A stretch of 64,000 bases of DNA from an archaeon (GTDB taxonomy: Archaea; Nanobdellota; Nanobdellia; Pacearchaeales; GW2011-AR1). A program made the translations under genes and the position numbers. Position 1 is the first letter of the stretch. Each line of letters starts with the position of its first letter. A model generated the notes under the pieces. It was not told where the DNA came from and ran no database searches. It worked only from the letters and a program-made list of their open reading frames with translations. The stretch covers positions 32,001 to 96,000 of the forward strand of contig JBDRNU010000025.1 in NCBI GenBank assembly GCA_043810775.1, in the 5' to 3' direction. Shown here piece by piece: positions 1 through 64,000 of the stretch.

Positions 1-319
1 TTTTTGGTTTTGGATTAGCTAGTTTTTTGCTTGAAATCTGGGGGATGCCACAGACTAGTTCATTGTGGGGAAAACTCTGACAAACTTGTGGCTTGGATTT
101 ATATCCATGAGTATTGTGGATTGTGCAGGAGTTATCTGGCTCTAGAAATACACATCTTCCTTTTTTCTGCTTTAATCTAGCTACACTATTTTTAACTTCT
201 ACAAAATCATTTAAGCTATATCCTAGATTATTTACTTTTTTTATATCTTTAATATTTAGGGATATTCCCCATTTTTGACAGCATCTGCCGCATAAATTGC
301 ATTTTGAAATTATTTTCAT
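1..319 (-). CDS. YkgJ/UPF0153-type cysteine-cluster (CxxCxxCC) protein, 3' end outside window
   Basis: Not in ORF track. Manual translation from ATG at 319: MKIISKCNLCGRCCQKWG...GRCVFLEPDNSCTIH...KPQVCQSFP, the full YkgJ Cys pattern; frame stays open to position 1. Confidence 0.8.
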   Translation of the reverse strand, partial: MKIISKCNLCGRCCQKWGISLNIKDIKKVNNLGYSLNDFVEVKNSVARLKQKKGRCVFLEPDNSCTIHNTHGYKSKPQVCQSFPHNELVCGIPQISSKKLANPKPK

Positions 320-327
320 ATTATTCT

Positions 328-1002
328 CTAGGATTTTGATATAGCTTTAGTCAGCGCTTTTCCAGACTTGGCTCCCAGCTCTATGTCTGCTTTGTGCATA
401 GCTTCTTTCATTTTTTCCCGGTTTTCTTTTATCTGGTCGCCAAATACTTTCATAAATTGGTATAAGAAAATAAAAGCAGCAGCTATTATAATGAACGAAA
501 TTAGACTATACCACCAAGGCTTGTCTCCTAGGGCTATCCATATTAGAAATTTAGCAAATGTTTCAATTATTTTAAGTTGAGAGGCTATAATTAGCATTAA
601 AGCTGTTATCCCATATGAAATTGCTGAAGAAAAACTTGAGTAATTTTTGAATATTCCTCCAAGCATAAAGAAAAAGTAAAGCCATATTATTATAATTAGT
701 AGCAAGGTAAATGACAGTGAATATTCTTGCCCAAATGGAATCTTGAAGAAAATAAAACTAACTGCTTTTTGAGAAAAAAAACTGTTTATCCCAGCAATAT
801 ACTTATTTTCTAACATTGCTTTCTGTAATTCCTGCCCCAGATAGTCTAGGCTTACTTTACCTTCATATTTTACTGTTCCGAGGACATTGCCAGGGTCCTG
901 ATTTAGGACTGGGGGCAGGCCTGGAGGGGAGTCTTGAGCCAGGACTAGAGGAAGCAACAATAAAATCAAAATTAAAATAATATTATTTTTTAGCATTTTC
1001 AA
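328..1002 (-). CDS. Multi-pass membrane protein of unknown function (paralog of 2061-2624)
   Basis: Signal-like N-terminus, several hydrophobic segments, and IWxxxxxxxGxIF...F(S) and KAD...GKAL motifs shared with 2061-2624. Confidence 0.6.
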   Translation of the reverse strand: MKMLKNNIILILILLLLPLVLAQDSPPGLPPVLNQDPGNVLGTVKYEGKVSLDYLGQELQKAMLENKYIAGINSFFSQKAVSFIFFKIPFGQEYSLSFTLLLIIIIWLYFFFMLGGIFKNYSSFSSAISYGITALMLIIASQLKIIETFAKFLIWIALGDKPWWYSLISFIIIAAAFIFLYQFMKVFGDQIKENREKMKEAMHKADIELGAKSGKALTKAISKS

Positions 1003-1411
1003 CCAGCTTTTTAAGTTTAGGAAGCAAAGAAACCATAAAATGCAAGGTTTTTTTCGCGTCTTCTATGCTGACTTCTTTTCCATAGTATTTAATTCCATTT
1101 CTTATTTTTCTTAGATTGTCCAGAAAGATAATCTCTCCTTCACTAAATTCTTTGAATTTCCTAAGAAATAATATATTAGCTTCGTGTGAGTATGATTTGT
1201 ATCCAGAAAGTGAGAGCTTAGCTTCAATTAGCTCTCTAATAATATCATAAATATCTGCTGTTATATGCTCTGCAGATTCTTCATTTATTTGTTGTTTTTT
1301 AATATAACCTTCACTTTTTTTACTTGATTTTATTAGGGCTTTTGCTAGAATTTCATTTTTTTCCTGCTTTCTTACATCACCAGTTTTTATAAAATCTTCA
1401 AACTCCTTCAT
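983..1411 (-). CDS. HEPN-domain protein (toxin of MNT-HEPN pair)
   Basis: 142 aa helical protein with GYKSYSH and LRKIRNGIKYYG (Rx4-6Y/H HEPN-like motif); overlaps the upstream MNT gene by ATGA. Confidence 0.7.
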   Translation of the reverse strand: MKEFEDFIKTGDVRKQEKNEILAKALIKSSKKSEGYIKKQQINEESAEHITADIYDIIRELIEAKLSLSGYKSYSHEANILFLRKFKEFSEGEIIFLDNLRKIRNGIKYYGKEVSIEDAKKTLHFMVSLLPKLKKLVENAKK

Positions 1412-1926
1412 TTTATACTAATATATCCTGATAAGATTATACCATTTATAATGCTTTCTTTTAGTTCTTTAGTAAGCTTATCAAAACTAATAAATTCTAT
1501 ATTTACTCTTCTATTTAGTTTTTTTTCATAATTTTCTAAGTCTAATTTTTTTTCTTTCGACTCTATTGCTATGTCAATGTCTGATTTTTCTATGTCTTCT
1601 CCCCGAGAATAAGAGCCAAATAAAGTAATATTACTTAGTGGGAAATTATCATGGAGATAATTAAATAATCCAGAGGTGTGTATTGCTCCTAAGTTAGCTA
1701 TTCTTTTAATATTCTTGAATGCTTGATTAGATAGGTTTGCTTGAACTGTGTGAATAAACTTTTTTTCTACAGTGACAAGATTTTCATTTTCCAAATGTTT
1801 TAGTGCTTTTGATACTGCTGGCGGAGAGATTTTTAAAATTCTAGAAATTTCCCTAATATGGAAATTTCTGGTTGGAAAACTAAAAAACAATTCAAGAATT
1901 TTATCTTTCGTATCTGTATTTTTCAT
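1408..1926 (-). CDS. HTH + minimal nucleotidyltransferase (MNT antitoxin)
   Basis: N-terminal wHTH (FHIREISRILKISPPAVSKAL) and LFGSYSRG...SDIDI pol-beta NTase motif. Confidence 0.85.
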   Translation of the reverse strand: MKNTDTKDKILELFFSFPTRNFHIREISRILKISPPAVSKALKHLENENLVTVEKKFIHTVQANLSNQAFKNIKRIANLGAIHTSGLFNYLHDNFPLSNITLFGSYSRGEDIEKSDIDIAIESKEKKLDLENYEKKLNRRVNIEFISFDKLTKELKESIINGIILSGYISIK

Positions 1927-1947
1927 TTAACTAGTTTGTTGTTAATA

Positions 1948-1969
1948 TAAAATTACAATTGTAATTTTA
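1948..1969. promoter_or_regulatory. Perfect 22-bp palindrome upstream of MNT-HEPN operon, candidate autoregulatory operator
   Basis: TAAAATTACAATTGTAATTTTA is self-complementary and lies 22 bp upstream of the MNT start; very AT-rich. Confidence 0.45.
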
Positions 1970-2060
1970 AATTTATATTTGTTAATTTAAGTAAACAATA
2001 GTTTTTAAACCTTTTGCTTGCTACTAAATAAAAAAAGAACTAAATTAAAAAAATAAAAAA

Positions 2061-2624
2061 TTAAATTTTCTCTAAAGCTTTTCCTGCTGCACCTAGACCT
2101 TTTATTGTTCCTGCTAGCTTTGTTCCTCCAGCATCTGCTTTAGATGCATGTTCCATAGCTCTTCTTCTCATTAGCCATGGCCCCAAACGAGTTATCCCAA
2201 GATTAACTGCAACGAAAGCAACTAGTGCTGCTCCAAGTGCAAGCCAGACTGCGAACGCTCCTGCAAAAGCCATTACTCCAGTTACCCAAGCTATCATTAC
2301 TACTGAAAACCCTACATTAGCAGCGATTATTCCGACTAATACTGCAACTACCCAGGATACCCATTTTGAAAAAGTAGTGAATGTTGCAAAGATATCCCCG
2401 AATGTCAACACTATCATTCCCCATACAGCAACTGTAACTATTGCTGCGCTAATGGCATTATCAGATATGTCTGCTGGTATTTTACCGAAAATATATTTCA
2501 GAGCATTGAGCCAAGAACCTGCTCCAAGTGAGCTCCATTCAACAGTTGACCCAATTGCCATAACTGCTACAGGCATTACTAGTAAAGCTAAAATACTGAA
2601 CACATAAACTTTTTTCCAGCTCAT
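2061..2624 (-). CDS. Multi-pass membrane protein of unknown function
   Basis: 187 aa with about five hydrophobic helices; SD-like AAAGGAGG upstream; similar to 328-1002. Confidence 0.65.
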   Translation of the reverse strand: MSWKKVYVFSILALLVMPVAVMAIGSTVEWSSLGAGSWLNALKYIFGKIPADISDNAISAAIVTVAVWGMIVLTFGDIFATFTTFSKWVSWVVAVLVGIIAANVGFSVVMIAWVTGVMAFAGAFAVWLALGAALVAFVAVNLGITRLGPWLMRRRAMEHASKADAGGTKLAGTIKGLGAAGKALEKI

Positions 2625-2782
2625 ATTTTGAACCTCCTTTTAATATTAATTAGTTATCGATAGAGTTATTTATAAATGTTTTTGTTTTTTATTCATCAAT
2701 TTTAGGTGATGAAGATTGCGAGTTAGAAATATTTATAAAGGTTCCTTCTTTTAATAAAGAAGCAAAACACGATTAAAATAAA

Positions 2783-3604
2783 ATGAATAAAAAGAGGCTT
2801 GCAGTATTCGCATTATTTTTAGTTAGCTTAATTTTAGTTGCAAGTTTTGTTCTTGCTGCTCCATCTAGTGTAAATACCAATGCTATTCCTGAAAAAATTG
2901 GAAAGGTAATTACTGATGTAGTTGCAGGAGCCAATCCTATTCTCACTCCATTATTGGGAGAGTCTCCTGGGGGAGAGCATTTATTTGGGAAGCTTTTGCT
3001 TGGATTAATTTTATTTTCTATAATCTGGATTGTGCTGTCTCAGGTTGATTTTTTCCAAGGAACTACCTGGGCGATTGTTATTGTAAGTGTTGCTGTTACA
3101 ATTTTAGGTGTAAGATGGTTAACTACTCCTGCTTTAATTGACACCATTATTCTTCCGTATTCAGCTTTGGCAATTGCAGTTACAGCTGGACTGCCTTTTG
3201 TAATATTTTTCTTGCTGGTTAATGTTGGGTTTAAGGACCCTAGTGGAAGTTCTTACAAGACATTTAGAAGAATAGCTTGGATATTTTTTGCTGTAATTTT
3301 TGTTGGATTATGGTTTACTAGATATGATGACCTAACTGCACAGGGTTCGCTTGCTGGATGGATTTATCCAATTACTGTGTTGGCTGCAGTAGCTATGGCT
3401 GTTATTGATGGAACTATTCAGAGGTTTTTTAAGAAATTACATCTTGAAAAATTTGAAGCTGCTACTGAACAAGAGCTCAGGGATAAAATACTAAGAAAAA
3501 TTACTGAAGCTAATGATGATTATAGTTCTCATATTATCTCTATTGAAGAAAGAAACAGGAGAATTAATAAGCTTACAAGAGAGCTTGCTAAGATAGGCAG
3601 ATAA
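2783..3604 (+). CDS. Multi-pass membrane protein with C-terminal coiled tail (paralog of 3647-4405)
   Basis: ILPYSALAIAVTAGLPFVIFF, RRIAWIFFAVIFVGLW and DGTIQR align with the neighbouring gene. Confidence 0.7.
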   Translation: MNKKRLAVFALFLVSLILVASFVLAAPSSVNTNAIPEKIGKVITDVVAGANPILTPLLGESPGGEHLFGKLLLGLILFSIIWIVLSQVDFFQGTTWAIVIVSVAVTILGVRWLTTPALIDTIILPYSALAIAVTAGLPFVIFFLLVNVGFKDPSGSSYKTFRRIAWIFFAVIFVGLWFTRYDDLTAQGSLAGWIYPITVLAAVAMAVIDGTIQRFFKKLHLEKFEAATEQELRDKILRKITEANDDYSSHIISIEERNRRINKLTRELAKIGR

Positions 3605-3646
3605 ATAACTCAAAATATTTATAAACTTCTTATTTCTAATAAACTT

Positions 3647-4405
3647 ATGAAAAGAGGGTTAATTGCAGGAGTATTTTTTATAGTTTTATTAGCTAGTCTG
3701 GTTTCTGCCCAGCTTGGAATTAATTTAGCTGAAGGTTCTGCAAATTTTGCAAAAATTTTGCAAGATGCTTTTGGACCTGCTTTATCTATATTATTTGGAA
3801 GCGGAGAGTATATTTTCGAGAGATTTTTGCTTTTTTTAATTGTACTGGCTGTTGTATTTGTAGTGCTTGATAAGGTTCCCGCATTTCAGGAAAGAATGGG
3901 AGTTATATGGATAATTGCCTTTGCAGTAGCTATTCTTTCCACTAGATTTTTATCCAGTGTGCAGACTCTTTACGGAATAATTCTGCCTTATGGGGTTTTG
4001 GGGGTGGCTTTAACTTCACTTTTGCCAATGTTGATATTTTTCTACTTTGTTGAAAGTTTTACAAGCCCGACTGTCAGAAAGCTTGCATGGGTGCTTTTTG
4101 CAGTTGTATTTTTTGGATTGTGGATAGAGTTTTATCCTAAGCTTGGAAATATAGTCTGGATATATTTTGCTACCGGCATTCTAGCCTTGATATTATTTTT
4201 AGCTGATGGAACTGTCAGGAGAGCTTTGAGAAATCAGGAAATGGCTCAACTAGGAGATTGGAAGAGGATTGATTATGAGAGAAAAATAAGAAAAGATATG
4301 GATGAGTTAAATGATGACCTTATTAAAGGGAGAATAACTAAAGGAGATTATTATTCCATAAAGAGAAGACTAAAATCCAGATTGAAATCATTAAGAAAAC
4401 TTTGA
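3647..4405 (+). CDS. Multi-pass membrane protein (paralog of 2783-3604)
   Basis: ILPYGVLGVALTSLLPMLIFF, RKLAWVLFAVVFFGLW and DGTVRR motifs. Confidence 0.7.
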   Translation: MKRGLIAGVFFIVLLASLVSAQLGINLAEGSANFAKILQDAFGPALSILFGSGEYIFERFLLFLIVLAVVFVVLDKVPAFQERMGVIWIIAFAVAILSTRFLSSVQTLYGIILPYGVLGVALTSLLPMLIFFYFVESFTSPTVRKLAWVLFAVVFFGLWIEFYPKLGNIVWIYFATGILALILFLADGTVRRALRNQEMAQLGDWKRIDYERKIRKDMDELNDDLIKGRITKGDYYSIKRRLKSRLKSLRKL

Positions 4406-4660
4406 TTATTTAGCTTTTTCCCGCCTATAACCTATAATCTTATTTTTGTGATAAATTGGAACTTCGTTTTGCTTGTGCCTTGCTTTTCCAGAGAAACCCT
4501 GAGATGCAAAAACTGCTCCAAGAATTATTAAAATCAAGCCCACTATCATTGTATAAGCTGGAGGAAGATTTTTCAGAACAGGAATATTAGATGATGTAAA
4601 TCCTAGGATTAGTATTACTACTCCTACTGCCGCAATAATATAATAGAGCAACTTATTCAT
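4406..4660 (-). CDS. Small two-TM membrane protein
   Basis: 84 aa, two hydrophobic helices, C-terminal EVPIYHKNKIIGYRR; SD-like GAGGT upstream. Confidence 0.6.
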   Translation of the reverse strand: MNKLLYYIIAAVGVVILILGFTSSNIPVLKNLPPAYTMIVGLILIILGAVFASQGFSGKARHKQNEVPIYHKNKIIGYRREKAK

Positions 4661-4736
4661 TTTCTACCTCTTTGATGATTATATTAGTTTCCTATTATTT
4701 ATAAATGTTTTTAAATGGCTTTAACTTTTAGATAAA

Positions 4737-5486
4737 ATGAGTTATGATACAATAGGAAAAATAGCTATTTTGAAGTTAGAAGGCACTTTATCTCAAAGAA
4801 AAAAACTAGCTAGTGGAATACTAAAAGAGAGAAAAAATATTAAGACAGTAGTTGAAAAGAGCGAGAAAGTTCAAGGAAGATTAAGAGTTCCAAAATTTAG
4901 GCATCTGGCAGGGGATAAAACTTTAGAGACTATACATATTGAATCTGGCTGCAGGTTTAAGCTGAATATAGGGAGCTGTTATTTTTCTCCGAGATTAAGC
5001 TTTCAGAGACTGGAGATAGCTAAGCAATGCAAAAAATCAGATAAGGTTCTAGTGTTATTTGCAGGAGTGGCTCCTTATTCAATTATTATAGCTAAGAAAG
5101 CTGGTTCGAGAGTGACAAGTGTAGAGCTAGGAAGAGAGTGCAGTAAATATGCAAGAGAAAATGTAAGGCTGAATAAATTGAGCAATGTTGAAGTTATCCA
5201 GAAGGATGTTAAGAAATTAAAGCTAAGCGAGAAATTTGACAGGATAGTAATGCCAAGACCTCAGCTAAAAGAATCTTTCTTGCGATATATCTGGCCTATG
5301 ACTAAGAAAGGAACTTTAGTTTATTTTTACGATTTTTCTAAGCAAGACAAGCTTGGAAAATTGCTTGAGAGAATTTATAAAGAAAGCACTCACTCTAGGA
5401 TAAAAATAAAAATATTAAAAATAAAGAAAGCTAGTGAGATTGCACCTTACAAGTATATGTACAGGGTTGAGTTTAGAGTTTTGTAG
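4737..5486 (+). CDS. Trm5/TYW2 (Met-10-like) SAM-dependent tRNA-modifying enzyme
   Basis: YDTIGKIAI, G-R-L-R, TIHIESG, YFSPRL, VLVLFAGVAPYSI (motif I) and FDRIVMP; lacks the N-terminal D1 domain. Confidence 0.85.
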   Translation: MSYDTIGKIAILKLEGTLSQRKKLASGILKERKNIKTVVEKSEKVQGRLRVPKFRHLAGDKTLETIHIESGCRFKLNIGSCYFSPRLSFQRLEIAKQCKKSDKVLVLFAGVAPYSIIIAKKAGSRVTSVELGRECSKYARENVRLNKLSNVEVIQKDVKKLKLSEKFDRIVMPRPQLKESFLRYIWPMTKKGTLVYFYDFSKQDKLGKLLERIYKESTHSRIKIKILKIKKASEIAPYKYMYRVEFRVL

Positions 5487-6036
5487 GGCTTAAATAAATC
5501 CACCATTTTTCTAAGTCAACTTTTACCCCTAAATCTACTTCATCTTCTGATATTTTTAGTGTGGCCATAATACCTAGTTGATGCTTGTCACTCATCCTAA
5601 ATCTTCTTACTCCTATATCTCTTACATATTCTATAAATTCCTTCATCAACTGCTCTGCATGTTTATTACCTCTTTTTTCTTCTATAATATTAAATGAGAA
5701 AACATGCCCATCAGTGCCTTCTTTGTTTTTATATTCCTGAAATGCTATGTCCCCCATAATCTCACCATCTGAATAAAATAAAACTGAGTCATAGCCATTT
5801 TTCAAGAAAGCTTCTAAATTTTGACTTTCACTTTTCTCAAGCTCTTATCTTAAACTTAAGGTTTTTCTTCCAAATTCAGACTTAGGATTTGCGTTCAGAA
5901 TCTGTTTAATTATGTACTCTCTTAATAAATTATCAATTCCATATAACCCATCGCCGAAAAATAGAGCAGATTGAATTTCCATTAAGCTATTAAAAAGGCC
6001 TCTTTTAAAAAGATTACTGTTAATGATGTCAACCAA
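5473..6036 (-). pseudogene. GNAT-like protein interrupted by an in-frame TAA at 5845-5847 (paralog of 7147-7803)
   Basis: ORFs 5845-6036 and 5473-5805 share a frame; read-through gives ANPKSEFGRKTLSLR*ELEKSESQNLEAFLKNGYDSVLFYSDGEIMG, colinear without gaps with AEPDSNFVKKNAELINAIKEGNSDHLKEFKAKKYNALLIYSDGEIIG. Confidence 0.7.
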
Positions 6037-6050
6037 AATAGTTATAAATC

Positions 6051-7172
6051 ATGATTAATTTAGTGAGTGAGATGATAAGCAAAAAAGTAATGAAAATGGA
6101 CGTAAGCGGAGTGAGGAGAATGTTTGAGCTAGCTTCCAAGCTGAAAAATCCTATTGATTTGACCATAGGCCTGCCTGATTTTGATGTGCCTAGTGAGGTT
6201 AAGGAAGAGGCAATTAAAGCGATAAGGGAAGGCAAGAATAGGTATACAAAAACTGCTGGAATTGACGAGCTAAAAGAAAAAATAATCAAGAAATATGAAA
6301 AAGAAAAAATTGACGTAAAAAATGAGCAGATTATAATTACTTCTGCTGGTTCAGGAGCTTTATCAATAATTCTAACAACAATCATTGAGAAGGATGATGA
6401 GGTTTTAATTTTTGATCCGTATTTTGTTTCTTATAAACAGCTAGTAATTCAAAATGAGGGAAAGCCTGTTTTTGTTAATTGCAATGAGGATTTTTCTCCG
6501 GACCTTGAAGATTTAGAGAAAAAAATAACTCCTAAGACAAAGGCAATTATAATTAATTCCCCGAATAATCCAACTGGCAAGGTATATTCTGAAAATGAAA
6601 TGAGAAAAATTGCCCAGATTGCTGACAAAAATAAGTTATTAGTCATTTCAGATGAGGTTTATGATGAATTTTGCTATGATTTTCCGTATTTTAGGATAAG
6701 CAAGATATACAAAAATACAGCAACTATAAATGCTTTTTCAAAGTCTCATGCAATGACTGGCTGGCGAGTTGGATATCTAATAGCTAGGAAAGATATTGTA
6801 GAGCAGGCAATAAAAGTCCAGCAATATAATTTTGTATGCGCGCCTACACCATTTCAGCATGCAGCACTAAAAGCCATGGATATTAGCATAAAAAATAAGA
6901 TTAAAGAATATAAGAAAAAGCGAGATATAATTTATGAAGGGCTGAAAAACAATTATAAATTTGAAAAGCCAGAGGGGGCATTTTATGCTTTTATTGAGTA
7001 TCCTTATGACTCTGAAAAGTTTATGAAGAGATGCCTAGATAATGAGCTATTGGTAGTTCCAGGAAATGTTTTTTCAGAGAGAAATACTCATTTTAGGATT
7101 TCATTTGCAACTAGCGACGAGACTTTAAAGAAGGCAGTTGAAGTTCTTAATTTGATTTCTGAGGAAAATTAA
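6051..7172 (+). CDS. PLP-dependent class I/II aminotransferase (aspartate aminotransferase family); start may be 6072
   Basis: IIINSPNNPTG, VISDEVY, AFSKSHAMTGWRVGY (PLP lysine), PEGAFY and HFRISFA. Confidence 0.93.
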   Translation: MINLVSEMISKKVMKMDVSGVRRMFELASKLKNPIDLTIGLPDFDVPSEVKEEAIKAIREGKNRYTKTAGIDELKEKIIKKYEKEKIDVKNEQIIITSAGSGALSIILTTIIEKDDEVLIFDPYFVSYKQLVIQNEGKPVFVNCNEDFSPDLEDLEKKITPKTKAIIINSPNNPTGKVYSENEMRKIAQIADKNKLLVISDEVYDEFCYDFPYFRISKIYKNTATINAFSKSHAMTGWRVGYLIARKDIVEQAIKVQQYNFVCAPTPFQHAALKAMDISIKNKIKEYKKKRDIIYEGLKNNYKFEKPEGAFYAFIEYPYDSEKFMKRCLDNELLVVPGNVFSERNTHFRISFATSDETLKKAVEVLNLISEEN

Positions 7173-7803
7173 CCTCTCCATTTATTAGAGTAACTAAATT
7201 AGTGTTAGAGGTAATATGGCCTTTAGGGCATACTGGTGATGGTAAAACTCCATCAATGTAGATTACATCTCTGAAGCAGGAGGGGCAGAGTTGTCTTATT
7301 TTTTCATCAGATTTTTGGAGCAGATAAGCCCACCAGTTTTCCATATCAACTACTGTTCCGAATGTTTTATTCCACCTTCGCAATCCTTTCATTGCAGTTA
7401 TTCCTGATTTATGCTTTCGGCTAAATCTTAATCTGTCTGCTTTTTGCAATCTGCCATGCTCTACTATTCCTTTTAAAAGAGCTTTTAGATTTGACACACT
7501 TCTATGTCCTTCTACTAGATAGCCTTGGATTATTCCTAGATGGGATAAATTATCTTGAAAGTGATGCTGATATCCAGCATGCCCTATAATTTCACCGTCA
7601 GAATAAATTAATAGAGCATTATACTTTTTTGCTTTAAACTCTTTAAGATGGTCTGAATTTCCTTCTTTGATTGCATTAATTAGTTCAGCATTTTTCTTAA
7701 CAAAGTTAGAGTCTGGTTCTGCTTGTTTTAATAAGTCTAGGGCATAGCTTAGTGCTTGGGGGCTTGTTGGGTGTTCATTAAAGAATGATTCATAAGTGAT
7801 CAT
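7147..7803 (-). CDS. GNAT-like fold protein with C-terminal zinc ribbon
   Basis: YSDGEIIGHAGY beta-hairpin pattern typical of GNATs; C-terminal CPSC...CPKGH. The fold call is tentative. Confidence 0.45.
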   Translation of the reverse strand: MITYESFFNEHPTSPQALSYALDLLKQAEPDSNFVKKNAELINAIKEGNSDHLKEFKAKKYNALLIYSDGEIIGHAGYQHHFQDNLSHLGIIQGYLVEGHRSVSNLKALLKGIVEHGRLQKADRLRFSRKHKSGITAMKGLRRWNKTFGTVVDMENWWAYLLQKSDEKIRQLCPSCFRDVIYIDGVLPSPVCPKGHITSNTNLVTLINGEVNFPQKSN

Positions 7804-7847
7804 ATTTAACTTTTGTATTAAGGGTTTATAAGAATTTCTAGCTTTAA

Positions 7848-9161
7848 TTATAATCTTCGTTCAACCCGGATTGCAGTTGGAGCTTCTCCACCATGCCAAG
7901 TTAATCTTGGATGAACACGCATAGGATAGATTCTTTCTGAATTATCATCTAGAATAATAGCAGAACCTTTTAAATTTGGAAGGTCATCAAGATATTTTTT
8001 AATGTTATCAATAAGATATGACTGCATCATATCATTTAGGGCTTTTATATCAGGCATTGCTGTTACTCTGTGAGAGATTACAATATCTGATTGCGTAATT
8101 GCATCGCGATGAAGAGCACCTGGTTGCTGTGTTGCCATTACCATTGAGATTCCTGGCTGACGCCCTTCTCGCAACAGCTGGATTAGAGCGTCGGTAGCAG
8201 GGGTTTTTCCTGTTTCTGGAATAAATTCGTGAACTTCATCAATGAATATCCAGACTAGTGGAGTTTCACGTTTTTGTTTTATAGCCAGATAATCGATTCC
8301 GTGATGAAGGGCTTCAAGCTCTTCTTTTTTTCTGGCAAGCATTCTTTCGTTGAATAGCTTTCTGCAAATCAAACTTATAACTAGTGCACGGACATTAAAA
8401 GCGCCGACTGAATTATATACTGATAGGTCTAGAATAGTGGTAGTTCCTGCTGATAGCAACTCAGTAATTTCAGTGCCTTTTTCTTTTTTTTCAGAAAAAA
8501 CTTTCCAAGTGAGAGCGGCTTCAAACAAACCAGCAGCGGCATTTTTTTCTGATTTATCTGAGTGAGAGTCTGATTGGATTAGGGAAATAATATCTTCAAT
8601 ATCAAAATCTTGAGAAGATTCCTTTAGCTCGTTTATTTTTCTTTCAATTAAAATTGAGATAGGATTAGTCATTTCTAAATTAAATGTAATAATCCAGTCT
8701 TCTGGATTCATCTCGCTTGGTTTGATTGAGAATTTTTTATCCACTGGAATCCCGCGTGATTCATATTCTGAGAAGTGACCCTGGGGAGCAAAAACTGTTA
8801 TAGGGAGCTCTTTTGGCTTTAGCTGCCATTCACTAAGAAGCTCTTTTTCTTTTTCATTTTTATATTTCATTGTCCAGAAGATTCCCATTGTATCAAAAAT
8901 CAAGGGAGCAATGTTTTGAGCTACTTCTTTAGGCAGAGAAGATATTTCTTCTGCTATTGTTCCCAGAGTGTAAGACTTTCCAGAACCTCTCTTGCCAGCT
9001 ACTAGAATTACATGCGATCGGGCGACATCAAGATGAATAGGATTAGATAAAGAGGTATACTGCCCCATTTTTACATATCCTTTTCCAAGATAGATTAGCC
9101 CTTTGTTTCCAAACCTCTTTTTATCTGCATCATCTCTTCCCACTATTATATCATATGGCAT
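7848..9161 (-). CDS. HerA/FtsK-superfamily ATPase (DUF87-type)
   Basis: Walker A HVILVAGKRGSGKS, Walker B WIFIDEVH, LLREGRQPG and MATQQP. Confidence 0.88.
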   Translation of the reverse strand: MPYDIIVGRDDADKKRFGNKGLIYLGKGYVKMGQYTSLSNPIHLDVARSHVILVAGKRGSGKSYTLGTIAEEISSLPKEVAQNIAPLIFDTMGIFWTMKYKNEKEKELLSEWQLKPKELPITVFAPQGHFSEYESRGIPVDKKFSIKPSEMNPEDWIITFNLEMTNPISILIERKINELKESSQDFDIEDIISLIQSDSHSDKSEKNAAAGLFEAALTWKVFSEKKEKGTEITELLSAGTTTILDLSVYNSVGAFNVRALVISLICRKLFNERMLARKKEELEALHHGIDYLAIKQKRETPLVWIFIDEVHEFIPETGKTPATDALIQLLREGRQPGISMVMATQQPGALHRDAITQSDIVISHRVTAMPDIKALNDMMQSYLIDNIKKYLDDLPNLKGSAIILDDNSERIYPMRVHPRLTWHGGEAPTAIRVERRL

Positions 9162-9260
9162 TTTCTCTTTAATAATATATTTTCTAAGTTTAATAAGGTT
9201 TTGTGTATTCAGGGTTACCGTAAGGTTTTTAAATAAAGTTTTCTTGCAATCTTAAATCAA

Positions 9261-10361
9261 ATGGAAGACAATAATGATATTCTTGGTGAGGAAGTAAAAG
9301 AAATAAGACCTGCAGAGAAAAAGGCTGAGGTTCATGCAGAAAAGGAATCTGAATTTATAAAGAAGATGAAGCAAAATCCCTGGATGGTTTCTACTTTTGT
9401 ATTTGCAATTGCATCTTTAATACTACTTGCATTATATTTTTATTCACCTAATGGGCTGACTGGAAATGTTATATCTGACCAGAGTGCAGTTCAGGATACT
9501 ATTGAATTAGTAAGCAGAGTGTATGGTGTTGATTTAGAGTATACTTCTGTAGTTGAGGAAGATGATATTTATAATATGGCTTTTACCTTAGATGGGAGCC
9601 CTGTTGAGTTAAGTGTCACTAAAGACTTTGAGTTTTTAAAATTACCAAGTGGTGGATGGATAAGAACTGCTGATTATGATAATGTTGATAATACAGCTGA
9701 AAATCCTTCTGCTCAGAATACTCAGACTTCTGTTCCTAAATCTGACAAGCCAGTTGTTGAGATGTTTATAATGAGCCATTGCCCTTATGGAACCCAGGCT
9801 GAAAAAGGAATTATTCCTGTTGCTGAATTATTAGGAAATAAAATTGATTTTACAGTTAGGTATGTTTATTATGCTATGCATCCTTCTCAAGGTGAAGTGG
9901 AAGAACAGCTAAACCAGTATTGTATAAGGGAAGAGCAGAATGCCAAGTTTATTAGTTATTTGAAATGTTTCTTAGATAAGGGAGATGGAGCAAGCTGTTT
10001 AACTACAACTGGAATTGACAAGACAAAGATGAATGCGTGCGTGCAGAAAGCTGATGCTGAATTTGAGGTTAGCAAGAACTTGAATGATAAGTCATTGTGG
10101 CTGAGTGGAAGCTTTCCATTATTTAATGTTGATAAGGATCTAAATGATGAGTATGGCATTGGTGGAAGTCCTACACTAGTTATTAATGGTGTACAAGCAA
10201 GTCCTTCAAGCAGGGCTCCTTCAAGTTATTTAGCCAGTATTTGCAATGCTTTTAATACAGCTCCTGAAGAGTGCAGTGAAGTTGTTTCAAGCGAGGCTCC
10301 TAGTCCTGGATTTGGATGGAGTGGTACAAGTGCAAGTGGAAGCGATGCAACCTGCGGTTAA
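9261..10361 (+). CDS. Membrane-anchored DsbA/GILT-like thioredoxin-fold protein
   Basis: TM plus TGNVI; KSDKPVVEMFIMSHCPYG (single-Cys SxCPYG); GIGGSPTLVING cis-Pro loop. Confidence 0.75.
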   Translation: MEDNNDILGEEVKEIRPAEKKAEVHAEKESEFIKKMKQNPWMVSTFVFAIASLILLALYFYSPNGLTGNVISDQSAVQDTIELVSRVYGVDLEYTSVVEEDDIYNMAFTLDGSPVELSVTKDFEFLKLPSGGWIRTADYDNVDNTAENPSAQNTQTSVPKSDKPVVEMFIMSHCPYGTQAEKGIIPVAELLGNKIDFTVRYVYYAMHPSQGEVEEQLNQYCIREEQNAKFISYLKCFLDKGDGASCLTTTGIDKTKMNACVQKADAEFEVSKNLNDKSLWLSGSFPLFNVDKDLNDEYGIGGSPTLVINGVQASPSSRAPSSYLASICNAFNTAPEECSEVVSSEAPSPGFGWSGTSASGSDATCG

Positions 10362-10485
10362 ATTTATTTTTAATTAATATGTTAGTTACAGAAAATTGTT
10401 CTAGTGTCAGTATTGAAGAATTATTAAAAATATAGTGTAGCGAACGCATGCACCAAATAAGTCATATTATAAATTATAGTTGATA

Positions 10486-11655
10486 TTAACTAGCATTTAT
10501 GTATTCAATTTCTTCATCAGTTAGCTTTAATTCCTTCTGAACCTGAGGACTTTGAAGTATAGGAAGAAGAATTTTAAATTCATACATTATTCTTTTTGTT
10601 CCGACATGGACATGGCGGGCATATTTCTGAGAAATTGATTTCTTTTTAGCATTTCTCTGGTTAATCATCCAGATTTTAAGTATTCTTGAGGGTTTTTGGT
10701 AGCGAGTAAATCCACTTTTAGCCTCTTTCTTAGCTGAAGCAACTCCTGCTGACATTAGTATATTCTGATAAACTAAAAATCTCCAGTGCTGCTGTCTTCT
10801 TATCCTTCCACGAAAGACATCAGCCAGGCTTAAAGCGTCATAAGCCCGGGCAAGCTCTTCATTTTGATATTCGTTAGGGATATTTTCTTCAAGCCAGAGT
10901 AAAATCTCATCTAAATTTAGGTTAATTGAATCATAAATCACTAAAGTCTCCCTTGAAGTTGGCTCTTTAAATATTCTTTTAAGCACATTAAAAATATCTC
11001 CTTTTTTATCTCTTTCTGCAATTTCAGAGGGCTTAGTTACTAACTGCAGTGTTTGCAAGTCATTTAGAGCAGCGCGAACATCACCGCGCGCTTTTATAGC
11101 CACACTTTTAATCAGCTCTTCATTTACCTGAATTTTTTCTTTTTTAGCTATCTCTGTCAGGATATAAGTTATAATTTTATAATTTAGGTCTTTTAGTTCA
11201 ACTAGCTCGGCTTTTCTTCTTATTTCTGAAAATTTCCTATCCCATATATCATTTGCAGTAATGAGTATTGGATAAGCTGAATCCTTAATTATGCTTATTA
11301 GTTCCTGCAGTCCTCCACGGTCAGCTGTAACAATTCCATCAAGTTCATCTACTAGTATCAGCTTTTTTTTCCCAGATAGGGTGGACTGAAGAGTAGCTGG
11401 TGAGAGTATTGATGCAAGTTTATCTTTATTTCGTAGGTCTGAAGCATTTAGCTCAAAAATTTCAGAATTAGTTTCATTAGCCAGTGCATAAACCAGGGAG
11501 GTCTTGCCTGTTCCAGGAGGCCCGTAGAGGATAATTGCTTTTTTATTTTTAGGAAAGCTTCTTATAAATGACTTAACTAGGTCAACTGCCAGGTCCTGAC
11601 CTTTTAGGTCCAGGAAGCAGTCCGCACGATATTTTTCACAGAGTGTTTTAGTCAT
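10486..11655 (-). CDS. rfcL: Replication factor C large subunit
   Basis: EKYR, GPPGTGKT, ELNASDLR, LVDELD, GDVRAALNDLQ, WLEENIP and LSLADVF...HWRF. Confidence 0.95.
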   Translation of the reverse strand: MTKTLCEKYRADCFLDLKGQDLAVDLVKSFIRSFPKNKKAIILYGPPGTGKTSLVYALANETNSEIFELNASDLRNKDKLASILSPATLQSTLSGKKKLILVDELDGIVTADRGGLQELISIIKDSAYPILITANDIWDRKFSEIRRKAELVELKDLNYKIITYILTEIAKKEKIQVNEELIKSVAIKARGDVRAALNDLQTLQLVTKPSEIAERDKKGDIFNVLKRIFKEPTSRETLVIYDSINLNLDEILLWLEENIPNEYQNEELARAYDALSLADVFRGRIRRQQHWRFLVYQNILMSAGVASAKKEAKSGFTRYQKPSRILKIWMINQRNAKKKSISQKYARHVHVGTKRIMYEFKILLPILQSPQVQKELKLTDEEIEYINAS

Positions 11656-12008
11656 TTTATTCTTTTCATACCTTCAAAATTTATTTTATCTCCTGTTAGA
11701 ACTTCAATTACTTTGTATTTTCCTTTTGTCCATATATCTTTGTGCTCAATAAAATGGGTTACTTCTATTATTTTTATACTTGCTATTGGTCTTGAGAACT
11801 TCCCATCACCTTTTGTTTTGTAAAGGGGGAGTTCTCCTTTTGCCCATTCTTCATCTTCACTTAACCAGAATAGTCTCTGACCTTTTTTTAGGAAGGGATA
11901 TACTTGACCTGGTTCTAGCTTTTCAGGAAGGCATTGTTCTGGTTTTTTTCCTGGAGTTCCAAATTCTCTTAAAGCCAGGTCTGGATTAAATTCAACTTGG
12001 ATTCCCAT
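11652..12008 (-). CDS. Hypothetical protein (probable start MGIQVEFNPDLALR at 12008)
   Basis: Co-oriented inside the RFC operon with ATGA overlap onto rfcL; no recognised family. Confidence 0.6.
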   Translation of the reverse strand: MGIQVEFNPDLALREFGTPGKKPEQCLPEKLEPGQVYPFLKKGQRLFWLSEDEEWAKGELPLYKTKGDGKFSRPIASIKIIEVTHFIEHKDIWTKGKYKVIEVLTGDKINFEGMKRIK

Positions 12009-12351
12009 TTTGAACTTGGAGTGAGTGCAAGATTCCAAAATGAACTTTTAGAGCTTGCTCAAATGTATAGGATGTTTTTTCTTCTACGAGTTTTATAGCA
12101 GTATCATGCTGGTAGGCAATATCTGGATTATGCTTGCTGTCGTCCCAGAGGCGAGTAATATAGTCATGCTCGTTTGGGCGGTCAATTCTTTGTGTAATTA
12201 TCTTAATTGGGCCAGCTCTGCCTTCAAGCTTGAATCCATCTTTATCCCTGCCCTGATATTTTTTTAGGTCAACTTGAACACTTGAAAAATCAATTCCCTC
12301 AAATATACTTGTATGCAATTCTAATCTAAGAGCTAGTTCTTGCGCTTTCAT
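11992..12351 (-). CDS. Hypothetical protein
   Basis: 119 aa; ATGA overlap with the rfcS stop. Confidence 0.55.
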   Translation of the reverse strand: MKAQELALRLELHTSIFEGIDFSSVQVDLKKYQGRDKDGFKLEGRAGPIKIITQRIDRPNEHDYITRLWDDSKHNPDIAYQHDTAIKLVEEKTSYTFEQALKVHFGILHSLQVQNGNPS

Positions 12352-13316
12352 TTTCCGTGACCAGCTAAGACAAAGCTAGCGAGAAGAGATTGGAGCTGGA
12401 TAAATTCATCGCTACCTTCAACCATCCTGAATTCAATATCCCCTACTTTTTCAGTAAGCTTTACTTTAATGTCTGGCTCAATTTGCAGATTCCAGATTTC
12501 TTTTTGAATGGCTTTAATTATATCCTGTCCTGAGATTGACTCTTTTAGCATTACATCAAGAAGTTTTTCTTTTGACTTTAGAAAGTCTCCTGACAGGGCG
12601 TATTCTAAAACTATTTTAATATCTGATGGCTTTGCTGAAGCTACCATTGTATTTACCAGGTCAGAATTTAAATTAGGAGAAATTGAGGCTGTGGCCTGAA
12701 GTAAATTAATCAGCTTTCTGCAGTCTCCTTCACTTGCTTCATATAGGGATTCTAGAGCTACTGGGTCAACTGTCAGGCTTTCTTTGTCTGCTATTTCTCT
12801 CACTCTTCTGTCTAAATCTTTTTTTTGAAGAAGCCTGAACCTGAAGACTGCGCACCTGCTTTGAATTGGGTCAATGATTTTGCTTGAATAGTTGCATGAC
12901 AGTATAAACCTGCAGGTTGAAGTGAAATTTTCCATTGTTCTTCTTAGGGCCTGCTGGGCTTCTCTTGTAAGGGCATCTGCTTCATCTAGAAATATTACTT
13001 TAAATGGCACGTTGCCCAATGATTTAGTTCTGGCGAAGTTTTTTACTTTTTCCCTGACAACATCAATTCCCCTCTCATCTGAAGCATTAAGCTCAAGATA
13101 GCTCTCTTTCCAGGCAGCTCCGAAAAGCTCTTTTACTATAATTAAAGCAAGAGAGGATTTTCCTGTACCAGCTGGACCTGCAAATAGCAAGTGAGGTATA
13201 TTGAGGCTATTTGTCAGGTTTTGAACTCGCTTTACTATTTCATCTTGCCCAAGAAGCTCGTCAAAATTCTGCGGACGATATTTTTCAGTCCAGATTTCAC
13301 CTACCTTTGATGCCAT
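12348..13316 (-). CDS. rfcS: Replication factor C small subunit
   Basis: WTEKYRP, PHLLFAGPAGTGKS, ELNASDERG, LDEADALTREAQQALRRTME and IQSRC; no intein. Confidence 0.97.
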   Translation of the reverse strand: MASKVGEIWTEKYRPQNFDELLGQDEIVKRVQNLTNSLNIPHLLFAGPAGTGKSSLALIIVKELFGAAWKESYLELNASDERGIDVVREKVKNFARTKSLGNVPFKVIFLDEADALTREAQQALRRTMENFTSTCRFILSCNYSSKIIDPIQSRCAVFRFRLLQKKDLDRRVREIADKESLTVDPVALESLYEASEGDCRKLINLLQATASISPNLNSDLVNTMVASAKPSDIKIVLEYALSGDFLKSKEKLLDVMLKESISGQDIIKAIQKEIWNLQIEPDIKVKLTEKVGDIEFRMVEGSDEFIQLQSLLASFVLAGHGK

Positions 13317-13371
13317 ATTTGTGATTATTGAATAGGATTTATAAGTATATTTGTTGTGAAGAATATAGAAA

Positions 13372-13647
13372 TTATACTGGCGCCTTTTCTTTATAATAAC
13401 GAATAGGTATATTTCTTGCTTTTCTTGGATTTAAATTTTTTTCTTCAACCAGTGCTTTTTCTAGAGTTGATTGCTCTTCTTGGGTTAAGGTAGTTATGTT
13501 TGGCACACTATCACGCTTTACACCCCCAATATACTTATATTTTTCCAGTGCCGCAATAATATCTTTATTAAATATATATAATACCTGCTCATGATGTGTT
13601 CCAGCACCCATATGGGTGGCTTTACAAATAAATTTATACCAGGGCAT
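13372..13647 (-). CDS. Hypothetical protein
   Basis: 91-aa ORF with ATG start and TATA-like upstream sequence. Confidence 0.5.
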   Translation of the reverse strand: MPWYKFICKATHMGAGTHHEQVLYIFNKDIIAALEKYKYIGGVKRDSVPNITTLTQEEQSTLEKALVEEKNLNPRKARNIPIRYYKEKAPV

Positions 13648-13719
13648 AATAAATCATACTTTTATTTTTATTTAAATCTTCCTTTATAACTAATTGAAAA
13701 GATATTTAAATCCTCTAAA

Positions 13720-14307
13720 GTGAAGATTGGTATGATAATTGGAGTAGATACTGATGATGTTACAGCTGATTTTACTCCAGCTGTGCTTGATTTTTATAAT
13801 AAGAGAAATGGAACTAGCTGGAAAGTAGAGGATATGTTTAGTTATTCTTTTTGGGAGGTTTGGGGGTGCGCTCAGCAGGAAGCAATTGATGAGTGCAGGG
13901 ATTTTTTCTTGTCTAGAGAGTTTGATAGTGTTATGCCTGTTGAAGGTTCTGTTGAGGCTGTAACTATTTTAGGCCAAGGAAATCGCTTGCCGGTTATTAC
14001 TTCGAGGCCTGTTTATATTAGAGAAAGAACTGAGCATTTTTATTATAAGAAATTTCCACCTGTATTTAATGGGATTTATTTTTCTGATAATAGTTATACT
14101 GGTGCAAAAGCTAATGGAAGCAAGGCAGAATTATGCAGGGAATTAAAAGTTGATAAGATGATTGAAGATTCTGCTGAATATGCTTTGGAGCTTGCAAATA
14201 ATGGCATAGAAGTTTTGCTACTAGATACTCCTTGGAATCAGGGAGCAAGTGGGGAGAGAATTCATAGATTTTCGTCATGGGAAGAAATAACTAAATACCT
14301 AACTTAG
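13720..14307 (+). CDS. HAD-family 5'(3')-deoxyribonucleotidase (NT5C-like)
   Basis: IGVDTDDV (DxD motif I), VITSRP, K, MIEDS and LLDTPWN...SWEEI. Confidence 0.85.
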   Translation: MKIGMIIGVDTDDVTADFTPAVLDFYNKRNGTSWKVEDMFSYSFWEVWGCAQQEAIDECRDFFLSREFDSVMPVEGSVEAVTILGQGNRLPVITSRPVYIRERTEHFYYKKFPPVFNGIYFSDNSYTGAKANGSKAELCRELKVDKMIEDSAEYALELANNGIEVLLLDTPWNQGASGERIHRFSSWEEITKYLT

Positions 14308-14311
14308 AATT

Positions 14312-14632
14312 TTATATTTGAGTTTCTTTGAGGGCTTGATTAATTTCATTAATAATTCCACCTTGTTTTCCAGATGTTATCTTCTTTATTGCTACTCTTA
14401 GTGATGAATCTGCCTGAAGGGCAGCTTTTTCTTGCTCTATAATTTCTTCTAATCCTATATTTAAAATTTCCTCTCCAGTAAGGACAAGGCTTTTAAGATA
14501 AGACTCAATTAGTAATAATTGCTTATAAGCTTTAGATTGCATAAGCTCTTCTTTTGGCAATCCTTTAATTTCTGCCCGCAGGTGAAAATAATCTTCTAAT
14601 AAACATGCAACTTGTTCTGGCTTGTAATCCAT
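14312..14632 (-). CDS. Hypothetical protein
   Basis: 106-aa helical ORF with ATG start. Confidence 0.45.
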   Translation of the reverse strand: MDYKPEQVACLLEDYFHLRAEIKGLPKEELMQSKAYKQLLLIESYLKSLVLTGEEILNIGLEEIIEQEKAALQADSSLRVAIKKITSGKQGGIINEINQALKETQI

Positions 14633-14690
14633 TAGTTTTTAGACTAATTTGAGTTTTTATATATTATTGTTTTAAGAAATATATTTATTT

Positions 14691-14807
14691 TTATTTGCTT
14701 CTAGCTCTACGCTGCTTTCTTTTGTGCTTTTCACGCTTTAGCCTTTTACGCTGCCACTTCCAACGCATCTGGCCTTTCTTTTTCCATCTTCTAGAACTTC
14801 GTTTCAT
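14691..14807 (-). CDS. rpl41e: Ribosomal protein L41e (eL41/eS32 family), 38 aa
   Basis: Below the ORF-track cutoff. MKRSSRRWKKKGQMRWKWQRKRLKREKHKRKQRRARSK matches the archaeal WKKKGxMRWKW L41e signature; TTTATAAA promoter upstream. Confidence 0.85.
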   Translation of the reverse strand: MKRSSRRWKKKGQMRWKWQRKRLKREKHKRKQRRARSK

Positions 14808-14843
14808 ATTAGATTGAGAAAATATTGCTTTATAAAGCTTAGC

Positions 14844-15068
14844 TTAGTTATTGGAATCTTCAGATGTTTCTATAGGATAACAACTTTCACAGTTAGGAGC
14901 TCCACTAATGCTACATTGAGGAGTAGTTAGTGCCTCACTCGGCATTTTGTAGCTTATTATTATACCTATTCTCCGATTATTATATTTACATACAGCTGTA
15001 GTAAATCTTATTCCTATTGGAGTTTTAACTCCTTTTTCTGATACAGTAAGTGTTTCTAAGTCTTCCAT
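14844..15068 (-). CDS. Small hypothetical protein with Cys cluster
   Basis: 74 aa with C...C...CxxC; ATG start after a TATA-like element. Confidence 0.4.
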   Translation of the reverse strand: MEDLETLTVSEKGVKTPIGIRFTTAVCKYNNRRIGIIISYKMPSEALTTPQCSISGAPNCESCYPIETSEDSNN

Positions 15069-15148
15069 GTTTTTTAATTAATTAAAGGGTTTATAAAGTT
15101 TATCCTATGTACATAAAACTTTAATAATCTTTATTTCTAGCTAGAATA

Positions 15149-15553
15149 ATGAAGATTTATGTGGGAGCTAGGTTTACCAAGAAGGAAGAGGTTATTAAGC
15201 TTCATAAGATACTAAAAGAAAAAGGGCATGAGATTACTTGTGACTGGACTACTCATTTGCCTATTAGCCCGTATGATAAGAATCAAGAACTAGCGTGAGA
15301 TTATGCTATAGAAGATATTAATGGGGTTAATAAGTGTGATATATTTATTTTTCTAACTAATAATGAAGGAAGTACTGGTTTGTTTGTTGAGTTGGGTGCT
15401 GCTATTTTATCTAGTGTTAGATTTGGCAAGCCATTAATTTATGTGGTTGGAGATAATTTAGGCAGGTCTATATTTTATTATCATCCTTCAGTTAAGCTAG
15501 TTAAAAATATTGCTCAGGTTTTAGAAGAAATTGACAATCTAGCCTATATATGA
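15149..15553 (+). pseudogene. Nucleoside 2-deoxyribosyltransferase-like gene with in-frame TGA at 15296-15298
   Basis: MKIYVGARF...KGHEITCDWTTH...QELA*DYAIEDINGVNKCDIFIFL...STGLFVELGAA...SIFYYHP; NDT motifs occur on both sides of the stop in one frame. Confidence 0.8.
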
Positions 15554-15928
15554 AGGCATCTTGCTTGCTGGTTTATGAAGCTCGTCCATGAATTTATTAA
15601 GTTTTTCAATTGTCAGGGGAGATAGATGCTCTAGCTCGTGGGCAAGTTTTAGTGACTGAAATTTATTATGTTTTAGTATATGCTTGGCAAATTTATTAAT
15701 TGTTTTGTGATGATGGGCTATTTGCCTTGCCTGTTTTAGCCCTTGAGAAGTAAATTTAACTTTTGAGTATGGATTAATTTTAATTAGCTTTAGTTTAGAA
15801 AGTTTCTTGAGCATTTCTGATACGCTTGGTTTGCTTATTTTAAGATTTGAGGCTATGTCTACTGATTTTATTTGTTTTTTTTCAAGTAATAAACTATACA
15901 TAACTCTTAGGTAATCCTCTTTTTCCAT
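15539..15928 (-). CDS. DtxR/MntR-family metal-dependent regulator
   Basis: EDYLRVMY, DIASNLKISKPSVSEMLKKL and AHELEH. Confidence 0.9.
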   Translation of the reverse strand: MEKEDYLRVMYSLLLEKKQIKSVDIASNLKISKPSVSEMLKKLSKLKLIKINPYSKVKFTSQGLKQARQIAHHHKTINKFAKHILKHNKFQSLKLAHELEHLSPLTIEKLNKFMDELHKPASKMPSYIG

Positions 15929-15932
15929 TAAT

Positions 15933-15948
15933 GTTAGGTACGCCTAAC
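15933..15948. promoter_or_regulatory. DtxR/MntR-type operator
   Basis: GTTAGG-TACG-CCTAAC inverted repeat with TTAGG half-sites, 5 bp upstream of the regulator start. Confidence 0.75.
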
Positions 15949-16005
15949 TTATTTAAATATCTTTCTATTAATAACTTTTATATATTGCTTATTCTTGTAT
16001 ATTTG

Positions 16006-16665
16006 ATGTATGGATTTGATAAAAAAGAGGTAAAAATATTCAAGAGGCTAAACTCCCCTAAAAAAATTCAGCAGTTTTTAGACAAGCTAGAGATGAATTT
16101 TGAAGAGAGAGGAGATACTTGCATGAGTCCAAGGCAGGTTTTAATGACTGGAAAGGCTCATTGCATTGAAGGAGCTATTTTTGCTGCAGCTGCTTTACGC
16201 TTTCATAACTTTAAGCCTTTGATAGTGGATTTAGAGGCTAGTGATAAGGATGATGACCATGTTGTTGCTGTTTTTAAGAATAGGGGGAAGTGGGGGGCTA
16301 TCTCGAAAACTAATCATGGAGTTTTGCGATATAGGGAGCCAATTTATCGGGATGTTCGAGAGCTTGTAATGAGTTATTTTCACGAGTATTTTACTCATGA
16401 TGGCGAGAAGACTTTGAGAGCTTATTCAAGGCCAGTAAACCTGGCTAGATTTGATAAGCTAAACTGGACAACTTCTGGAGAAGATATTTGGTTTATTCCT
16501 GAGCATTTAGTTGATATCAAGCATTTTCCTATTATTGACAGGAAGCAGGTAGCTGGATTAATTGAGCCTCATCCTATTGAGGTAGCTATTGGAAAGATTG
16601 TTGAAAATAAAGATCCTGTAAATAGAAATAAGGAAGAAAAAGTTTATAATGACTTGTTTCCATAG
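16006..16665 (+). CDS. Conserved hypothetical protein, possibly transglutaminase/papain-like
   Basis: AHCIEGA Cys and DDDHVVAVF His motifs; likely ATG at 16006 because the track start overlaps the operator. Confidence 0.55.
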   Translation: MYGFDKKEVKIFKRLNSPKKIQQFLDKLEMNFEERGDTCMSPRQVLMTGKAHCIEGAIFAAAALRFHNFKPLIVDLEASDKDDDHVVAVFKNRGKWGAISKTNHGVLRYREPIYRDVRELVMSYFHEYFTHDGEKTLRAYSRPVNLARFDKLNWTTSGEDIWFIPEHLVDIKHFPIIDRKQVAGLIEPHPIEVAIGKIVENKDPVNRNKEEKVYNDLFP

Positions 16666-16671
16666 TTTACA

Positions 16672-19600
16672 ATGTTAAAAAGAGAGGTTTTTGCAGTATT
16701 TATTGTAGTTTTTATTATATTTTCACTAATGATTGTTTCTTCTCAAAATATTATAAAAAAACAGCGTTCTTTTAATATTACAGATGAGGGATTGATTCAG
16801 ATAGATGAAAAGACTGATTATATTCCTGAAAAGCAGACTTATATTCTTGAATTTAAAGAAGAGCCGGTATTGAAAAAAGAGATACAGCTTGAAAATGAAA
16901 TAAGGGAGCTTGAGATAAAAGCAATGGTACAGGCAGGCCAAGGAAAAATATCCGGTGCAAGCAGGACCGAATCTCAGGTTAATGCAAAGAAAACCCAGAA
17001 GCAACAGGAAATTTCTAATTATAGAAAAAAGCTGGAAATTGAGCATGAATTTGCACTTGCTGACATAAAGAATAAGCTTGATAAGAAAACATTTATTGGA
17101 AATGTTATTTTTAATTTAAAGAGCATTACTGGAAACGCAATTTTTATGATTTCAGATAATCTTATCTTCTTTTCCCCAGAAGAAAAAATTAAGCCAGAAA
17201 AAGAGTATTTCAATACATTTAATGGAGCTGTAGTTGATTTAACCAGGGAGGAATTAGAAAAAGTAAAAAAATCTTCTTATGTTAAGGAGATTTATCCTGA
17301 TGTTGAGCTTCAGGTGATTTTAGATGATTCAGTACCTCTGATGAATGCAGATGATGTCTGGAGGTTAGTTGATTGGGAGGGAAAAAATATTACTGGTCAA
17401 GGAATGACTATTGCTATTGTTGATACTGGAATAAATTATACTCATTCTGATTTAGGAAGATGTACTAGTGAGGAGTTTTTAAATGGCAACTGTGAAAAGG
17501 TAATTGGAGGATATGATTTTTTTAATGAAGACAGTGACCCAATGGATGACCATGGGCATGGAACTCACTGTGCAGCCACTGCTGCTGGAAAAGGAGATGA
17601 ATCTCTTCAAGTAACTCTTAGAAATTCCAGCTCACTTGAATTTTCAATTGGGCCAGACTATATTGTAATGACTGGCGTGTTAAAAAATGGATATTTTCCA
17701 ATATATTTAGTTTATGGAAATGGAACTTATTTTACAAATCCTGGAAGAAACGACTTAAATAAACTAGTTAGTTCTTCGACTAGTAATATTTTGTTTAATA
17801 GCAGTAGTGATGAACAGTTTATTGCAAGCTGGAACTCCAGTACAGGAGCTGAATCTTATGTCTTGAGTGCAACTATCACAACAAAAGATAGTGCAAATAG
17901 AACAACTATTATTAATAAAATTACAACTAGTGATGTTTGCACTGATTTAACTGAAGGAGATACTTGTTATGTAGGAAATGTTGTCTTAACTGTAAATGAG
18001 GTGTATGTTATAGGAAATACTAAGTGGGTGGATTTGAGTATAGGTGCAGGAGGAAGTTTTGACAAGGTTTTTGATGTAAACAGAACTTATATTTATCTTC
18101 CTTTGAAAGAAAATCTTCCTAATAGAACTTATGTTACTGAAATTTATAGCTCAGATGACAGTATTCTTAGTTCTTGTAATTATTATTGGTGGAGCGAAAA
18201 TGTTGAGTTTGGTGCATGTAGTGGTGGAGGGGGTGGAGGGGGTGGGGAAATTTATGTGGGATTAAATGGGGTGGCTCCAGATACTAAGATATATTCATAT
18301 AAAGTGTGCAGTTCTGGTGGGAGTTGCCCAAGCGTAGATATTATGCAGGCTTTTGAGGCTGCAGTTGATCCTAATAATGATGGGGATTTTTCTGATATGG
18401 TTGATGTAGTTAGTGTAAGTTTAGGGGGCAATGGAAATCCAGATGATGTTCTAAGTAAATCTGCTGATACAATGGTTGAAGCAGGAGTAGTTGCAGTTAT
18501 TGCAGCTGCTAATGCTGGACCGTTAGAAGGTACAATTGGCAGTCCAGGCACATCGAGAAAAGCAATTACAGTAGGAGCAAGTGATAAAAATGACATTATA
18601 GCTGTTTTTAGTTCTAGAGGGCCGGTAGTATGGGAAGATGAAAATAATATAAATAGAACAATGATTAAGCCAGATGTAGTTGCACCAGGAGTTAATATCT
18701 GTGCAGCACAACATGATAGTGCTTGGCAGTATAGCAAGTGTCTTGATGATATACATGTTGCAATATCTGGAACTTCAATGGCAACCCCTCATGTTGCAGG
18801 AGCTGCTGCTTTAATAAAGCAGGCGCATCCTGACTGGACTCCAGCTCAAATAAAATCAGCCTTAAAGAATACTGCAGTTGATATTGGTGAAAATTTATTC
18901 ACTCAGGGAGCAGGAAGAATTAATGTTTTAGAAGCTGTAAGTTTGAATAATTCTTTAGTTATTAATATGGATATTTATCAAGACGGAGAGAATATTATTA
19001 TTAACACTGAAATAACTGGAGAAAATTTAGACAGTTATATTCTTGATTATAAAATAGGGGAAAATGAGTGGAGTGGGTTTGACTCTGGCAGTTTAAATCC
19101 TTTTGGAGATGAATTAATCTTTAGTTATGATTCAACTGAACTAGATAGTGGTTGGGTGTTTTTTAGAGTTAGTGTAAATGATTCAAGTAGTGAGAATTTT
19201 TTTGAGCAGGCTGTATTTAAAATTGATAATTTTAAGATTGCCCAAGCTGGGACGGGGGGATATTTAGTTGAAAGCAGTGAAGATGTTTTTGCAGAGGTGA
19301 CAAGTGGAGAGTATGTTAGTTATGATATTTATATGAGCAGGATGCTGTCTAGCGGTAATTATAGCGAGTGGTTTAGTGTTTATGCTTCTTCTCAGCCATT
19401 AGAAACAGGAAAAATTGCAACTTTAGATGTTGATTCTTTAGAAGATGGAAAATATCAGATGAAAATTGTGGCAATTACAGAGCAAGCTAATCAGGTAGAG
19501 GGTGAGATTTATAAGAAAGTAGTTGTATTAAAAAGTTTTAGAGGAGGAATAATTAGAGAGACTGTACAAATTGAGCCGGGTTATATTTCTGTTGAGAAAA

Positions 19601-22600
19601 TTGAAGATGAGACAGATATTATTTTAAGAAGCATGGCTCATGAAGGGATAGGGGGTGGATGGTATCTGCCTGTGGGAAGAATAGAGATATGGAGAAATGG
19701 TTCTTTGTATAAGTTGATTAGTGATACTTCAAAAGATTCAGAATTTTTTTCAATTTATGGCAATGGACAGTTTAAGTATACTATTTATGAAAAAGACGGT
19801 GAAAAATATATTGTAAACCATGATGCATATGAGGATCCTGAAATCAGCTGGAGAAAAGGCGGAATAATTGATTATACTGGGGAGTATTTATTTAACTGGC
19901 CTAAGCTTTTTGGATATGCTCATAGAGAAGTTAATTGGGGGGAAGGCGAGACTGTGGTTTATGGTGATAAGATTATTTATATGCACCAGTATGAAAATTG
20001 GACTAATGAGAATAATATTTTAGAAGGATATCTTGTGAATTTTGAGTATAAAATAAATATTTATGGGAAAGATGGGGCACTTTTAGACCAGATTATTCTC
20101 AAGCCTTATGAGTTTGAGCTTGTGCCCGGGGCAGGAATTGAGGGGTGGAGAGAGGATATATCTATGACTGCTTTTAAAGATTCTGGAAAGGAGCTAGTTG
20201 CACTAGTTGAAAGAAATACACTAGAGTATGCTTATGAAAACAGCTCCTTAAATAAAGATTGGATTTATGTGCAGTTAAATAATATTGAAACAGGAGCTAG
20301 TGAAGGAAATTTAGAGATTCTGTTTGTGGGCGAATTATTAAATAATTTTAATGAGCCGATTTCTATTGTACAAGATGGCAAAGGCAGGATTGTATTACCA
20401 ATTGAAACTTTTAATGAAACTTTATGGTTGGAAGAGCCTGGAAGGAAAGATGCATGGAGTGTAATTTTTTATTTTATTAATTCTTCTGCTAGTGTTGAAA
20501 ATGAGGTCAGGATAAGTAATTATAGTTTGTATTCAACACTTGCAGCATTAGAGTATGAAAACCAGACTTATGTTTTGGCATCTATGAGAGATGATGAGTC
20601 TGATATGATTTTTATTTTTGATTTTGAAGGAAATATTGTAAGGCAGATTAATGTTTCTAATTCTATATATGAGAGTGTTCCTGTTTTATTGAGAACTGGG
20701 GATATTGATGCTGATGGAATACCTGAAATAGTAGCAGTTTCTTATGAGAGCATACCTTCAGGTGATTATTGGGAAAGGAATATATTAATCAGGGTGTATG
20801 ATTTTTATGGAAATGAGGAAATGAGTTTTAGCATTCCAGTAGTTGAATTAGGAAGTAGCAGTATTAATGATATTGTTATTGCTGATTATAATGATAATGG
20901 ACAGACTGACTTGATTTTTACTATGAGTAGTTTTGATGAGAATTGGAATGAGGTAAATCCTAAGTTGTTTGCTATTGATTTGGGGAGTGAATATAATAAA
21001 GATAAGATGTACTGGGCGTTTCAGAGGGGAGATATGCAGAGAAGTGCTTGCTTTGGATGTGTAGAAGAGCCTGACTTAAGAACAGGGTTATTTTTTAATC
21101 CAGTCACTGGCTTTGGAAATAATCATAGTTTAAGCTTGATTATTGAAAATAATTATATATACTTAAATAGTATGAATTATGAGGTTTCTTATTCAAAATG
21201 TGAGTATGCTGACAGGGCAAGCTGTGCTTATACTTTAGTTAATCAAGGAATTATATCAGGATTAGCGTCAGGGAACAATTATCAGAAAGATATGAGTGTT
21301 TTGTATCCTTTAGTTGGCGAGTATGTATTAAAGCTTAAAGTTAGCTCGAATAATGAAGAGTTTGAAAATATTACTAAGTATTATTCTGTAAATGTTAGGA
21401 GTTTTTATGCAGACTTGTATGCTTATATTTATTATTCTAGCTATTTTGTTAACAGTGAAAATGACATTCAGACTGAGATTTTTAATAAAGGCAATGAAGA
21501 TACAGTTGCAAATGCTACTTTATATGTTCAGGAAGGTTATTGTAGCAAGTTTACTAGTTGTGATAATTTAAGCTTAATTAGTTCTATGGAGTTTGAAGTT
21601 GGAGATAGGGAGTTTGAATATCCTGTTTTTTACTGGACTCCTTATGCTAGTGGAGAGTTTACTTTGGTTTTAAATGTAACTAGCAGTAATGATATTAATT
21701 TAGATGATAATGTTTATTTTCGGAGTATAACTGTCAAAGAACCTGGGGCTGATTTATATGTATATATCCCTTATTTTGACATGTTTGCAAATTTTACTAA
21801 TAATCTCAGCGCTAGAGTTTATAATTTTGGGACTGAAACTCCAGTTAATGCTACACTAGAGTTTTATTATCAAAAAGATTTTTGTTATTATTATGATGGT
21901 GAGTGCACTAATTTAAGCTTAATTGGCTCTAGAGATTTGGTTTTTAGTGAGTGGGAAGAAGCTGTTGAGTATTTTGATTGGTTTAGTGAAAATGAAGGAT
22001 ACTATACTTTTGTTGCAATTGCAAATGCAAGCAATGAGGTTTATCCTGAGGATAATTTTGACTGGAATTATGTATGGGTTAGGTCTAGTGGGCCGGACGT
22101 TGGTGTATATTTTTATAATTTTTATGAATCTTATATGGTTGTTGGGCAGGAAAATGATATTCCTTTTATAGTTTATAATGAAGGAACTGAACCAGCTTTA
22201 AACATAAATTTAACTTTATATCGTGAGATTTATAATTTAAGTGAATGGTGGTACGAGTCTGTTGGCAGTGTTATTATAGGGAGTATAGAACCTGGAGAAG
22301 AGGTTTTTGCAAATATTTCATTTAGTCCTATAGAAAAAGGTTATATTTATTTTATGGCAAATGCTTCAGCTGAAAATGATGTTTACTTTAATAATAATGA
22401 TGCTTTTTATAGTAAAAATATTCTTAGTTTAGGAAGAGATGTTGGGATTGATTATGTATATTCTTCAAATGAGTTTGCAGTTGGACAGACTAGTGGCATG
22501 GTGGTTAGGATAAGCAATGTTGGAAGTGAAAGTGTAGAGAATATTAATGCATCTCTTTATGTTGATGGGGAATTTATTACTAGCGAGGTTTATGACTTTT

Positions 22601-24246
22601 TATATTCAGAAGTTGATGAAGAGTGGCCTACTTCTTATACTTTTCATCTTCAATATACTCCTTTAAGTGTTGGAGTAAAGTCAGCTATAATAAATGTAAG
22701 CATAGATGGAGATGTTGACTTGTCTGATAATAGCCAGAATTATCCTATTATAGTATATTCTTTAAGAAACCTGACTTTAAATATTGTGGATAGCTTGTGG
22801 AATCCTGTGCAAAGATTGGTATTTCTTGAAAATGATGCATATGAAATAAATGGAAGCAATACTATTGAAGTTCCTGATTTACCTGAATTTAATAATTTTG
22901 GGCTGATTCATATACTTGAAGGAAGTATTTATTCTGGCGTTGGGGGAGCTGTTGGGATTTATACTGAAGAGGTTTTTTTAGGAGATAATGAAACTCTGAT
23001 TTCAGAATTTTATGAGAGAATTGAAGATAATAATGAATATTATTATTCTGTTTTTGCTTATAATTTAAGCTTTCCTTTTTATGAAAATCAGTTGTTGATT
23101 TATCTGAATGAAACCTGGACTGAAAGAATAGGATTAAATTCAAGCTCACTTGAGGATTATACCTTGTTTTATTGCAAGAATTTTAATTTTGCAAGCAAGA
23201 GCTGTTTAAGTGGGTGGAAATCTGACTTTATATGGATGGATATTGATATTTACAAAGGTGAGGCTGAATATGAAGCAGTGCTTTATGAGCCTAGCATGGC
23301 TTTTGGGATTTCTATAGCAAATATACTTGATGGGGAAACTAGTGATTTAAGCTTAGTTCCAGACTTATTTAGTGGGTTGATACTTGAAAATACTGCTTTT
23401 GGCAGAGTTAGATTTTTAGATGAGATTAATGTCAGCAGATTAAGGAGCAATCCTTTAGTGTTAGATGATAATGTTAGATTTAGGCTGAGAAAAATTAATC
23501 TGGACACAAGCAACTTACAAGAGCTTGGGAATAAGAGTGCTGAGATTTTAGTTAGAGCTGTTGATTATATTAATCCTGTGATATTATACAATGGGCAGAA
23601 GTGTATGCAATGTTCAAATGTTTATTATAACTCGAGCTTAAATTATATTATTTTCAATTCAACTGGATTTTCTGAATATCAGATTATAGAGGGATGTGGA
23701 GATGGTTATTGTGATGGATTGGAAAATACTGCTAATTGCGCTAGTGATTGTCAGGTTGGGGATGACGATGATGGTGGAGGAGGAGGAGGTGGTGGAGGAG
23801 GTGGTGGCGGGGATGATAGTATTGCATCTAGGTTGAATATTACCAAGCCAGGAGGAATTACACCAACTGGGTGCAATGTAGGGGAGTGTGATTTAGTTGA
23901 GCATAGATATTGCGATGAAAATAGAAACTGGCAAACTGACAGTTATTGCGAATATTGCAAGGAAGATGGAATTTGTGCAGAAGATACCTACTTGCCAAGA
24001 GATTATAATTTGCCATTAGTTGCTCTTTTTATCTTCTTAGTAGCTGCTTCAGGTTTTGTAATTATTTTAATTGCTTGGAAATATGTTGAATTTTTAGAAG
24101 AAAATAAAACTCATAAATCAAAAATGACTAAAGGCAGGGAAATTATCAGCAATGCAAGGAAATCAGGCTATACTAATGAGGAAATCAGAAGAAGATTTAG
24201 GGAAAATGGGTGGAAGGATAAAGATATTAACAAGATGATGAAGTAG
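16672..24246 (+). CDS. Giant membrane-anchored S8 subtilase with I9 propeptide, FG-GAP-like and CARDB/Ig-like repeats
   Basis: Catalytic triad IAIVDTG / HGHGTHCA / SGTSMATPHVAG; GDIDADGIPEIV; repeated NxGxE...DN CARDB-like units; poly-Gly and Cys-rich linker, TM helix, cytoplasmic GYT..EI...GW tail. Confidence 0.92.
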   Translation: MLKREVFAVFIVVFIIFSLMIVSSQNIIKKQRSFNITDEGLIQIDEKTDYIPEKQTYILEFKEEPVLKKEIQLENEIRELEIKAMVQAGQGKISGASRTESQVNAKKTQKQQEISNYRKKLEIEHEFALADIKNKLDKKTFIGNVIFNLKSITGNAIFMISDNLIFFSPEEKIKPEKEYFNTFNGAVVDLTREELEKVKKSSYVKEIYPDVELQVILDDSVPLMNADDVWRLVDWEGKNITGQGMTIAIVDTGINYTHSDLGRCTSEEFLNGNCEKVIGGYDFFNEDSDPMDDHGHGTHCAATAAGKGDESLQVTLRNSSSLEFSIGPDYIVMTGVLKNGYFPIYLVYGNGTYFTNPGRNDLNKLVSSSTSNILFNSSSDEQFIASWNSSTGAESYVLSATITTKDSANRTTIINKITTSDVCTDLTEGDTCYVGNVVLTVNEVYVIGNTKWVDLSIGAGGSFDKVFDVNRTYIYLPLKENLPNRTYVTEIYSSDDSILSSCNYYWWSENVEFGACSGGGGGGGGEIYVGLNGVAPDTKIYSYKVCSSGGSCPSVDIMQAFEAAVDPNNDGDFSDMVDVVSVSLGGNGNPDDVLSKSADTMVEAGVVAVIAAANAGPLEGTIGSPGTSRKAITVGASDKNDIIAVFSSRGPVVWEDENNINRTMIKPDVVAPGVNICAAQHDSAWQYSKCLDDIHVAISGTSMATPHVAGAAALIKQAHPDWTPAQIKSALKNTAVDIGENLFTQGAGRINVLEAVSLNNSLVINMDIYQDGENIIINTEITGENLDSYILDYKIGENEWSGFDSGSLNPFGDELIFSYDSTELDSGWVFFRVSVNDSSSENFFEQAVFKIDNFKIAQAGTGGYLVESSEDVFAEVTSGEYVSYDIYMSRMLSSGNYSEWFSVYASSQPLETGKIATLDVDSLEDGKYQMKIVAITEQANQVEGEIYKKVVVLKSFRGGIIRETVQIEPGYISVEKIEDETDIILRSMAHEGIGGGWYLPVGRIEIWRNGSLYKLISDTSKDSEFFSIYGNGQFKYTIYEKDGEKYIVNHDAYEDPEISWRKGGIIDYTGEYLFNWPKLFGYAHREVNWGEGETVVYGDKIIYMHQYENWTNENNILEGYLVNFEYKINIYGKDGALLDQIILKPYEFELVPGAGIEGWREDISMTAFKDSGKELVALVERNTLEYAYENSSLNKDWIYVQLNNIETGASEGNLEILFVGELLNNFNEPISIVQDGKGRIVLPIETFNETLWLEEPGRKDAWSVIFYFINSSASVENEVRISNYSLYSTLAALEYENQTYVLASMRDDESDMIFIFDFEGNIVRQINVSNSIYESVPVLLRTGDIDADGIPEIVAVSYESIPSGDYWERNILIRVYDFYGNEEMSFSIPVVELGSSSINDIVIADYNDNGQTDLIFTMSSFDENWNEVNPKLFAIDLGSEYNKDKMYWAFQRGDMQRSACFGCVEEPDLRTGLFFNPVTGFGNNHSLSLIIENNYIYLNSMNYEVSYSKCEYADRASCAYTLVNQGIISGLASGNNYQKDMSVLYPLVGEYVLKLKVSSNNEEFENITKYYSVNVRSFYADLYAYIYYSSYFVNSENDIQTEIFNKGNEDTVANATLYVQEGYCSKFTSCDNLSLISSMEFEVGDREFEYPVFYWTPYASGEFTLVLNVTSSNDINLDDNVYFRSITVKEPGADLYVYIPYFDMFANFTNNLSARVYNFGTETPVNATLEFYYQKDFCYYYDGECTNLSLIGSRDLVFSEWEEAVEYFDWFSENEGYYTFVAIANASNEVYPEDNFDWNYVWVRSSGPDVGVYFYNFYESYMVVGQENDIPFIVYNEGTEPALNINLTLYREIYNLSEWWYESVGSVIIGSIEPGEEVFANISFSPIEKGYIYFMANASAENDVYFNNNDAFYSKNILSLGRDVGIDYVYSSNEFAVGQTSGMVVRISNVGSESVENINASLYVDGEFITSEVYDFLYSEVDEEWPTSYTFHLQYTPLSVGVKSAIINVSIDGDVDLSDNSQNYPIIVYSLRNLTLNIVDSLWNPVQRLVFLENDAYEINGSNTIEVPDLPEFNNFGLIHILEGSIYSGVGGAVGIYTEEVFLGDNETLISEFYERIEDNNEYYYSVFAYNLSFPFYENQLLIYLNETWTERIGLNSSSLEDYTLFYCKNFNFASKSCLSGWKSDFIWMDIDIYKGEAEYEAVLYEPSMAFGISIANILDGETSDLSLVPDLFSGLILENTAFGRVRFLDEINVSRLRSNPLVLDDNVRFRLRKINLDTSNLQELGNKSAEILVRAVDYINPVILYNGQKCMQCSNVYYNSSLNYIIFNSTGFSEYQIIEGCGDGYCDGLENTANCASDCQVGDDDDGGGGGGGGGGGGGDDSIASRLNITKPGGITPTGCNVGECDLVEHRYCDENRNWQTDSYCEYCKEDGICAEDTYLPRDYNLPLVALFIFLVAASGFVIILIAWKYVEFLEENKTHKSKMTKGREIISNARKSGYTNEEIRRRFRENGWKDKDINKMMK

Positions 24247-24733
24247 TTTTTCCCCAGGTCATTTCTTTTCCTTGTTTTAAGTGTGCATCTAGAATTTCAA
24301 GCTCTTCATAGATACCTTCAATTAAATCATAACTGGAAGCTTCTTCTAGCGAGACCCACTTGAATTCTGTTAGTGCTTTACAAAGTTTGATGTCTTCTGA
24401 TGCTGGTTCTGCATATAAACTGATAATTAGGCAGGGAATATTATCAGGGCGAATATAAACCAGGCTAGTAACATACCCTATATTTTTAATTTCTAGGTTG
24501 ACTTCTTCTTTTATCTCGCGCTTAAGTAATCTCTCTAGGATATTATACCAGTGAAACTCGGTATCTTTATTGCGAAGAGCATAATCCAGAACTTCAAGCT
24601 TGCCTCCTGGAACTGTCCACTTGCCTGGAAAGGCTTTTTCAAACTCTGCCCGCTTTGTTATAAGATATTTACAATCTTTTACTAGAATTCCGGTAACTAC
24701 AATGTAGTGTGCCTGGTTTTTATCATATATCAT
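24227..24733 (-). CDS. Nudix hydrolase
   Basis: KAFPGKWTVPGGKLE...LKREIKEEVNL (Nudix box with an insertion); probable ATG at 24733. Confidence 0.85.
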   Translation of the reverse strand: MIYDKNQAHYIVVTGILVKDCKYLITKRAEFEKAFPGKWTVPGGKLEVLDYALRNKDTEFHWYNILERLLKREIKEEVNLEIKNIGYVTSLVYIRPDNIPCLIISLYAEPASEDIKLCKALTEFKWVSLEEASSYDLIEGIYEELEILDAHLKQGKEMTWGKTTSSSC

Positions 24734-25076
24734 TTTTTTCTTGTAATAGTTTAATTGCGTTTTCTTGTATTTCCTGCAATAGAGTAATTTCAAATGGGCT
24801 AAAAATTTCTGCTTGTGTCTTGTCTATTTGAATATAAGGGCATCCTTCTGAGCTGGATAGAGCAGGCAGGCTTAAATAAATCTTAATTGAGTTGTATCCT
24901 AAATCTGGAGGATTAAATGAGAGATTATTAACAAGACTTTGAGCAATTTCCTGTGCTGATGAATATACACCCCATCCTCTGCCTTTTTTTGTAATAATAG
25001 GATATTTAATAGCTGCTTTTTCATCATGGACTTTTTGGATACTAGTTATATAACAAAATAATTCTAAATCATGCAT
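24723..25076 (-). CDS. Hypothetical protein
   Basis: 117-aa ORF overlapping the Nudix start. Confidence 0.45.
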   Translation of the reverse strand: MHDLELFCYITSIQKVHDEKAAIKYPIITKKGRGWGVYSSAQEIAQSLVNNLSFNPPDLGYNSIKIYLSLPALSSSEGCPYIQIDKTQAEIFSPFEITLLQEIQENAIKLLQEKNDI

Positions 25077-25184
25077 ATTTCAAGATAATTATATTTATAT
25101 GTCAAAAATTCCCTCTAATTTTGAATTTTTGAGCATAGTCAAAAACCTCCTTATGGACTTAATAAGTTTTTGATATTTAAAGAA

Positions 25185-25205
25185 TTGCTCAAAAAATTTG
25201 AGCAA
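25185..25205. promoter_or_regulatory. Palindromic operator upstream of the HTH-Nudix gene
   Basis: TTGCTCAAA-AAA-TTTGAGCAA; related (G/C)TCAAAAA half-sites at about 25100-25146. Confidence 0.6.
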
Positions 25206-25216
25206 ACTAGGGAAAA

Positions 25217-25816
25217 ATGGAGAAAGAAATTTTAGAATTATTTTTATTTAATAATAAGCTAAAGTTTAGCGAGATTGGAAAGCTCTTAAATATCAGAACA
25301 AATAAGCTGGCTTATCACTTGAATAATCTTGTTAAGAAAGGAATTTTAGTTAAAGATAAACAGTCTTATTTTCTATCAGATATTTCTGAAAGCTTAATTC
25401 CTTATTTATCTGATAAAAAAGCAGTACTTCCTGTTATTTTAGTTTTAATTGGAGATAAAAAGAAAGCTTATCTGTATAAGAGATCTAAGAGGCCGTTTAA
25501 AGGATATTTTTCCTTGCCTGGGGGAAGAATTCAGATTGGAGAAAGTATAAGTGATGCTACTAAAAGGATAATGAAGAAGTTTGGGATTAAGGCTAAATTA
25601 GGAAGAGTAAATTCTGTAAGTTTAGAGCATGTAAAGAAGAAGGGAAAAATTATCCATAGTTTTATGCTGATTTTTGTTACAGCTACTTCTAAAGATAATG
25701 TTGATTTTGTTAGTGTTGAAAGGAAAAAAAGGCAGATAATTAAGAGTGATTATTATCTTTTAAGGCATAAATCAGATGAAGAATTAGATATAAATACTAT
25801 TTTTTCAATTGATTGA
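25217..25816 (+). CDS. wHTH-Nudix fusion, putative transcriptional regulator
   Basis: N-terminal KFSEI...LAYHLNNLVKKG wHTH; C-terminal FSLPGGRIQIGES..ATKRI Nudix box lacking the catalytic EE. Confidence 0.75.
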   Translation: MEKEILELFLFNNKLKFSEIGKLLNIRTNKLAYHLNNLVKKGILVKDKQSYFLSDISESLIPYLSDKKAVLPVILVLIGDKKKAYLYKRSKRPFKGYFSLPGGRIQIGESISDATKRIMKKFGIKAKLGRVNSVSLEHVKKKGKIIHSFMLIFVTATSKDNVDFVSVERKKRQIIKSDYYLLRHKSDEELDINTIFSID

Positions 25817-25837
25817 ATTTCTTAGAAAGATTTATAT

Positions 25838-25856
25838 ACTATAGTTATACTATAGT
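25838..25856. promoter_or_regulatory. Operator of the MazF TA operon
   Basis: Two ACTATAGT palindromes (25838-45, 25849-56) between the TATA box and the antitoxin start. Confidence 0.55.
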
Positions 25857-25859
25857 CTT

Positions 25860-26090
25860 ATGGTAACAACAATTCAGCTTAATGAAAATGTAAAGAATGC
25901 TTTAGATAGATTAAAGTCAAGAAAGCAAACTTATGAAGATGTAATTTTAGAGCTTATGAGAGTTGCTGAACAATGTAAACGAGAGCAAGAACAATTGCTT
26001 ATTGAAGGTTATAAAGAAATGGCTGAAGAAAGCTTGAAGATTAATAAGGAATTTGAATCTATTGAAGAAGACTTTGATTGGAAATGGTAG
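25860..26090 (+). CDS. RHH-type antitoxin
   Basis: TTIQL...LK...TYEDVI RHH-like N-terminus and EGYKEMAEES acidic tail; overlaps mazF. Confidence 0.75.
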   Translation: MVTTIQLNENVKNALDRLKSRKQTYEDVILELMRVAEQCKREQEQLLIEGYKEMAEESLKINKEFESIEEDFDWKW

Positions 26091-26431
26091 AAATAAAAAG
26101 AGGAGATATAGTGCTTGTAAATTTAGAACCTGTAAAAGGAAGTGAACAAGGTGGAGTGAGGCCTTGTTTAATTATTCAAAATGATAAAGGGAATAAATAC
26201 AGCCCTCTGGCAATAATTGCACCCTTAACTTCAAAAGAGTTTACAAAAGAGTTTGCAACTAATGTATTTGTTTCTAAAGAAGATTCAAAATTAGACAAAG
26301 ACTCTACAATATTACTAAACCAAATAAAAACAATTGACAAGCGAAGAATAGTAAAAAAGATAAGCTTTTTAGACAGCGAAATTATGAAAAAAATTGACAT
26401 GGCTATTAAAATAAGCTTGGGTTTGGTGTAG
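26084..26431 (+). CDS. mazF: MazF/PemK-family endoribonuclease toxin
   Basis: KRGDIVLVNLEPVKGSEQGGVRPCLIIQND and QIKTIDKRR. Confidence 0.93.
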   Translation: MVEIKRGDIVLVNLEPVKGSEQGGVRPCLIIQNDKGNKYSPLAIIAPLTSKEFTKEFATNVFVSKEDSKLDKDSTILLNQIKTIDKRRIVKKISFLDSEIMKKIDMAIKISLGLV

Positions 26432-26442
26432 TTAATAATAGA

Positions 26443-27273
26443 ATGATAAAATTGAGAAACTTAAAGCTGAAAAATAGATATTTTCTTGCGCCTATGGCTG
26501 AAGTTAATGATATTGTTTTTAGATTGCTATGCAAGAAAGCTGGTGCAGGATTAACTTATACTGGAATGATTCATCCTTTATCCAGGCAAAAACTAGAATT
26601 AGATGATAAACCATCCTTGCAATTGTTTTCTTCAGATGAAAAAGGAATTAAAGAATTTATTAAAAAATATGATATGGAAGTCAGCTTATGGGATTTTAAT
26701 TTAGGATGTCCTGTTAAAAGGGCTGGCGAAGGGGGTTATGGGTATTTCTTACAGGACTTAAAGATGATTGAGAGAATTTTGAAAGTTATGCGAGAAAGCA
26801 CTAAAAAGCCGATTACAGTTAAGCTTAGAAAGTCAAGTCAGGCATTGAAAATAGTTAAGATAGCTGAAAAATATTGTGATGCAATTTCAATTCATCCAAG
26901 GACATTGCAACAAGGTTATTCTGGCAAGGCTGATATTAGTTTTGCTGAGGATATTAAGAAAAAATCAAAATTACCTATTATCTATTCTGGAGATGTAAAT
27001 GAAGCTAATGTTTTTGATTTATTAGAGAAATTTGATTTTGTTATGATTGGTAGAGAAGCAATTGGAAATCCTAATATTTTTGCTAAACTCACTAATAGTA
27101 AGGTTAGCTTAGGATTTAATGATTATCTTAAGTTAACTAAGAAATATAAACTTCCTTTTAAGCAGGTTAAATTTCAAGCAATTAATTTCACTAAAAAAAG
27201 GGGAAATGCGAAGAAGTTAAGAATGGAATTGATGAACGCTAAAAACATTGAAGATATTAGTAAAATCATATAA
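26443..27273 (+). CDS. dus: tRNA-dihydrouridine synthase
   Basis: LAPMA, DFNLGCP, PITVKLR, IHPRT, SGD and VMIGREAIGNPNIF. Confidence 0.9.
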   Translation: MIKLRNLKLKNRYFLAPMAEVNDIVFRLLCKKAGAGLTYTGMIHPLSRQKLELDDKPSLQLFSSDEKGIKEFIKKYDMEVSLWDFNLGCPVKRAGEGGYGYFLQDLKMIERILKVMRESTKKPITVKLRKSSQALKIVKIAEKYCDAISIHPRTLQQGYSGKADISFAEDIKKKSKLPIIYSGDVNEANVFDLLEKFDFVMIGREAIGNPNIFAKLTNSKVSLGFNDYLKLTKKYKLPFKQVKFQAINFTKKRGNAKKLRMELMNAKNIEDISKII

Positions 27274-27399
27274 CTTTGAAATTTGCAAATATTGCTTTAA
27301 AAATATTTAAATAGAATTTTAACTTTAGATATTAACATTAATAATTGAATATGAAAATAAAAGAATTAAAATTTAAAAAATAAAAAAAAAATTGAGAAA

Positions 27400-28134
27400 T
27401 TACTCGTAACCTAGTTTAGCAATATCAATAGGCATGCTGACATTTTTTCTCTCAAATCTAGCCCTGTAAGTTCCATCTCCGTTTTCAGTTAAAACTACAT
27501 CAGCGTAGTCTTCCATTCCGAAAACTCCGCCAATATCTTCGCAACTTGTAACTGGAGTTTTTCTACCAGTATTTACAGCAACTACTGCCATTGCTTCTAA
27601 AGAACCAGATTGTCCGCCTAAAACTGCTAGCTTTAAGTCAGGATTTTGAACTAGCTCGTAAATTACTTCTTTTAGCATTTGACCTCTGCTTTTACAGATT
27701 TCATTAAAAGGAGTTGTTTTTCCACCATGATATGAATTCATAGTTGGATTTGCAACTAAATCTCTTACGTAAGTGTCAGTGTCTACTTTTCCGCTTTTTA
27801 CAGCATCTTCATTGTATACAATTCCATCGTCCCCAAGTCTTTCATCTTCCATAAATGGTCTTTTTTCAACACCATTTTCAGAAGGGTCAATTCCTAGAGC
27901 ACCTAAATAAATAGCATTTGCAGTATGGGCAGTTCTATTTAATTTATTAGCTCTAAGTAAGACATTTTTTGGTCCAACTTGGTTTTGTTTGCAGTATCCA
28001 CCTAGAGTTTTTCTTGAAGTGTCATAGATTCTTTTAGAAGAATCCCACTGCACTGTATCTTCTATTGTTACTCCATTTGCGTCTTTAGGAACAATTCCGT
28101 GCCTTGATATTCTTATTCTTTTTTCTTTAATCAT
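27400..28134 (-). CDS. Divergent histidine phosphatase superfamily protein
   Basis: RISRHG, NRTAHTA and EDERLG; the second His motif is replaced by GGQS. Start at 28134 has an AAGGAG SD (track start is 28161). Confidence 0.6.
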   Translation of the reverse strand: MIKEKRIRISRHGIVPKDANGVTIEDTVQWDSSKRIYDTSRKTLGGYCKQNQVGPKNVLLRANKLNRTAHTANAIYLGALGIDPSENGVEKRPFMEDERLGDDGIVYNEDAVKSGKVDTDTYVRDLVANPTMNSYHGGKTTPFNEICKSRGQMLKEVIYELVQNPDLKLAVLGGQSGSLEAMAVVAVNTGRKTPVTSCEDIGGVFGMEDYADVVLTENGDGTYRARFERKNVSMPIDIAKLGYE

Positions 28135-28185
28135 TTTACTTCTCCTTAATTTATTTAACATAATAGAGTATTTAAATCTTTCTAT

Positions 28186-28211
28186 TTGTCACTATTATTT
28201 AATGGTGACAA
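28186..28211. promoter_or_regulatory. Inverted repeat (operator or terminator hairpin)
   Basis: TTGTCACTATTA-TT-TAATGGTGACAA immediately after the stop at 28212 and before the next TATA box. Confidence 0.4.
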
Positions 28212-29957
28212 TTACTTGTTTTTTCCTTTAATCTTTCTTACAGTGCCATGATTCATTCTTAGCTCGAGTTCATCTCCGTTTTTCAGTACTTTTGTGGCTA
28301 TTTTTGTGCCTATTATGCAAGGTTTATTCATTTCTCGAGAGACTATAGCTGCATGGCTTGTAATCCCCCCTATATCAGTTATTACTGCTCTTGCTTTTCT
28401 CATTAGTTGGACAAAATCTGGACGAGTCATTGGAGTAATTAGAATTTCATCTTCTGAAATTGTTTCTTTATAGGGATTTAAAATTACTTTAGCTTTTCCT
28501 AAAATAATTGGATTTTCACCTCTACAAGCTATGATTCCTTGGAAATTTTCTGTTTCAGAATGTGAATTTTCTTTTAAGAGTATATTTTTAATTGGAATTA
28601 CATCATTTCCTGTAAAAAAGCTAATCTTATTTTTATTTTGAGATACTATAAAAATACCTTCTCTTCTTTCATTCAGTATATTTATATCAAGGTTTTTTTC
28701 AAGTAAATCTGGGAGTTCACTTATTTTTGCGTAAGATGTTAGTTTTGGTTCTAGTCCTGTTCTTTTTCCAAATTCTTCAAAAAATCTGAACATATGATGC
28801 AGCATCATTAGAACTATCTTTTTTCTTTCGTCTTTTATCCATGTTACATTTTGAATGTGCTGTAGTTCTTGGTCTATTTCTGAAGGTATTTTAAATTGTT
28901 TTATTATATTATTTCTTTTTTCTTTAATTGCTTCTGTATCTTCAAGTTCATTAAGTTCTTTTTTTAAATCAGTTAGGGTAAATTCTTTTAGTGCTCCTTT
29001 TATAAATTCAGTGAATTCTATTATTGAGAGTATTGTCCATTGCCCATATGAATTCTGCACCCAATAATAATTTTGCTGATGCTCTTGTATTGCTCTGAAT
29101 ATTTCTGGATAATTCATTTTTAGTTCTGCTAGATAATCTGCATAAGGTAGATTTTTTATAAGATTTCTTTGACGAGGGCTTTGAAAGTATTTTAAAATTA
29201 ATCTTAGGAAGTCTCTTCTTTCTCTTGCTACAAATGATAATTCAAATGGAAGTGTTAGAGTTGCAAATGATTCTTTTGCTTTTTTTTCATCACCAATTAG
29301 CTTTGTAATTTTTGGCATGTAATAATCATCTAAATAATGATTATATGGTTCAACTACTAGGCCTACTTCCCAGAATTTTCCTAGAACTTTGTTAAATTTA
29401 TTAAATTCTTCAACTAGTGCTTCATTTGATAAAGAATCAATTTTAATGAATTCTAGTCTTTTTAGGAATTTTTCTGTTTTTTCATAAATCTCTTCATATT
29501 CTTTTAAGAAGATTTCAATTTTTTCTGGATCTTCTTTTACTGCTTTTATTTGCGCTTTACAGCTTTCTAGTGATTCTTGGATACTTAGAATTTGTTTCAT
29601 GTAGTCTTTTTCTGTGTAAAATATTGAGTGTGATAAGCAGGGTTTGAAGTATTTTTCAGTGTCTGACATTTTTAAGATTCCTATTTCAAGAGTTAAAGGA
29701 AGGCCTGGAGCTTCGTCTGTCCAGAATTTTTCTGTTTTTATATAATTCATAAACTGGTCTTTATTAATTTCTTCTATTTCTTGTTTTTTATTTAGGAATT
29801 TATCAAGGTCTTGTTTTTTATAACGTCTATCTCCACGATTACCTATTCTAATTGCTTTTAAAATTCCAGAATTATCCCAGTTTCTTAGGGTTATTTTACT
29901 AACTCCAAGTAGTTTAGCTGCTGAACTTATATCAATTAAATCTGTATTTTTAACCAT
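28212..29957 (-). CDS. MerR/Xis-like HTH + unknown domain + swivelling phospho-His (PEP-utilizer mobile) domain
   Basis: N-terminal AAKLLGVSKITLRNWDNSG...GDRRY; C-terminal MTRPDF...TDIGGITSHAAIVSRE..KPCIIGTKIAT. Confidence 0.85.
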   Translation of the reverse strand: MVKNTDLIDISSAAKLLGVSKITLRNWDNSGILKAIRIGNRGDRRYKKQDLDKFLNKKQEIEEINKDQFMNYIKTEKFWTDEAPGLPLTLEIGILKMSDTEKYFKPCLSHSIFYTEKDYMKQILSIQESLESCKAQIKAVKEDPEKIEIFLKEYEEIYEKTEKFLKRLEFIKIDSLSNEALVEEFNKFNKVLGKFWEVGLVVEPYNHYLDDYYMPKITKLIGDEKKAKESFATLTLPFELSFVARERRDFLRLILKYFQSPRQRNLIKNLPYADYLAELKMNYPEIFRAIQEHQQNYYWVQNSYGQWTILSIIEFTEFIKGALKEFTLTDLKKELNELEDTEAIKEKRNNIIKQFKIPSEIDQELQHIQNVTWIKDERKKIVLMMLHHMFRFFEEFGKRTGLEPKLTSYAKISELPDLLEKNLDINILNERREGIFIVSQNKNKISFFTGNDVIPIKNILLKENSHSETENFQGIIACRGENPIILGKAKVILNPYKETISEDEILITPMTRPDFVQLMRKARAVITDIGGITSHAAIVSREMNKPCIIGTKIATKVLKNGDELELRMNHGTVRKIKGKNK

Positions 29958-30035
29958 TTTTAGCTAATTTTGTATATTTAAGTTGATATATATTTATAAT
30001 TAATTATTTATAAATGTTTCGATTTATACGAACTT

Positions 30036-31364
30036 TTAAAGAATCTTTATTACACCAGTATTAGCATCTACTTCAACTTCTTGGCCGTCCTTTAAGACTT
30101 GTGTAGCTATTTTAGTTCCTATAATACAAGGCTTTCTTAGTTCACGAGCTACTATAGCAGCGTGGCAAGTAATTCCACCTTCATCTGTTATTATAGCAGA
30201 AGCTTTTTTACAAGCTGTTATGATATTTGGACGTGTCATTTCACTAACTAAGACGTCTCCTTCTTGCATATTTTTTATTTTTTCCAAGTGATTGTCAGCG
30301 TTTCTATAGGAAAGCACTATAACCTTACCTTTTACTTTTCCTTTGTTTGCTATAGCTCCTTTTAATTCTTTTAAATCTAATTTTACAGATAAACTTTCTT
30401 TAATCTCTTTAGCTTTATTTCCTTCAAGTATATTTATTTCATTATTTTTTAAAATAAATATTGAGCTTTCTTTTCTTTCCTGTAATATGCTTTTTTCAAT
30501 TTTCTTTCCTGTTTCAAGCATTTTAGCTATTTCTTGATAATTGCAAAGTCTAAGCTCTTCTTTTGATATCTTAAGCCTGGTTTTTATTTCTTCTAGGATC
30601 AATTCATTATAATATAGGGCTTGCATCCAGATAAGCCTCATTCTAAATCTTTGCTCAGTTATATTTCTTAAGATATCTGAAATTAATACAGCTTCTCCTG
30701 GAATTTCAGAATTTTGAATTAAGCTCATTCTTTCTTTTTGATCTGCATCCTCTTCTTTGAATAAGACTTTTTTATTAAGATTTTTGTCTATTTTAGCTTC
30801 TTCTGACTTAATTGATTCTGCAAATGATTTTAAGAAAGGATTATTTTTTTCATTAATGATGAATCTCTTTTTAGGAGTAGTCAAAGCAATTATTATTCCA
30901 TCTATATCTTTTATTCCTTGACTGGTTAATAAATCTCTTAATTTTTTTTCTATTTTACTTATATTATGTGGTTGAGTTGCAATGTAGCTTATAAAACACT
31001 CTTTTATTCCCCTTCCAAAAGTATCTAGTAAGTTACTTAACTCTTCATTGCTTATTTCTTTGAAATCTTGTTCAGCTAGTTTTTGCATTTGGGTCACTAT
31101 CGAACTGTAAGCAGTTTTTACTTCTTTTTCAAATTTCTTGAATTTAGTAGTACTTCTGAAAAATTCATATCCTTCATTTTCAGCTTTTTTAAGTTCTTCT
31201 TCTTGAACATAAAATTCAGCATTAAATCCATTACCCCATACTAGTGCTTGGCTTATTCCAAATCCAAATCTTTCTTTTAGTCTTGGACCGTAATTTAGCA
31301 AGATACCATTTAAGTCATAGTAATTCTGATTTTCATCTGCCCACATTAAAATATATTTATTCAT
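30036..31364 (-). CDS. Unknown domain + swivelling phospho-His domain
   Basis: C-terminal TDEGGITCHAAIVARELRKPCIIGT...VEVDANTG. Confidence 0.85.
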   Translation of the reverse strand: MNKYILMWADENQNYYDLNGILLNYGPRLKERFGFGISQALVWGNGFNAEFYVQEEELKKAENEGYEFFRSTTKFKKFEKEVKTAYSSIVTQMQKLAEQDFKEISNEELSNLLDTFGRGIKECFISYIATQPHNISKIEKKLRDLLTSQGIKDIDGIIIALTTPKKRFIINEKNNPFLKSFAESIKSEEAKIDKNLNKKVLFKEEDADQKERMSLIQNSEIPGEAVLISDILRNITEQRFRMRLIWMQALYYNELILEEIKTRLKISKEELRLCNYQEIAKMLETGKKIEKSILQERKESSIFILKNNEINILEGNKAKEIKESLSVKLDLKELKGAIANKGKVKGKVIVLSYRNADNHLEKIKNMQEGDVLVSEMTRPNIITACKKASAIITDEGGITCHAAIVARELRKPCIIGTKIATQVLKDGQEVEVDANTGVIKIL

Positions 31365-32112
31365 TTTGTCCTCTTTCTGTATATTCTCTGCATCTAGCTC
31401 TTACTTTATTATCGCTTTCTTGCACATATGCACTCCATTTTTCATAATTTAGATACTTCAGTCTTCTTATACCTGAATAAGCATCTGCCCAGATTCTTTC
31501 ACCCAATTTTCTTCCTTGAACTATAAGTTCGTGAGCTTCTTGATCTCTAGCTGCTTTATCTCCAGCACGGTATTCCCATCCATTCATTGAATAGTATCTT
31601 GCATCTGCAGGTTTAAGGTCTTCTGGAGTTTTTCCTTGTTTTTTAGGAATAACTACTCTATTTACAAAGTCATTAGGGACTTCTGTGTCATCCATATCTT
31701 TTCCATAAACTTTATGTGTGAATTTTGTTCCTTCAAGAACTGTTTTGTATTTTCTTCCTTTTCTTTGACCTGCTTGTTTTTGATATTCTCCAAGAATATG
31801 TGTGTCTACTGCATAAACTTTATCAGCTTGTCTTAATTTTTCTCTTGTTGAAGCTTTTCTACCAGTATTCCTAAGGGCCTCTATGTCTAAGTTATATCTA
31901 CCTATACTTTCTTCTAAAGCTTGAATATGCTTATCTTCAATAGGATGGTTTTCTTTATTTCCTATATAGTCTGGATGACCCATGCCTTCGGCTGTAATCT
32001 CTAATTCACCTAAATGTGCTAGTTCATCTATTCTAGTCTGAGCTATAGCAGCAAGAGTTGTCCCTCTCCTACCCCCATAACATCCGACCAGAGCTTTGTA
32101 TTTGTTTTTCAT
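31357..32112 (-). CDS. Divergent LMW-PTP/arsenate-reductase-fold protein
   Basis: ALVGCYGGRRGTTLA P-loop-like start, EITAEG, HPIED..IQAL and LRQADKVYAVD follow the LMW-PTP pattern, but the CX5R motif is non-canonical. Confidence 0.5.
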   Translation of the reverse strand: MKNKYKALVGCYGGRRGTTLAAIAQTRIDELAHLGELEITAEGMGHPDYIGNKENHPIEDKHIQALEESIGRYNLDIEALRNTGRKASTREKLRQADKVYAVDTHILGEYQKQAGQRKGRKYKTVLEGTKFTHKVYGKDMDDTEVPNDFVNRVVIPKKQGKTPEDLKPADARYYSMNGWEYRAGDKAARDQEAHELIVQGRKLGERIWADAYSGIRRLKYLNYEKWSAYVQESDNKVRARCREYTERGQNE

Positions 32113-32223
32113 TTTATTTTTATACCTCTTAATAATAGTAACATCTTTATATATTTAAAAGCTTTTCCTTGTTTTTTGTGAATTATAGGGAAAGTTTATA
32201 TAGTATTCCATATTTTAACAATT

Positions 32224-33204
32224 ATGATAGATATTGATGTAAAAGATAGGAAAATATTGTATTATCTTTCCCAAGATGGAAGAGCTAGTAATACTCATCT
32301 TTCAAAGAAAGTTGGGTTGAGTAAAAATGCTGTTGCATATAGAATTGAGAGACTGAAAAAATTAAAAGTTATAAAACACTTTGCTTCAATTGTAAATCTT
32401 GGAAGCTTAAATTTCACTACTTTTACTGTTTTGTTAAAGTTTAATGAGGATATATATGAAAATAGTTCTATTATTGAGTATTTTAAAAGCCATGATTATG
32501 TTGATTGGATGGTCAGCTTGTCTGGGCAGTGGGACCTTTTTATTGAGTTTGTTTCCAGGGATTTTAACCATTTGACTGAGATAATAGAGGAAATTATAAG
32601 TTATTTTAAAGATACGCTTGAAACTTATGAGTTATCTTATTCTAGGGTGACTTTAAGAGTTGAGCATCTTGTAAAGGATTTTTACCAGGACTTAAAACTC
32701 AGTCCTATTAAGACTAGTGAGAGAACTAAGCAGATCTTTAAGCTAGATAAGATTGATAAGCAGATACTAGAAGTTCTAAATAAAGATTCTTCTCTTCCTT
32801 ATCTTAGTATTGCTGAGAAATTAAAGACCAGTATTGATGTTGTGAGATATAGGATTAGTAATTTAGTTAGTAAAGGAGTGATAGTTAAATTTTTCCCAGA
32901 AATATCCCTTCCCAAGTTAGGTTATACTGAGTATTTGTATAGTTTAAGATTAAAGAACTTATCTTCTGAAAAATTTAGGGATATTCAGAATGATATAAAA
33001 AATAATAACAATATAACTTATGCGTTTGTAGATAGTGTTAGTTTAAGGATTATTTTTGTCTGTGCATTTAAATCTCCAGAAGCTATAGATCATTTATCCA
33101 GAGGCTTAAGAAAAAAGTATATGGGCAGTATAGATAAACAGGAGTATCTTATAATTAAGGAACAGATGCTGTTTAATTTATTTCCCAGGGGATTAACTAA
33201 ATAA
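32224..33204 (+). CDS. Tandem-duplicated Lrp/AsnC-family regulator
   Basis: Two Lrp HTHs: DVKDRKILYYLSQDGR...YRIERL and LDKIDKQILEVLNKDS...YRISNL. Confidence 0.88.
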   Translation: MIDIDVKDRKILYYLSQDGRASNTHLSKKVGLSKNAVAYRIERLKKLKVIKHFASIVNLGSLNFTTFTVLLKFNEDIYENSSIIEYFKSHDYVDWMVSLSGQWDLFIEFVSRDFNHLTEIIEEIISYFKDTLETYELSYSRVTLRVEHLVKDFYQDLKLSPIKTSERTKQIFKLDKIDKQILEVLNKDSSLPYLSIAEKLKTSIDVVRYRISNLVSKGVIVKFFPEISLPKLGYTEYLYSLRLKNLSSEKFRDIQNDIKNNNNITYAFVDSVSLRIIFVCAFKSPEAIDHLSRGLRKKYMGSIDKQEYLIIKEQMLFNLFPRGLTK

Positions 33205-34932
33205 TTATTTTATGACTTTTATTAGCCCGTGATGCATTCTTATTTCAATTTCTTGACCTGATTGAAGAACTTTTGTAGCATTTTTAGTGCCTATAATGCA
33301 TGGTTTGTTCATTTCTCTTGAAACTATAGCTGCATGACAAGTTATTCCACCTTCATCTGTAATTACTGCTCTTGCTTTTCTCATTAGTGGGACGAAATCA
33401 GGACGAGTCATACTAGTAACTAGTATTTCATCTTCTGAAATTGTTTCTTTGTTAGGGTTGAGAATTACTTTTACTTTCCCCCGTATAATTGGTTCGCTGC
33501 CCCTACATGCGACGTTTCCCTCTATTTCATATACAGTCTTAGTCTCAATATTTTTTGAGACTAGTTTTTTAAATTCTAGAAATTCATTTCCTACTAGTAT
33601 GCTGAATTTGTTTGGTTTTTGAGATATAAACGAGCAGCCATTACGCCTTTGCTGTAAAGTGGAAATTGGCATTGAATTTTGGAGTATAAGGGGGATTTCT
33701 TCTGTTTTTGCATATCCTATTAGTTTTTCATTAATTCCTGTTCTTCTTGCAAATTCTTCTATAAATCCGTGTATATTATGTAGATATATTAAAATAACTC
33801 TTTTTCTATCATCTTTAATCCATGTAATATTTTTTATATATTCTAACTCCTTTACTACTTTTTCAGGGATTTTTAATTCTTTAATTAGCTCTTCTTGTTC
33901 TTTTTTAAGAGCATCAAAATTTGTTATTTTGTCTAGTTCTTGTCTAGCTTGTTCAATTGTAGATTCTTTTATAGAGTCCCTTAAAATATTCAGAAAATCA
34001 GTTACTTGCAAAATTGTTCTATCTAGATAATTGTTTTGAACCCAAAAAAATTCTCTTTGGTGTTTTAAAAGAGCTTCAAAGAATTTGGGTTCGTTAATTT
34101 TTATATATGTTAAGAAATCTTCGTTTGAATCATTCATAATTTTTTTTCTTTTTTTATTATTGTTTAGATATTTTATAATCATATTTAGAAGGCTTTTTCT
34201 TTCTTCAGCTGTGAATGAGGACTTTGTTGGAAGAGTCAGCAATGAAAAAGCATGTCTTGCTTTTTTCTTGTCACTTGCTTTTTTCTCAAAATCTAGGTAA
34301 TAAAGGTCTGTAAATGGGTCGTGTGATTCAACAAGTAAATTAATATTCCAAAATTCAATTAAAGGCTTGTTAAATAAATTAAATTCTTTTAATAGTTCTT
34401 CTGTTGAAAGTTCTTTGAGTCTAATAAATTCTAAACGAGTCATTGCTGTTTCAAATTTTTTAGATCGCTTAGCCCATTCTTTAAAGAAATTTTCTATTTT
34501 TTTTGGATTTTTATTTACTGCTTCAAACTGGGCCCTACAATTTTCAATAGATTCTGATAAACTTAAAGATTGGATTATAAAATCATTTTCTGATAAATGT
34601 GGGTAGAAGGTTACTCCTGGTTTAAACCAATTTTCCATTTTAGCGCCCTCTTTAATTCCTAGTTCTGCTGTAATAGGGAGTCCTGGAAGTTCTTGAAACC
34701 AGAAATCATTGTGTTTTACCCAGTTCCAGAAGAATTCTTTGTCAATTTCTGGACATTTTTCCTTATTTAAAAGCTTGTTTATATCCTCTTTTTTATAACG
34801 TCTATCTCCACGATTACCTATTCTTACTGCTTTTAAAGTCCCAGAATTATCCCAGTTTCTAAGGGTTTTCTTACTAATCCCTAGCTGTTCTGCAGCTGTA
34901 TTTATTCCAACTAATTCTTCATTTTTAGCCAT
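33205..34932 (-). CDS. MerR/Xis-like HTH + unknown domain + swivelling phospho-His domain (close paralog of 28212-29957)
   Basis: AAEQLGISKKTLRNWDNSG...GDRRY; TDEGGITCHAAIVSRE. Confidence 0.85.
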   Translation of the reverse strand: MAKNEELVGINTAAEQLGISKKTLRNWDNSGTLKAVRIGNRGDRRYKKEDINKLLNKEKCPEIDKEFFWNWVKHNDFWFQELPGLPITAELGIKEGAKMENWFKPGVTFYPHLSENDFIIQSLSLSESIENCRAQFEAVNKNPKKIENFFKEWAKRSKKFETAMTRLEFIRLKELSTEELLKEFNLFNKPLIEFWNINLLVESHDPFTDLYYLDFEKKASDKKKARHAFSLLTLPTKSSFTAEERKSLLNMIIKYLNNNKKRKKIMNDSNEDFLTYIKINEPKFFEALLKHQREFFWVQNNYLDRTILQVTDFLNILRDSIKESTIEQARQELDKITNFDALKKEQEELIKELKIPEKVVKELEYIKNITWIKDDRKRVILIYLHNIHGFIEEFARRTGINEKLIGYAKTEEIPLILQNSMPISTLQQRRNGCSFISQKPNKFSILVGNEFLEFKKLVSKNIETKTVYEIEGNVACRGSEPIIRGKVKVILNPNKETISEDEILVTSMTRPDFVPLMRKARAVITDEGGITCHAAIVSREMNKPCIIGTKNATKVLQSGQEIEIRMHHGLIKVIK

Positions 34933-35024
34933 TTTTTAATAATTTTAGCTTTTTTAGTTGGAATTAGTTGACCTTTGCATTTATAAATGTTTCGGTTAAA
35001 GGGTATTTAAAAAGAAGTTAGGGA

Positions 35025-36686
35025 CTACTTTTCTAGAATCCTAATTACTCCGTGATTTGCATCTACTTCAACTAAGTCACCTGTTTTTATTGTCCTAGTA
35101 GCAGATTTTGTACCTACTATGCATGGAACTCCAAGCTCGCGAGAAACAATAGCAGCATGGCAAGTAATTCCTCCTTCATCTGTGACTAGGGCAGAGGCTT
35201 TTTTCATAGCTGGTAGAAAGTCAGGAGTAGTCATACCTGTAATTAGTATCTGGCCTGGTTTTATTTTATGAGTATTAGCTAGAGTAATAGCTACAAAAGC
35301 TTCTCCAACTACTTTTCCAGGTGAAGCACTAATACCTTGCAGATCTTTTACATCTCCAATATGATCTCCCAAGATTTTTTCATGCTCTTTTGAGGCATGA
35401 ATTCCACTCCAGGTGGAGATTTTTCCATTGTTGTTAAAATAAAGAAAGTGTTCTTTTCTCTGGTTTATTTCGTTTTCATTTAACTCACCTTTTTGCAGTA
35501 TTGAAATTATTTCTTCAGGGAGACACCAATCTAGTAGTGATGCATGAACTTTTGAGCGTTTTGAGATTTCATCAAGAATCTGAAATTCATAATAATTGTA
35601 CTTCATCTGAACTTCTTTTCTAAAATCATGATAAATAAACAGCCTATCTAGGATTCTTAGGTATTCTGCAAGCTCTTTATCTTTTGATAAGTTATACTCC
35701 TTTTCAACAGCATTTTTTTCCTTTTTTGCTTTTTCTTTGTATTTTTGAATTTCATCAAGCTCATTTTGCACTTCTTTTTCTGATTTTTTATTACTTTTAA
35801 TTTCTGAGTCAAAGTATGAAAAATCTTTTCCTTTTTCTCTAGGCCAACCTAAATTTGTCCACCAGAATAGTTCAACTAGTTTTTGTATTCTTGCTTTAAA
35901 TTCTTGTGAACTATTAATAATTCTCCCAGATTTTAAATCTTTAATAGTTTCTAAAACCATTTTTCTTTCATCATTTAGATAAGAAAGCTGGCTTGGCATT
36001 GTAGATATATTATAAATTCTGATAAATTCTCTTTCAGTGTATTTCTCTTTTAGTTTGTTTTTTAAGATGTTCTTAATTTTTTCATTTATATCAATTGCCA
36101 GACTTTCATCAGTTCCATCAATTGCCATAACTATGCTATAAAATTCATAAATAATTTGAGCGAATTTTTTATAATGTAAAGCTAGTTCTGAGGTTTTCAT
36201 TTTTTCAACTTTTTCTTTAGGAGTGTTTTTAATAAATGCTAGAAGCTCTGCTGATTTTTCATCCCATGATTTGAAGAAATTGTTTTCAAAATCTTTTGAG
36301 CTTAGGAATTTTTCAATTACTTTTTTACCTATTTCATACAAATTATTTTTATCATAGTACCAGAACAAGGTGCTATTTTCAAAGTAATTCATTAAATATT
36401 TAGCATTAATATCAAAATATTTTTTAATCCCACTTCTTAACGCTTCTAGTGGGTGTATTGATTGATGATAGCTTGTACCGCTTCGAATATATTCTAGCCA
36501 TTCTATCTTCTTTTGTTTTGATTTTTCTAAGAATTCTAGGAGGTCTTGTTCTCTGTACTTTCTATCTCCTCTTGCACCTACTCTTACTGCTTTAAGCTTT
36601 CCCTCTCGATCCCATTTTCTTAAAGTTATGGGTTTGATGCCTAGCTTTTTAGCTGCTTCTTGTAAATTTAGTAGATTTTCAGCCAT
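35025..36686 (-). CDS. MerR/Xis-like HTH + unknown domain + swivelling phospho-His domain
   Basis: EAAKKLGIKPITLRKWDREG...GDRKY; TDEGGITCHAAIVSRE. Confidence 0.85.
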   Translation of the reverse strand: MAENLLNLQEAAKKLGIKPITLRKWDREGKLKAVRVGARGDRKYREQDLLEFLEKSKQKKIEWLEYIRSGTSYHQSIHPLEALRSGIKKYFDINAKYLMNYFENSTLFWYYDKNNLYEIGKKVIEKFLSSKDFENNFFKSWDEKSAELLAFIKNTPKEKVEKMKTSELALHYKKFAQIIYEFYSIVMAIDGTDESLAIDINEKIKNILKNKLKEKYTEREFIRIYNISTMPSQLSYLNDERKMVLETIKDLKSGRIINSSQEFKARIQKLVELFWWTNLGWPREKGKDFSYFDSEIKSNKKSEKEVQNELDEIQKYKEKAKKEKNAVEKEYNLSKDKELAEYLRILDRLFIYHDFRKEVQMKYNYYEFQILDEISKRSKVHASLLDWCLPEEIISILQKGELNENEINQRKEHFLYFNNNGKISTWSGIHASKEHEKILGDHIGDVKDLQGISASPGKVVGEAFVAITLANTHKIKPGQILITGMTTPDFLPAMKKASALVTDEGGITCHAAIVSRELGVPCIVGTKSATRTIKTGDLVEVDANHGVIRILEK

Positions 36687-36741
36687 TTTAACTTGTTATA
36701 AGTTATTATAAGTATATATAAATCTTTTGGTTAAAGGGTAT

Positions 36742-37338
36742 TTACATTGATGAAATTATTTCATCAGAATTAGAGATAATACAAATATTTGGAAAGATAT
36801 TTTTTATAACAAAGTCGTGCAGTTCCTGGCTCATACTTGCGCAGCAGTCTTCTACAACTATGACTTGATGGTTTTCATCTGCAGCTCTTCGTGCAACTGC
36901 TTCAACTACCCAGTTTGTTGCTACTCCTGTTAAAAGTAGTGTTTGTATGCCTTGAATTTGCTTTTCAAAATCAGGGTTTGTGTATGGGCTTATTCTTGAT
37001 TTTGAGATTACTGGTTCATTATCAAGAGGTTTTAGCTCTTCGTGGATTTCAGCTCCCCAGGTCCCTTTTAACATAGCTTTGAATTGGGGAGTCATTTTTT
37101 GAAGTGGCTCAAAGCTGGATTCAACTTCTGGGTAGCCTTCAGTGTATTCTACTTTTACAAAAACTACTTTTACTCCTAAAGAGCGAGCTTTTTCAAGTAG
37201 TTTCTTTGTGTTTTGTATGGCATTCTGCTTTTTTGCGTGTTCCATAATGCCCATTCCAGCTACTTTGCCTTTTTCGTGGATCATGTCATTTTGCATATCT
37301 AGAACCAATAGAGCTGTATTTTCTTTATTTACTTCCAT
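36742..37338 (-). CDS. Isochorismatase-family cysteine hydrolase
   Basis: ALLVLDMQND, GTWGAEI, VISKSR, TGVATNWVVE and VEDCCAS; the usual catalytic Cys position reads WV, so activity may be atypical. Confidence 0.85.
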   Translation of the reverse strand: MEVNKENTALLVLDMQNDMIHEKGKVAGMGIMEHAKKQNAIQNTKKLLEKARSLGVKVVFVKVEYTEGYPEVESSFEPLQKMTPQFKAMLKGTWGAEIHEELKPLDNEPVISKSRISPYTNPDFEKQIQGIQTLLLTGVATNWVVEAVARRAADENHQVIVVEDCCASMSQELHDFVIKNIFPNICIISNSDEIISSM

Positions 37339-37375
37339 AAATTTTAAATAGATTTAGATTATTTAAGTTTTTCGA

Positions 37376-38806
37376 TTAGAGAATTCTTACTATACCTTTA
37401 TCTGCGTCTATTTCAACTAGGTCGCCTGTTTTTAGGATTTGAGAAGCTATTTTAGTGCCGACTATGCATGGAATTTTTAGTTCACGAGAGACAATGGCTG
37501 CATGACAGGTGACTCCTCCTTCATCTGTGATTATAGCTCCTGCAAACCTCATTAGTGGTGCAAATTCTGGACGAGTCATTCCAGTGACTAGGATTGTCCC
37601 TTGCTTAAAATCAGTTGCTTTAAATGGGTCTCTTACGATTCTTACTATTCCTTGAACTTTGCCTGGATAAGCTGACTGTCCTGTAATTAACTTATCTGAT
37701 GATTTTTGTTTTTCTTGGGAAAGGTAGATTCTATCTATTTGTTGTTTTATTGTGTCAAAGGTATTATATTCTTCTTCTATTTGCCCGTTATAATATGCTA
37801 TTATAGAGTATCCTTTTAGTCTTTTCTTAATATAATTTTTATTTTCTTTTAAGTAGCTTATTCCTTGAATTAGCTCTTCAAAATTATAATAATATATTAA
37901 GTCTTTTTCTAAACCAGCTTCATTAAACATTTTTTGAGCTACTCTAAACTGAATTGTGATTCCTTTGGAAATTGGGTCTTTTCTTGAGTCTCTTATATTA
38001 ATTATCTCTTGTATGTAATGGACAAGTTTTTTTTCATCCTGGTTTAATTTATTTAAGAATTCTTGAAATTGATTTAGTTTTTCTTCTGATGCTTCTGGAA
38101 TTTCTGAGTCTTCATATTTTTCTTTTAATAGGTCTTGGACTATTTCTGGGCTTTCAACGTTTTTATAATCTGCAAACTGGTATTGGAGTTTTTCTGAGAC
38201 TATTTGCCAGTTTTTGTGTTTTTTTGTAATTTCCATAGCAGCTAATTGCCTTTTTTTGTCAAATGAATCACTTATTGGAGTGGTAGCTTGGTCCCAGATT
38301 TGATTTAGCCTTTGTTTTGTAATTGGTATTTTAAGTTCTTTTATTAGTTTAATACACATTGACTTGTCAAATTGAGTTGCAAACCAGGCTAGGCAGTTTA
38401 AGTGACGTACAGAATCAATTATTTCTTTAAGATAGTTTAGAATTGTATCATAATTATTTTTTTGGATAAAGTCATAAGTAAGTTTATTGTATATTTTATC
38501 TATTTTATCACTAAATTCTTTGAAAATTTTCTTTCTTTCTTGTAATTTATTTGGATTTTTCCAGTATTGCCTGAAAAAATCTTCAGCCATATTATTATAA
38601 GTTGTTTCTGACATGAATACAATTCCTTCGTCTTGTTTCATTGTTATTAGAAAAGTCATGTTTAAAGGCAGTGTGTAATATAATTCATGAAAATTAGGGG
38701 CAAATCCTCCTGCTCCGTTTGCTAGCATTGTTACATTATGTACAGGTGGGTAGAATCTATGGCCTCTCATTATTTCTAGAAACTTATCCATTAGTGTAGG
38801 CTTCAT
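37376..38806 (-). CDS. Unknown domain + swivelling phospho-His domain
   Basis: TDEGGVTCHAAIVSRE; ATGA overlap with the upstream gene. Confidence 0.85.
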   Translation of the reverse strand: MKPTLMDKFLEIMRGHRFYPPVHNVTMLANGAGGFAPNFHELYYTLPLNMTFLITMKQDEGIVFMSETTYNNMAEDFFRQYWKNPNKLQERKKIFKEFSDKIDKIYNKLTYDFIQKNNYDTILNYLKEIIDSVRHLNCLAWFATQFDKSMCIKLIKELKIPITKQRLNQIWDQATTPISDSFDKKRQLAAMEITKKHKNWQIVSEKLQYQFADYKNVESPEIVQDLLKEKYEDSEIPEASEEKLNQFQEFLNKLNQDEKKLVHYIQEIINIRDSRKDPISKGITIQFRVAQKMFNEAGLEKDLIYYYNFEELIQGISYLKENKNYIKKRLKGYSIIAYYNGQIEEEYNTFDTIKQQIDRIYLSQEKQKSSDKLITGQSAYPGKVQGIVRIVRDPFKATDFKQGTILVTGMTRPEFAPLMRFAGAIITDEGGVTCHAAIVSRELKIPCIVGTKIASQILKTGDLVEIDADKGIVRIL

Positions 38807-40341
38807 TTTTTCATACCTATTTTTCTAATTATTCCAGTTGAACCGTGAATTTCAACTATTTCACCGTTTTTAAGCACTTTTGTACCAATCTTAGTGCCTA
38901 CAACACAAGGAACTCCAAGCTCGCGAGAAACAATAGCAGCATGGCAAGTAATTCCCCCCTCGTCTGTTATGATTGCTGAAGCCAGCCTCATAGCTGGAAC
39001 AAAATCAGGAGTAGTCATTGTAGCCACTAGAATTTCACCTTTTTGCATTTCATTGACTTTGCTAGGATCTAGCAAGACTCTCACATTACCTAGAGCATTT
39101 CCAGGGTTGGCTGTTGTTCCTTTAATTTCTGTTACAGTTTGGTCTATTTTTTCTACAAATGCATCAAATATCTTGTCTGCTTCTTGTCCAGAATATGCTG
39201 AAAACTTTCCTTGGATGCAGTAGAAAAATCCTTTTTCATTTCTTCTTTCAAGCTCTTTTTTATCAATTTTGTTTTTAAGCAGAGCTTCTTTTAGTTCATT
39301 AAATAAGAGCATGTTAAGTAATTGCCTTGGAATGTTAAGTCTTTTTGCTGTTTCTTTTCTCCAATTAATCATGTGATAATGAGATATAGTGTATTTCTCT
39401 TTTTTAAAGTCAAGAAGATAGCCTGAATCAGCGATTTCTTGGAATAATCTAACTATTTCTTTATGGAGTTTAAGTTCTGTTATAATTTGATTCTTTTTTG
39501 CTTTAATATTTTCAGAGTATTTTTCAAGTTCGCTTATCTTATCTTGCACTTTAATTTTGCTTTTTAATCTGTCTTTTATAACAGTTAGAAAATAATCCAA
39601 ATCCCATATTGCACTTCCATAATCATATGGTACCCACGAGAATTTTTTTTCATGCTCTAAGAGTTTTTTGTAAAATGGTTGAAAATTTTTTAAAGATTCT
39701 TTAATTTTCTTTATTTCTTTAATATCAAATACCTTTTCTAGGGCTTTATTTCCTTTGACTTCTTTTATTAGCTTAAATAATTCTAGTTCTTCTTTATTGA
39801 CAAAGCTTGGAGTATCAGGTGTTATCAGTGTTGTTATATATGAGTCTAGTATTTTTTTATCATTTATTTTATCTTGGATTTCTTTTTTCAGCTCTTCTAC
39901 AAATCCAAACCTTAGTCCCCAACTAACCATTTCACTATATGGGTATGCTTCAAGGTATAACTTATAGTATTCCCTGTATATTTCAAATAGTTCTTCATTA
40001 CTCTTCTTTGTCAAATCTTTATTTGAAATTTCAAGCGTAAACTTATTCAGTGTTCCCACTTTTTCTTTGAAGTTTTTTATAAGATTTTTTACTGAAAGTT
40101 TATTGCTCTTTGCATTTTTGATTACTGTGTTTTCAAATTTACTAAAGAAATCTTCACGAAAAACCCAGTACATTCTTCCTTTTTTAAATGCTACTACTAA
40201 GTCTCTTAAACTTTCTCCTAAGACTTCTGCTACGTTTGAGGTTGCTCCTTCCATTATTGGTAGAGCTAGTATCATATTAACATCATTATTGCTTCTTTCT
40301 TGGGCTATTACTAATCCTTTTGGGCTTATTTTTATTTTCAT
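38803..40341 (-). CDS. Unknown domain + swivelling phospho-His domain
   Basis: TDEGGITCHAAIVSRE; ATGA overlap with the upstream gene. Confidence 0.85.
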   Translation of the reverse strand: MKIKISPKGLVIAQERSNNDVNMILALPIMEGATSNVAEVLGESLRDLVVAFKKGRMYWVFREDFFSKFENTVIKNAKSNKLSVKNLIKNFKEKVGTLNKFTLEISNKDLTKKSNEELFEIYREYYKLYLEAYPYSEMVSWGLRFGFVEELKKEIQDKINDKKILDSYITTLITPDTPSFVNKEELELFKLIKEVKGNKALEKVFDIKEIKKIKESLKNFQPFYKKLLEHEKKFSWVPYDYGSAIWDLDYFLTVIKDRLKSKIKVQDKISELEKYSENIKAKKNQIITELKLHKEIVRLFQEIADSGYLLDFKKEKYTISHYHMINWRKETAKRLNIPRQLLNMLLFNELKEALLKNKIDKKELERRNEKGFFYCIQGKFSAYSGQEADKIFDAFVEKIDQTVTEIKGTTANPGNALGNVRVLLDPSKVNEMQKGEILVATMTTPDFVPAMRLASAIITDEGGITCHAAIVSRELGVPCVVGTKIGTKVLKNGEIVEIHGSTGIIRKIGMKK

Positions 40342-41390
40342 TTTGCTTTTTTTAGTATTTTAATTATACCTTTATCTGCATCTACTTCTACTATATCATT
40401 ATCATTTAAAACTTTTGTGGCTATCTTAGTTCCTATAATGCATGGTATTTTCATCTCTCGGGCTACAATTGAGGCATGACAAGTTATACCTCCTTCATCT
40501 GTTACTATTGCAGCAGCTTTTTTTAAATATTTGACTATTTCAGGACGAGTCATTGGTGCTACTAAGATAAAATCTTTTTTGTTTTTGAAGATTTTTTTGT
40601 AATTTCCATAATCTTTTTCTGTTATTTTTATTACTTGGCCTTTTGCGAATCCAGTGTAAGCTGAATTTCCTGATATTTGGTTCTTTTCACTAAGTTTTGG
40701 TTCTTGATTTACTAAGAAATTTTCAATTTCTTCTGCTTCTTTATTCAAGTAAATATTGAATTGATTATTAATAATTGTAATTGCTAGGGGTCTATTTTCT
40801 GTTATTTTTATTTTATTTCCTTTTAATATATTAATAATTTCTTCTGAGGTAGCTCTTTCAAGTTGTTTAATCTTATATTCTAATTTTTTTTGTATATACT
40901 TTATTATTTTATTATATGCTCTCCATATTAGGTCTACAAATTTGGAAAGTTTTATTCTTATTTCTGGTAGCTCTTTTAATAATTTGGAGTCATTTGTGTC
41001 AAAATATTCTTCTGTGTAAAATAAGTATGTTTTATAAAGTTCAAGGCATTGGTTATTTAGAAAGTTCATTCCTTTAATTGCTTTATCTTTATCTAGTTTT
41101 GAATTAATGAAACTCTTTACTTTCTGCTTGTTATTTTTTATATATTTCAAGCTATCTGAATTTATTTTATTTATTAGTTTTTCATCAGAAAGCTTTATTT
41201 TTGAAGCTTGTTCATCCCAGACTTGAAAATTTTTATTTTGAAAAACTACCAAATTAGGTGTTTTGTTTGCAATAATCTTGTAATATGGATTATTAATATG
41301 TGCATGGCAGGCATATTCCCATGATATGACTGGAGTTATTGAAAACACTTCATATTTACTGAATTTATGTGTTTTTAGAAGGGTTATCAT
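40338..41390 (-). CDS. Short unknown domain + swivelling phospho-His domain
   Basis: TDEGGITCHASIVARE; ATGA overlap with the upstream gene. Confidence 0.85.
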   Translation of the reverse strand: MITLLKTHKFSKYEVFSITPVISWEYACHAHINNPYYKIIANKTPNLVVFQNKNFQVWDEQASKIKLSDEKLINKINSDSLKYIKNNKQKVKSFINSKLDKDKAIKGMNFLNNQCLELYKTYLFYTEEYFDTNDSKLLKELPEIRIKLSKFVDLIWRAYNKIIKYIQKKLEYKIKQLERATSEEIINILKGNKIKITENRPLAITIINNQFNIYLNKEAEEIENFLVNQEPKLSEKNQISGNSAYTGFAKGQVIKITEKDYGNYKKIFKNKKDFILVAPMTRPEIVKYLKKAAAIVTDEGGITCHASIVAREMKIPCIIGTKIATKVLNDNDIVEVDADKGIIKILKKAK

Positions 41391-42454
41391 TTTATAATTC
41401 TCACTATACCTTTATCTGCATCTACTTCAACCAAGTCTCCATCTTTTAATAGCTGAGTGGCTATTTTTGTGCCGATTACACAAGGAACTCCAAGCTCGCG
41501 AGAAACAATAGCAGCGTGTGATAGTAGGCCCCCCTCATCTGTTATAATAGCTGCTGCTTTTTTGCAGGCTAGAATAGTATCTGGGCGAGTCATTTCTGTA
41601 ACTAGAATTTCACCTTTTTTAAATTTAAATACTTCTTTAAGGATGTTCTTTTTATTATGAAGAAGAATTCTTACTTTGCCGCTAGCTTTTCCTTTCATTG
41701 CTGTTTTACCTATAAGTTTATTTACTTTTTTAACAGATAGCATTTCCTTGTATATTTTTTTAAATTTTTTGCCAGTTATTAAGGACGGCTTGCCTTTTAG
41801 AGTGTAAAATAAGTATCCTCTTGATCTTTCTTCAAGAATCTTGTGAGAAACTTTCTTACCATTGAAAATTTTTATGATCTCTTGATTATTATAAAAAAAT
41901 AAATCTTTTACTTTAACTTGAAATCTTCTTGAAATTTCTTTAAGCACTACACCTAGAAGAAAATAGAATAAAACCTCCCCTTCTTTTCTCAAAATAAATC
42001 TTAATTTGCTTAAATCTATAATTAAACTTTCATGTTTTGACGCTTCTTTTTCCAGGTTAAACAGGAAAAAATCCTCTGTTTTCATATAAATATTAGAATA
42101 ATTAACTAAAGTTTTTAGAATATTATTAAAAAATAAACTTTTTAATTGGGAATTAGACAGATTTTTAATTTTTATATTATTAAAATATTGCTTTGTTTTT
42201 TCAATTTCCTTAAGTATTTGTTGGACCTGCTTCTTGTAATTTTTAATATTTCCATTATTTGTGAAGAATTTATAGCCATATCCTGCTGTTTTCTTGTCTC
42301 TGTCATTTAAATAATAAACGTGAATGACTGAATTTTTGTAAAGAATGAGCATGTCATTTGCAAAAAGCTCTATGCTCTTATTGGATAGGAAAAATAGGGG
42401 TAGCCTAAGCTCCCTTGCCCAGAATGTTATTTTGTATATTCCTTTTGGCAACAT
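41387..42454 (-). CDS. Short unknown domain + swivelling phospho-His domain
   Basis: TDEGGLLSHAAIVSRE; starts 1 bp after the 1667-aa gene stop. Confidence 0.85.
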   Translation of the reverse strand: MLPKGIYKITFWARELRLPLFFLSNKSIELFANDMLILYKNSVIHVYYLNDRDKKTAGYGYKFFTNNGNIKNYKKQVQQILKEIEKTKQYFNNIKIKNLSNSQLKSLFFNNILKTLVNYSNIYMKTEDFFLFNLEKEASKHESLIIDLSKLRFILRKEGEVLFYFLLGVVLKEISRRFQVKVKDLFFYNNQEIIKIFNGKKVSHKILEERSRGYLFYTLKGKPSLITGKKFKKIYKEMLSVKKVNKLIGKTAMKGKASGKVRILLHNKKNILKEVFKFKKGEILVTEMTRPDTILACKKAAAIITDEGGLLSHAAIVSRELGVPCVIGTKIATQLLKDGDLVEVDADKGIVRIIK

Positions 42455-42455
42455 T

Positions 42456-45400
42456 TTATTTAGCTTTCTTTTTAGATAGGACTTTTACTACACCAATATC
42501 TGCATCTACTTCCACAACTTCTCCTTCACCCAAAATATCTGTTGCATTTACTGTTCCTACTATTGTTGGTTTTTTTAGTTTCTCAGCAACAATTGCAGCA
42601 TGACAGCTTCTTACTATTCCTTCATCAGCGTCAACTTCAACTCTTTTTCCTTCTTGCAAAAATTCTGTTGCTATTTTAGTGCCTATTATTGTAGGTTTTT
42701 TAAGCTCACGGGCTACTATAGCTGCATGGCAGGTAATTCCCCCTTCATCTGTTACAATTCCTCCTGCCAGTTTCATGGCTGGTACGTATCTTGGATCAGT
42801 CATACTTGTAACTAGAATATCTCCTTTTTCAATTTTTTTTGCATCTTCTATTTTTCTTATAATTCTGACTCTTCCTATAGCTTTTCCTTTATATGCTGAG
42901 ACGCCTTTAATTTCTTGGTTTTCTTTTTTTTCATTAAGTTCATCCCATAAAGATTCTTTGTAAAATATTTCTTGACCTTTCGAGGTATATTTTATGATGC
43001 AAAATTTTTTTCTTTTTTCAATATCTGGAATTTTCTTGGTTTTAAGGAATTCTTCAAATTCATCTATTGTGAGGTATTTTAAAGAGCCTTTTTTAGTATT
43101 GTACTTTTTTTCAAGTTTTGTTAGTATTTTTTCCTCGATTATGAAACTTCTTTTATGCACATCTTCATATGCTCTTCTTATTTCTAGGGCTATATCATTA
43201 ATTTCTTTTGGAATATCTTCTCCATAGTACATTGGAACTTCATATCCTGAAAGAATAACATTTGTAAAGTCAACAAATGTTTTGTAGAGTTTTACTGCTG
43301 CTTTTTCTGGGTTTTTGTAGCTATCTTTGTAAAATTTGTTAAATTCAGTGAGTTTTTTGTCATATTGCTTTTTTATTTTTCTAAAATCCTCTAAAGTATT
43401 TCTTTGGATAAGGCTTTTACTTCTTTTTCTTCCATCTTCTTTTGATGTATAGTGGTAGAGGATGTCATCTCTCATTGTTATATAACATGGACTTGATCCT
43501 ACTCCAAAAAATTCCTTATTTTCATTAAATAAACCTTTAAAGACACAAGTTGTTCCTAAAATAGAATAGTCTCTTTGATGTCTGTCATAATCAAGAGACT
43601 TGTCAAATTCTAAAAGAGTTGTTTTTTTATCATGTCTGTGCTGGCTTTTTTCTAATATTATTACTTGGGCGTGATTTGCTTTTACTTCAACTAAATCCCT
43701 GTCTTTAAGGATTTTTGTTCCAACTTTTGTGCCAATTATACAAGGTATTCCAAGTTCACGAGAGACAATTGCAGCATGGCAAGTCATTCCTCCTTCATCT
43801 GTAACTATTGCTGATGCTCGTTTCATAGCTGGAAGATATTCTGGGCGAGTCATTCCAGTTACAAGTATCTTCCCTTGTTCAAAGTTCTTAATGTCCTCTA
43901 GTGTTTTGCAGATTGAAACCTCCCCTATTGCCTGTCCTGTAGATGCACATGTTCCACTTATTGTTGTTGACTCGATAATTTTTTCTTGATCTGAAATTTT
44001 CTCATATATTTCTTTTGCTTTATCCCCGCTAAAAATTATTATATTATTTGGAAGAGAGGGATTCATAATCCATATGAACATTTCTTCTCTATTTTTGATT
44101 TCTTTCTGAAATTCTTTATCTAAAAACTTCTTGCTTTCAATTTCCCGAGGCATTAGATAATAGAGTTTTTTAACAGGAATTTTATATTTTTCTGCTATTT
44201 TGTGCAAGACTTTATCATGCTCGCATACAGCTTTCATAATATTTTCTTTTCTTTCATCTTGCCAGAGTGTACAAAATGAGAGAAGATTAGCAAGATTTTG
44301 AGTTTTTCGATCTATATTGTATTTTTTAATTATTTGTTTTTTTGCAACTCTTATTTTAATAAAGTGATCTTTTGGTAGCAATTTAATTGAATCTTTTTGC
44401 TCAAGTAGCTCCTTTATTGTTAGAGGATCAGTTCCAGCATAACTGCTTTTAATCCATTCAAATTTTTCAAGGTGTTTTTCAAGAAGTTTTTTTTGCTTAT
44501 TCTTATCTTTAGATTTAAATGCTTTTAATAGACTTTCATCATGGCGATTGTTAAATGATTCTTCTTCTGGCATGGTTAATACATTTAACGCTTCATTAAG
44601 CTGTTTTAAATCTTTTATTTTTTTATCAAGCAAATGTTTTAATACATGGCTTTGAGTTAAGGAAAATGCTTCAATTACATGACCTGTTCCTACTCCATAA
44701 CCAATTAGGTCAAAAGTTATCTTAAATACCTCTAACAATTCTTTCTCTGAATAATCTGTTTTAGCTTTTGATTTTAGCTTGTTGTATTGCTTTGAAAATT
44801 GGTTGCTGTAGATTATTCTGGTTTTTTGAAAATATTTTTCATCTTTTTTTAATTTATTAAGTATAATCTCTCCAACTCTCTCTAAGTCAGATTTTATGTA
44901 AGACATGTCCCCAAAGTCTTTTTCTGACTTGAACATAAATTTCTCATAGCTATATCCTAAAGGATCCTTCATTTTATCTGTTGAGTCTACAGCTGCATTA
45001 AAGAATACTGGATATGCAGAGCCTTGTTGAGTTATTCTCTCTTCTTTTAGTATTTTTTCGATAATTTCGCTACTTGGGTTCTGGTCATTAAGTATTTTTA
45101 CTATACCTTTATCTGCATCCACTTCGACTTCCTGGCCGTCTTTAAGTACCTTTGTAGCTATATTAGTGCCAATTATACAGGGTTTTTTTAGCTCACGAGA
45201 AATAATAGCTGCATGACATAAAATTCCCCCCATATCTGTTATAATAGCAGCTGCTTTTTTCATCAATGGAACATAATTTGGATCTGTCATACTACACACA
45301 AGAATCTCCCCTTCTTTAAATTTTAAAAAGTCATGACTTCCAAGCACTATTTTAATATTTCCTTTAACAACTCCTTTATAGGTTGGTGTGCCTGTGAAAT

Positions 45401-47459
45401 CTTTTGTTTCTTTTAGTATGGTATCAAGATAATCCTTTTTTAGCTTGTCTAAATCTTTTTTGCATAATAAATAGTTATTATTTATAGAAATCATAGCCAC
45501 ATCATTTCCTAGACAAGAATCTTCTAAAGTGAGTTTCTTTCTTTCCAATAACTTATAAAATTGATCAAGTGGCAGAGATAACAATTTTTCGTAAGATATT
45601 TTATTCGCTGATGCAATTTTTTTAAAAACAGGTTTTAAATTGTATACTGCTTTGTTAGTCACTTCATTATTAAGAATTCTTCCTACTGAAAAGATGTTTA
45701 GGATTTTAATTAATTCATTTAATTTTTTATCTTTAAAATTATGTTTTTCAAATCCTCTTTTTTCATTATCTGCTCTCTTAATCTGTTCTAGAATATCTTG
45801 TTTAGTGTAACCTTCTCCAGATAGAAAGTATTGGTTTAAATAACTGTATTCTTCAATCACTTTATCTATATCTTTTGAACTAAATTTTCCTTTTTCTCTT
45901 AATCTTGCTATTTCAGTCTCAAGTTTAAATGCATCTGATTCTTCATCTTTATCTAATAATTCTGGCACTGTAATTTGTTTTATTTTTAGTTCATCAAATC
46001 TTTTCAATATTGATTCTTCAAGATAATTACTCATATCCCTTAATATTTCAAATACAACAAGAATTGTTAATACTTTCTCTAGGATATTTGATACTGATTT
46101 TTCATTATAGTTTTTCTTTTTAGATATTTCCCCTATTTCTTTCTCAAGTTCTTTTCTGAATTTCTCTTGATTTTTATTAAAATTATAAATAAAACTAAAG
46201 TCTCCTGAATCTATTCTTCCAACTACTTTTTTTTCAATTATTTCAAGTTCTTTTTCTGCGACGTAAACATCATAACCTGCTGATAAATATTTAATAGGAG
46301 GAATATCTTGAATTCCATATTTTTTTAAATAAAATCTAGATTGTGAACTATTGAATATATCAAACATTAATCTTGGAACTCTCCAACTACCTACTTTTTT
46401 CCAATTATCTTTTTTGTATTTATCAATAAATTCTTTGTATGAAATTTGTTCACTTTCTTTAAATGGAGTTTCAGAATAAGTCACTTCATCTTTTTTTTTA
46501 GGCTCTTCCTCTTCTAAGGAAGTTAGAGTAGTAATTGGGCGAGATTGAGTTATGTATAGCTTACCTTTTTCCATTGCCCATTCAACATCTACTGGGAATC
46601 CATAATGGTTTTCTATCTTAGCTATTAGTTTTGAAAGTTCAATTATTTCTTTATCTGTTAAAATCTGTTTGTTTCCTTCTTCTCCTAGCTCTCGCCACTC
46701 ATTTCCCCCACCCTTTACTCTGAATAAACCTCTTGATTGTTCTGAGATATTTTTATCAATAATATGCCAGTCCTGCTTGTCTATAACATAGCTATCTGGA
46801 GTTATCTGGCCTGAGACTATTGCTTCTCCTAAGCCTAGACCTGCTTCAATTATTAGCTGGTTTCTGTCTTGAGTTACAGGATGAACTGAGAATGCTATTC
46901 CAGATTCTTCACTAGCAACCATTTTTTGAACTACTACTGCTACTGATATTTTTTGATTGTGGAGTTTTTGCTCAAATCTATAGAATATTGCTCTTGGAGT
47001 GAAAAGTGAGGCCCAGCATTTTTTTACGTTTTCAAGCAAGCTGGATTTTGTAGTGTTTAGATAAGATTCAAGCTGGCCTGCCCAGGCTGCTGAAGCTGAA
47101 TCTTCTGCAGTTGCGCTGGAACGGACTGCTACATATTCTGCACCTAGTTTTTTAAATTCTACTAGAATCTCGGTTTCAATATCTTTAGGCATTTCTGCAT
47201 TAAGAATTAGAGCTTTTATTGTTTCTGAAGCTTCTTCTGATGTATGCACTTCTTCTGTATTGACAGTGTCCATGGCTGCGTCAATTTCTGTTATGAGATC
47301 CGCTTCTTCAATGAATTTTTCAAAAGCATCTGATAATATAACAAATCCTTCTGGAACAGGAATTCCTGCCTGAGTCATTTCACCTAAACTAGCTCCCTTA
47401 CCACCAGCTATATTTGCATCATTTTTACTAATTTTGGAAAAATTGAGTGTAAATTGCAT
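42456..47459 (-). CDS. PPDK/PEPS-type ATP-grasp domain + three (unknown domain-phospho-His) modules + partial fourth His module
   Basis: GGKGASLGEM, VAVRSSATAED, AGQLESYLN, VVVQKMV, GLGEAIVSGQITPD and DVEWA..QSRPIT; His codons at 45213, 43776, 42726 and 42600; no C-terminal pyruvate-binding barrel. Confidence 0.9.
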   Translation of the reverse strand: MQFTLNFSKISKNDANIAGGKGASLGEMTQAGIPVPEGFVILSDAFEKFIEEADLITEIDAAMDTVNTEEVHTSEEASETIKALILNAEMPKDIETEILVEFKKLGAEYVAVRSSATAEDSASAAWAGQLESYLNTTKSSLLENVKKCWASLFTPRAIFYRFEQKLHNQKISVAVVVQKMVASEESGIAFSVHPVTQDRNQLIIEAGLGLGEAIVSGQITPDSYVIDKQDWHIIDKNISEQSRGLFRVKGGGNEWRELGEEGNKQILTDKEIIELSKLIAKIENHYGFPVDVEWAMEKGKLYITQSRPITTLTSLEEEEPKKKDEVTYSETPFKESEQISYKEFIDKYKKDNWKKVGSWRVPRLMFDIFNSSQSRFYLKKYGIQDIPPIKYLSAGYDVYVAEKELEIIEKKVVGRIDSGDFSFIYNFNKNQEKFRKELEKEIGEISKKKNYNEKSVSNILEKVLTILVVFEILRDMSNYLEESILKRFDELKIKQITVPELLDKDEESDAFKLETEIARLREKGKFSSKDIDKVIEEYSYLNQYFLSGEGYTKQDILEQIKRADNEKRGFEKHNFKDKKLNELIKILNIFSVGRILNNEVTNKAVYNLKPVFKKIASANKISYEKLLSLPLDQFYKLLERKKLTLEDSCLGNDVAMISINNNYLLCKKDLDKLKKDYLDTILKETKDFTGTPTYKGVVKGNIKIVLGSHDFLKFKEGEILVCSMTDPNYVPLMKKAAAIITDMGGILCHAAIISRELKKPCIIGTNIATKVLKDGQEVEVDADKGIVKILNDQNPSSEIIEKILKEERITQQGSAYPVFFNAAVDSTDKMKDPLGYSYEKFMFKSEKDFGDMSYIKSDLERVGEIILNKLKKDEKYFQKTRIIYSNQFSKQYNKLKSKAKTDYSEKELLEVFKITFDLIGYGVGTGHVIEAFSLTQSHVLKHLLDKKIKDLKQLNEALNVLTMPEEESFNNRHDESLLKAFKSKDKNKQKKLLEKHLEKFEWIKSSYAGTDPLTIKELLEQKDSIKLLPKDHFIKIRVAKKQIIKKYNIDRKTQNLANLLSFCTLWQDERKENIMKAVCEHDKVLHKIAEKYKIPVKKLYYLMPREIESKKFLDKEFQKEIKNREEMFIWIMNPSLPNNIIIFSGDKAKEIYEKISDQEKIIESTTISGTCASTGQAIGEVSICKTLEDIKNFEQGKILVTGMTRPEYLPAMKRASAIVTDEGGMTCHAAIVSRELGIPCIIGTKVGTKILKDRDLVEVKANHAQVIILEKSQHRHDKKTTLLEFDKSLDYDRHQRDYSILGTTCVFKGLFNENKEFFGVGSSPCYITMRDDILYHYTSKEDGRKRSKSLIQRNTLEDFRKIKKQYDKKLTEFNKFYKDSYKNPEKAAVKLYKTFVDFTNVILSGYEVPMYYGEDIPKEINDIALEIRRAYEDVHKRSFIIEEKILTKLEKKYNTKKGSLKYLTIDEFEEFLKTKKIPDIEKRKKFCIIKYTSKGQEIFYKESLWDELNEKKENQEIKGVSAYKGKAIGRVRIIRKIEDAKKIEKGDILVTSMTDPRYVPAMKLAGGIVTDEGGITCHAAIVARELKKPTIIGTKIATEFLQEGKRVEVDADEGIVRSCHAAIVAEKLKKPTIVGTVNATDILGEGEVVEVDADIGVVKVLSKKKAK

Positions 47460-47499
47460 ATAGGAATAATGAAAAAAGGCATTAAATAGCTTTCGTTAA

Positions 47500-47578
47500 A
47501 TGAATGCTCCTGCCAGCTCGCTTTCCCACTCGTTATTTAATTAATAAGATTGCCTCGTGAAAAAGCTCGGGATTCGAA
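47500..47578 (-). repeat. Interrupted copy of the tRNA-Glu 3' end
   Basis: 47500-47514 equals 47647-47661 (15/15) and 47568-47578 equals 47661-47671 (11/11), separated by a 54-nt hairpin-forming insert. Confidence 0.7.
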
Positions 47579-47651
47579 ACCATCACTTTCAAAATACTCT
47601 CCCCAAAACCAGTAAGGGTCATATAGGATTTCGCAAGCTTAATCCTATGAA

Positions 47652-47724
47652 TGCTCCTGCCGGGATTCGAACCCGGATTTCAAGCGCGAGAGGCTCGCGT
47701 CCTTAGCCGTTAGACTACAGGAGC
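47652..47724 (-). tRNA. tRNA-Glu(CTC)
   Basis: GCTCCTG...CGAGC-CTCTCGC-GCTTG...GGTTCGAATCCCGGCAGGAGCA cloverleaf; no encoded CCA and no intron. Confidence 0.95.
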
Positions 47725-47756
47725 TTTCTAAAATATAGAAAAAATGGTTTTTAAAA

Positions 47757-48011
47757 TTATGCTACTAAAAATACTTTGTCATTTGGGCGCACTTTATCAG
47801 GGACTTTTATTCCAATGTGGTCTCCTTTTTTTGCTTTTTGCACGTCTTTTCTTTCAATTTGCATGCTGTCTACTCCAATTTCAAAGTCAGTTGTATTTCC
47901 CTTGATATGGACTTTATCCCCTACTTTTAAGCCCGCCTTAAGCTTTATTGCAGCTACGCCTACATGACTAAAGTATGTTGAAATTTCTCCAATTTCTTTT
48001 TCTTTTGCCAT
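47757..48011 (-). CDS. Small EF-Tu-domain-II-like beta-barrel protein ('translation elongation factor-like')
   Basis: YFSHVGVAAIKL..LKVGDKVHIKG..VDSMQIE..A.KGD.IGIKV..KVRPND. Confidence 0.75.
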   Translation of the reverse strand: MAKEKEIGEISTYFSHVGVAAIKLKAGLKVGDKVHIKGNTTDFEIGVDSMQIERKDVQKAKKGDHIGIKVPDKVRPNDKVFLVA

Positions 48012-48137
48012 ATTTTATTAAAGAATAAGGTATATTTAAGCTTAGCGTACTAAGAAGTTTATTATTTCTTTAATTTATGTTACTAAGAAGTAGTTACAAT
48101 TAGGAAGGTTTATATACTCTTAAAACTGCTAAATTTT

Positions 48138-49181
48138 ATGGTAAATATAGAGGATATAAAGGATGTTTTAAGAGGGGAATTAGGCGAAGATATAGAGATA
48201 ACTGGATTTCAAAAAATAGGAGAAGGATATCATTCAGACGGATTTAAAATTTCTACAAATAAAGGAGAATTTTTTCTTAAAAAAGTAAAATCAGAAGACC
48301 TTGGTTTTGAGCTTCCAGAAAGAAAGATTTACTCTTTATTAGTAAGTGATGGAATGCAAAAAAGAGCAAAATCTAGTCCCAAGGCTGTAGGAGTTTTTAT
48401 TTCTAATAATGGAAAAATTTCAAAGATTCCTAGAATAGACAATCAAACAGAAATTTTTCATATTCAAGAATTTGGCGGGAATGGAAAAAACTATTGGGAT
48501 ATTTTACAAGAAAAAAAATACAAAAAACAAATAGATAAAAAAGATATTGAAGAAATTGAAAAACTTACTGATTTTATTAGTAAAATACATTTAATAAAAT
48601 ACCCTTCTAATGATAAAAAAAAGCTTAATGCAGTTTATAATGACTGTTTAAGAAATACCATAATCAATCCTGAATTAACTATGGTCTTACTGCAAGATTT
48701 TCCAAATGATCATGTTGTTTTTCCTCTTGAAGCTCAGAAAAAATATCTTGCTTTAATGTATGATTTAATTACCAGATTTAAAGACAGATCAGAAAGGTTG
48801 AATGCTCTTCATGGGGATTTTTGGGGGAGTAACTGTATTTTTAATGAGCAGGGAGAGTTATGGGTAATTGATTATTCTAGAATGCCTTGGGGAGATCCGG
48901 GAATTGATATTGGATGGTTTATTTGCCAGTATTTATGGCTTTATCATGAAACTAAGAATGATTATTTTAAAGAGTTGGGAGAATTATTTTTAAAAAAGTA
49001 TGAAGAAAAAACAGAAGATAAGCAAATAAGAGAAGGAATAAGCTTAATAGTTGGTTTTCAGGGAATTGTTTATCTTTTTCCTAAATTTTATCCAGATAGA
49101 GATAAAAAAACAAGTGAAAGATTTTTGCAAAATATAATTGATATCATGAAAGAGGGGAGGTTCAAATGGAATCAAATTTAA
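48138..49181 (+). CDS. APH/choline-kinase-like small-molecule phosphotransferase
   Basis: KIGEGYHS glycine loop, FFLKK, LHGDFWGSN (Brenner motif), VIDYS and GDPGIDIG. Confidence 0.85.
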   Translation: MVNIEDIKDVLRGELGEDIEITGFQKIGEGYHSDGFKISTNKGEFFLKKVKSEDLGFELPERKIYSLLVSDGMQKRAKSSPKAVGVFISNNGKISKIPRIDNQTEIFHIQEFGGNGKNYWDILQEKKYKKQIDKKDIEEIEKLTDFISKIHLIKYPSNDKKKLNAVYNDCLRNTIINPELTMVLLQDFPNDHVVFPLEAQKKYLALMYDLITRFKDRSERLNALHGDFWGSNCIFNEQGELWVIDYSRMPWGDPGIDIGWFICQYLWLYHETKNDYFKELGELFLKKYEEKTEDKQIREGISLIVGFQGIVYLFPKFYPDRDKKTSERFLQNIIDIMKEGRFKWNQI

Positions 49182-49867
49182 AGTTAGAAGAGGCTGATGG
49201 TGTTTTAGTTAGGCATGGGGAGGCTAAATATGAGCAGGGAATTGTAAGTAGCTTAGGATTAGCTTATGACTTGACTTTTAATGGTTCTATAAAAGTGATG
49301 TTAGAGGCATATAACTTTTATAAAAGATTAGGAGAAGCAAAAAAGCCCTTTAAAGTATTTTATTCAGATTATGGGAGGACTGCAGAAACTGCCAGAATAT
49401 GGAGAGACACTGCCAGAATTGAAGGTAAAGTACCTATTGGAGAAATGTTTTCTAGAAAAGGATTAAGAGAGGTTGAGAATTTTGATTTAGCTTTGACTTT
49501 AGCTTTGGTTAATGGAGGGGAATATGTCTTAAATGGAAAGAAGGTTATGATTAATAAGGAAAAAACTAATCCTTTTGATTTAGATATTGGAGATTTTTGG
49601 ATTTCTGGAGCTTATTTAAGACTTCCAGATGACTTGCCTGAAGCAATTATTGGGAAGATGAGAATTTTGGAAAGTTATGAAGCAGTTAATACTAGATTTA
49701 ATAGAGAGATTCAAGAATTAAGAGGACTATCTAAAGATTCAAGAGTTATTGTAGTAACTCATTTAGGTTTAATTGATAAATTAGCAAAAAAAGCAGGAAT
49801 TTCTGAAACTTTGGGCTCTGGAGATTATTTACCATTTAAATGGGGAGAAAGGGATTTAATTGTTTAA
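49166..49867 (+). CDS. Histidine phosphatase superfamily protein
   Basis: VLVRHGE, YSDYGRTAETA, LRE and IVVTHLG; overlaps the kinase gene. Confidence 0.8.
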   Translation: MESNLKLEEADGVLVRHGEAKYEQGIVSSLGLAYDLTFNGSIKVMLEAYNFYKRLGEAKKPFKVFYSDYGRTAETARIWRDTARIEGKVPIGEMFSRKGLREVENFDLALTLALVNGGEYVLNGKKVMINKEKTNPFDLDIGDFWISGAYLRLPDDLPEAIIGKMRILESYEAVNTRFNREIQELRGLSKDSRVIVVTHLGLIDKLAKKAGISETLGSGDYLPFKWGERDLIV

Positions 49868-49868
49868 G

Positions 49869-49999
49869 AATAGCCCTGCAAGGCACTCAACAATTTTCTG
49901 ATAAAATTCTTGGTGATTTTAACTCTTACGAATTAAAGTATTCGAACCTGGGAATCCAGGTTTAATGATGCCTACGGCATCATAAATAGCCCCGCCAGG
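49869..49999 (-). repeat. tRNA-Gln 3'-end copies with hairpins (att-like scar)
   Basis: 49982-49999 matches 53553-53570 at 17/18; 49940-49952 equals 53571-53583 (13/13); 49869-49883 matches 53556-53570 at 12/15; hairpin ATGATGCC-TAC-GGCATCAT at 49965-49983. Confidence 0.75.
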
Positions 50000-50129
50000 G
50001 TCCTGTACCATCGTGACCATTTCTTGGGATGTTATTTATCAATGTTTCGGCAGTATGATGTCTTGAATCTGGCTTTATTTATAAATCTTGTCGAGAAGGA
50101 GTATATGGATAGATTTATTTCTTAGGATA

Positions 50130-50846
50130 TTAATGCCAAATTTTGTTGAAAAACTCTCTGAACATTTTTGAAATTTGTTCTGATACTATTAAATAACCTA
50201 CTGGCTTTTCCTCCCACGAAAAGATTGCCACTTTGTTATTATGTACACTTATATTTGAAGGTATTGGGTAATCAGTAAATTTCATCTTAAGATGCTTTCT
50301 ATCTTTAAATAGTCCTTTAAGCTCTTTTGGCGCTAACCCCTTTACAATTAGTCCCTTAGCTTTTCTTTTTGAATCATACATTTGAAAAAAATCTTGGATT
50401 TCTTTATTTTTCTCATTTACATTTACAGTGAAGAATATGTACTCATCATTTTTTTTAGTATCTTCTATGAGGAGATTTAAAAGAGCCATTATTCCTTTTG
50501 TTCCTTCAAATATTTCTGCTTCCTGCTTTTCTTTTGAAGTTCTTTGCTTAGATTCAAGCTCTGGTAGGATGTTAATTAATCTCTGTTTTTTGTCATCTAA
50601 GAAGGATACAAGCTGTTTTGGTGAAATTGCTTCATAATATTTGATTTTTCCTTTTTTTACATATGAAACAAGACCTTTTTCAATTAGTGAATTCAATGAA
50701 TTATGTACAGCAGAACTTGCCATGCTTGATTTTTCAATTAAGGCTCCTACTTTACATTCCCCAATACTTAGCAAGGAAAGATAAACTTTTACTTCTCCTT
50801 TACTTAAACCTAATTCTTCAAGTATTGATGTATTCATGGACTGCAT
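50130..50846 (-). CDS. TrmB-family transcriptional regulator
   Basis: LEELGLSKGEVKVYLSLL, LNSLIEKGLVS, EIFEGTKG and C-terminal F..IW; start at 50846 or 50837. Confidence 0.85.
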   Translation of the reverse strand: MQSMNTSILEELGLSKGEVKVYLSLLSIGECKVGALIEKSSMASSAVHNSLNSLIEKGLVSYVKKGKIKYYEAISPKQLVSFLDDKKQRLINILPELESKQRTSKEKQEAEIFEGTKGIMALLNLLIEDTKKNDEYIFFTVNVNEKNKEIQDFFQMYDSKRKAKGLIVKGLAPKELKGLFKDRKHLKMKFTDYPIPSNISVHNNKVAIFSWEEKPVGYLIVSEQISKMFREFFNKIWH

Positions 50847-50873
50847 AATATTAAAGTGTTTATAAATCTTACT

Positions 50874-50899
50874 ATAACTCTCCAATTTTAGAGAGTTAT
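50874..50899. promoter_or_regulatory. Inverted repeat in the divergent promoter, candidate TrmB operator
   Basis: ATAACTCTC-N8-GAGAGTTAT. Confidence 0.55.
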
Positions 50900-50955
50900 C
50901 AATTAAATATAGAATTTTCTTGAGTTTATTAACTAAATATTATGGAGGAAATAAA

Positions 50956-51333
50956 ATGAAAGATGGATGGACAGAACGTGTAAGAAAAGAAGCTCTGAGA
51001 AACAGAGATAGTCTAGAAAGGACTTTTGAAGATGGCACCAAGAAATATACCTTTAGCTTTGCTGATATAGATGCCCATTCTTATGGACCATGCATGCCTG
51101 ATTATAACTTAGTTGCAGATATAAAGATAGCAGATGAAGCTACATGTAAAATTGAGCGTTTATGGAATCAAGCTCTTGGAAGTGGAGTTAAGCCACAAGC
51201 AAGAGAGTCAGTTCCATTTGGGCAGGAGTATTTTGATGGTGTAAAGCCAATCTTATCCAAAATTGTTGAAAGGGAGCTTAGAAGGAACAATGAAGAGTTA
51301 GTTGAAGCTATTGAGAGAATTAGACGAATCTAG
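50956..51333 (+). CDS. Hypothetical protein
   Basis: GGAGG SD before ATG at 50956. Confidence 0.55.
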   Translation: MKDGWTERVRKEALRNRDSLERTFEDGTKKYTFSFADIDAHSYGPCMPDYNLVADIKIADEATCKIERLWNQALGSGVKPQARESVPFGQEYFDGVKPILSKIVERELRRNNEELVEAIERIRRI

Positions 51334-51358
51334 AAATAAATTTAATCTCTTTTCAAAA

Positions 51359-51787
51359 ATGAAAGACAAAATAAAGAAAATAGCAGAAAAAGCTAAAGAA
51401 TTGCTTTATTGGGATTTATTTTATACAATAGGATACAGCAGTTCAGCTGGACTAGCAAATGGATTAGCTAATTCAAGGGGGGATGAAGATTTTAGTGAAG
51501 GATTTGGTCAAGCCTACTGTAACAATTTCCCATTAGGAATTGCCATGAATCTGGCTTATCCATTAGTATTTAATCAGCTTAAAAAAACAAAGCATTATAG
51601 ATTATATTCTAATTTATTTACGATAGCTGTAAATACTGGATTTTTAGCTTGGCACCATTATGCTGGAACAGAGCATCCTATTGAAGCAATGGGTCTTAAT
51701 ACTGCTATTGGACTAGCTATGGCTAATAGAAATGTTTCTGAAACTAAGAATCTTGAAACTGAAGTTGTTGAAGATTTCAGAGATTAA
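51359..51787 (+). CDS. Hypothetical membrane-associated protein
   Basis: Gly/Ala-rich, mildly hydrophobic helices; probable ATG at 51359. Confidence 0.5.
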   Translation: MKDKIKKIAEKAKELLYWDLFYTIGYSSSAGLANGLANSRGDEDFSEGFGQAYCNNFPLGIAMNLAYPLVFNQLKKTKHYRLYSNLFTIAVNTGFLAWHHYAGTEHPIEAMGLNTAIGLAMANRNVSETKNLETEVVEDFRD

Positions 51788-51838
51788 TTTTCCTTATACA
51801 TCCACATCAGCAACTCCGCCGCCCAAATCCCCTCAAAT

Positions 51839-51864
51839 AACAATTTTGTAAGAAAAATTAAGAT
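51839..51864. repeat. 26-bp direct repeat, copy 1
   Basis: AACAATTTTGTAAGAAAAATTAAGAT, identical to 52947-52972; contains the HEPN stop codon. Confidence 0.85.
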
Positions 51865-52337
51865 GACATAATCTCTATTTGTTTTCTGATATTCAAAATA
51901 TCCTTTTCATTAATCATTGATAAAACATCTTTGGATTTATTTAAGAAACTTTGTGCTTTGGAAAAAATAAACTCCATATCTTCTTTTGCAATAATTTTAT
52001 CAACATAATACTGAGAGGTGTTTCTTATATCAAAAGCCTTACTTATAATTTTGTAATCTTCCTTTGAATAAAATTCCATTAAGAGCTTCTTCATAATTTC
52101 AAGAGTGCATGCATGAATTTCACACTTAATTCCTATCTTCATCAAAACTGAATAAAGCGAATAATACATAGAATAATAACAGGCAGATATTGCAAATTGG
52201 TTGTTTAATGTTTTTTCACGATTCATAGTCCCAATCGCATTTTCAGCCATCTGAATATATCCTTTAGAAAGATTGTGATTTGACTCAATTAGCTTAATTC
52301 CCTCTTTCTTATTACAACACCATTTTAAACTTACCAT
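51858..52337 (-). CDS. HEPN-domain protein
   Basis: ACYYSMYYSLYSVL..IGIKCEIH and IRNTSQYY. Confidence 0.85.
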   Translation of the reverse strand: MVSLKWCCNKKEGIKLIESNHNLSKGYIQMAENAIGTMNREKTLNNQFAISACYYSMYYSLYSVLMKIGIKCEIHACTLEIMKKLLMEFYSKEDYKIISKAFDIRNTSQYYVDKIIAKEDMEFIFSKAQSFLNKSKDVLSMINEKDILNIRKQIEIMSS

Positions 52338-52888
52338 ATTAAATCAATAAATTCTTCAACTCCTTTTAAGACTATATGATTTTTCATGACTTCTTTTATA
52401 AAAATGTCTTCTTTATTAAATTTATCCTTACCTGATTTAACGAGATTTATTTTTATTCCATATTTTTCATCTAAATCCTCTAATTCTTTAATTTTTCCTA
52501 TTAAAAAAACATCTAAATCTGATTTTTCATTGCTTGTAAAATTAGCATAACTTCCGAAAATAACAAGCATTCCAGAAGCTCTTTTTTCAAGTTCAATAAG
52601 CAATTCTTTAATCTTTGCATATCTTTTAATAAAATCATTTTTTCTTCCAATTTCTATAATTTTAAGTATATCTTGAATTTGTGGATCTAGTCTATTTAGA
52701 AAATAGTATTTATTTTTCCCCTCTGTAGAATATTTAAGGATATTCTGTTTTTCAAGAGAATTAAGTATATTTGAAACAGTTTTCTGGTTCATTTTTAGCT
52801 TTTTTGCAACTTGTCCACCATAAATCCTTTTAGAATAATCAGAGCTAAATTCTGCTAATATTTTGAATGCATTATCATTAAGTAACAT
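52331..52888 (-). CDS. HTH + minimal nucleotidyltransferase (MNT antitoxin)
   Basis: wHTH followed by IFGSYA....KSDLDV. Confidence 0.87.
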   Translation of the reverse strand: MLLNDNAFKILAEFSSDYSKRIYGGQVAKKLKMNQKTVSNILNSLEKQNILKYSTEGKNKYYFLNRLDPQIQDILKIIEIGRKNDFIKRYAKIKELLIELEKRASGMLVIFGSYANFTSNEKSDLDVFLIGKIKELEDLDEKYGIKINLVKSGKDKFNKEDIFIKEVMKNHIVLKGVEEFIDLIW

Positions 52889-52907
52889 ATTACTTATGTA
52901 AGTAATA
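52888..52907. promoter_or_regulatory. Palindromic operator at the MNT start
   Basis: TATTACTTA-TG-TAAGTAATA, with a third half-site TAAGTAA at 52879-52885. Confidence 0.6.
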
Positions 52908-52946
52908 AGGTATTTAAATCTTCCTGTTTTCTAAATTTTTGCAAAG

Positions 52947-52972
52947 AACAATTTTGTAAGAAAAATTAAGAT
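52947..52972. repeat. 26-bp direct repeat, copy 2
   Basis: Identical to 51839-51864; lies 10 bp downstream of the RelE stop. Confidence 0.85.
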
Positions 52973-52982
52973 CTTTTTTCTT

Positions 52983-53237
52983 TTAATCATTATAAACTTT
53001 CTTTCTGTGATCAAACTTCAAAAGAATAAGTTCATCTTCTTTTAATGTATAAATTAATCTAAATGGTTTAATATAAAGCGACCTTTCTCCTCTTTTATAT
53101 TTTAGTGGCTTCCCAACTTCGGGATTTTCAATTATCTTTTGTATTTGTTTTTTAATTTTTTCAAGAAGAAAGGAATCCAATTTTTTAGTATTTTTAATAA
53201 ATTTTGGAGATCTTGTAACTTTTTGAATAGTCACCAT
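52983..53237 (-). CDS. RelE/ParE-family toxin
   Basis: IIENPEVGKPL...RSLYIKPFRLIY...FDHRKKVY. Confidence 0.88.
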   Translation of the reverse strand: MVTIQKVTRSPKFIKNTKKLDSFLLEKIKKQIQKIIENPEVGKPLKYKRGERSLYIKPFRLIYTLKEDELILLKFDHRKKVYND

Positions 53238-53482
53238 TTTTTCATTTCATCTAAAAAATCTTCAACCTTTTGAGTAGTACCCTTACCTTCATCAATGTCT
53301 TTCCATATTTTATCAAGCTCTTTCATTTCTTTCATCTCTTTTTCTGTAAGTCCTTCTACTTTTTTTAATATTATTAAATCATTTTGTTTTGAAACAATAA
53401 ATGCTGTACCTTCTGCCAATCCTTTTCTTATTCCTTCTGGAATAACTACTTGTCCTTTTGTGCTTATTTTTGTTATTTCCAT
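53231..53482 (-). CDS. AbrB/MazE/SpoVT-family antitoxin
   Basis: TKISTKGQVVIPEGIRK; operator palindrome GTAAGAT-A-ATCTTAC at 53486-53500. Confidence 0.88.
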   Translation of the reverse strand: MEITKISTKGQVVIPEGIRKGLAEGTAFIVSKQNDLIILKKVEGLTEKEMKEMKELDKIWKDIDEGKGTTQKVEDFLDEMKKW

Positions 53483-53557
53483 GTTGTAAGATAATCTTAC
53501 TTATTTATAAATGTTTCTGTTTTAGAAAATACTCTGCGAAAATGCCATAATGATAAA

Positions 53558-53630
53558 TAGCCCCACCAGGATTCGAACCTGGGTCACAACCTCCAGAGGG
53601 TCGTATCTTTGACCACTAGACTATGGGGCT
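53558..53630 (-). tRNA. tRNA-Gln(CTG)
   Basis: AGCCCCA...CGACC-CTCTGGA-GGTTG...GGTTCGAATCCTGGTGGGGCTA; A1-U72 pair typical of archaeal tRNA-Gln. Confidence 0.95.
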
Positions 53631-53706
53631 TCAAGAGGGATTTTCCTAGATATACTAGCATGAAAAAAGTATTTAAATATTAGGTTCTTATAAAATATAG
53701 GAAAAG

Positions 53707-54033
53707 ATGGGATTATTATTTTGGCTTGTTGGAATAGGATTAATCTTAGTTATATTCATGTTCTTGAAAGCTAAGGATATGAGGCATAAGATATATGCTA
53801 TTACTATAGTTTTATTGATATTATTTTTTTATATAAGTGCTAGCAAGATTTTTACAGCAAGTCCGGTTGATGTTAAGAGTTTTGATGGGGTGGTGCAAGG
53901 TGGAAAGCTGTATTTTTCTTGGTTAGGGCATGCTTTTTCAATTGCAAAAGATATAACTGGGAAGGTTGTAAGTGCTGATTGGTCAGGCAATTCTACGAAA
54001 ATTGATGATAAAGATACTAAAAAATCAAAATGA
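53707..54033 (+). CDS. Small membrane protein
   Basis: Two TM helices; GKLYFSWLG motif similar to the next gene. Confidence 0.6.
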   Translation: MGLLFWLVGIGLILVIFMFLKAKDMRHKIYAITIVLLILFFYISASKIFTASPVDVKSFDGVVQGGKLYFSWLGHAFSIAKDITGKVVSADWSGNSTKIDDKDTKKSK

Positions 54034-54239
54034 AAATTATAATGTTTATAGTAATGTTCTTGATTATAGGAGGATTATTTATTATTTCTGAAAATAGACT
54101 GGCTTTAAGGAACCCAGAAAACTTTACTAAGTTTGGAGGCCTTTATTTTGATTGGATGGGTGGTGTTTTTAACAATGGAATTGAGGCTACAGGATATGTT
54201 GTAAAAATGGATTGGCTACCTGATGAAACTGGCAGTTAA
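54030..54239 (+). CDS. Small membrane protein
   Basis: One TM helix; GGLYFDWMG...TGYVVKMDWLP; ATGA overlap. Confidence 0.6.
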   Translation: MKIIMFIVMFLIIGGLFIISENRLALRNPENFTKFGGLYFDWMGGVFNNGIEATGYVVKMDWLPDETGS

Positions 54240-54292
54240 GTTTTTATATTAATTTTCTTGTTTAATTCTGTTAAAATTCAGTAAATTTTAAA

Positions 54293-54366
54293 GCCTCGAT
54301 AGCTCAGTTGGTTAGAGCGCATGCTTGGTAAGCATGAGGTCCCGAGTTCAACTCTCGGTCGAGGCT
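54293..54366 (+). tRNA. tRNA-Thr(GGT)
   Basis: GCCTCGA...CATGC-TTGGTAA-GCATG...GTTCAACTCTCGG-TCGAGGC-T. Confidence 0.95.
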
Positions 54367-55991
54367 TAAAAAATCTCATCAAGCCCCATTTCAAGAGCTG
54401 CAACTGGCATTTTAAGGTGAGAGTTTTTAAGAACTGTTGGGGAGATTTCACCCATAATTCCAATAGTCTTTCCGTTAAATATTATACTTCCAGTTCTTCC
54501 AGTAATAAATGACTGGTTTTCTGTTTCTTGGACTTCAAATTTAGTGTCAAGCATATTTCCCAAATAATCTAGAATTCTTTTAATTTCAGTAAAATTTGAA
54601 GGAATCAGCGCAATTGAAATCTTATTTTTCTCGATAATTCCTGTTTCTTGCTTTTGGTCTAGACTGAAAACTTTTCCGATTTCAAATATTTTTTGAGGGT
54701 ATTCAGCATCAACGTTTTCTGAAAGTACCTTAAGTGCTAGATGAAGCAAGTTTTGCCTTAGAATATTATAATCTGTTTTTGAACTTTCAACTTCTATAAT
54801 ATCCTGAGCTTTTTGCACCATTTTTTTAAACTGGTCTTCTTTTTTAGTTAGATGGTAAGTTGAAATCTCAATAAGTCCAAGTCCAGTAAGTATGTCTGAA
54901 ATCTTTCTTTTCATTATTTCTTTAGGGTCTTCTTGGCCAATTGTTGCAATTTCTGGAATTTCTGGCTGGAATTTTTCAAATCCATAACCTATTGCAATAT
55001 CTTCGTAGATATCTACAGGATGCAAGATATCAACTCTCCATGCAGGTATTTGCACTATTGAGTTTTTGTAGTCATATCCCATTTTATCAAGACTTTCTTT
55101 AACTTTTTTTTCATTAAGTTCTATACCTAATAGTTTTTCAGCATCTTTAATATTTATTTTAACTTTTTCAGGAGTAAGGTCTGGAGTTTTTTCTGGTTGT
55201 TTGTATTGAAGATTCATCTGGTATATTGAACCACCCATATCTGCCATCATAGTTACTATTATATTTAGCGTTTTTTTCAAGGAGTCTAGGTTAAATCCTG
55301 AGCATTCAATAAACACATCTCTTGTGTTTTCAGTGATTTTTCCTGTATTTTGCGAGTTTATTATTGGAGGCATGCTTAGTATTTTTCCTGCAGAGTCTAC
55401 AAATACAGGATACTTGTCATATCCTCTTAAAAGGTGAGCATAATCTCTGCCTGTAGATGTTTTAGTAAGTATTTGAGGAGCTGTCATTTCTTTGGTTTCT
55501 TCTAATGGTATAAATTTAATTTCTTCTGGTTTCATAGCCAGGAATTTAATTGGAAGTTTAATTTTCTCAAGAGGATATATCCCTATAGCTATTTTTTTCC
55601 TATTTCTTCCAAATGTGGTATGTATTTTTTCCTGCACATCGACAATTTCCTTGATTTTTTCATTATCAAACTTTATTCCTTTCACTATTGCACATGCTGT
55701 AAATGGACGTATTTTTTCCAGATTTTTGTCAATAACTACTTCAAAGTCTTTTTGTGGAGGATTAATCTTATAGTTTCTCAGTCCTTTTTCTTTTCCTAAG
55801 AAAGCTTTTAGTGCACGAATATAACCTTGAAATGAGAGTAAATCTGGTCTATTTGGGAAAATTTCAAGTTCAATTTCATTATCATTAAGATTTTCCAGGG
55901 GAGTGCCTAGGTAAGGTATTTTTTCCTGCACATCGCTAGATAGCTTTATATGCTTTTCAAATTCTTTTCGTGAAAATTTTACATTTGCGAT
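54366..55991 (-). CDS. pheT: Phenylalanyl-tRNA synthetase beta subunit (probable non-ATG start at 55991; track start GTG 55931)
   Basis: PNRPDLLS, IRPF, QEKIH..GRNRKK.AIG, SMPPIINS and RVDILHPVDIYEDIAIGYG. Confidence 0.95.
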   Translation of the reverse strand: MANVKFSRKEFEKHIKLSSDVQEKIPYLGTPLENLNDNEIELEIFPNRPDLLSFQGYIRALKAFLGKEKGLRNYKINPPQKDFEVVIDKNLEKIRPFTACAIVKGIKFDNEKIKEIVDVQEKIHTTFGRNRKKIAIGIYPLEKIKLPIKFLAMKPEEIKFIPLEETKEMTAPQILTKTSTGRDYAHLLRGYDKYPVFVDSAGKILSMPPIINSQNTGKITENTRDVFIECSGFNLDSLKKTLNIIVTMMADMGGSIYQMNLQYKQPEKTPDLTPEKVKINIKDAEKLLGIELNEKKVKESLDKMGYDYKNSIVQIPAWRVDILHPVDIYEDIAIGYGFEKFQPEIPEIATIGQEDPKEIMKRKISDILTGLGLIEISTYHLTKKEDQFKKMVQKAQDIIEVESSKTDYNILRQNLLHLALKVLSENVDAEYPQKIFEIGKVFSLDQKQETGIIEKNKISIALIPSNFTEIKRILDYLGNMLDTKFEVQETENQSFITGRTGSIIFNGKTIGIMGEISPTVLKNSHLKMPVAALEMGLDEIF

Positions 55992-55993
55992 TT

Positions 55994-56350
55994 TTATTTA
56001 GTCTCCTCGTTCCAGTCTATTTTTGTTCCTTTTCTTTGAGCATTTTCTAGGGAGAATCCTTGAGGATAGCGTTTCTTTAGTTTTTGCATATTTTCTTCAA
56101 GTATATTGGCAAAGTCCCATCCAAAAAAGTTGCAAATCATAGCTGAATACCATAAAGTATCTCCTAAATTTTCTTTTATACCCTCTTCTGCTGCTTTATT
56201 TTCATGAGCAAAGGTTTTCTTAATGCAAGAAGCTACGTCTCCAGCTTCTCCCGCTATTCCAAGACCCCAAGTGGATATTTCTAGATCTTTGTTTTCAAAT
56301 TTTTTTGCAGTTTCCTTGCAAAATTCCTGATATTCTTTTAAGCTAGTCAT
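55994..56350 (-). CDS. MazG-like all-alpha NTP pyrophosphohydrolase
   Basis: EYQ...LGIAGEAGDV...ENLGDTLWY...NMQKLKKRYP. Confidence 0.85.
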   Translation of the reverse strand: MTSLKEYQEFCKETAKKFENKDLEISTWGLGIAGEAGDVASCIKKTFAHENKAAEEGIKENLGDTLWYSAMICNFFGWDFANILEENMQKLKKRYPQGFSLENAQRKGTKIDWNEETK

Positions 56351-57870
56351 GTTTTTATCCAGTGCTTAATTTTTCTTAGCTGATTTATATCATTTTTATA
56401 GAGTTCGCGGATGTCCTGGATTTTATAGTAATCCATTAAAGCTCTGTCAAATCCAGGCCCCCATGCAAGGACTGGGATGTATTCTCCTAATAAAGGTATA
56501 ACTACTTCTGGGCGGAATATTCCTGAACCTCCAAGCTCTAACCAGACTTTTTTTTCAGGATGAAACCAGTTTATTTCTACACTAGGTTCGGTATATGGGA
56601 AATAAGCAGGTGTAAATCTTACTTTTTCAAAACCCATTTTTTTAAAGAATTCCTTTAGGTAGCCTAGCAGGTGGCGCAAATTTGCATTTGGGTCAATTAC
56701 TATTCCATCTGTTTGATTAAACTCGAAAGCATGGCTCCAGTCAACTGTTTCGTTTCTAAAGCATTTTCCTATGGAAAAGTATTTTCCTTTTTTGTCTTTA
56801 ATGTCTCTTAGACTAGCTAGAGTAGCTGCTGATAGGCAGGTAGTGTGGGTTCTTAAAACTGGTTTTTTAGCTTCATCTTCTTTCCAGGAATATTGCCATC
56901 CTTTACTTCCACTGACTCCGGTTTCGTGTGCTTGAGATACTGTTTTTAGTATTTTCTTGTCTGGAAGCTTGGTTTTTAGGTCTTTAATATAGAATGTATC
57001 ATGCATTTCCCTTACAGGATGGTCTTGAGCTGTGAAAAGGGCATCGAAGTTCCAGAAGCTTGTTTGTACTAAACTGCCAGACATTTCCTTAAATCCCATT
57101 TCTGTCCATATTTTTCTTCCATGATCTATTGCCAAGTTTACGAAGTGGCGTTTTCCACCGTAAATTGTTGGCACTTTGCTTTTAATGTCATATCTTCTAA
57201 ATTTTTTACCTTTCCACGAGCTTGATTTAATCATTTCAGGTGTTAAAGACTCAATTAGCTTGTCAGTTTTGCTTAAGTCTATTTTTAGAAGATTTTCGCC
57301 AAGAGGGGTTACTTGAAATGTAATTTGTTTTTTATTTTCTATTCTTATTATGTCTTTTCTGTTTTCTAGTGATTTAAGGGCGTGCTGTTGTTCTGGTTTA
57401 AGCTTCTCCAAGTCTATAGGAAGAGCTTCAATTAGCTTTTCTTCCAGGCTTTTTTTAATGACTTCTTCCATTGATGATGCAAGGAATATGCGCTTTTCTT
57501 TCATTTCCACCATCGCTTTCTTTTTTAGAGCACCTAAAGCTGCCTTGAATTCATTATCAGATAGTTTTGACTCTTTTTGCGCTGTTTCTAGAGTTAGGTT
57601 TTGTTTTTCTCCGATTATATTTAGGAGTTTTCTTTCAGGCAGGCCATTTTTTAGGTAGAGAACCCCATTAGTTCCTAAGTCTACTACTTTTTTTTCCTGG
57701 GTTTTTGTTATTATTATTCCCTTATTTTCAAGAAATTGCAGTGCTCGAAGCGCCGAAGTTTCATCTAGGCCAGATTTTTCAATTATAACTTTTAGATTAC
57801 CTTCTTTTAGATAGGGAGTAATCTTTCTTTCAATTGGAGATAGGGATTCTATTAGTTCATCTGTGCTCAT
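56347..57870 (-). CDS. pheS: Phenylalanyl-tRNA synthetase alpha subunit (archaeal long form)
   Basis: FWNFDALF..QDHPVREMHDTF, LRTHTT, FRNE, FPYTEPS and ELGGSGIFRPE. Confidence 0.97.
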   Translation of the reverse strand: MSTDELIESLSPIERKITPYLKEGNLKVIIEKSGLDETSALRALQFLENKGIIITKTQEKKVVDLGTNGVLYLKNGLPERKLLNIIGEKQNLTLETAQKESKLSDNEFKAALGALKKKAMVEMKEKRIFLASSMEEVIKKSLEEKLIEALPIDLEKLKPEQQHALKSLENRKDIIRIENKKQITFQVTPLGENLLKIDLSKTDKLIESLTPEMIKSSSWKGKKFRRYDIKSKVPTIYGGKRHFVNLAIDHGRKIWTEMGFKEMSGSLVQTSFWNFDALFTAQDHPVREMHDTFYIKDLKTKLPDKKILKTVSQAHETGVSGSKGWQYSWKEDEAKKPVLRTHTTCLSAATLASLRDIKDKKGKYFSIGKCFRNETVDWSHAFEFNQTDGIVIDPNANLRHLLGYLKEFFKKMGFEKVRFTPAYFPYTEPSVEINWFHPEKKVWLELGGSGIFRPEVVIPLLGEYIPVLAWGPGFDRALMDYYKIQDIRELYKNDINQLRKIKHWIKT

Positions 57871-57985
57871 TTTTCTTTGCTCTTTATATATGGATGATAC
57901 TATGTTTTAAAAAGCTTGCTTCCCCCTAGCCCTTGTCAGGAATGGCATATAGTTAAATTTATATTGTCTTTTTCTGTTTAGTATT

Positions 57986-60900
57986 ATGCAAAAACGAGGG
58001 GTTAGTGAAAAGTTAGTTGTAATTGTAATTATTGGAATATGTCTTGTAGCTTTATACTTCTTAGTTAATAATCCTTATACTGCTCAAGTAATTTCTGGAA
58101 ATGTTGTGAGTGATGGAGGGAGGAGTGGCGGGGTGGTGGAAAGGGGGATTTCTGGTTTTAGTATTTTTGAGTGGGTGAGTAGTTTATTTGGCGGCGGGGA
58201 GGAGGTGATGTTGCAACCAGCACCAATTTGCGAGGCAACAGGTCCTGGAGAATGTTTTTATGTCGCAACAGATGGTTTAGATACAAATGCTGGAACATTT
58301 GATTTTCCATTTGGAACTTTGAAAAGAGCAATTCAGGGAATTGGACCAGGAGATGTTGTATATTTAAGAGGTGGAGTTTACAATGCTACTCAGAGGATTG
58401 ATGGATGTGGTGATTCTGGGGGGTGGGGTACTCATAATTGTTTTGCTTATATAAATAATAAAGATGGGGCATTTCAAGATTGGATAAAAATTAAGTCTTA
58501 TCCAGGAGAAAAAGCAATTTTAGATCAGGGAATGTATAATGAAGTCCCTACTAATCCAAATATACAAATTGATTATTCTTCTTATTTTATTATAGAAGAT
58601 TTAGAATTGAAAAATGGATATGGTGCAAATTTAATGGATGACAGCAACCATGATATGATATATAGGAACTTGGAGGTTCATGGGAAAAGAGGAGGTTATG
58701 AATTGTCAGGGGGATTTGTGGTTTCAGGTCCTTTGTATAATTATGTGATTGAAAATAATCTTATTTATGATAATCTTTGGGGTGCAGGAAATTCTATGTG
58801 CTCTATGAATATAGTTGAATTATTGCTTGGCGGAAGTGATATTGAGGGAAGGGGGGGAAGAAACATTACAGTTAGGAATAATTTAGTTAAAAATGGGTGT
58901 ACTGGTATAAGAACCAAGCATTCTGACAGCGGTCCTCTTTATATTTATAATAATACAATAATAAATATGACTGATAATCATGGGGGGGGATGGGGTATTG
59001 GAACTATTGACTGGCATAATGTTTATATTTCTAGAAATTTAATAAAAGATGTTACATTTGGACTTGGAAAAGCATTTTGGGGCTCCCCAATGTATACTAA
59101 TCAGAATGTTACATATGAGTATAACACAGTTTATAATTGTGCACAGGCAGGATTTGAATTTTATTCTGGAGGCAATGTAACATTAAGAAATAATATCTTT
59201 TATGAGTGCACTTCAAATTCGCCTGGACCTTTTTCTTTTTATAGTTACTTTAATGACATCCCCACAAATCCAGATGATATTGATACAGACTATAATTGCA
59301 TTTATCATACAACTTCTATACCTTATTTTGTTGGAGAGGGTTGGAATGCTCAAGTTTGGGATTATCCTTATGCAAGGGACAATTGGGGCTATGATGCTCA
59401 TTCTGTAATGTGGCAGAATCCGCAAATACTTTCAACAACTTATGGAAGTCCTGATTTTTTAAGGCCGGCAAGTGGAAGTCCTTGCATAGATATGGGTTAT
59501 TATGCAGGAGAGGCTCCTCCAGCACCAATTTGCGAAGCAACTGGAAGTGGGCAATGTTATTATATTGCAACAGATGGGTTAGATACAAATGCTGGAACAT
59601 TTGATGAGCCCTTCTTAACCCTTGATCATGCAATAACATTGATTGGACCAGGAGATGTTGTATATTTAAGAGGAGGAACTTATGATGCAACTCAAAGAAT
59701 TGGAGATTGTCTTGGAGGAGTTAATAATTGTTTTGCCGCAATTAATAATAAACATGGAACTGAAACTGATTGGATAACAATTAAAAGTTATCCAGGAGAG
59801 TGGGCTATTTTAGATCAAGGGCATTATTGTTATAATGGGATGGCTATGAATCCTTGTATGGAGATACATTCTAGCTCATTTATGAAAATTGAGAGTTTTG
59901 AATTAAAAAACGGTCATGGGTCTACCTTAGGTGGTGGAGAAAATCATGATATGATTTTCAGGGATTTGGAAATTCATGGAACTAGAAGTGTAGCTGGAAG
60001 TTTTGGAGAGCCGTGTGTTGCGGATATAAAAAGTGGATTTGTAATGGGTCTTAATGGTCCAAGCTCAGATAATTATCTTATTGAAAATAATAAGATTTAT
60101 GATAATATTATGGGTATAGGCGGACCAGCTTGCGCAGTAAATGTTGCAGAAATTCATTTAGGAAGTGATGATCAGGTAACAAGTGGGAATAATATTACTA
60201 TAAGGAATAATTTAATTATGAATGGGTGTGAGGGAATAAGACAGAAACATTCTGGGGGAGGTCCTGTATATATTTATAATAATACTATAATTAATATGAC
60301 TTGGGGTTGTGGAATATCTAATATTGGCTTTGATAATACTTATGTTTATAGGAATTTATTATATAATGTTAGAAGAGGAATGGAAAATGGATTTTTTTCT
60401 GGAAGAGGGCATTCCAAAAATAATTTATTTGAGTATAATACTATTTATTGCAGGCCTGACAGTACTGCAGGTTTTGATTTTTGGTCTGGAGATAATCTTA
60501 CTGTAAGGAGGAATATTTTTGTTAATTGTAATGGTGGAGCTGAGGATATAAGATTTTATACTGTTATGACTGGATATGTACCTGATAATACTTTTGTAAA
60601 TTTATCTACTGATGAAAATTGCATTTACCATACCACTAATGTAAATGATTATGTGTTTAAAGATTATGTTAAATATAATTATATTTATGCAAGAGATAAC
60701 TGGGGCTATGATGTAAATTCTGTGATGTGGCAGAATCCCCAAATACTTTCTACAACTTATGGAAGTCCTGATTTTTTAAGGCCTGCAAGTGGAAGTCCTT
60801 GCATAGATATGGGTTATTACGCAGGGGAAGCACCAATTCAAACATGCGATGAGCAATTAGGAAATACATGCACATCTACTCAGGAATGTGATGGAAGCTG

Positions 60901-63900
60901 GACAGCTGCAAGTGATACTTCTTATTGTTGTTTAGGAACATGTGTTGATTGTACTGATATTGATGGAGATACTTATAATATTGAAGGAGGGGTTTGTGGT
61001 TTGGTTGATTGTAACGATACAAATGAGTATATTAATCCCGGGAGTTCTCAGCCAAATTGTGATTGTGTTGGAACCCCAGAAGTTAGTGAGGTTGGTTTAT
61101 GTACAAATACAATAGATGATGATTGTGATGGTTTAACTGATTGTGTAGATGATGATTGTTCTATTGATGCAAATTGTGTTTGCACTGATAATGATGGAGA
61201 TAATTATGGGGTGGGAGGAGGTTGTTTAGGAACTGATTGTGATGATAATAATATAAATGTTTGGGGTTTAGTTAGTTGCAATTATGATGGTGCTTCATGT
61301 GGGAATTATAATTTATGTTTAATAGCTTGTCCAACTCCTCCTGCAGAAAATTGTTCAAATACAATAGATGATGATTGTGATGGTTTGGGTGATGCAAGTG
61401 ATCCTGACTGTGGGGCATCAACTTTAACAACAGGACTTGAAGCATATTATAGTTTTGATGTTGATGCAAATGATGATACTGGAAACGGGCACAATGGAGT
61501 AGTAACCGGAGCAACCCACTTGATAAGTAGTGGAAAATTAAATGGGGCTTATAGTTTTAATGGACCCTCATTAAGTAATTGTATTAATATTGCTGACTTT
61601 TATGTTCCTGAGATTACAATTTCAGCTTGGGTGTGGAAAGATTCATCATATACTGCAACAGGTTATGCAGGAATTGTTAGTAAATGGGATAATGATTATT
61701 TTATGGGAATTACCAATGGAATGTATTCTTTTTGGTTAACACCTGGTGTTACAATTGATACATCAATTACTTTTCCAAATGATGTCTGGACACATGTTGT
61801 AATGACTAAAAATGCAACTACATTTAGAGTGTACAGAAATGGTGTTGAATTTGGTGCTCCTTTTCCTGTTTTAAGTTCTGGTTCAATTGTTGATGGCAGT
61901 CATATAATTAATATTGGATGTAATGATTATGCATCTAGCTTTTTTGGAGGAGATATAGATGAAGTTGGAATTTGGAATAGGGCTTTAGATGCTAGTGAGG
62001 TTTCACAATTATATAATGGAGGGGTTGGATTGAATCCTTTAGAAAGTGGGCCAGAGTGTGTTATTGATAGTCCTGATTGTGATTATTTAGATGGGAATAG
62101 TTGTTCTGGAACTGATTTTATGGATGATAATGGAGTTTGTAATGTTGGAGTATGTGAAGTTAGTTCAACATTAAATCAAGCTTGTGATGATGGAGCATTT
62201 TGTAATGGTGCTGAAACCTGCGATTCTGTTGCAGGATGCTTGGCAGGAAGCAATCCTTGTCTTGGCCAGTCTTGTGATGAGATTGGTGATTTTTGTTATT
62301 TTCCTTGCACCCTTGACACAGCAACATGGAATCCAACTGGCTTAGTTGATGAGGGAACTTTGATGACTTTAGAAGTTACTGGAACAAATTGCGATGGAGA
62401 GACAATTAACTTTGAAATTTGGGAAGATGATTTAATTAATGGTGAAGATGCGTCTGATGATCCTGTAATAAATAATCCATTAAGTGTAACTTTTTCAGGA
62501 ACAACTGCAACAGGAACTTGGACTGCAGAATATCAAGACGATGTTGTTGGAAATCCTGAATATTATTTTATTGCAGAAGTTGATTCAAATCCAAGTGAAA
62601 CAATTACTTCAGCTAGTGATTTACAAGTTCAGGAAATTGTTGCTCCTTATTGTGGTGATTTAACTTGTAATGGTGATGAAATTTGTGGAGATACAGATAA
62701 TGCTCCTGAATGCAATACTGATTGTGATGTTTGTGGAACTGAAGAAACCATTGAAAACCTAACATCAGATAACTTCAAGTTTAGATTATACCACAATACT
62801 CCTGGAGAATTTGGAGTAGAAGTTTATAATGGCACTGATTTATTATTTGATAATCTTGTTATGGACTTGAGTGTTCCATTTGAGGAGTATTATTCAGATT
62901 ATTCTGATGATTATATTGTTAAGAAATATAATGGAACTTATTTTCAGTATAAGTTTAATGTTACAATGAATATTAGTTTAGCTGGAGGAGATAAATTAAC
63001 TATTTATTCAGATATTCGACAAGAAAATCCCTCTTTAAGTTCAATTGCTTTGCAGCCAACTTTATTTGATTTTATTATCCAAAGAGATGAAGATATGCCT
63101 TATAGATTTTCTCCTATTGATTTTACTGACATGATGGCAATGGGGCCTGTTGATTATACTAGTGAGTGGATTGGAAACTGCAGGGAAATATATGCTCCTT
63201 CTATAGGAGCTTTTTCAGATAATTTAGGAATTGTTGCAACTCAGATTGCACCTGATTTTTTAAATTATGAGCAAGATATATGTTTAGGTTATAAGAGAAA
63301 GCTAGGAGATAATGATCTTGTAAAAATACATCACAGTTTTTATGATACCTCCACTGATAATTTTGGTGTATTAAATTTAAGTTCTGGAATTCCTGAATAT
63401 TTTGGATATATAATTGAACCTTTTTACTTAAATGAAGTTAGATTAAATCCAAGAATCCCAGATGCAGATGCAATGAAAGTAATGAGTATTTCTGCTGATC
63501 ATGTAAAAGAGTATATTTTTACTAGTGAAAGTCAAAATACATATGATATTAATGGAAATGTTGTTGGTTATATACAGCCATTTAATAATGATTCTGCAGA
63601 TAAGTTTGTTGATATAGGGACTGTTGCAACAGAAAGCCAGTTTAGAGATAGTGTTTTTGAAGATTGTGGTCCTCATCCAGGAGGAATTTCTTGTGTAAGT
63701 GAGGATGGAGCAGGGGGATTAAGCCAGAATATGATTGAAAATGTTACAGGGTTTTCACAAAAAGGAATTGATATTTTTGCTTATGTTAATATAGGTGTTC
63801 TAAAGAATAGCTCAACTGAGCTGTTTGAGAAATATAATGGTTGTTTAGCTAAAAATTCAACAGGTGATTTTTATATAAATTCTTTCTTCCCAACTAGTCA

Positions 63901-64000
63901 CGAAATTGATTATAGAAATTCTACATGTAGGGAGTGGATTAAAAATAAAATGGTGGATGAATATTTATATTATAATCAGGATGTGAATAGATTTGCAGGA
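57986..64000 (+). CDS. Giant secreted/surface protein (>2000 aa, 3' end outside window): two beta-helix repeats, Cys/Asp-rich repeats, LamG-like domain, possible glycoside-hydrolase-like barrel
   Basis: Absent from the track because no stop lies in the window. ATG at 57986 (MQKRG + TM); frame spot-checked at several points to 64000. Motifs YVATDGLDTNAGTFD.PF, PGDVVYLRGG.Y, IKSYPGE, IDDDCDG repeats and AYYSFD..TISAWV..WTHVV..GDIDEVGIWNRAL. Confidence 0.85.
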   Translation, partial: MQKRGVSEKLVVIVIIGICLVALYFLVNNPYTAQVISGNVVSDGGRSGGVVERGISGFSIFEWVSSLFGGGEEVMLQPAPICEATGPGECFYVATDGLDTNAGTFDFPFGTLKRAIQGIGPGDVVYLRGGVYNATQRIDGCGDSGGWGTHNCFAYINNKDGAFQDWIKIKSYPGEKAILDQGMYNEVPTNPNIQIDYSSYFIIEDLELKNGYGANLMDDSNHDMIYRNLEVHGKRGGYELSGGFVVSGPLYNYVIENNLIYDNLWGAGNSMCSMNIVELLLGGSDIEGRGGRNITVRNNLVKNGCTGIRTKHSDSGPLYIYNNTIINMTDNHGGGWGIGTIDWHNVYISRNLIKDVTFGLGKAFWGSPMYTNQNVTYEYNTVYNCAQAGFEFYSGGNVTLRNNIFYECTSNSPGPFSFYSYFNDIPTNPDDIDTDYNCIYHTTSIPYFVGEGWNAQVWDYPYARDNWGYDAHSVMWQNPQILSTTYGSPDFLRPASGSPCIDMGYYAGEAPPAPICEATGSGQCYYIATDGLDTNAGTFDEPFLTLDHAITLIGPGDVVYLRGGTYDATQRIGDCLGGVNNCFAAINNKHGTETDWITIKSYPGEWAILDQGHYCYNGMAMNPCMEIHSSSFMKIESFELKNGHGSTLGGGENHDMIFRDLEIHGTRSVAGSFGEPCVADIKSGFVMGLNGPSSDNYLIENNKIYDNIMGIGGPACAVNVAEIHLGSDDQVTSGNNITIRNNLIMNGCEGIRQKHSGGGPVYIYNNTIINMTWGCGISNIGFDNTYVYRNLLYNVRRGMENGFFSGRGHSKNNLFEYNTIYCRPDSTAGFDFWSGDNLTVRRNIFVNCNGGAEDIRFYTVMTGYVPDNTFVNLSTDENCIYHTTNVNDYVFKDYVKYNYIYARDNWGYDVNSVMWQNPQILSTTYGSPDFLRPASGSPCIDMGYYAGEAPIQTCDEQLGNTCTSTQECDGSWTAASDTSYCCLGTCVDCTDIDGDTYNIEGGVCGLVDCNDTNEYINPGSSQPNCDCVGTPEVSEVGLCTNTIDDDCDGLTDCVDDDCSIDANCVCTDNDGDNYGVGGGCLGTDCDDNNINVWGLVSCNYDGASCGNYNLCLIACPTPPAENCSNTIDDDCDGLGDASDPDCGASTLTTGLEAYYSFDVDANDDTGNGHNGVVTGATHLISSGKLNGAYSFNGPSLSNCINIADFYVPEITISAWVWKDSSYTATGYAGIVSKWDNDYFMGITNGMYSFWLTPGVTIDTSITFPNDVWTHVVMTKNATTFRVYRNGVEFGAPFPVLSSGSIVDGSHIINIGCNDYASSFFGGDIDEVGIWNRALDASEVSQLYNGGVGLNPLESGPECVIDSPDCDYLDGNSCSGTDFMDDNGVCNVGVCEVSSTLNQACDDGAFCNGAETCDSVAGCLAGSNPCLGQSCDEIGDFCYFPCTLDTATWNPTGLVDEGTLMTLEVTGTNCDGETINFEIWEDDLINGEDASDDPVINNPLSVTFSGTTATGTWTAEYQDDVVGNPEYYFIAEVDSNPSETITSASDLQVQEIVAPYCGDLTCNGDEICGDTDNAPECNTDCDVCGTEETIENLTSDNFKFRLYHNTPGEFGVEVYNGTDLLFDNLVMDLSVPFEEYYSDYSDDYIVKKYNGTYFQYKFNVTMNISLAGGDKLTIYSDIRQENPSLSSIALQPTLFDFIIQRDEDMPYRFSPIDFTDMMAMGPVDYTSEWIGNCREIYAPSIGAFSDNLGIVATQIAPDFLNYEQDICLGYKRKLGDNDLVKIHHSFYDTSTDNFGVLNLSSGIPEYFGYIIEPFYLNEVRLNPRIPDADAMKVMSISADHVKEYIFTSESQNTYDINGNVVGYIQPFNNDSADKFVDIGTVATESQFRDSVFEDCGPHPGGISCVSEDGAGGLSQNMIENVTGFSQKGIDIFAYVNIGVLKNSSTELFEKYNGCLAKNSTGDFYINSFFPTSHEIDYRNSTCREWIKNKMVDEYLYYNQDVNRFAG
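58217..60829 (+). repeat. Intragenic tandem duplication, two units of ~1.3 kb
   Basis: Units start CCAGCACCAATTTGCGA at 58217 and 59519 and end in near-identical segments at about 59384-59512 and 60701-60829. Confidence 0.9.

Follow-up and report, generated by a model that had tools for sequence, protein, structure and literature searches.

A putative one-to-many array of phospho-histidine swivel proteins related to small-molecule dikinases in a groundwater archaeon

PigC, RedH and HapC are single-chain prodiginine-condensing enzymes of pigment clusters, in which phosphorylation drives condensation. In the related rifampin phosphotransferase (RPH), the catalytic residues are Arg666 and Glu667 together with a nearby Lys (PMC4844700). 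HpeHI, PpsAB and CreHI are two-component dikinases with an ATP-grasp subunit apart from the subunit that bears acceptor domain and swivel, and these split subunits provide a precedent for charging in trans (PMC12167813). We found no paper describing an array in which one loader serves many acceptors, and this layout, recurrent in many ultra-small archaea and bacteria, is apparently undescribed.

The 64,000-nt stretch of DNA analysed here (the window) stems from a groundwater archaeon whose genome measures about 1 Mb. Its minus-strand block 28212-47459 comprises nine genes, and Pfam finds PF00391 (PEP-utilizers) in every one. Eleven intact GGxx[CS]HA[AS]I..RE motifs are detected in them by regular expression: three lie in the 1667-aa gene, and each of the other eight genes has a single one. 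At the DNA level, the swivel is a 230-nt repeat with 11 copies of 60-71% identity. PF01326 (ATP-grasp) occurs within the array solely at residues 16-324 of the 1667-aa gene, and PF02896 (PEP/pyruvate barrel) is found in no array gene. The five genes from 47459 to 37376 are separated by +1, -4, -4 and -4 nt. All this agrees with a preliminary description made from the sequence alone, which had claimed nine co-oriented genes, 11 swivels, an ATP-grasp in the first gene only, no barrel and translational coupling of five genes; to its 11 swivels one half copy is to be added. The features are as follows.

49166-49867, plus: histidine-phosphatase-superfamily protein, divergently transcribed (PF00300)
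48138-49181, plus: APH-like kinase, divergently transcribed (PF01636/PF03881)
47652..47724, minus: tRNA-Glu bordering the array on its upstream side (tRNA call)
42456..47459, minus: 1667-aa gene, ATP-grasp, three modules of acceptor domain and swivel, half swivel (Pfam PF01326; PF00391 in 4 stretches)
46488..47459, minus: ATP-grasp (PPDK_N), residues 1-324, proposed charger (PF01326, E 2.2e-97)
45324..46487, minus: acceptor domain of module 1 (M1), residues 325-712, degenerate at conserved phosphotransfer positions (motif comparison)
45090..45323, minus: swivel 1, His748 (motif GGILCHAAIISRE at residue 744; own HMM 713-790)
43890..45089, minus: acceptor domain of module 2 (M2), residues 791-1190, DRK motif intact (own HMMs)
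43653..43889, minus: swivel 2, His1227 (motif search, own HMM)
42840..43652, minus: acceptor domain of module 3 (M3), short type, residues 1270-1540, motif ERR (own HMMs)
42606..42839, minus: swivel 3, His1577 (motif search, own HMM)
42477..42605, minus: half swivel, residues 1619-1661, partial diverged duplication (Pfam, motif search, genome search)
41387..42454, minus: stand-alone short-type module, 355 aa, motif IRK (Pfam, own HMMs), starting 1 nt past the stop of the 1667-aa gene
40338..41390, minus: stand-alone short-type module, 350 aa, motif ANK, 4-nt overlap (Pfam, own HMMs)
38803..40341, minus: stand-alone module, 512 aa, motif DKK, structure modelled (AlphaFold2, Foldseek, VIA-align)
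37376..38806, minus: stand-alone module, 476 aa, motif DRK (Pfam, own HMMs)
36742..37338, minus: isochorismatase-family hydrolase within the array (PF00857, E 4e-44)
35025..36686, minus: MerR/HTH_17, acceptor domain and swivel, 553 aa, motif DRK (Pfam, own HMMs)
34951..35009, also 36686-36744 and 30006-30043, minus: conserved upstream element of HTH-type genes (direct-repeat families D13, D19)
33205..34932, minus: MerR/HTH_17, acceptor domain and swivel, 575 aa, motif DRK (Pfam, own HMMs)
32224..33204, plus: tandem AsnC/Lrp-type HTH regulator, dividing the array into two blocks (PF13404/PF13412, two stretches each)
31357..32112, minus: LMW-PTP-fold protein, 251 aa (predicted structure, pLDDT 81.5)
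30036..31364, minus: stand-alone module, 442 aa, motif -RM (Pfam, own HMMs)
28212..29957, minus: MerR/HTH_17, acceptor domain and swivel, 581 aa, motif DRK (Pfam, own HMMs)
27400..28161, minus: orphan ORF, 253 aa, last of the co-oriented block (ORF only)

The N-terminal MerR/HTH_17 domains of genes 28212, 33205 and 35025 (Pfam), the half swivel, the LMW-PTP-fold gene and the degenerate acceptor site of M1 had been overlooked in the preliminary description.

Custom HMMs resolve the 1667-aa protein into grasp (1-323), middle domain (338-711), swivel (713-790), middle domain (792-1189), swivel (1191-1269), middle domain (1284-1540), swivel (1541-1619) and a last swivel stretch (1619-1661). Its top NCBIfam match is PRK06464 PEP synthase. 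K21 and R113 of the ATP-grasp are conserved without exception in an alignment of 13 grasp domains; the domain shares 45% identity with the PEP synthase grasp of the same genome and 65% with the grasp of a fused homolog, and a tree does not separate the array grasp from PEP synthase grasp. The half swivel corresponds to swivel model positions 34-72 in both the Pfam and the genome search, misses GG and RE and has AEK in place of ARE; its junction is spanned by exact-match contigs in two public runs (X1 record 5, X3 record 24). At the family D-x-R-K and R363 positions M1 reads I-x-N-N and K, unlike the first modules of nine other grasp-fused homologs, which retain [DE][RK]K. Lacking these residues, M1 at least may phosphorylate nothing.

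The domains preceding the swivels, about 270-440 aa long, had been taken for different domains of 240-410 aa, a view that we reject on account of the links between them and of a structural model. In all-against-all BLASTP, window middle domains are connected to one another (33205/28212, E 7e-125; 38803/28212, 8e-17; M2/38803, 5e-9), and NCBIfam RPH, PigC and PRK06241 profiles reach up to ~400 residues upstream of the swivel. The AlphaFold2 model of gene 38803 (pLDDT 94.9, pTM 0.92) retrieves six RPH-Lm entries on top in Foldseek (E 9e-14 to 1.5e-10, TMq 0.37-0.61), the remaining matches (TMq <=0.20) covering the swivel only. VIA-align superimposes model residues 7-509 on residues 327-867 of the 5fbt chain (Z 21.3, rmsd 4.7 A, 438 residues), and the acceptor domain alone on 5hv2 (Z 13.0, 326 residues). 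Judging from this one modelled member, the middle domains are divergent paralogs of a single fold, the RPH rifampin-binding domain. The earlier argument from the RPH/PigC layout is borne out by this fold of the 38803 middle domain and by the profile alignments, more firmly than the sequence alone could have shown.

A family profile matches RPH with E 4.7e-36 and places the family 'D-e-R-K' opposite 'R-E-Y-P-K' of RPH, a block which, counted from the alignment start at chain residue 593, would represent Arg666/Glu667 and the Lys. The motif [DE][RK][RK] is intact in 232/315 modules overall and in 7/11 of the window; three window modules have partial motifs, IRK (41387), -RM (30036) and ANK (40338). 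The swivel His is present in 315/315 modules, including all 11 of the window. The short-type modules (n=3) have ~130-150 residues fewer in the acceptor domain. Over the 55 window pairs, pairwise identity averages 54% (43-78) for swivels and 19.7% (12-39) for acceptor domains. Since the acceptor domains are only ~20% identical whereas the swivels are ~54%, specificities would be expected to differ from module to module.

Six of the seven modules with a non-self best outside match yield higher BLAST bits to an outside protein than to any array paralog: 35025 (58%, P0013 module 2), 33205 (56%, P0018), 38803 (48%), M3 (48%), M2 (44% over 479 aa, P0057) and M1 (39%). The exception is gene 28212, with 45% identity to an outside protein against 47% to paralog 33205 (whole module; 41% in the middle domain). 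This comparison leaves out three modules whose best outside match is the window's own database copy, and 41387, for which it is the database copy of paralog 30036. From their sequences, the window modules appear to be old, maintained paralogs.

Among the embedded genes, the end of the LMW-PTP-fold gene, stop codon included, shares 8 nt with the beginning of gene 30036. The protein has no Pfam match; the top Foldseek PDB matches of its model all belong to the LMW-PTP family (E 2e-5, TMt <=0.74), and CYGGRRG.T and D141-D142-T143-E144 (DDTE) are invariant in 5/5 homologs. A homolog of the isochorismatase-family hydrolase (E 7.8e-67) is embedded in an array of a different genome (L017, 16026-16619), and one of the AsnC/Lrp-type regulator adjoins an array elsewhere (L024). 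The upstream element has a palindrome, CATTTATAAATG, over a TATA-like box; its copies are 75-76% identical and form a putative promoter or operator. The orphan ORF has no match in Pfam, NCBIfam or PADLOC, and a word search among 5.8 billion proteins found only itself. The syntenic contig of a same-genus genome ends just beyond the tRNA-Glu. The APH-like kinase and the histidine phosphatase are possible accessories; because this pair is conserved in a same-genus genome without a demonstrable array, its membership of the system is doubtful.

Elsewhere in the host genome PF02896 occurs once, in an 866-aa canonical PEP synthase ORF (contig C7). Further PPDK_N genes are this one and a divergent grasp protein on C22, and one more gene with middle domain and swivel lies on C3; all three had escaped the preliminary description. 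The PEP synthase and the C22 grasp are other possible chargers, so that a 'single charger' is not to be taken strictly.

In a sample of 401 genomes of the phylum (swivel matches scored up to 'at least 14' per genome, cross-tabulated by hand), 26 have at least 10 swivel matches, and these carry only 1-3 ATP-grasp domains each. Two or three PPDK_N matches are found in 21 of the 26 as compared to 41/356 genomes with fewer than five swivels. PF00391 matches 17-46 times in each of five array-rich genomes, and each has one long PPDK_N ORF (778-943 aa) and one short stand-alone grasp ORF (304-360 aa), the latter in or beside the array in 3/5; four of the five have 1-3 additional weak PPDK_N matches. 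Fusions comprise a 4201-aa protein of eight modules with a C-terminal grasp, a 3761-aa grasp with eight modules and a 1994-aa grasp with four, and a 314-aa grasp gene is located inside an array. Similar arrays in named CPR and DPANN MAGs place the layout in two domains of life; module number and order vary widely among genomes. Arrays elsewhere adjoin acetyltransferase, methyltransferase, PLP-dependent and AMP-binding enzymes, and recurrent partners include acetyltransferase, phosphotransacetylase, methyltransferases and HAD phosphatases. The window is atypical in its gene context: phosphotransacetylase, a tandem acetyltransferase and two unknown proteins, partners in 7-9 of 19 stretches from 17 other genomes, are absent from it. 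Arrays of this kind are frequent in CPR bacteria and in further lineages of the class, and that of the window is a modest example.

We hold, with somewhat better than even confidence, that the array works as a split small-molecule dikinase of multiple specificities, one ATP-grasp charging many swivels both within its own chain and in trans. The 11 modules each pair an RPH-like domain for acceptor binding with a phospho-histidine swivel on its C-terminal side. The PEP-synthase-type ATP-grasp at the N-terminus of the 1667-aa gene would bind ATP and transfer the beta-phosphate to the swivel His, acting in cis on the three swivels of the 1667-aa protein and in trans on the eight stand-alone proteins. 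A charged swivel would then swing onto its own acceptor domain and phosphorylate the bound compound, presumably a small molecule, with AMP, phosphate and a phosphorylated product as the outcome. Through the three members with HTH domains, ligand binding or phosphorylation is probably linked to transcription from the conserved promoters of these genes, and phospho-intermediates are probably reset or processed by the LMW-PTP-fold protein, the isochorismatase-like hydrolase and phosphatases nearby. The physiological role is most likely to detoxify or capture a range of hydroxylated compounds in an organism whose genome is very small; this is the weakest part of the proposal. A putative charger common to many acceptors, as proposed before, is supported by the genomic pattern of few grasps and many modules, by stand-alone grasps inside arrays and by 8-module fusions. 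Against our reading count the degenerate M1 and the three partial motifs, the C7 and C22 grasps as other possible chargers, the atypical gene context of the window, the single PPDK_N match in 5/26 array-rich genomes and the finding of more than three swivels in 0/63 other sampled genomes of the host's family (36 and 27 in two samples).

Signalling offers another explanation: the swivels would pass phosphate from His to His, or to the Cys of an LMW-PTP/PTS-IIB-like protein, the acceptor domains acting as ligand sensors and the three HTH members as output; phosphorylating small molecules in bulk would not be its purpose. The DNA-binding domains with their common palindrome-bearing element, the invariant Cys loop of a protein translationally coupled to one module, and M1, which like a pure carrier retains its His and has lost the acceptor-site motif, speak for it, as does HpeH, which can on its own move phosphate from one substrate to another (PMC12167813). 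Yet 8/11 window modules and 100/155 database matches are plain acceptor domain and swivel with no output domain, HTH occurs in only 6/155, a pure sensor would not need the RPH-shared motif, and the recurrent partners are small-molecule enzymes and not signalling proteins; we regard a phosphorelay as improbable. There is a similarly small chance that a natural product or surface molecule is assembled or modified by the modules, above all by the multi-module giants, in the manner of PigC/RedH/HapC, with phosphorylation making a carbonyl or hydroxyl group reactive so that a bond can form. Profiles of PigC and RedH fit the modules roughly as closely as those of RPH (38803 residues 188-506 to PigC 545-880, E 3.8e-23), megaproteins of 4-8 modules are reminiscent of assembly lines, and the neighbours elsewhere resemble the enzyme mix of a biosynthetic cluster. 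However, all scores are far under the PigC/RedH cut-offs (81-90 bits versus 1300-1350), module number and order are not those of a fixed pathway, the window has no such tailoring genes except a hydrolase and phosphatases, and no PKS, NRPS or terpene scaffold enzyme is among 107 array neighbours scanned.

The modules may also be real small-molecule phosphotransferases loaded by the PEP synthase, the C22 grasp or another donor (PEP, acetyl phosphate, a phospho-metabolite), the array grasp not being their common charger. We think this unlikely, even though the two further PPDK_N proteins, the closeness of array and PEP synthase grasps, the array-rich genomes with one PPDK_N match and the transfer between acceptors by HpeH without HpeI (PMC12167813) agree with it. 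Grasp domains recur both in fusion with modules and as genes set among them, and an extra grasp is found in 39/45 genomes with at least five swivels against 41/356 others; phosphotransacetylase, a source of acetyl phosphate that accompanies 7/19 stretches, is more simply a partner of adjacent acetyl-CoA-dependent acetyltransferases. Decaying or selfish duplicates without present function, already disfavoured, would account for the half swivel, the degenerate site, the three partial motifs, the orphan ORF ending the block and the array not being found in the 63 other sampled family genomes. This is very improbable, given that none of the nine genes is interrupted, one ORF running to 5004 nt in DNA of ~30% G+C, that the His and its flanking motif are intact in 11/11, that six of seven informative modules are nearer to proteins of other organisms than to array paralogs, that the alignment was good enough for a model of pLDDT 94.9, and that the layout recurs across two domains of life.

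The three parts of RPH-Lm (5fbs/5fbt/5fbu, 5hv1-3; PMC4844700), an ATP-grasp at the N-terminus, a helical domain for acceptor binding and a His swivel at the C-terminus, recur in the array, and residues 1-790 of the 1667-aa protein have all of them in this order. The fold of acceptor domain plus swivel matches as well (38803 model), and the acidic residue and Lys of the catalytic Arg-Glu...Lys block align with the family D-x-R-K. The array differs in that 10/11 window modules lack their own ATP-grasp, sequence identity with RPH amounts to 15-17%, scores are far under the NCBIfam RPH cut-offs, three modules are short-type and the host is an archaeon; the likeness lies in domain order, fold and motif and does not imply rifamycins as substrates. 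PigC/RedH/HapC (NCBIfam NF052631, NF052632) are of the same three-domain family, their profiles aligning with acceptor domain and swivel of the modules, but are single-chain condensing enzymes in pigment clusters, and window scores are 4-35% of the cut-offs. PEP synthase and pyruvate phosphate dikinase have homologous ATP-grasp and swivel (swivels match PEPS 8a8e, E 1e-31), whereas the array is without the PF02896 TIM-barrel and the genome has its separate PEP synthase. PTS Enzyme I/HPr likewise carries phosphate on a swivel His domain, a conceptual parallel of one general loader for many sugar-specific components; the array, however, has no HPr-binding or PEP-binding domain and no linked transporters, and its donor domain is an ATP-grasp. 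HpeHI, PpsAB (phenylphosphate synthase) and CreHI also keep the acceptor-plus-swivel protein separate from the ATP-grasp and pass phosphate from ATP via His to a phenolic acceptor (PMC12167813), and relatives of the window array have a ~310-aa stand-alone grasp gene beside the modules. The HpeHI, PpsAB and CreHI systems occur as 1:1 pairs within operons for aromatic catabolism in free-living bacteria, unlike the window, where one grasp meets 11 modules (elsewhere up to ~45), is fused to the first of them, modules stand head-to-tail, some with HTH, and downstream catabolic genes are not present. 'Candidate new system', as the array had been called, is an overstatement: it is a one-to-many elaboration of known small-molecule dikinases, RPH (PMC4844700) and the two-component HpeHI/PpsAB/CreHI (PMC12167813).

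The minus strand at 27400-47459 carries twelve co-oriented ORFs with one plus-strand regulator gene in between. Nine of these ORFs, spanning 28212-47459, make up the array of phospho-histidine swivel genes, which are named here by their lower coordinate. According to Pfam the swivel domain PF00391 is C-terminal in eight of them and forms four stretches in the ninth, the 1667-aa gene 42456-47459. Among the region's proteins the ATP-grasp domain PF01326 (PPDK_N) is found in the 1667-aa gene alone (residues 16-324), and the PEP/pyruvate barrel PF02896 is absent from all 15. A search with the regular expression GGxx[CS]HA[AS]I..RE retrieves 11 intact motifs plus a twelfth, truncated copy at residue 1619 of the 1667-aa gene. 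As a DNA repeat the swivel occurs in 11 copies of 230 nt with 60-71% identity. The first five genes are spaced by +1, -4, -4 and -4 nt, and the eight stand-alone genes encode acceptor-plus-swivel subunits without ATP-grasp. Motif counts, domain content and gene spacing therefore confirm the preliminary description, which had reported nine genes with 11 intact swivels, a single ATP-grasp, no pyruvate/PEP barrel and five translationally coupled genes; of its expected Pfam counts, one PF01326 and no PF02896 were found, and eleven PF00391 matches became 12. The array is a real, ordered feature under constraint.

The half swivel at residue 1619 is a diverged duplicate of the C-terminal ~43 residues of swivel 3, lacks the GG and reads AEK where the other swivels have ARE. 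Its junction is spanned by exact-match contigs of two public groundwater runs. Parts of the window are present in three groundwater-metagenome DNA runs from two studies and in no listed RNA run; in the DNA runs the exact-match contigs are short (150-505 nt) and of low depth and none spans the array. Many contig joints with sides of 20-24 nt are regarded as cross-matches among paralogous swivels or other organisms.

All 11 middle domains are linked in all-against-all BLASTP, the closest pair at E 7e-125 and many others at 1e-5 to 1e-17, with the weakest links for the first module (acceptor domain plus swivel) of the large gene. They can be aligned throughout, three modules (the third of the large gene, 41387 and 40338) being of a short type without about 130-150 central residues. 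Gene 38803 (38803-40341, 512 aa) was modelled from an alignment of 105 homologs (pLDDT 94.9, pTM 0.92). Foldseek puts six entries of the rifampin phosphotransferase RPH-Lm at the top (E 9e-14 to 1.5e-10), with TMq of 0.55-0.61 for 5fbu, 5fbt, 5hv1 and 5fbs and of 0.37-0.43 for the G527Y-mutant entries; the remaining matches cover the swivel alone, at TMq 0.20 or less. VIA-align superimposes residues 7-509 of the model on residues 327-867 of the 5fbt chain (Z 21.3, rmsd 4.7 A, 438 residues), i.e. on the rifampin-binding domain and the swivel in the same mutual arrangement, and the middle domain alone on 5hv2 (Z 13.0, 326 residues). NCBIfam profiles for RPH, PigC/RedH and the PRK06241 group give alignments that reach well beyond the upstream end of the swivel, with scores far below the family cut-offs. 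Since the shorter profile of the acceptor domain, A1, gave only a chance match (E 0.22) and did not match RPH among the PDB sequences, the link to RPH rests on the fold and on the longer, 105-sequence profile A2, which matches RPH at E 4.7e-36. The earlier view of a different domain before each swivel thus gives way to a single family, and the structural comparison with RPH proposed there came out positive. Instead of cryptic ATP- or pyruvate-binding folds, the middle domains are predicted to be acceptor-binding domains of RPH type, from the model for 38803, the only one folded, and by sequence homology to 38803 for the other 10.

In RPH-Lm, according to PMC4844700, the second phosphotransfer requires a block of Arg666, Glu667 and a nearby Lys, which even distant clades retain. 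The most conserved middle-domain motif falls, in the A2 alignment, on the RPH residues 'R-E-Y-P-K', which we putatively equate with this block, counting from chain residue 593, where the alignment begins. In this sequence alignment both the acidic residue and the Lys fall on their RPH counterparts, but the Arg of the family lies three positions later.

Conservation was assessed over 315 aligned modules from the window, other genomes and database matches. The swivel His is present in 315/315 (100%; 11/11 in the window), the motif D-x-R-K is conserved at 72, 88 and 83%, and the Arg equivalent to R367 of gene 38803 at 92%. The triplet [DE][RK][RK] is intact in 232 of the 315 modules and in seven of the window's 11, partial in three (IRK, -RM, ANK) and absent in M1, the module fused to the ATP-grasp, which reads INN with K replacing the Arg. 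The triplet is retained in the first modules of the nine other aligned homologs with a fused grasp; the degenerate M1 may be a pure carrier or a relic. Over the window's 55 module pairs, mean identity is 54% for swivels and 19.7% for middle domains, a pattern expected if the swivels dock on one common partner and the acceptor sites diverge.

Relaxed selection on decaying duplicates had been named earlier as a reading that would undermine the proposal. Decay is unlikely: all ORFs are open at ~30% G+C, and in six of the seven window modules with an informative outside best match, an outside protein outscores every array paralog (39-58% identity), so that by sequence comparison the paralogs appear mostly old and maintained. 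The exception is gene 28212, with 45% identity to an outside protein against 47% to the array member 33205. The outside best match of three other modules is the window's own database copy, and that of 41387 is the database copy of its paralog 30036. Protein identity does not exceed 58% even in the closest informative pairs, a distance at which synonymous sites would be saturated.

In an exhaustive search with middle-domain profiles, 7135 cluster representatives match (E 0.001 or better), of which 990 reach 1e-30 or better. A word-based search with one acceptor domain had returned only 6 matches, which in the light of the profile search reflects its sensitivity limit.

Architectures among 155 proteins (the best 150 of 7135, four of them the window's own copies, and five from the word-based search)
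Single acceptor plus swivel: 100
Double acceptor plus swivel: 25
Triple acceptor plus swivel: 5
HTH-bearing: 6
ATP-grasp plus one to four modules: 14

The middle domain occurs in 76 of 401 sampled genomes of the phylum, and 26 of the 401 have at least 10 swivel matches (counted to at most 14 per genome); full counts in five of these 26 array-rich genomes are 17, 21, 23, 38 and 46. In the archaeon's own family none of 63 other sampled genomes (36 and 27 in two surveys) has more than three swivels. Larger arrays elsewhere comprise 11 genes in 20 kb, or 10 genes including a three-module protein, and include a 2815-aa protein with six middle domains and a 4201-aa protein in which eight modules precede an ATP-grasp at the C-terminus. 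Full-length matches come from MAGs of CPR bacteria (Nealsonbacteria, Moraniibacteriota, Falkowbacteria, Uhrbacteria, Buchananbacteria, 'Patescibacteria group') and DPANN archaea (Woesearchaeota, Micrarchaeota, Nanoarchaeia); a few further matching MAGs bear automatic labels whose names we judged untrustworthy. A Nealsonbacteria contig carries eight swivels in 13.4 kb, a Woesearchaeota MAG encodes a 3761-aa protein of ATP-grasp and eight modules, and in Falkowbacteria and Buchananbacteria a stand-alone grasp gene adjoins the modules. An Atlas look-up points to the same taxa, with structural neighbours carrying the Pfam family 'Rph_4th'. As to the survey of DPANN and CPR genomes called for earlier, arrays recur in both groups, with up to 46 swivels in the five fully counted genomes of the phylum.

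Candidate loaders, i.e. ATP-grasp domains, are few in these genomes. A single long PPDK_N ORF (778-943 aa) is present in each of the five fully counted genomes and was taken for PEP synthase (doubtful for the 778-aa ORF of G340, which groups with stand-alone grasps in the tree). Each also has one short stand-alone grasp ORF of 304-360 aa, located in or beside an array in three of them, and all but one of the five show 1-3 additional weak PPDK_N matches. The stand-alone grasp genes of relatives in or near arrays measure 302-360 aa, whereas in the window the grasp shares a chain with the first module.

Genomes with 2-3 PPDK_N matches, by number of swivel matches (two phylum surveys cross-tabulated by hand; related genomes are not independent and the figures are counts only; six flagged unpublished genomes, none array-rich, are included)
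10 or more swivel matches: 21 of 26 genomes
5-9 swivel matches: 18 of 19 genomes
Fewer than 5 swivel matches: 41 of 356 genomes

The maximum in the phylum sample is three PPDK_N matches per genome. A shared loader is supported mainly by these counts and by the recurrent joining of a single grasp to many modules in one protein; the earlier claim of one charger for many acceptors thereby gains comparative backing, which is not a demonstration. A complex prediction for ATP-grasp residues 1-330 with gene 38803, run without controls, scored 0.01 and speaks neither for nor against binding. PPDK_N is also found, with the very best E-values, in ORFs of ~1200-1230 aa in several genomes (e.g. G442:C3, G406:C2, G316:C37, G127:C10, G230:C9), which may be either grasp-module fusions or PEP synthases that carry an insertion (an intein?).

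Two familiar enzymes were compared with the array. In the grasp-domain tree, where 10 of 23 inner branches are unresolved, no clade of array grasps is set apart from the genome's own PEP synthase; the lack of a PF02896 barrel rules the array out as PEP synthase or PPDK. In the genome, which comprises 26 contigs (about 1 Mb, 80% complete), the sole PF02896 match is on another contig, C7, in a canonical PEP synthase. Nine of ten PF00391-bearing genes examined in the genome are not PEP synthases, an eleventh being the PEP synthase itself, which is a warning to annotators. As for a rifampin phosphotransferase proper, the full order of ATP-grasp, acceptor domain and swivel in one chain is seen only in residues 1-790 of gene 42456-47459, and the 10 other modules have no ATP-grasp of their own. 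Against the NCBIfam models of rifamycin-inactivating phosphotransferases, NF041857 (cut-off 999) and NF000283 (cut-off 1700), the 1667-aa gene scores 489.8 and 341.9 bits, both below, and the stand-alone modules 81 bits or less; the array is accordingly rejected as an RPH equivalog.

Two further genes elsewhere in the genome are related. One, C3:72612-74126 (+), lies apart from the array and encodes an acceptor plus swivel of about 490 aa with the motif GGIMCHAAIISRE; ~3.7 kb downstream of it is a TrmB-like gene. The other, C22:25135-26637 (-), is a 500-aa ORF whose ATP-grasp matches PPDK_N weakly (95 bits) and whose C-terminus resembles a degenerate swivel (…GIHALTIANE…). Its branch in the grasp-domain tree is very long, and it may act as a different loader or as a further enzyme of phosphotransfer.

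These genes elsewhere in the genome had been overlooked in the preliminary description, as had a helix-turn-helix on three array genes, an isochorismatase-family hydrolase, an LMW-PTP-fold gene and the orphan 27400-28161, which a word search among 5.8 billion proteins matched only to itself.

Further features within the array
34951-35009, 36686-36744 and 30006-30043: shared upstream element of the three HTH genes, a 12-bp palindrome CATTTATAAATG over a TATA-like box
36742-37338: isochorismatase-family hydrolase (Pfam), inside the array
31357-32112: LMW-PTP-fold gene, whose end overlaps the start of module gene 30036 by 8 nt

Pfam assigns a MerR/HTH_17 helix-turn-helix to the N-terminus (residues about 5-58) of genes 28212, 33205 and 35025 (PF12728 38-39 bits, cut-off 27; PF13411 29-33 bits, cut-off 21.6). 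Their shared upstream element is a candidate promoter or operator, and its conservation suggests that the three genes are separate, perhaps autoregulated, transcription units. Gene 31357-32112 has no Pfam match, PF01451 being absent at E 0.01 or better. Its model (pLDDT 81.5, from an alignment of only 5 sequences) is predicted to have the LMW-PTP fold: the listed Foldseek PDB matches are all of the LMW-PTP family or LMW-PTP-like (2cwd, E 2e-5; YwlE 4etn, TMt 0.74), and its Atlas structural neighbours carry PF01451. The phosphate-binding loop of LMW-PTPs has the signature C-X5-R-(S/T); the invariant loop here is C11-Y-G-G-R-R-G-(T/A)-T with T19 invariant, and the nearest Arg is at C+5, not C+6.

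Around arrays elsewhere, 107 non-module ORFs were scanned in 19 stretches (L013-L029) from 17 other genomes.

Recurrent neighbours of arrays (number of the 19 stretches)
Tandem hexapeptide O-acetyltransferase: 9
Protein of about 360 aa of unknown function, no Pfam/NCBIfam match: 8
Phosphotransacetylase (292 bits against a cut-off of 310): 7
SAM methyltransferases: 3
HAD phosphatases: 3
Protein of about 270 aa of unknown function, no Pfam/NCBIfam match: 3
PLP-dependent enzymes: 2
Metallo-beta-lactamase-fold proteins: 2

None of these is present in the window. Common to the window and other arrays are an isochorismatase-like hydrolase (E 7.8e-67 between the window's and a homolog inside another array), a tandem AsnC regulator and a TrmB regulator, and phosphatases of three different folds occur in or beside arrays. 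Since the partners are small-molecule enzymes, small-molecule acceptors are favoured. An aRF1 (eRF1-family) gene with an intein (Pfam Intein_splicing/Hint, residues ~181-334), L017:122-1687 (G340:C1), lies beside the array of its genome, and aRF1 also adjoins the arrays in L013 and L029.

Phospho-metabolite enzymes are abundant near the window's array: two NUDIX hydrolase genes (24227-25816) just upstream of the block, an APH-like kinase, a His-phosphatase and a MazG gene (55994-56350). PADLOC matches the modules to no defence-system model; the likenesses are of the HTH only to 'mad1' and of the AsnC regulator to CARF/CasR HTHs. The array is flanked by toxin-antitoxin-like genes at 26078-26431 (+), 51858-52888 (-) and 1408-1926 (-), namely a MazF/PemK toxin, a HEPN and nucleotidyltransferase pair and an HTH-nucleotidyltransferase, a mix typical of variable genome regions. 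Two giant ORFs, 16672-24246 (+; 2524 aa; subtilase S8, CARDB and FG-GAP domains) and 57986-64000 (+, open end; >2000 aa; beta-helix and LamG-like domains), probably encode surface proteins. Other window genes (RFC subunits, TrmB, TYW2, archaeal-type PheRS) fit an archaeon with a very small genome. An 8.5-kb contig of the same genus (L124, G001:C24:1-8551) matches window 47660-57868 from PheRS to tRNA-Glu without the 49.9-53.6 kb segment (TrmB, HEPN/NT genes), and ends just past tRNA-Glu, exactly where the array begins in the window. A Dus query found nothing in that same-genus genome.

On balance we consider it somewhat probable that the array is an RPH-type dikinase system with a shared ATP-grasp, in which the grasp would load the swivel His of many acceptor modules. 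A role in detoxification or metabolite capture is put forward tentatively, as less likely than not. If charging in trans is real, it would account for thousands of proteins labelled 'PEP synthase' or 'PEP-utilising enzyme mobile domain protein', point to an unrecognised physiology of CPR/DPANN symbionts (chemical defence, metabolite capture or regulation) and provide a natural library of ATP-driven small-molecule kinases with one common loader. A still bolder reading, which we think unlikely, is that CPR and DPANN share a platform in which one ATP-grasp charges dozens of interchangeable, rapidly diversifying swivel modules that trap or neutralise small molecules of hosts and neighbours, with swivel-to-swivel relay in the giants. 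By our estimate this platform would take up to about 4% of a 1.5-Mb genome; at the level of small molecules it would parallel the PTS or an innate chemical defence, and it would offer many unexploited regiospecific kinases.

The RPH-type dikinases described to date are either individual enzymes that inactivate antibiotics or condense pigments, or two-component 1:1 pairs in phenol catabolism. Our search for DPANN/CPR arrays or expansions, which covered main texts including DPANN genomics papers and the HpeHI paper, found no description, in agreement with the earlier statement that no characterisation of the array is known. A precedent for the shared ATP-grasp is given by the two-component dikinases HpeHI, PpsAB and CreHI, in which, according to PMC12167813, the ATP-grasp resides on a subunit of its own that loads the swivel His of the acceptor subunit, and the latter alone is able to move phosphate between substrates. 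The window's eight stand-alone genes resemble these acceptor subunits in layout. Whereas the grasp subunit is separate there, the window's is fused to the first module; whereas a 1:1 pair lies in an aromatic catabolic operon there, one grasp faces 11 modules here, among an isochorismatase-like hydrolase, regulators and phosphatases. The array is therefore rejected as a 1:1 catabolic pair. It further differs in head-to-tail module fusion, HTH-bearing members, short-type modules and hosts. A complement of 20-45 paralogs is a striking investment for some of the smallest known cellular genomes. The chemistry itself is known; the surprise lies in how it is organised, in how far it is scaled up in the smallest genomes and in its distribution over both CPR and DPANN.

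Follow-up and report, generated by a model that had tools for sequence, protein, structure and literature searches.

The closest described relatives of the proteins considered here are split dikinases that work in trans. In the HpeHI system, as presented in PMC12167813, HpeI supplies the ATP-grasp whilst HpeH combines a RIF-binding domain with a swivel domain, and dikinases of this type are proposed there to trap diffusing substrates by phosphorylation. HpeH, along with CreH and the PpsA of phenylphosphate synthase (PMC12167813), has the same basic arrangement as the proteins reported here, namely a RIF-binding-domain-like helical domain and a C-terminal swivel histidine, with the ATP-grasp on another chain. 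The present proteins differ in having an additional N-terminal DNA-binding domain, in belonging to a cluster of a dozen paralogous modules where the ATP-grasp partner is not a stand-alone protein but is joined to three further modules, and in their DPANN archaeal host. The best structural match is RPH-Lm (PDB 5FBT, 5FBU and 5HV1), where the swivel histidine motif also lies no more than ~50 residues from the C-terminus; here, however, there is no ATP-grasp in the same chain, an HTH has been added and identity is only ~15%. The added domain has the winged HTH fold of BldC and other small MerR-like (HTH_17, excisionase-type) proteins, which lack the coiled coil of MerR. According to PMC5859096, BldC occupies direct repeats in head-to-tail fashion; it is a stand-alone protein of 68 residues, whereas here the fold forms the N-terminus of an enzyme-like protein of 553–581 residues.

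Two groups of regulators provide broader parallels. Trigger enzymes and enzyme-derived one-component regulators, such as the ROK repressors, BirA and PutA, resemble the present case in carrying a DNA-binding domain on a paralogue of a metabolic enzyme and in taking that enzyme's substrate as their signal. The PRD-containing, PTS-controlled regulators of the LicT and MtlR type are alike in concept only, through a regulatory histidine phosphorylation that reports substrate flux. In the present system the phosphate would come from ATP via an ATP-grasp, rather than from PEP via EI and HPr, and the regulator would carry the phosphohistidine on a swivel domain of its own. The PRD analogy drawn in a preliminary description of the locus therefore stands as a concept but not as homology, as no PRD family is found among the Pfam matches of the three proteins at E values up to 0.01. 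Literature searches returned no description of dikinase components fused to a DNA-binding domain, nor of a dikinase-derived trigger-enzyme regulator; a paper on the CPR resistome does mention rifampin phosphotransferase (PMC8651080).

The three genes are found within a window of 64,000 nucleotides (GCA_043810775.1, JBDRNU010000025.1:32001-96000) from a tiny groundwater DPANN archaeon, whose genome is ~1 Mb in size and 70% A+T. They all lie on the minus strand, exactly within the boundaries previously given: gene 1 at 28212..29957 (581 aa), gene 2 at 33205..34932 (575 aa) and gene 3 at 35025..36686 (553 aa). Each encodes an HTH, an RPH-like substrate-binding domain and a swivel histidine domain; gene 3 has the layout of gene 1 but belongs to another module clade, and the proteins of genes 2 and 3 are only ~29% identical to each other. 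A search with Pfam detects HTH_17 and MerR together with PF00391 in all three proteins, confirming the claimed union of a DNA-binding HTH-type domain and a phospho-histidine domain in one chain, and finds no ATP-grasp (PPDK_N) in any of them. The layout, with DNA-binding and sensor domain in one polypeptide, is that of a one-component regulator. There is about an even chance that each protein represents the HpeH-type part of a split RPH-like small-molecule dikinase which, joined to a BldC/MerR-like winged HTH, acts as a one-component transcription regulator of the trigger-enzyme type. A regulatory role for the fusion proteins is supported by the other DNA-binding domains found on the same module, the coherent clades of modules fused to such domains, the separate promoters and the operator-like repeats, and their DNA binding may be controlled by the phosphorylation state of the histidine.

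The HTH_17 match covers residues 9-58 of gene 1 (29784..29933, E 1.6e-9), 10-57 of gene 2 (34762-34905, E 7.4e-10) and 5-56 of gene 3 (36519-36674, E 7.5e-10), and in each case exceeds the Pfam cut-off of 27 bits. The MerR family (PF00376, 30.0-30.7 bits against a cut-off of 28.2) and MerR_1 (PF13411) match the same domain. In the AF2 model of the gene 1 protein (pLDDT 90.1), residues 5-59 superimpose on DNA-bound BldC (6ama_A) with a Z score of 8.7 and an rmsd of 1.8, with 54/54 residues aligned (VIA). The HTH ends near residue 59 and is followed by a short low-confidence linker. From residue 63 on lies the RPH-like domain, in which residues 66-125 form short helices and strands. Neither the long coiled-coil dimerisation helix of the MerR type nor a C-terminal effector-binding domain is present in the model. 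The MerR/Xis/BldC-like motif noted earlier is real, since its core (L-G, T-L-R-x-W-D and R-x-G-x-R-x-D-R-x-Y) is invariant in 15/15 aligned HTH-bearing N-termini, and the wing is basic. These three HTH_17 matches are the only ones in the genome.

Such invariance of the DNA-contact signature speaks against a very improbable reading, in which the HTH does not bind DNA and acts as a protein-protein adaptor or persists as an excisionase-type remnant of a mobile element, leaving the proteins as ordinary HpeH-like components. The domain does come close to the NCBIfam ‘excise’ family (28.4 bits against a cut-off of 28.8) and is also near the N-terminus of IS607 transposase, as such a remnant might, but no integrase or transposase was seen among the scanned cluster genes (Pfam) and the HTH-bearing clade holds together, HTH retained, down to ~43% identity. 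The three fusion proteins, a 512-aa module and two unknown proteins reach no NCBIfam cut-off, giving partial matches to PEP synthase, RPH, PigC and RedH.

The middle ~400 residues, which had not been identified in the preliminary description, form an RPH-type (RIF-binding-domain-like) helical substrate-binding domain, placed by structure and profile comparison at residues ~63-465 of gene 1 (28563..29771, minus strand). The best Foldseek match of the gene 1 model is RPH-Lm (5fbt, E 8.7e-15), and residues 63-577 align with RPH-Lm residues 321-867 with a Z score of 20.1 and an rmsd of 5.1 over 435 aligned positions (VIA). The fusion proteins nevertheless fall outside the RPH equivalog of NCBIfam (NF041857), with scores of 43.2 and 81.2 bits where 999 would be needed. 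In the profile alignment, K375-D376-E-R378-K379 of the family falls on R666-E667-Y-P-K670 of RPH, such that the phosphotransfer motif R-E-x-x-K appears as K/H-D-x-R-K, with gene 3 having H-D-F-R-K. These are conservative substitutions rather than identities (R to K/H, E to D) and involve the positions of R666 and E667, which are reported in PMC4844700 as essential for the second phosphotransfer. By alignment, the D-x-R-K residues are encoded on the minus strand at 28821-28832 in gene 1, within its K-D-E-R-K motif, at 33802-33813 in gene 2 and at 35616-35627 in gene 3.

The C-terminal swivel is matched by PEP-utilizers (PF00391) at residues 501-568 of gene 1 (28254..28457, E 8.5e-22), 499-566 of gene 2 (33235-33438, E 1.4e-23) and 475-546 of gene 3 (35049-35264, E 2.5e-26), all encoded on the minus strand. 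In all three proteins its GGxT[SC]HAAI motif is no more than ~50 residues from the C-terminal end, and the catalytic histidine, within T[CS]HAAIV, is H535 of 581 (codon 28353-28355), H533 of 575 (33334-33336) and H510 of 553 (35157-35159). The D, R and K of the middle domain and the catalytic histidine, all present in the three window proteins, are invariant in 19/19 aligned sequences fused to a DNA-binding domain. With these phosphotransfer residues kept, the fusion proteins are probably still phosphotransferases and would be trigger enzymes rather than passive phospho-acceptors.

The retained catalytic site fits a plain enzyme equally well, which counts against a regulatory reading. Its conserved pocket residues would also suit an active enzyme that is autoregulated or a regulator that responds to ligand only, where the RPH-like pocket senses a small molecule, the swivel serves catalysis alone and the phosphohistidine has no effect on DNA binding. 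The ROK-type repressors, which use a kinase fold as a small-molecule sensor, provide a model for this unlikely alternative, and the architecture with its exchangeable DNA-binding domains would accommodate any ligand-sensing one-component regulator. A pure sensor could lose the swivel and its motif, yet both are invariant in all the members fused to a DNA-binding domain that were examined (the 19 above, with the histidine also invariant in a set of 15 sequences); the argument is weak, as catalysis alone would also keep them.

A presumed source of phosphate in trans is encoded in the same 20-kb array. The cluster's sole ATP-grasp belongs to a 1667-aa protein (42456..47459, minus strand), in which the PPDK_N domain (residues 16-324, 46488-47414) is followed by three module/swivel units together with an additional half swivel that is truncated; this protein is the presumed phosphoryl donor for the fusion proteins. 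Two further PPDK_N matches occur elsewhere in the genome. The cluster contains 12 of the 14 PF00391 matches of the genome, and the module family occupies about 2% of it. Downstream of the ATP-grasp gene on the minus strand lie four translationally coupled modules without an HTH (41387-42454, 40338-41390, 38803-40341 and 37376-38806, together spanning 37376..42454), and the long operon ends with an isochorismatase-family hydrolase (36742..37338, minus strand, Pfam). A further HTH-less module of 442 aa (30036..31364, minus strand) is coupled to an upstream gene for a 251-aa protein (31357..32112, minus strand). The coupling of the HTH-less genes was described correctly, in that each either shares 4-8 nt with the gene upstream or sits 1 nt away from it. 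The 251-aa protein has a candidate LMW-phosphatase/PTS-IIB-like fold, based on a TM score by query of 0.51-0.54 to LMWPc clusters (Atlas, a lead only), with no sequence match in Pfam, NCBIfam or PDB. A tandem Lrp/AsnC-type regulator (32224..33204, plus strand, Pfam) is also found inside the cluster. PADLOC matches the modules to no defence family.

A pattern in favour of regulation is seen outside this genome, where different DNA-binding domains are attached to the same module in other DPANN and CPR organisms. HTH_26 (Cro/C1-type) N-termini were found with E values of 2.5e-13 and 5e-14, and an ArsR-like wHTH matches YgaV in the PDB (E 2.4e-4). Four other proteins (P0073, P0077, P0083 and P0133) have an N-terminus that appears RHH-like from AF2 secondary structure and dimer prediction; sequence searches do not support this reading, giving an E value of 0.16 for the top profile match in the PDB and none in Pfam, and RHH_1 clusters at 0.85 in the Atlas are leads only. 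The predicted homodimer scores 0.39 compared with 0.00 for the best control, passing a mark reached by 21/30 solved pairs and 0/23 single chains. At least 95% of contacts agree between runs, the partner pLDDT is 72, and strand pairing between the two N-termini (8:8, 7:9) is like that of RHH dimers, although the pass may stem from resemblance to RHH dimers that have been solved. Exchange of HTH_26, ArsR-like wHTH and RHH-like domains on one module is a pattern typical of one-component regulators.

This swapping of domains that typify sequence-specific regulators argues against the improbable idea that the HTH merely places a dikinase on the DNA or nucleoid, where it would phosphorylate a DNA end, a modified base, a chromatin protein or a DNA-bound compound with no control of transcription. 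A fused HTH is in itself no proof of a transcription factor, since closely similar HTH_17 domains are found on DNA-acting enzymes, including a type I methylase-like protein (L097), a resolvase (L071) and a DNA methyltransferase (L067), and PADLOC links the HTH to mad1 and to the N-terminus of a type II MTase. The kept catalytic site also suits such a tethered kinase. On the other hand, the RPH-type pocket takes small molecules in every characterised member, as far as PMC4844700 and PMC12167813 describe them, and operator-like repeats are found at the genes' own promoters.

As previously proposed, each fusion gene has its own BRE/TATA-like element on the minus strand. The 16-mer CGAAACATTTATAAAT occurs with no mismatches upstream of genes 1 (30006..30021) and 2 (34979..34994) and with three mismatches upstream of gene 3 (36714..36729). 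With up to three mismatches it is found 12 times in the window compared with 2.87 expected, which indicates a BRE/TATA-type promoter in general use in this organism. A 15-mer, AAATACCCTTTAACC, abuts the BRE of gene 2 (34994..35008, minus strand) as a candidate activator site, and a second exact copy abuts that of gene 3 (36729..36743, minus strand), where it overlaps the isochorismatase stop; there are no others in the genome at up to one mismatch. It could equally be the site of the Lrp/AsnC or TrmB regulators of the neighbourhood.

Between TATA and ATG of gene 3, ACTTATAA is found twice as a direct repeat with a 10-bp period (36696..36713, minus strand), forming a candidate operator and the sole such pair in the genome. 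The same interval of gene 2 contains CAACTAA twice with the same period (34954..34970, minus strand), whilst the region upstream of gene 1 contains no exact phased repeat. These motifs were chosen after inspection in a genome of 70% A+T, where a 10-bp-period repeat of any 7-mer occurs in 17/594 upstream regions and of any 8-mer in 7/594. Before the orthologue at metagenomic locus L070, AACTTATAC, which is related to ACTTATAA, occurs three times; immediately before its ATG, AGTATAAGTT is present as two direct copies and one inverted copy, the only three exact copies in 20 kb. The L070 and gene 3 repeats have AACTTATA in common. The phased direct repeats recall the sites of BldC, and binding to them is a prediction. 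A k-mer comparison of six cluster promoters revealed no common operator besides the 15-mer and the BRE/TATA. Ahead of a small wHTH gene, at C15:93176, an inverted pair of ACTTATA was judged to be a coincidence.

We infer that DNA binding, charging in trans and catalysis all occur and are coupled, and the mechanism envisaged for the trigger-enzyme reading would proceed in four steps. The ATP-grasp of the 1667-aa protein would (pyro)phosphorylate the swivel histidine (H535, H533 or H510) in trans, after which the swivel would dock on the helical domain and hand its phosphate to a bound small molecule via the K/H-D-x-R-K site. Ligand occupancy and the resulting level of phosphohistidine would set the conformation or oligomeric state. 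That state would in turn set HTH binding to the 10-bp-phased repeats between TATA and ATG of the protein's own gene, and probably also at other promoters of the array. The fusion resembles a gene switch made of enzyme parts, of a kind that appears to be undescribed. If these are true regulators, they represent a class of sensor with the phosphocarrier domain of an enzyme wired directly to a DNA-binding domain, and provide a way into a large family, so far uncharacterised, whose genes stand in arrays of 7-11 in many DPANN and CPR organisms. Scavenging is the presumed way of life of these cells; together with the proposed trapping of substrates, this means that the ligands of the HTH-fused members could reveal what they take up.

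The module family comprises 2810 cluster representatives at E values up to 1e-30. In the module tree, clade A has HTH_17 in 16/16 members (support 1.0) and is sister to an XRE-fused pair (0.96), and clade B contains 16 members with HTH_17 and three without (0.99), a composition biased by the collection of the sequences with HTH-bearing queries. The XRE-fused gene of Falkowbacteria is the first in an array of module genes. A single ATP-grasp accompanied by many modules is a frequent arrangement: of 65 related loci, found by searching genome contigs with the full-length alignment, 34 contain an ATP-grasp, and in some a lone stand-alone ATP-grasp is accompanied by 7-11 module ORFs. None of the 65 reaches the query residues before 60, and the HTH profile finds no HTH in them. 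The HTH-dikinase-module fusion is rare. Its architecture is kept in about 30 metagenomic relatives and occurs in none of 400 further genomes from the phylum, where the single match proved to be an HTH-DNA methyltransferase instead. Searching metagenomes with the HTH as seed yielded 80 loci, mostly stand-alone small HTH_17 genes, with the fusion only at L070, the sole module match among the 18 loci whose ORF extends for at least 199 aa from the HTH match. No ATP-grasp was found within 10 kb either side of L070.

A wider and rather doubtful proposal is that DPANN and CPR organisms run an ATP-driven, PTS-like phosphorelay, in which one ATP-grasp would charge the swivel histidine of as many as twelve HpeH-like modules, and every module would trap a scavenged metabolite of its own by phosphorylating it. 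Modules fused to a DNA-binding domain would then be flux sensors, the phosphohistidine drained by ligand setting promoter occupancy, with LMW-phosphatase/PTS-IIB-like and histidine-phosphatase-superfamily proteins as further relay or eraser parts. Next to gene 1, a 253-aa protein (27400-28161) found no homologue in a word-indexed search and was assigned to no family; its ‘SRHG’ resembles histidine-phosphatase motifs by eye only. Putative LMW-phosphatase/PTS-IIB-like and histidine-phosphatase-superfamily proteins lie beside modules at 31357-32112 and 49166-49867 in the window, and at 3132-4022 and 7536-8420 in L070.

Three genes of the cluster, all on the minus strand, encode proteins in which an N-terminal helix-turn-helix (HTH) domain is joined to parts of a dikinase. 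Gene 1 (28212–29957, 581 aa), gene 2 (33205–34932, 575 aa) and gene 3 (35025–36686, 553 aa) are open reading frames that match exactly the positions given in the preliminary description, and the architecture it called for, HTH_17 or MerR together with PF00391, is present in all three proteins. The Pfam HTH_17 domain lies at the N-terminus (E 1.6e-9, 7.4e-10 and 7.5e-10 for genes 1, 2 and 3), overlapped in each case by MerR and MerR_1 matches, and the PEP-utilizers mobile (swivel) domain lies at the C-terminus (E 8.5e-22, 1.4e-23 and 2.5e-26), with the catalytic histidine within a T[CS]HAAIV motif at H535, H533 and H510, respectively. The HTH motif initially read from the DNA also holds, since every one of 15 aligned N-termini has L-G, T-L-R-x-W-D and R-x-G-x-R-x-D-R-x-Y. 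Within the genome (about 1 Mb, 26 contigs, 80% complete; the source records of close relatives carry the name Woesearchaeota) HTH_17 has no match beyond these three proteins, and 12 of the 14 PF00391 matches fall in this cluster.

The central part of each protein, approximately 400 residues from the HTH to the swivel domain, matches no Pfam family, and the NCBIfam matches, to PEP synthase, RPH (rifampin phosphotransferase), PigC and RedH (both prodigiosin ligases), are all partial and below threshold. An AlphaFold2 model built from 19 sequences (mean pLDDT 90.1, pTM 0.82) has as its six best Foldseek matches the Listeria RPH (5fbt, E 8.7e-15, TM 0.54 by query). Residues 63–577 of the model align with RPH 321–867, the entire RIF-binding domain plus the swivel domain (VIA-align; Z 20.1, rmsd 5.1, 435 aligned residues). 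A profile-to-PDB alignment, independent of the structure match, extends back to RPH residue 609 and pairs the family segment K375-D376-E-R378-K379 with R666-E667-Y-P-K670 of RPH, where R666 and E667 are described as touching the transferred phosphate and their alanine mutants as having lost rifampin inactivation (PMC4844700). D376, R378, K379 and the catalytic histidine do not vary across the 19-sequence alignment, and a D-x-[RK]-K motif is found in 3/3 HTH proteins and in 3/8 other module units aligned from the window, a module being an RPH-type substrate-binding domain with its swivel domain. The conserved active site of the fusion proteins fits a plain enzyme.

The one ATP-grasp domain of the cluster (PPDK_N, E 2.2e-97) belongs to a 1667-aa protein, encoded by the first gene, in which it precedes three module units and half of a fourth, truncated swivel domain. 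This extra half (residues 1619–1662; window 42456–42600, minus strand) comes after the third swivel domain, begins at a second CHAAIV motif and is an internal partial duplication. Thereafter come four coupled HTH-less modules, an isochorismatase-family gene, gene 3, gene 2, a tandem Lrp/AsnC regulator on the opposite strand, a 251-aa protein gene coupled to a fifth module, and gene 1. The coupling of HTH-less module genes noted previously is confirmed by their overlap with, or abutment to, upstream neighbours. The layout resembles the split arrangement known from HpeHI, CreHI and PpsAB. HpeI (ATP-grasp) and HpeH (RIF-binding domain and swivel) are described as separate proteins making only transient contact, and HpeH by itself as able to shuttle phosphate between substrates (PMC12167813).

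Whether the fusion proteins are regulators is addressed by four kinds of observation: the HTH itself, the other DNA-binding domains carried by the module, the module tree and the cis elements. We consider it an evenly balanced proposition that genes 1–3 encode one-component regulators of the trigger-enzyme type, made up of an HTH and the HpeH-type component of an RPH-like split dikinase. The ATP-grasp of the neighbouring 1667-aa protein would charge the fusion protein in trans, the charged protein would discharge onto a bound small molecule, and DNA binding would be governed by the ligand and/or the phosphohistidine. A regulator that responds to ligand only, or an enzyme that regulates its own expression, is less likely, and a kinase tethered to DNA rather improbable. 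The original reading is partly upheld: its fusion architecture stands, and the analogy with PRD activators is conceptual only, as Pfam finds no PRD domain in the three proteins.

In DPANN archaea and CPR bacteria, where the module family is very large (2810 cluster representatives, E up to 1e-30), HpeH-like modules are commonly arrayed beside one stand-alone ATP-grasp gene. Among 65 related genome loci, 34 have an ATP-grasp and 15 have at least five module ORFs, and several (e.g. L001, L007, L014 and L029) have 7–11 module ORFs per single stand-alone ATP-grasp, a large outlay for genomes of about 1 Mb. Around L070, the metagenome locus of an HTH-fused ortholog, no ATP-grasp lies within 10 kb. 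Elsewhere in the window's own genome, contig 22 holds a 500-aa ORF (~25100–26600, minus strand) that matches ATP-grasp weakly (95 bits) and whose C-terminus looks like a degenerate swivel, contig 3 a further HTH-less module outside the cluster (~72600–74100, plus strand) and contig 7 a full PEP synthase.

Residues 5–59 of the model overlay the DNA-bound BldC structure (Z 8.7, rmsd 1.8, 54 residues), and the fusion HTH, like BldC, is without the MerR coiled coil. BldC is described as binding direct repeats head to tail (PMC5859096). That the HTH does not bind DNA is a very improbable reading. Near-identical HTH_17 domains occur on other proteins, namely a type I methylase-like protein (L097), a sensor histidine kinase that has a receiver domain (L149), a resolvase (L071), a cytidylyltransferase (L078) and a DNA methyltransferase (L067). 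Since the partners of similar HTH_17 domains include DNA-acting enzymes and a histidine kinase, fusion alone is no proof of a transcription factor.

Other DNA-binding domains are found on the module: a Cro/C1-type HTH_26 at a Falkowbacteria locus and at L006 (E 2.5e-13 and 5e-14), an ArsR-like winged helix in P0140 and P0018 (PDB YgaV, E 2.4e-4) and, probably, another such winged helix in a Micrarchaeota module protein. The N-termini of four further relatives (P0073, P0077, P0083 and P0133) gave no sequence match and were modelled as an extended segment plus two helices, a predicted ribbon-helix-helix (RHH) pattern. Their predicted homodimer, formed by pairing of both N-terminal strands, scores 0.39 vs 0.00 for the best control (the mark is attained by 21/30 solved pairs and 0/23 single chains), a pass that may mirror resemblance to solved RHH dimers; contact agreement between runs is at least 95% and the partner pLDDT is 72. 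In the Taylorbacteria locus L039 (7572–9476), a cytidylyltransferase-like domain (PF01467, E 2.8e-16) replaces the DNA-binding domain, which may hint at substrate chemistry.

The claim that each fusion gene has its own BRE/TATA-like element proved correct, with CGAAACATTTATAAAT exact upstream of genes 1 and 2 and present with three mismatches upstream of gene 3. The element recurs 12 times in the window, where 2.87 occurrences would be expected, and is the general BRE/TATA-type element of the organism. Adjoining it before genes 2 and 3 are exact copies of a 15-mer, AAATACCCTTTAACC, found nowhere else genome-wide at up to one mismatch and shared despite only ~29% identity between the two proteins; it could be a site for the nearby Lrp/AsnC or TrmB regulators. 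The stretch from TATA to ATG contains a pair of copies spaced at 10 bp, of ACTTATAA in gene 3 and of CAACTAA in gene 2, and neither pair has a counterpart elsewhere in the genome; no exact phased repeat precedes gene 1. These repeats were recognised post hoc in a genome of 70% A+T, where any exact 7-mer recurs at 9–11 bp in 17/594 upstream regions and any 8-mer in 7/594. The L070 ortholog (551 aa, on a 279-kb metagenome contig) is the single ortholog obtained with context, and immediately before its ATG lie two direct copies and one inverted copy of AGTATAAGTT, the only exact copies in 20 kb of the locus; AACTTATA is common to these and the gene 3 repeats.

In a FastTree phylogeny of 83 modules with the DNA-binding domains trimmed off, HTH_17 is present in 16/16 members of clade A (genes 1 and 2; support 1.0), whose sister group is the pair of Cro/C1-fused proteins (0.96), clade B (gene 3; 0.99) comprises 16 members with HTH_17 and 3 without, and P0161 with the L070 protein forms a third clade. 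These proportions are biased because the sequences were gathered with HTH-bearing queries; the DNA-binding domain is kept down to ~43% identity, a persistence free of query bias. The HTH-module fusion is rare. Leaving out the window's own proteins, about 30 relatives occur in the protein collection (14/24 matches in one search, 16/41 in the other), including one named Parcubacteria; the fusion is found in 1/80 HTH-seeded metagenome loci and in 0/400 other genomes of the phylum, where the sole match was an HTH-methyltransferase. Source databases label such proteins 'MerR family transcriptional regulator', 'excisionase family DNA binding protein' or 'phosphohistidine swiveling domain-containing protein', and a literature search found no published description of fusions between a DNA-binding domain and a dikinase module.

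Several neighbouring features deserve mention. A perfect palindrome, TTGTCAC-N12-GTGACAA (28186–28211), lies directly past the stop codon of gene 1, and just downstream an orphan 253-aa protein (27400–28161, minus strand) has a BRE/TATA-like element of its own and, close to its N-terminus, the motif 'SRHG'. The 251-aa protein (31357–32112, minus strand), translationally coupled to the 442-aa fifth module, has no sequence family; Atlas structure and feature searches point to a LMW-phosphatase/arsenate-reductase/PTS-IIB fold (TM 0.51–0.54 by query), and a C-Y-G-G-R-R-G-T loop lies close to its N-terminus. An APH-like kinase gene overlaps a His_Phos_1 (histidine-phosphatase superfamily) gene at 48138–49867 (plus strand), and a TrmB-family regulator adjoins the cluster (50130–50885, minus strand). 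At L070 (3132–4022, 6789–7526 and 7536–8420), a His_Phos_1 gene and a gene for a second R-H-G-motif protein each directly precede a module gene, with a TrmB regulator, 24% identical to that of the window, between them.

In the region 47500–47724 (minus strand), a tRNA-Glu(CTC) at 47652–47724 is separated from the 1667-aa gene's start by DNA with fragments that resemble the T-arm and 3' end of the tRNA and could be an integration-site remnant; a complete second copy of that 3' end was not found in the window. On either side of the region lies a gene for a giant secreted or surface protein. One (16672–24246, plus strand; 2524 aa) is subtilisin-like and combines poly-Gly tracts with a transmembrane segment at its C-terminus; the other (57986–64000, plus strand; >2005 aa) has repeated beta-helix-like units and continues beyond the window end. 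A MazF/PemK-type toxin gene is located at 26078–26431 (plus strand, E 6.4e-34).
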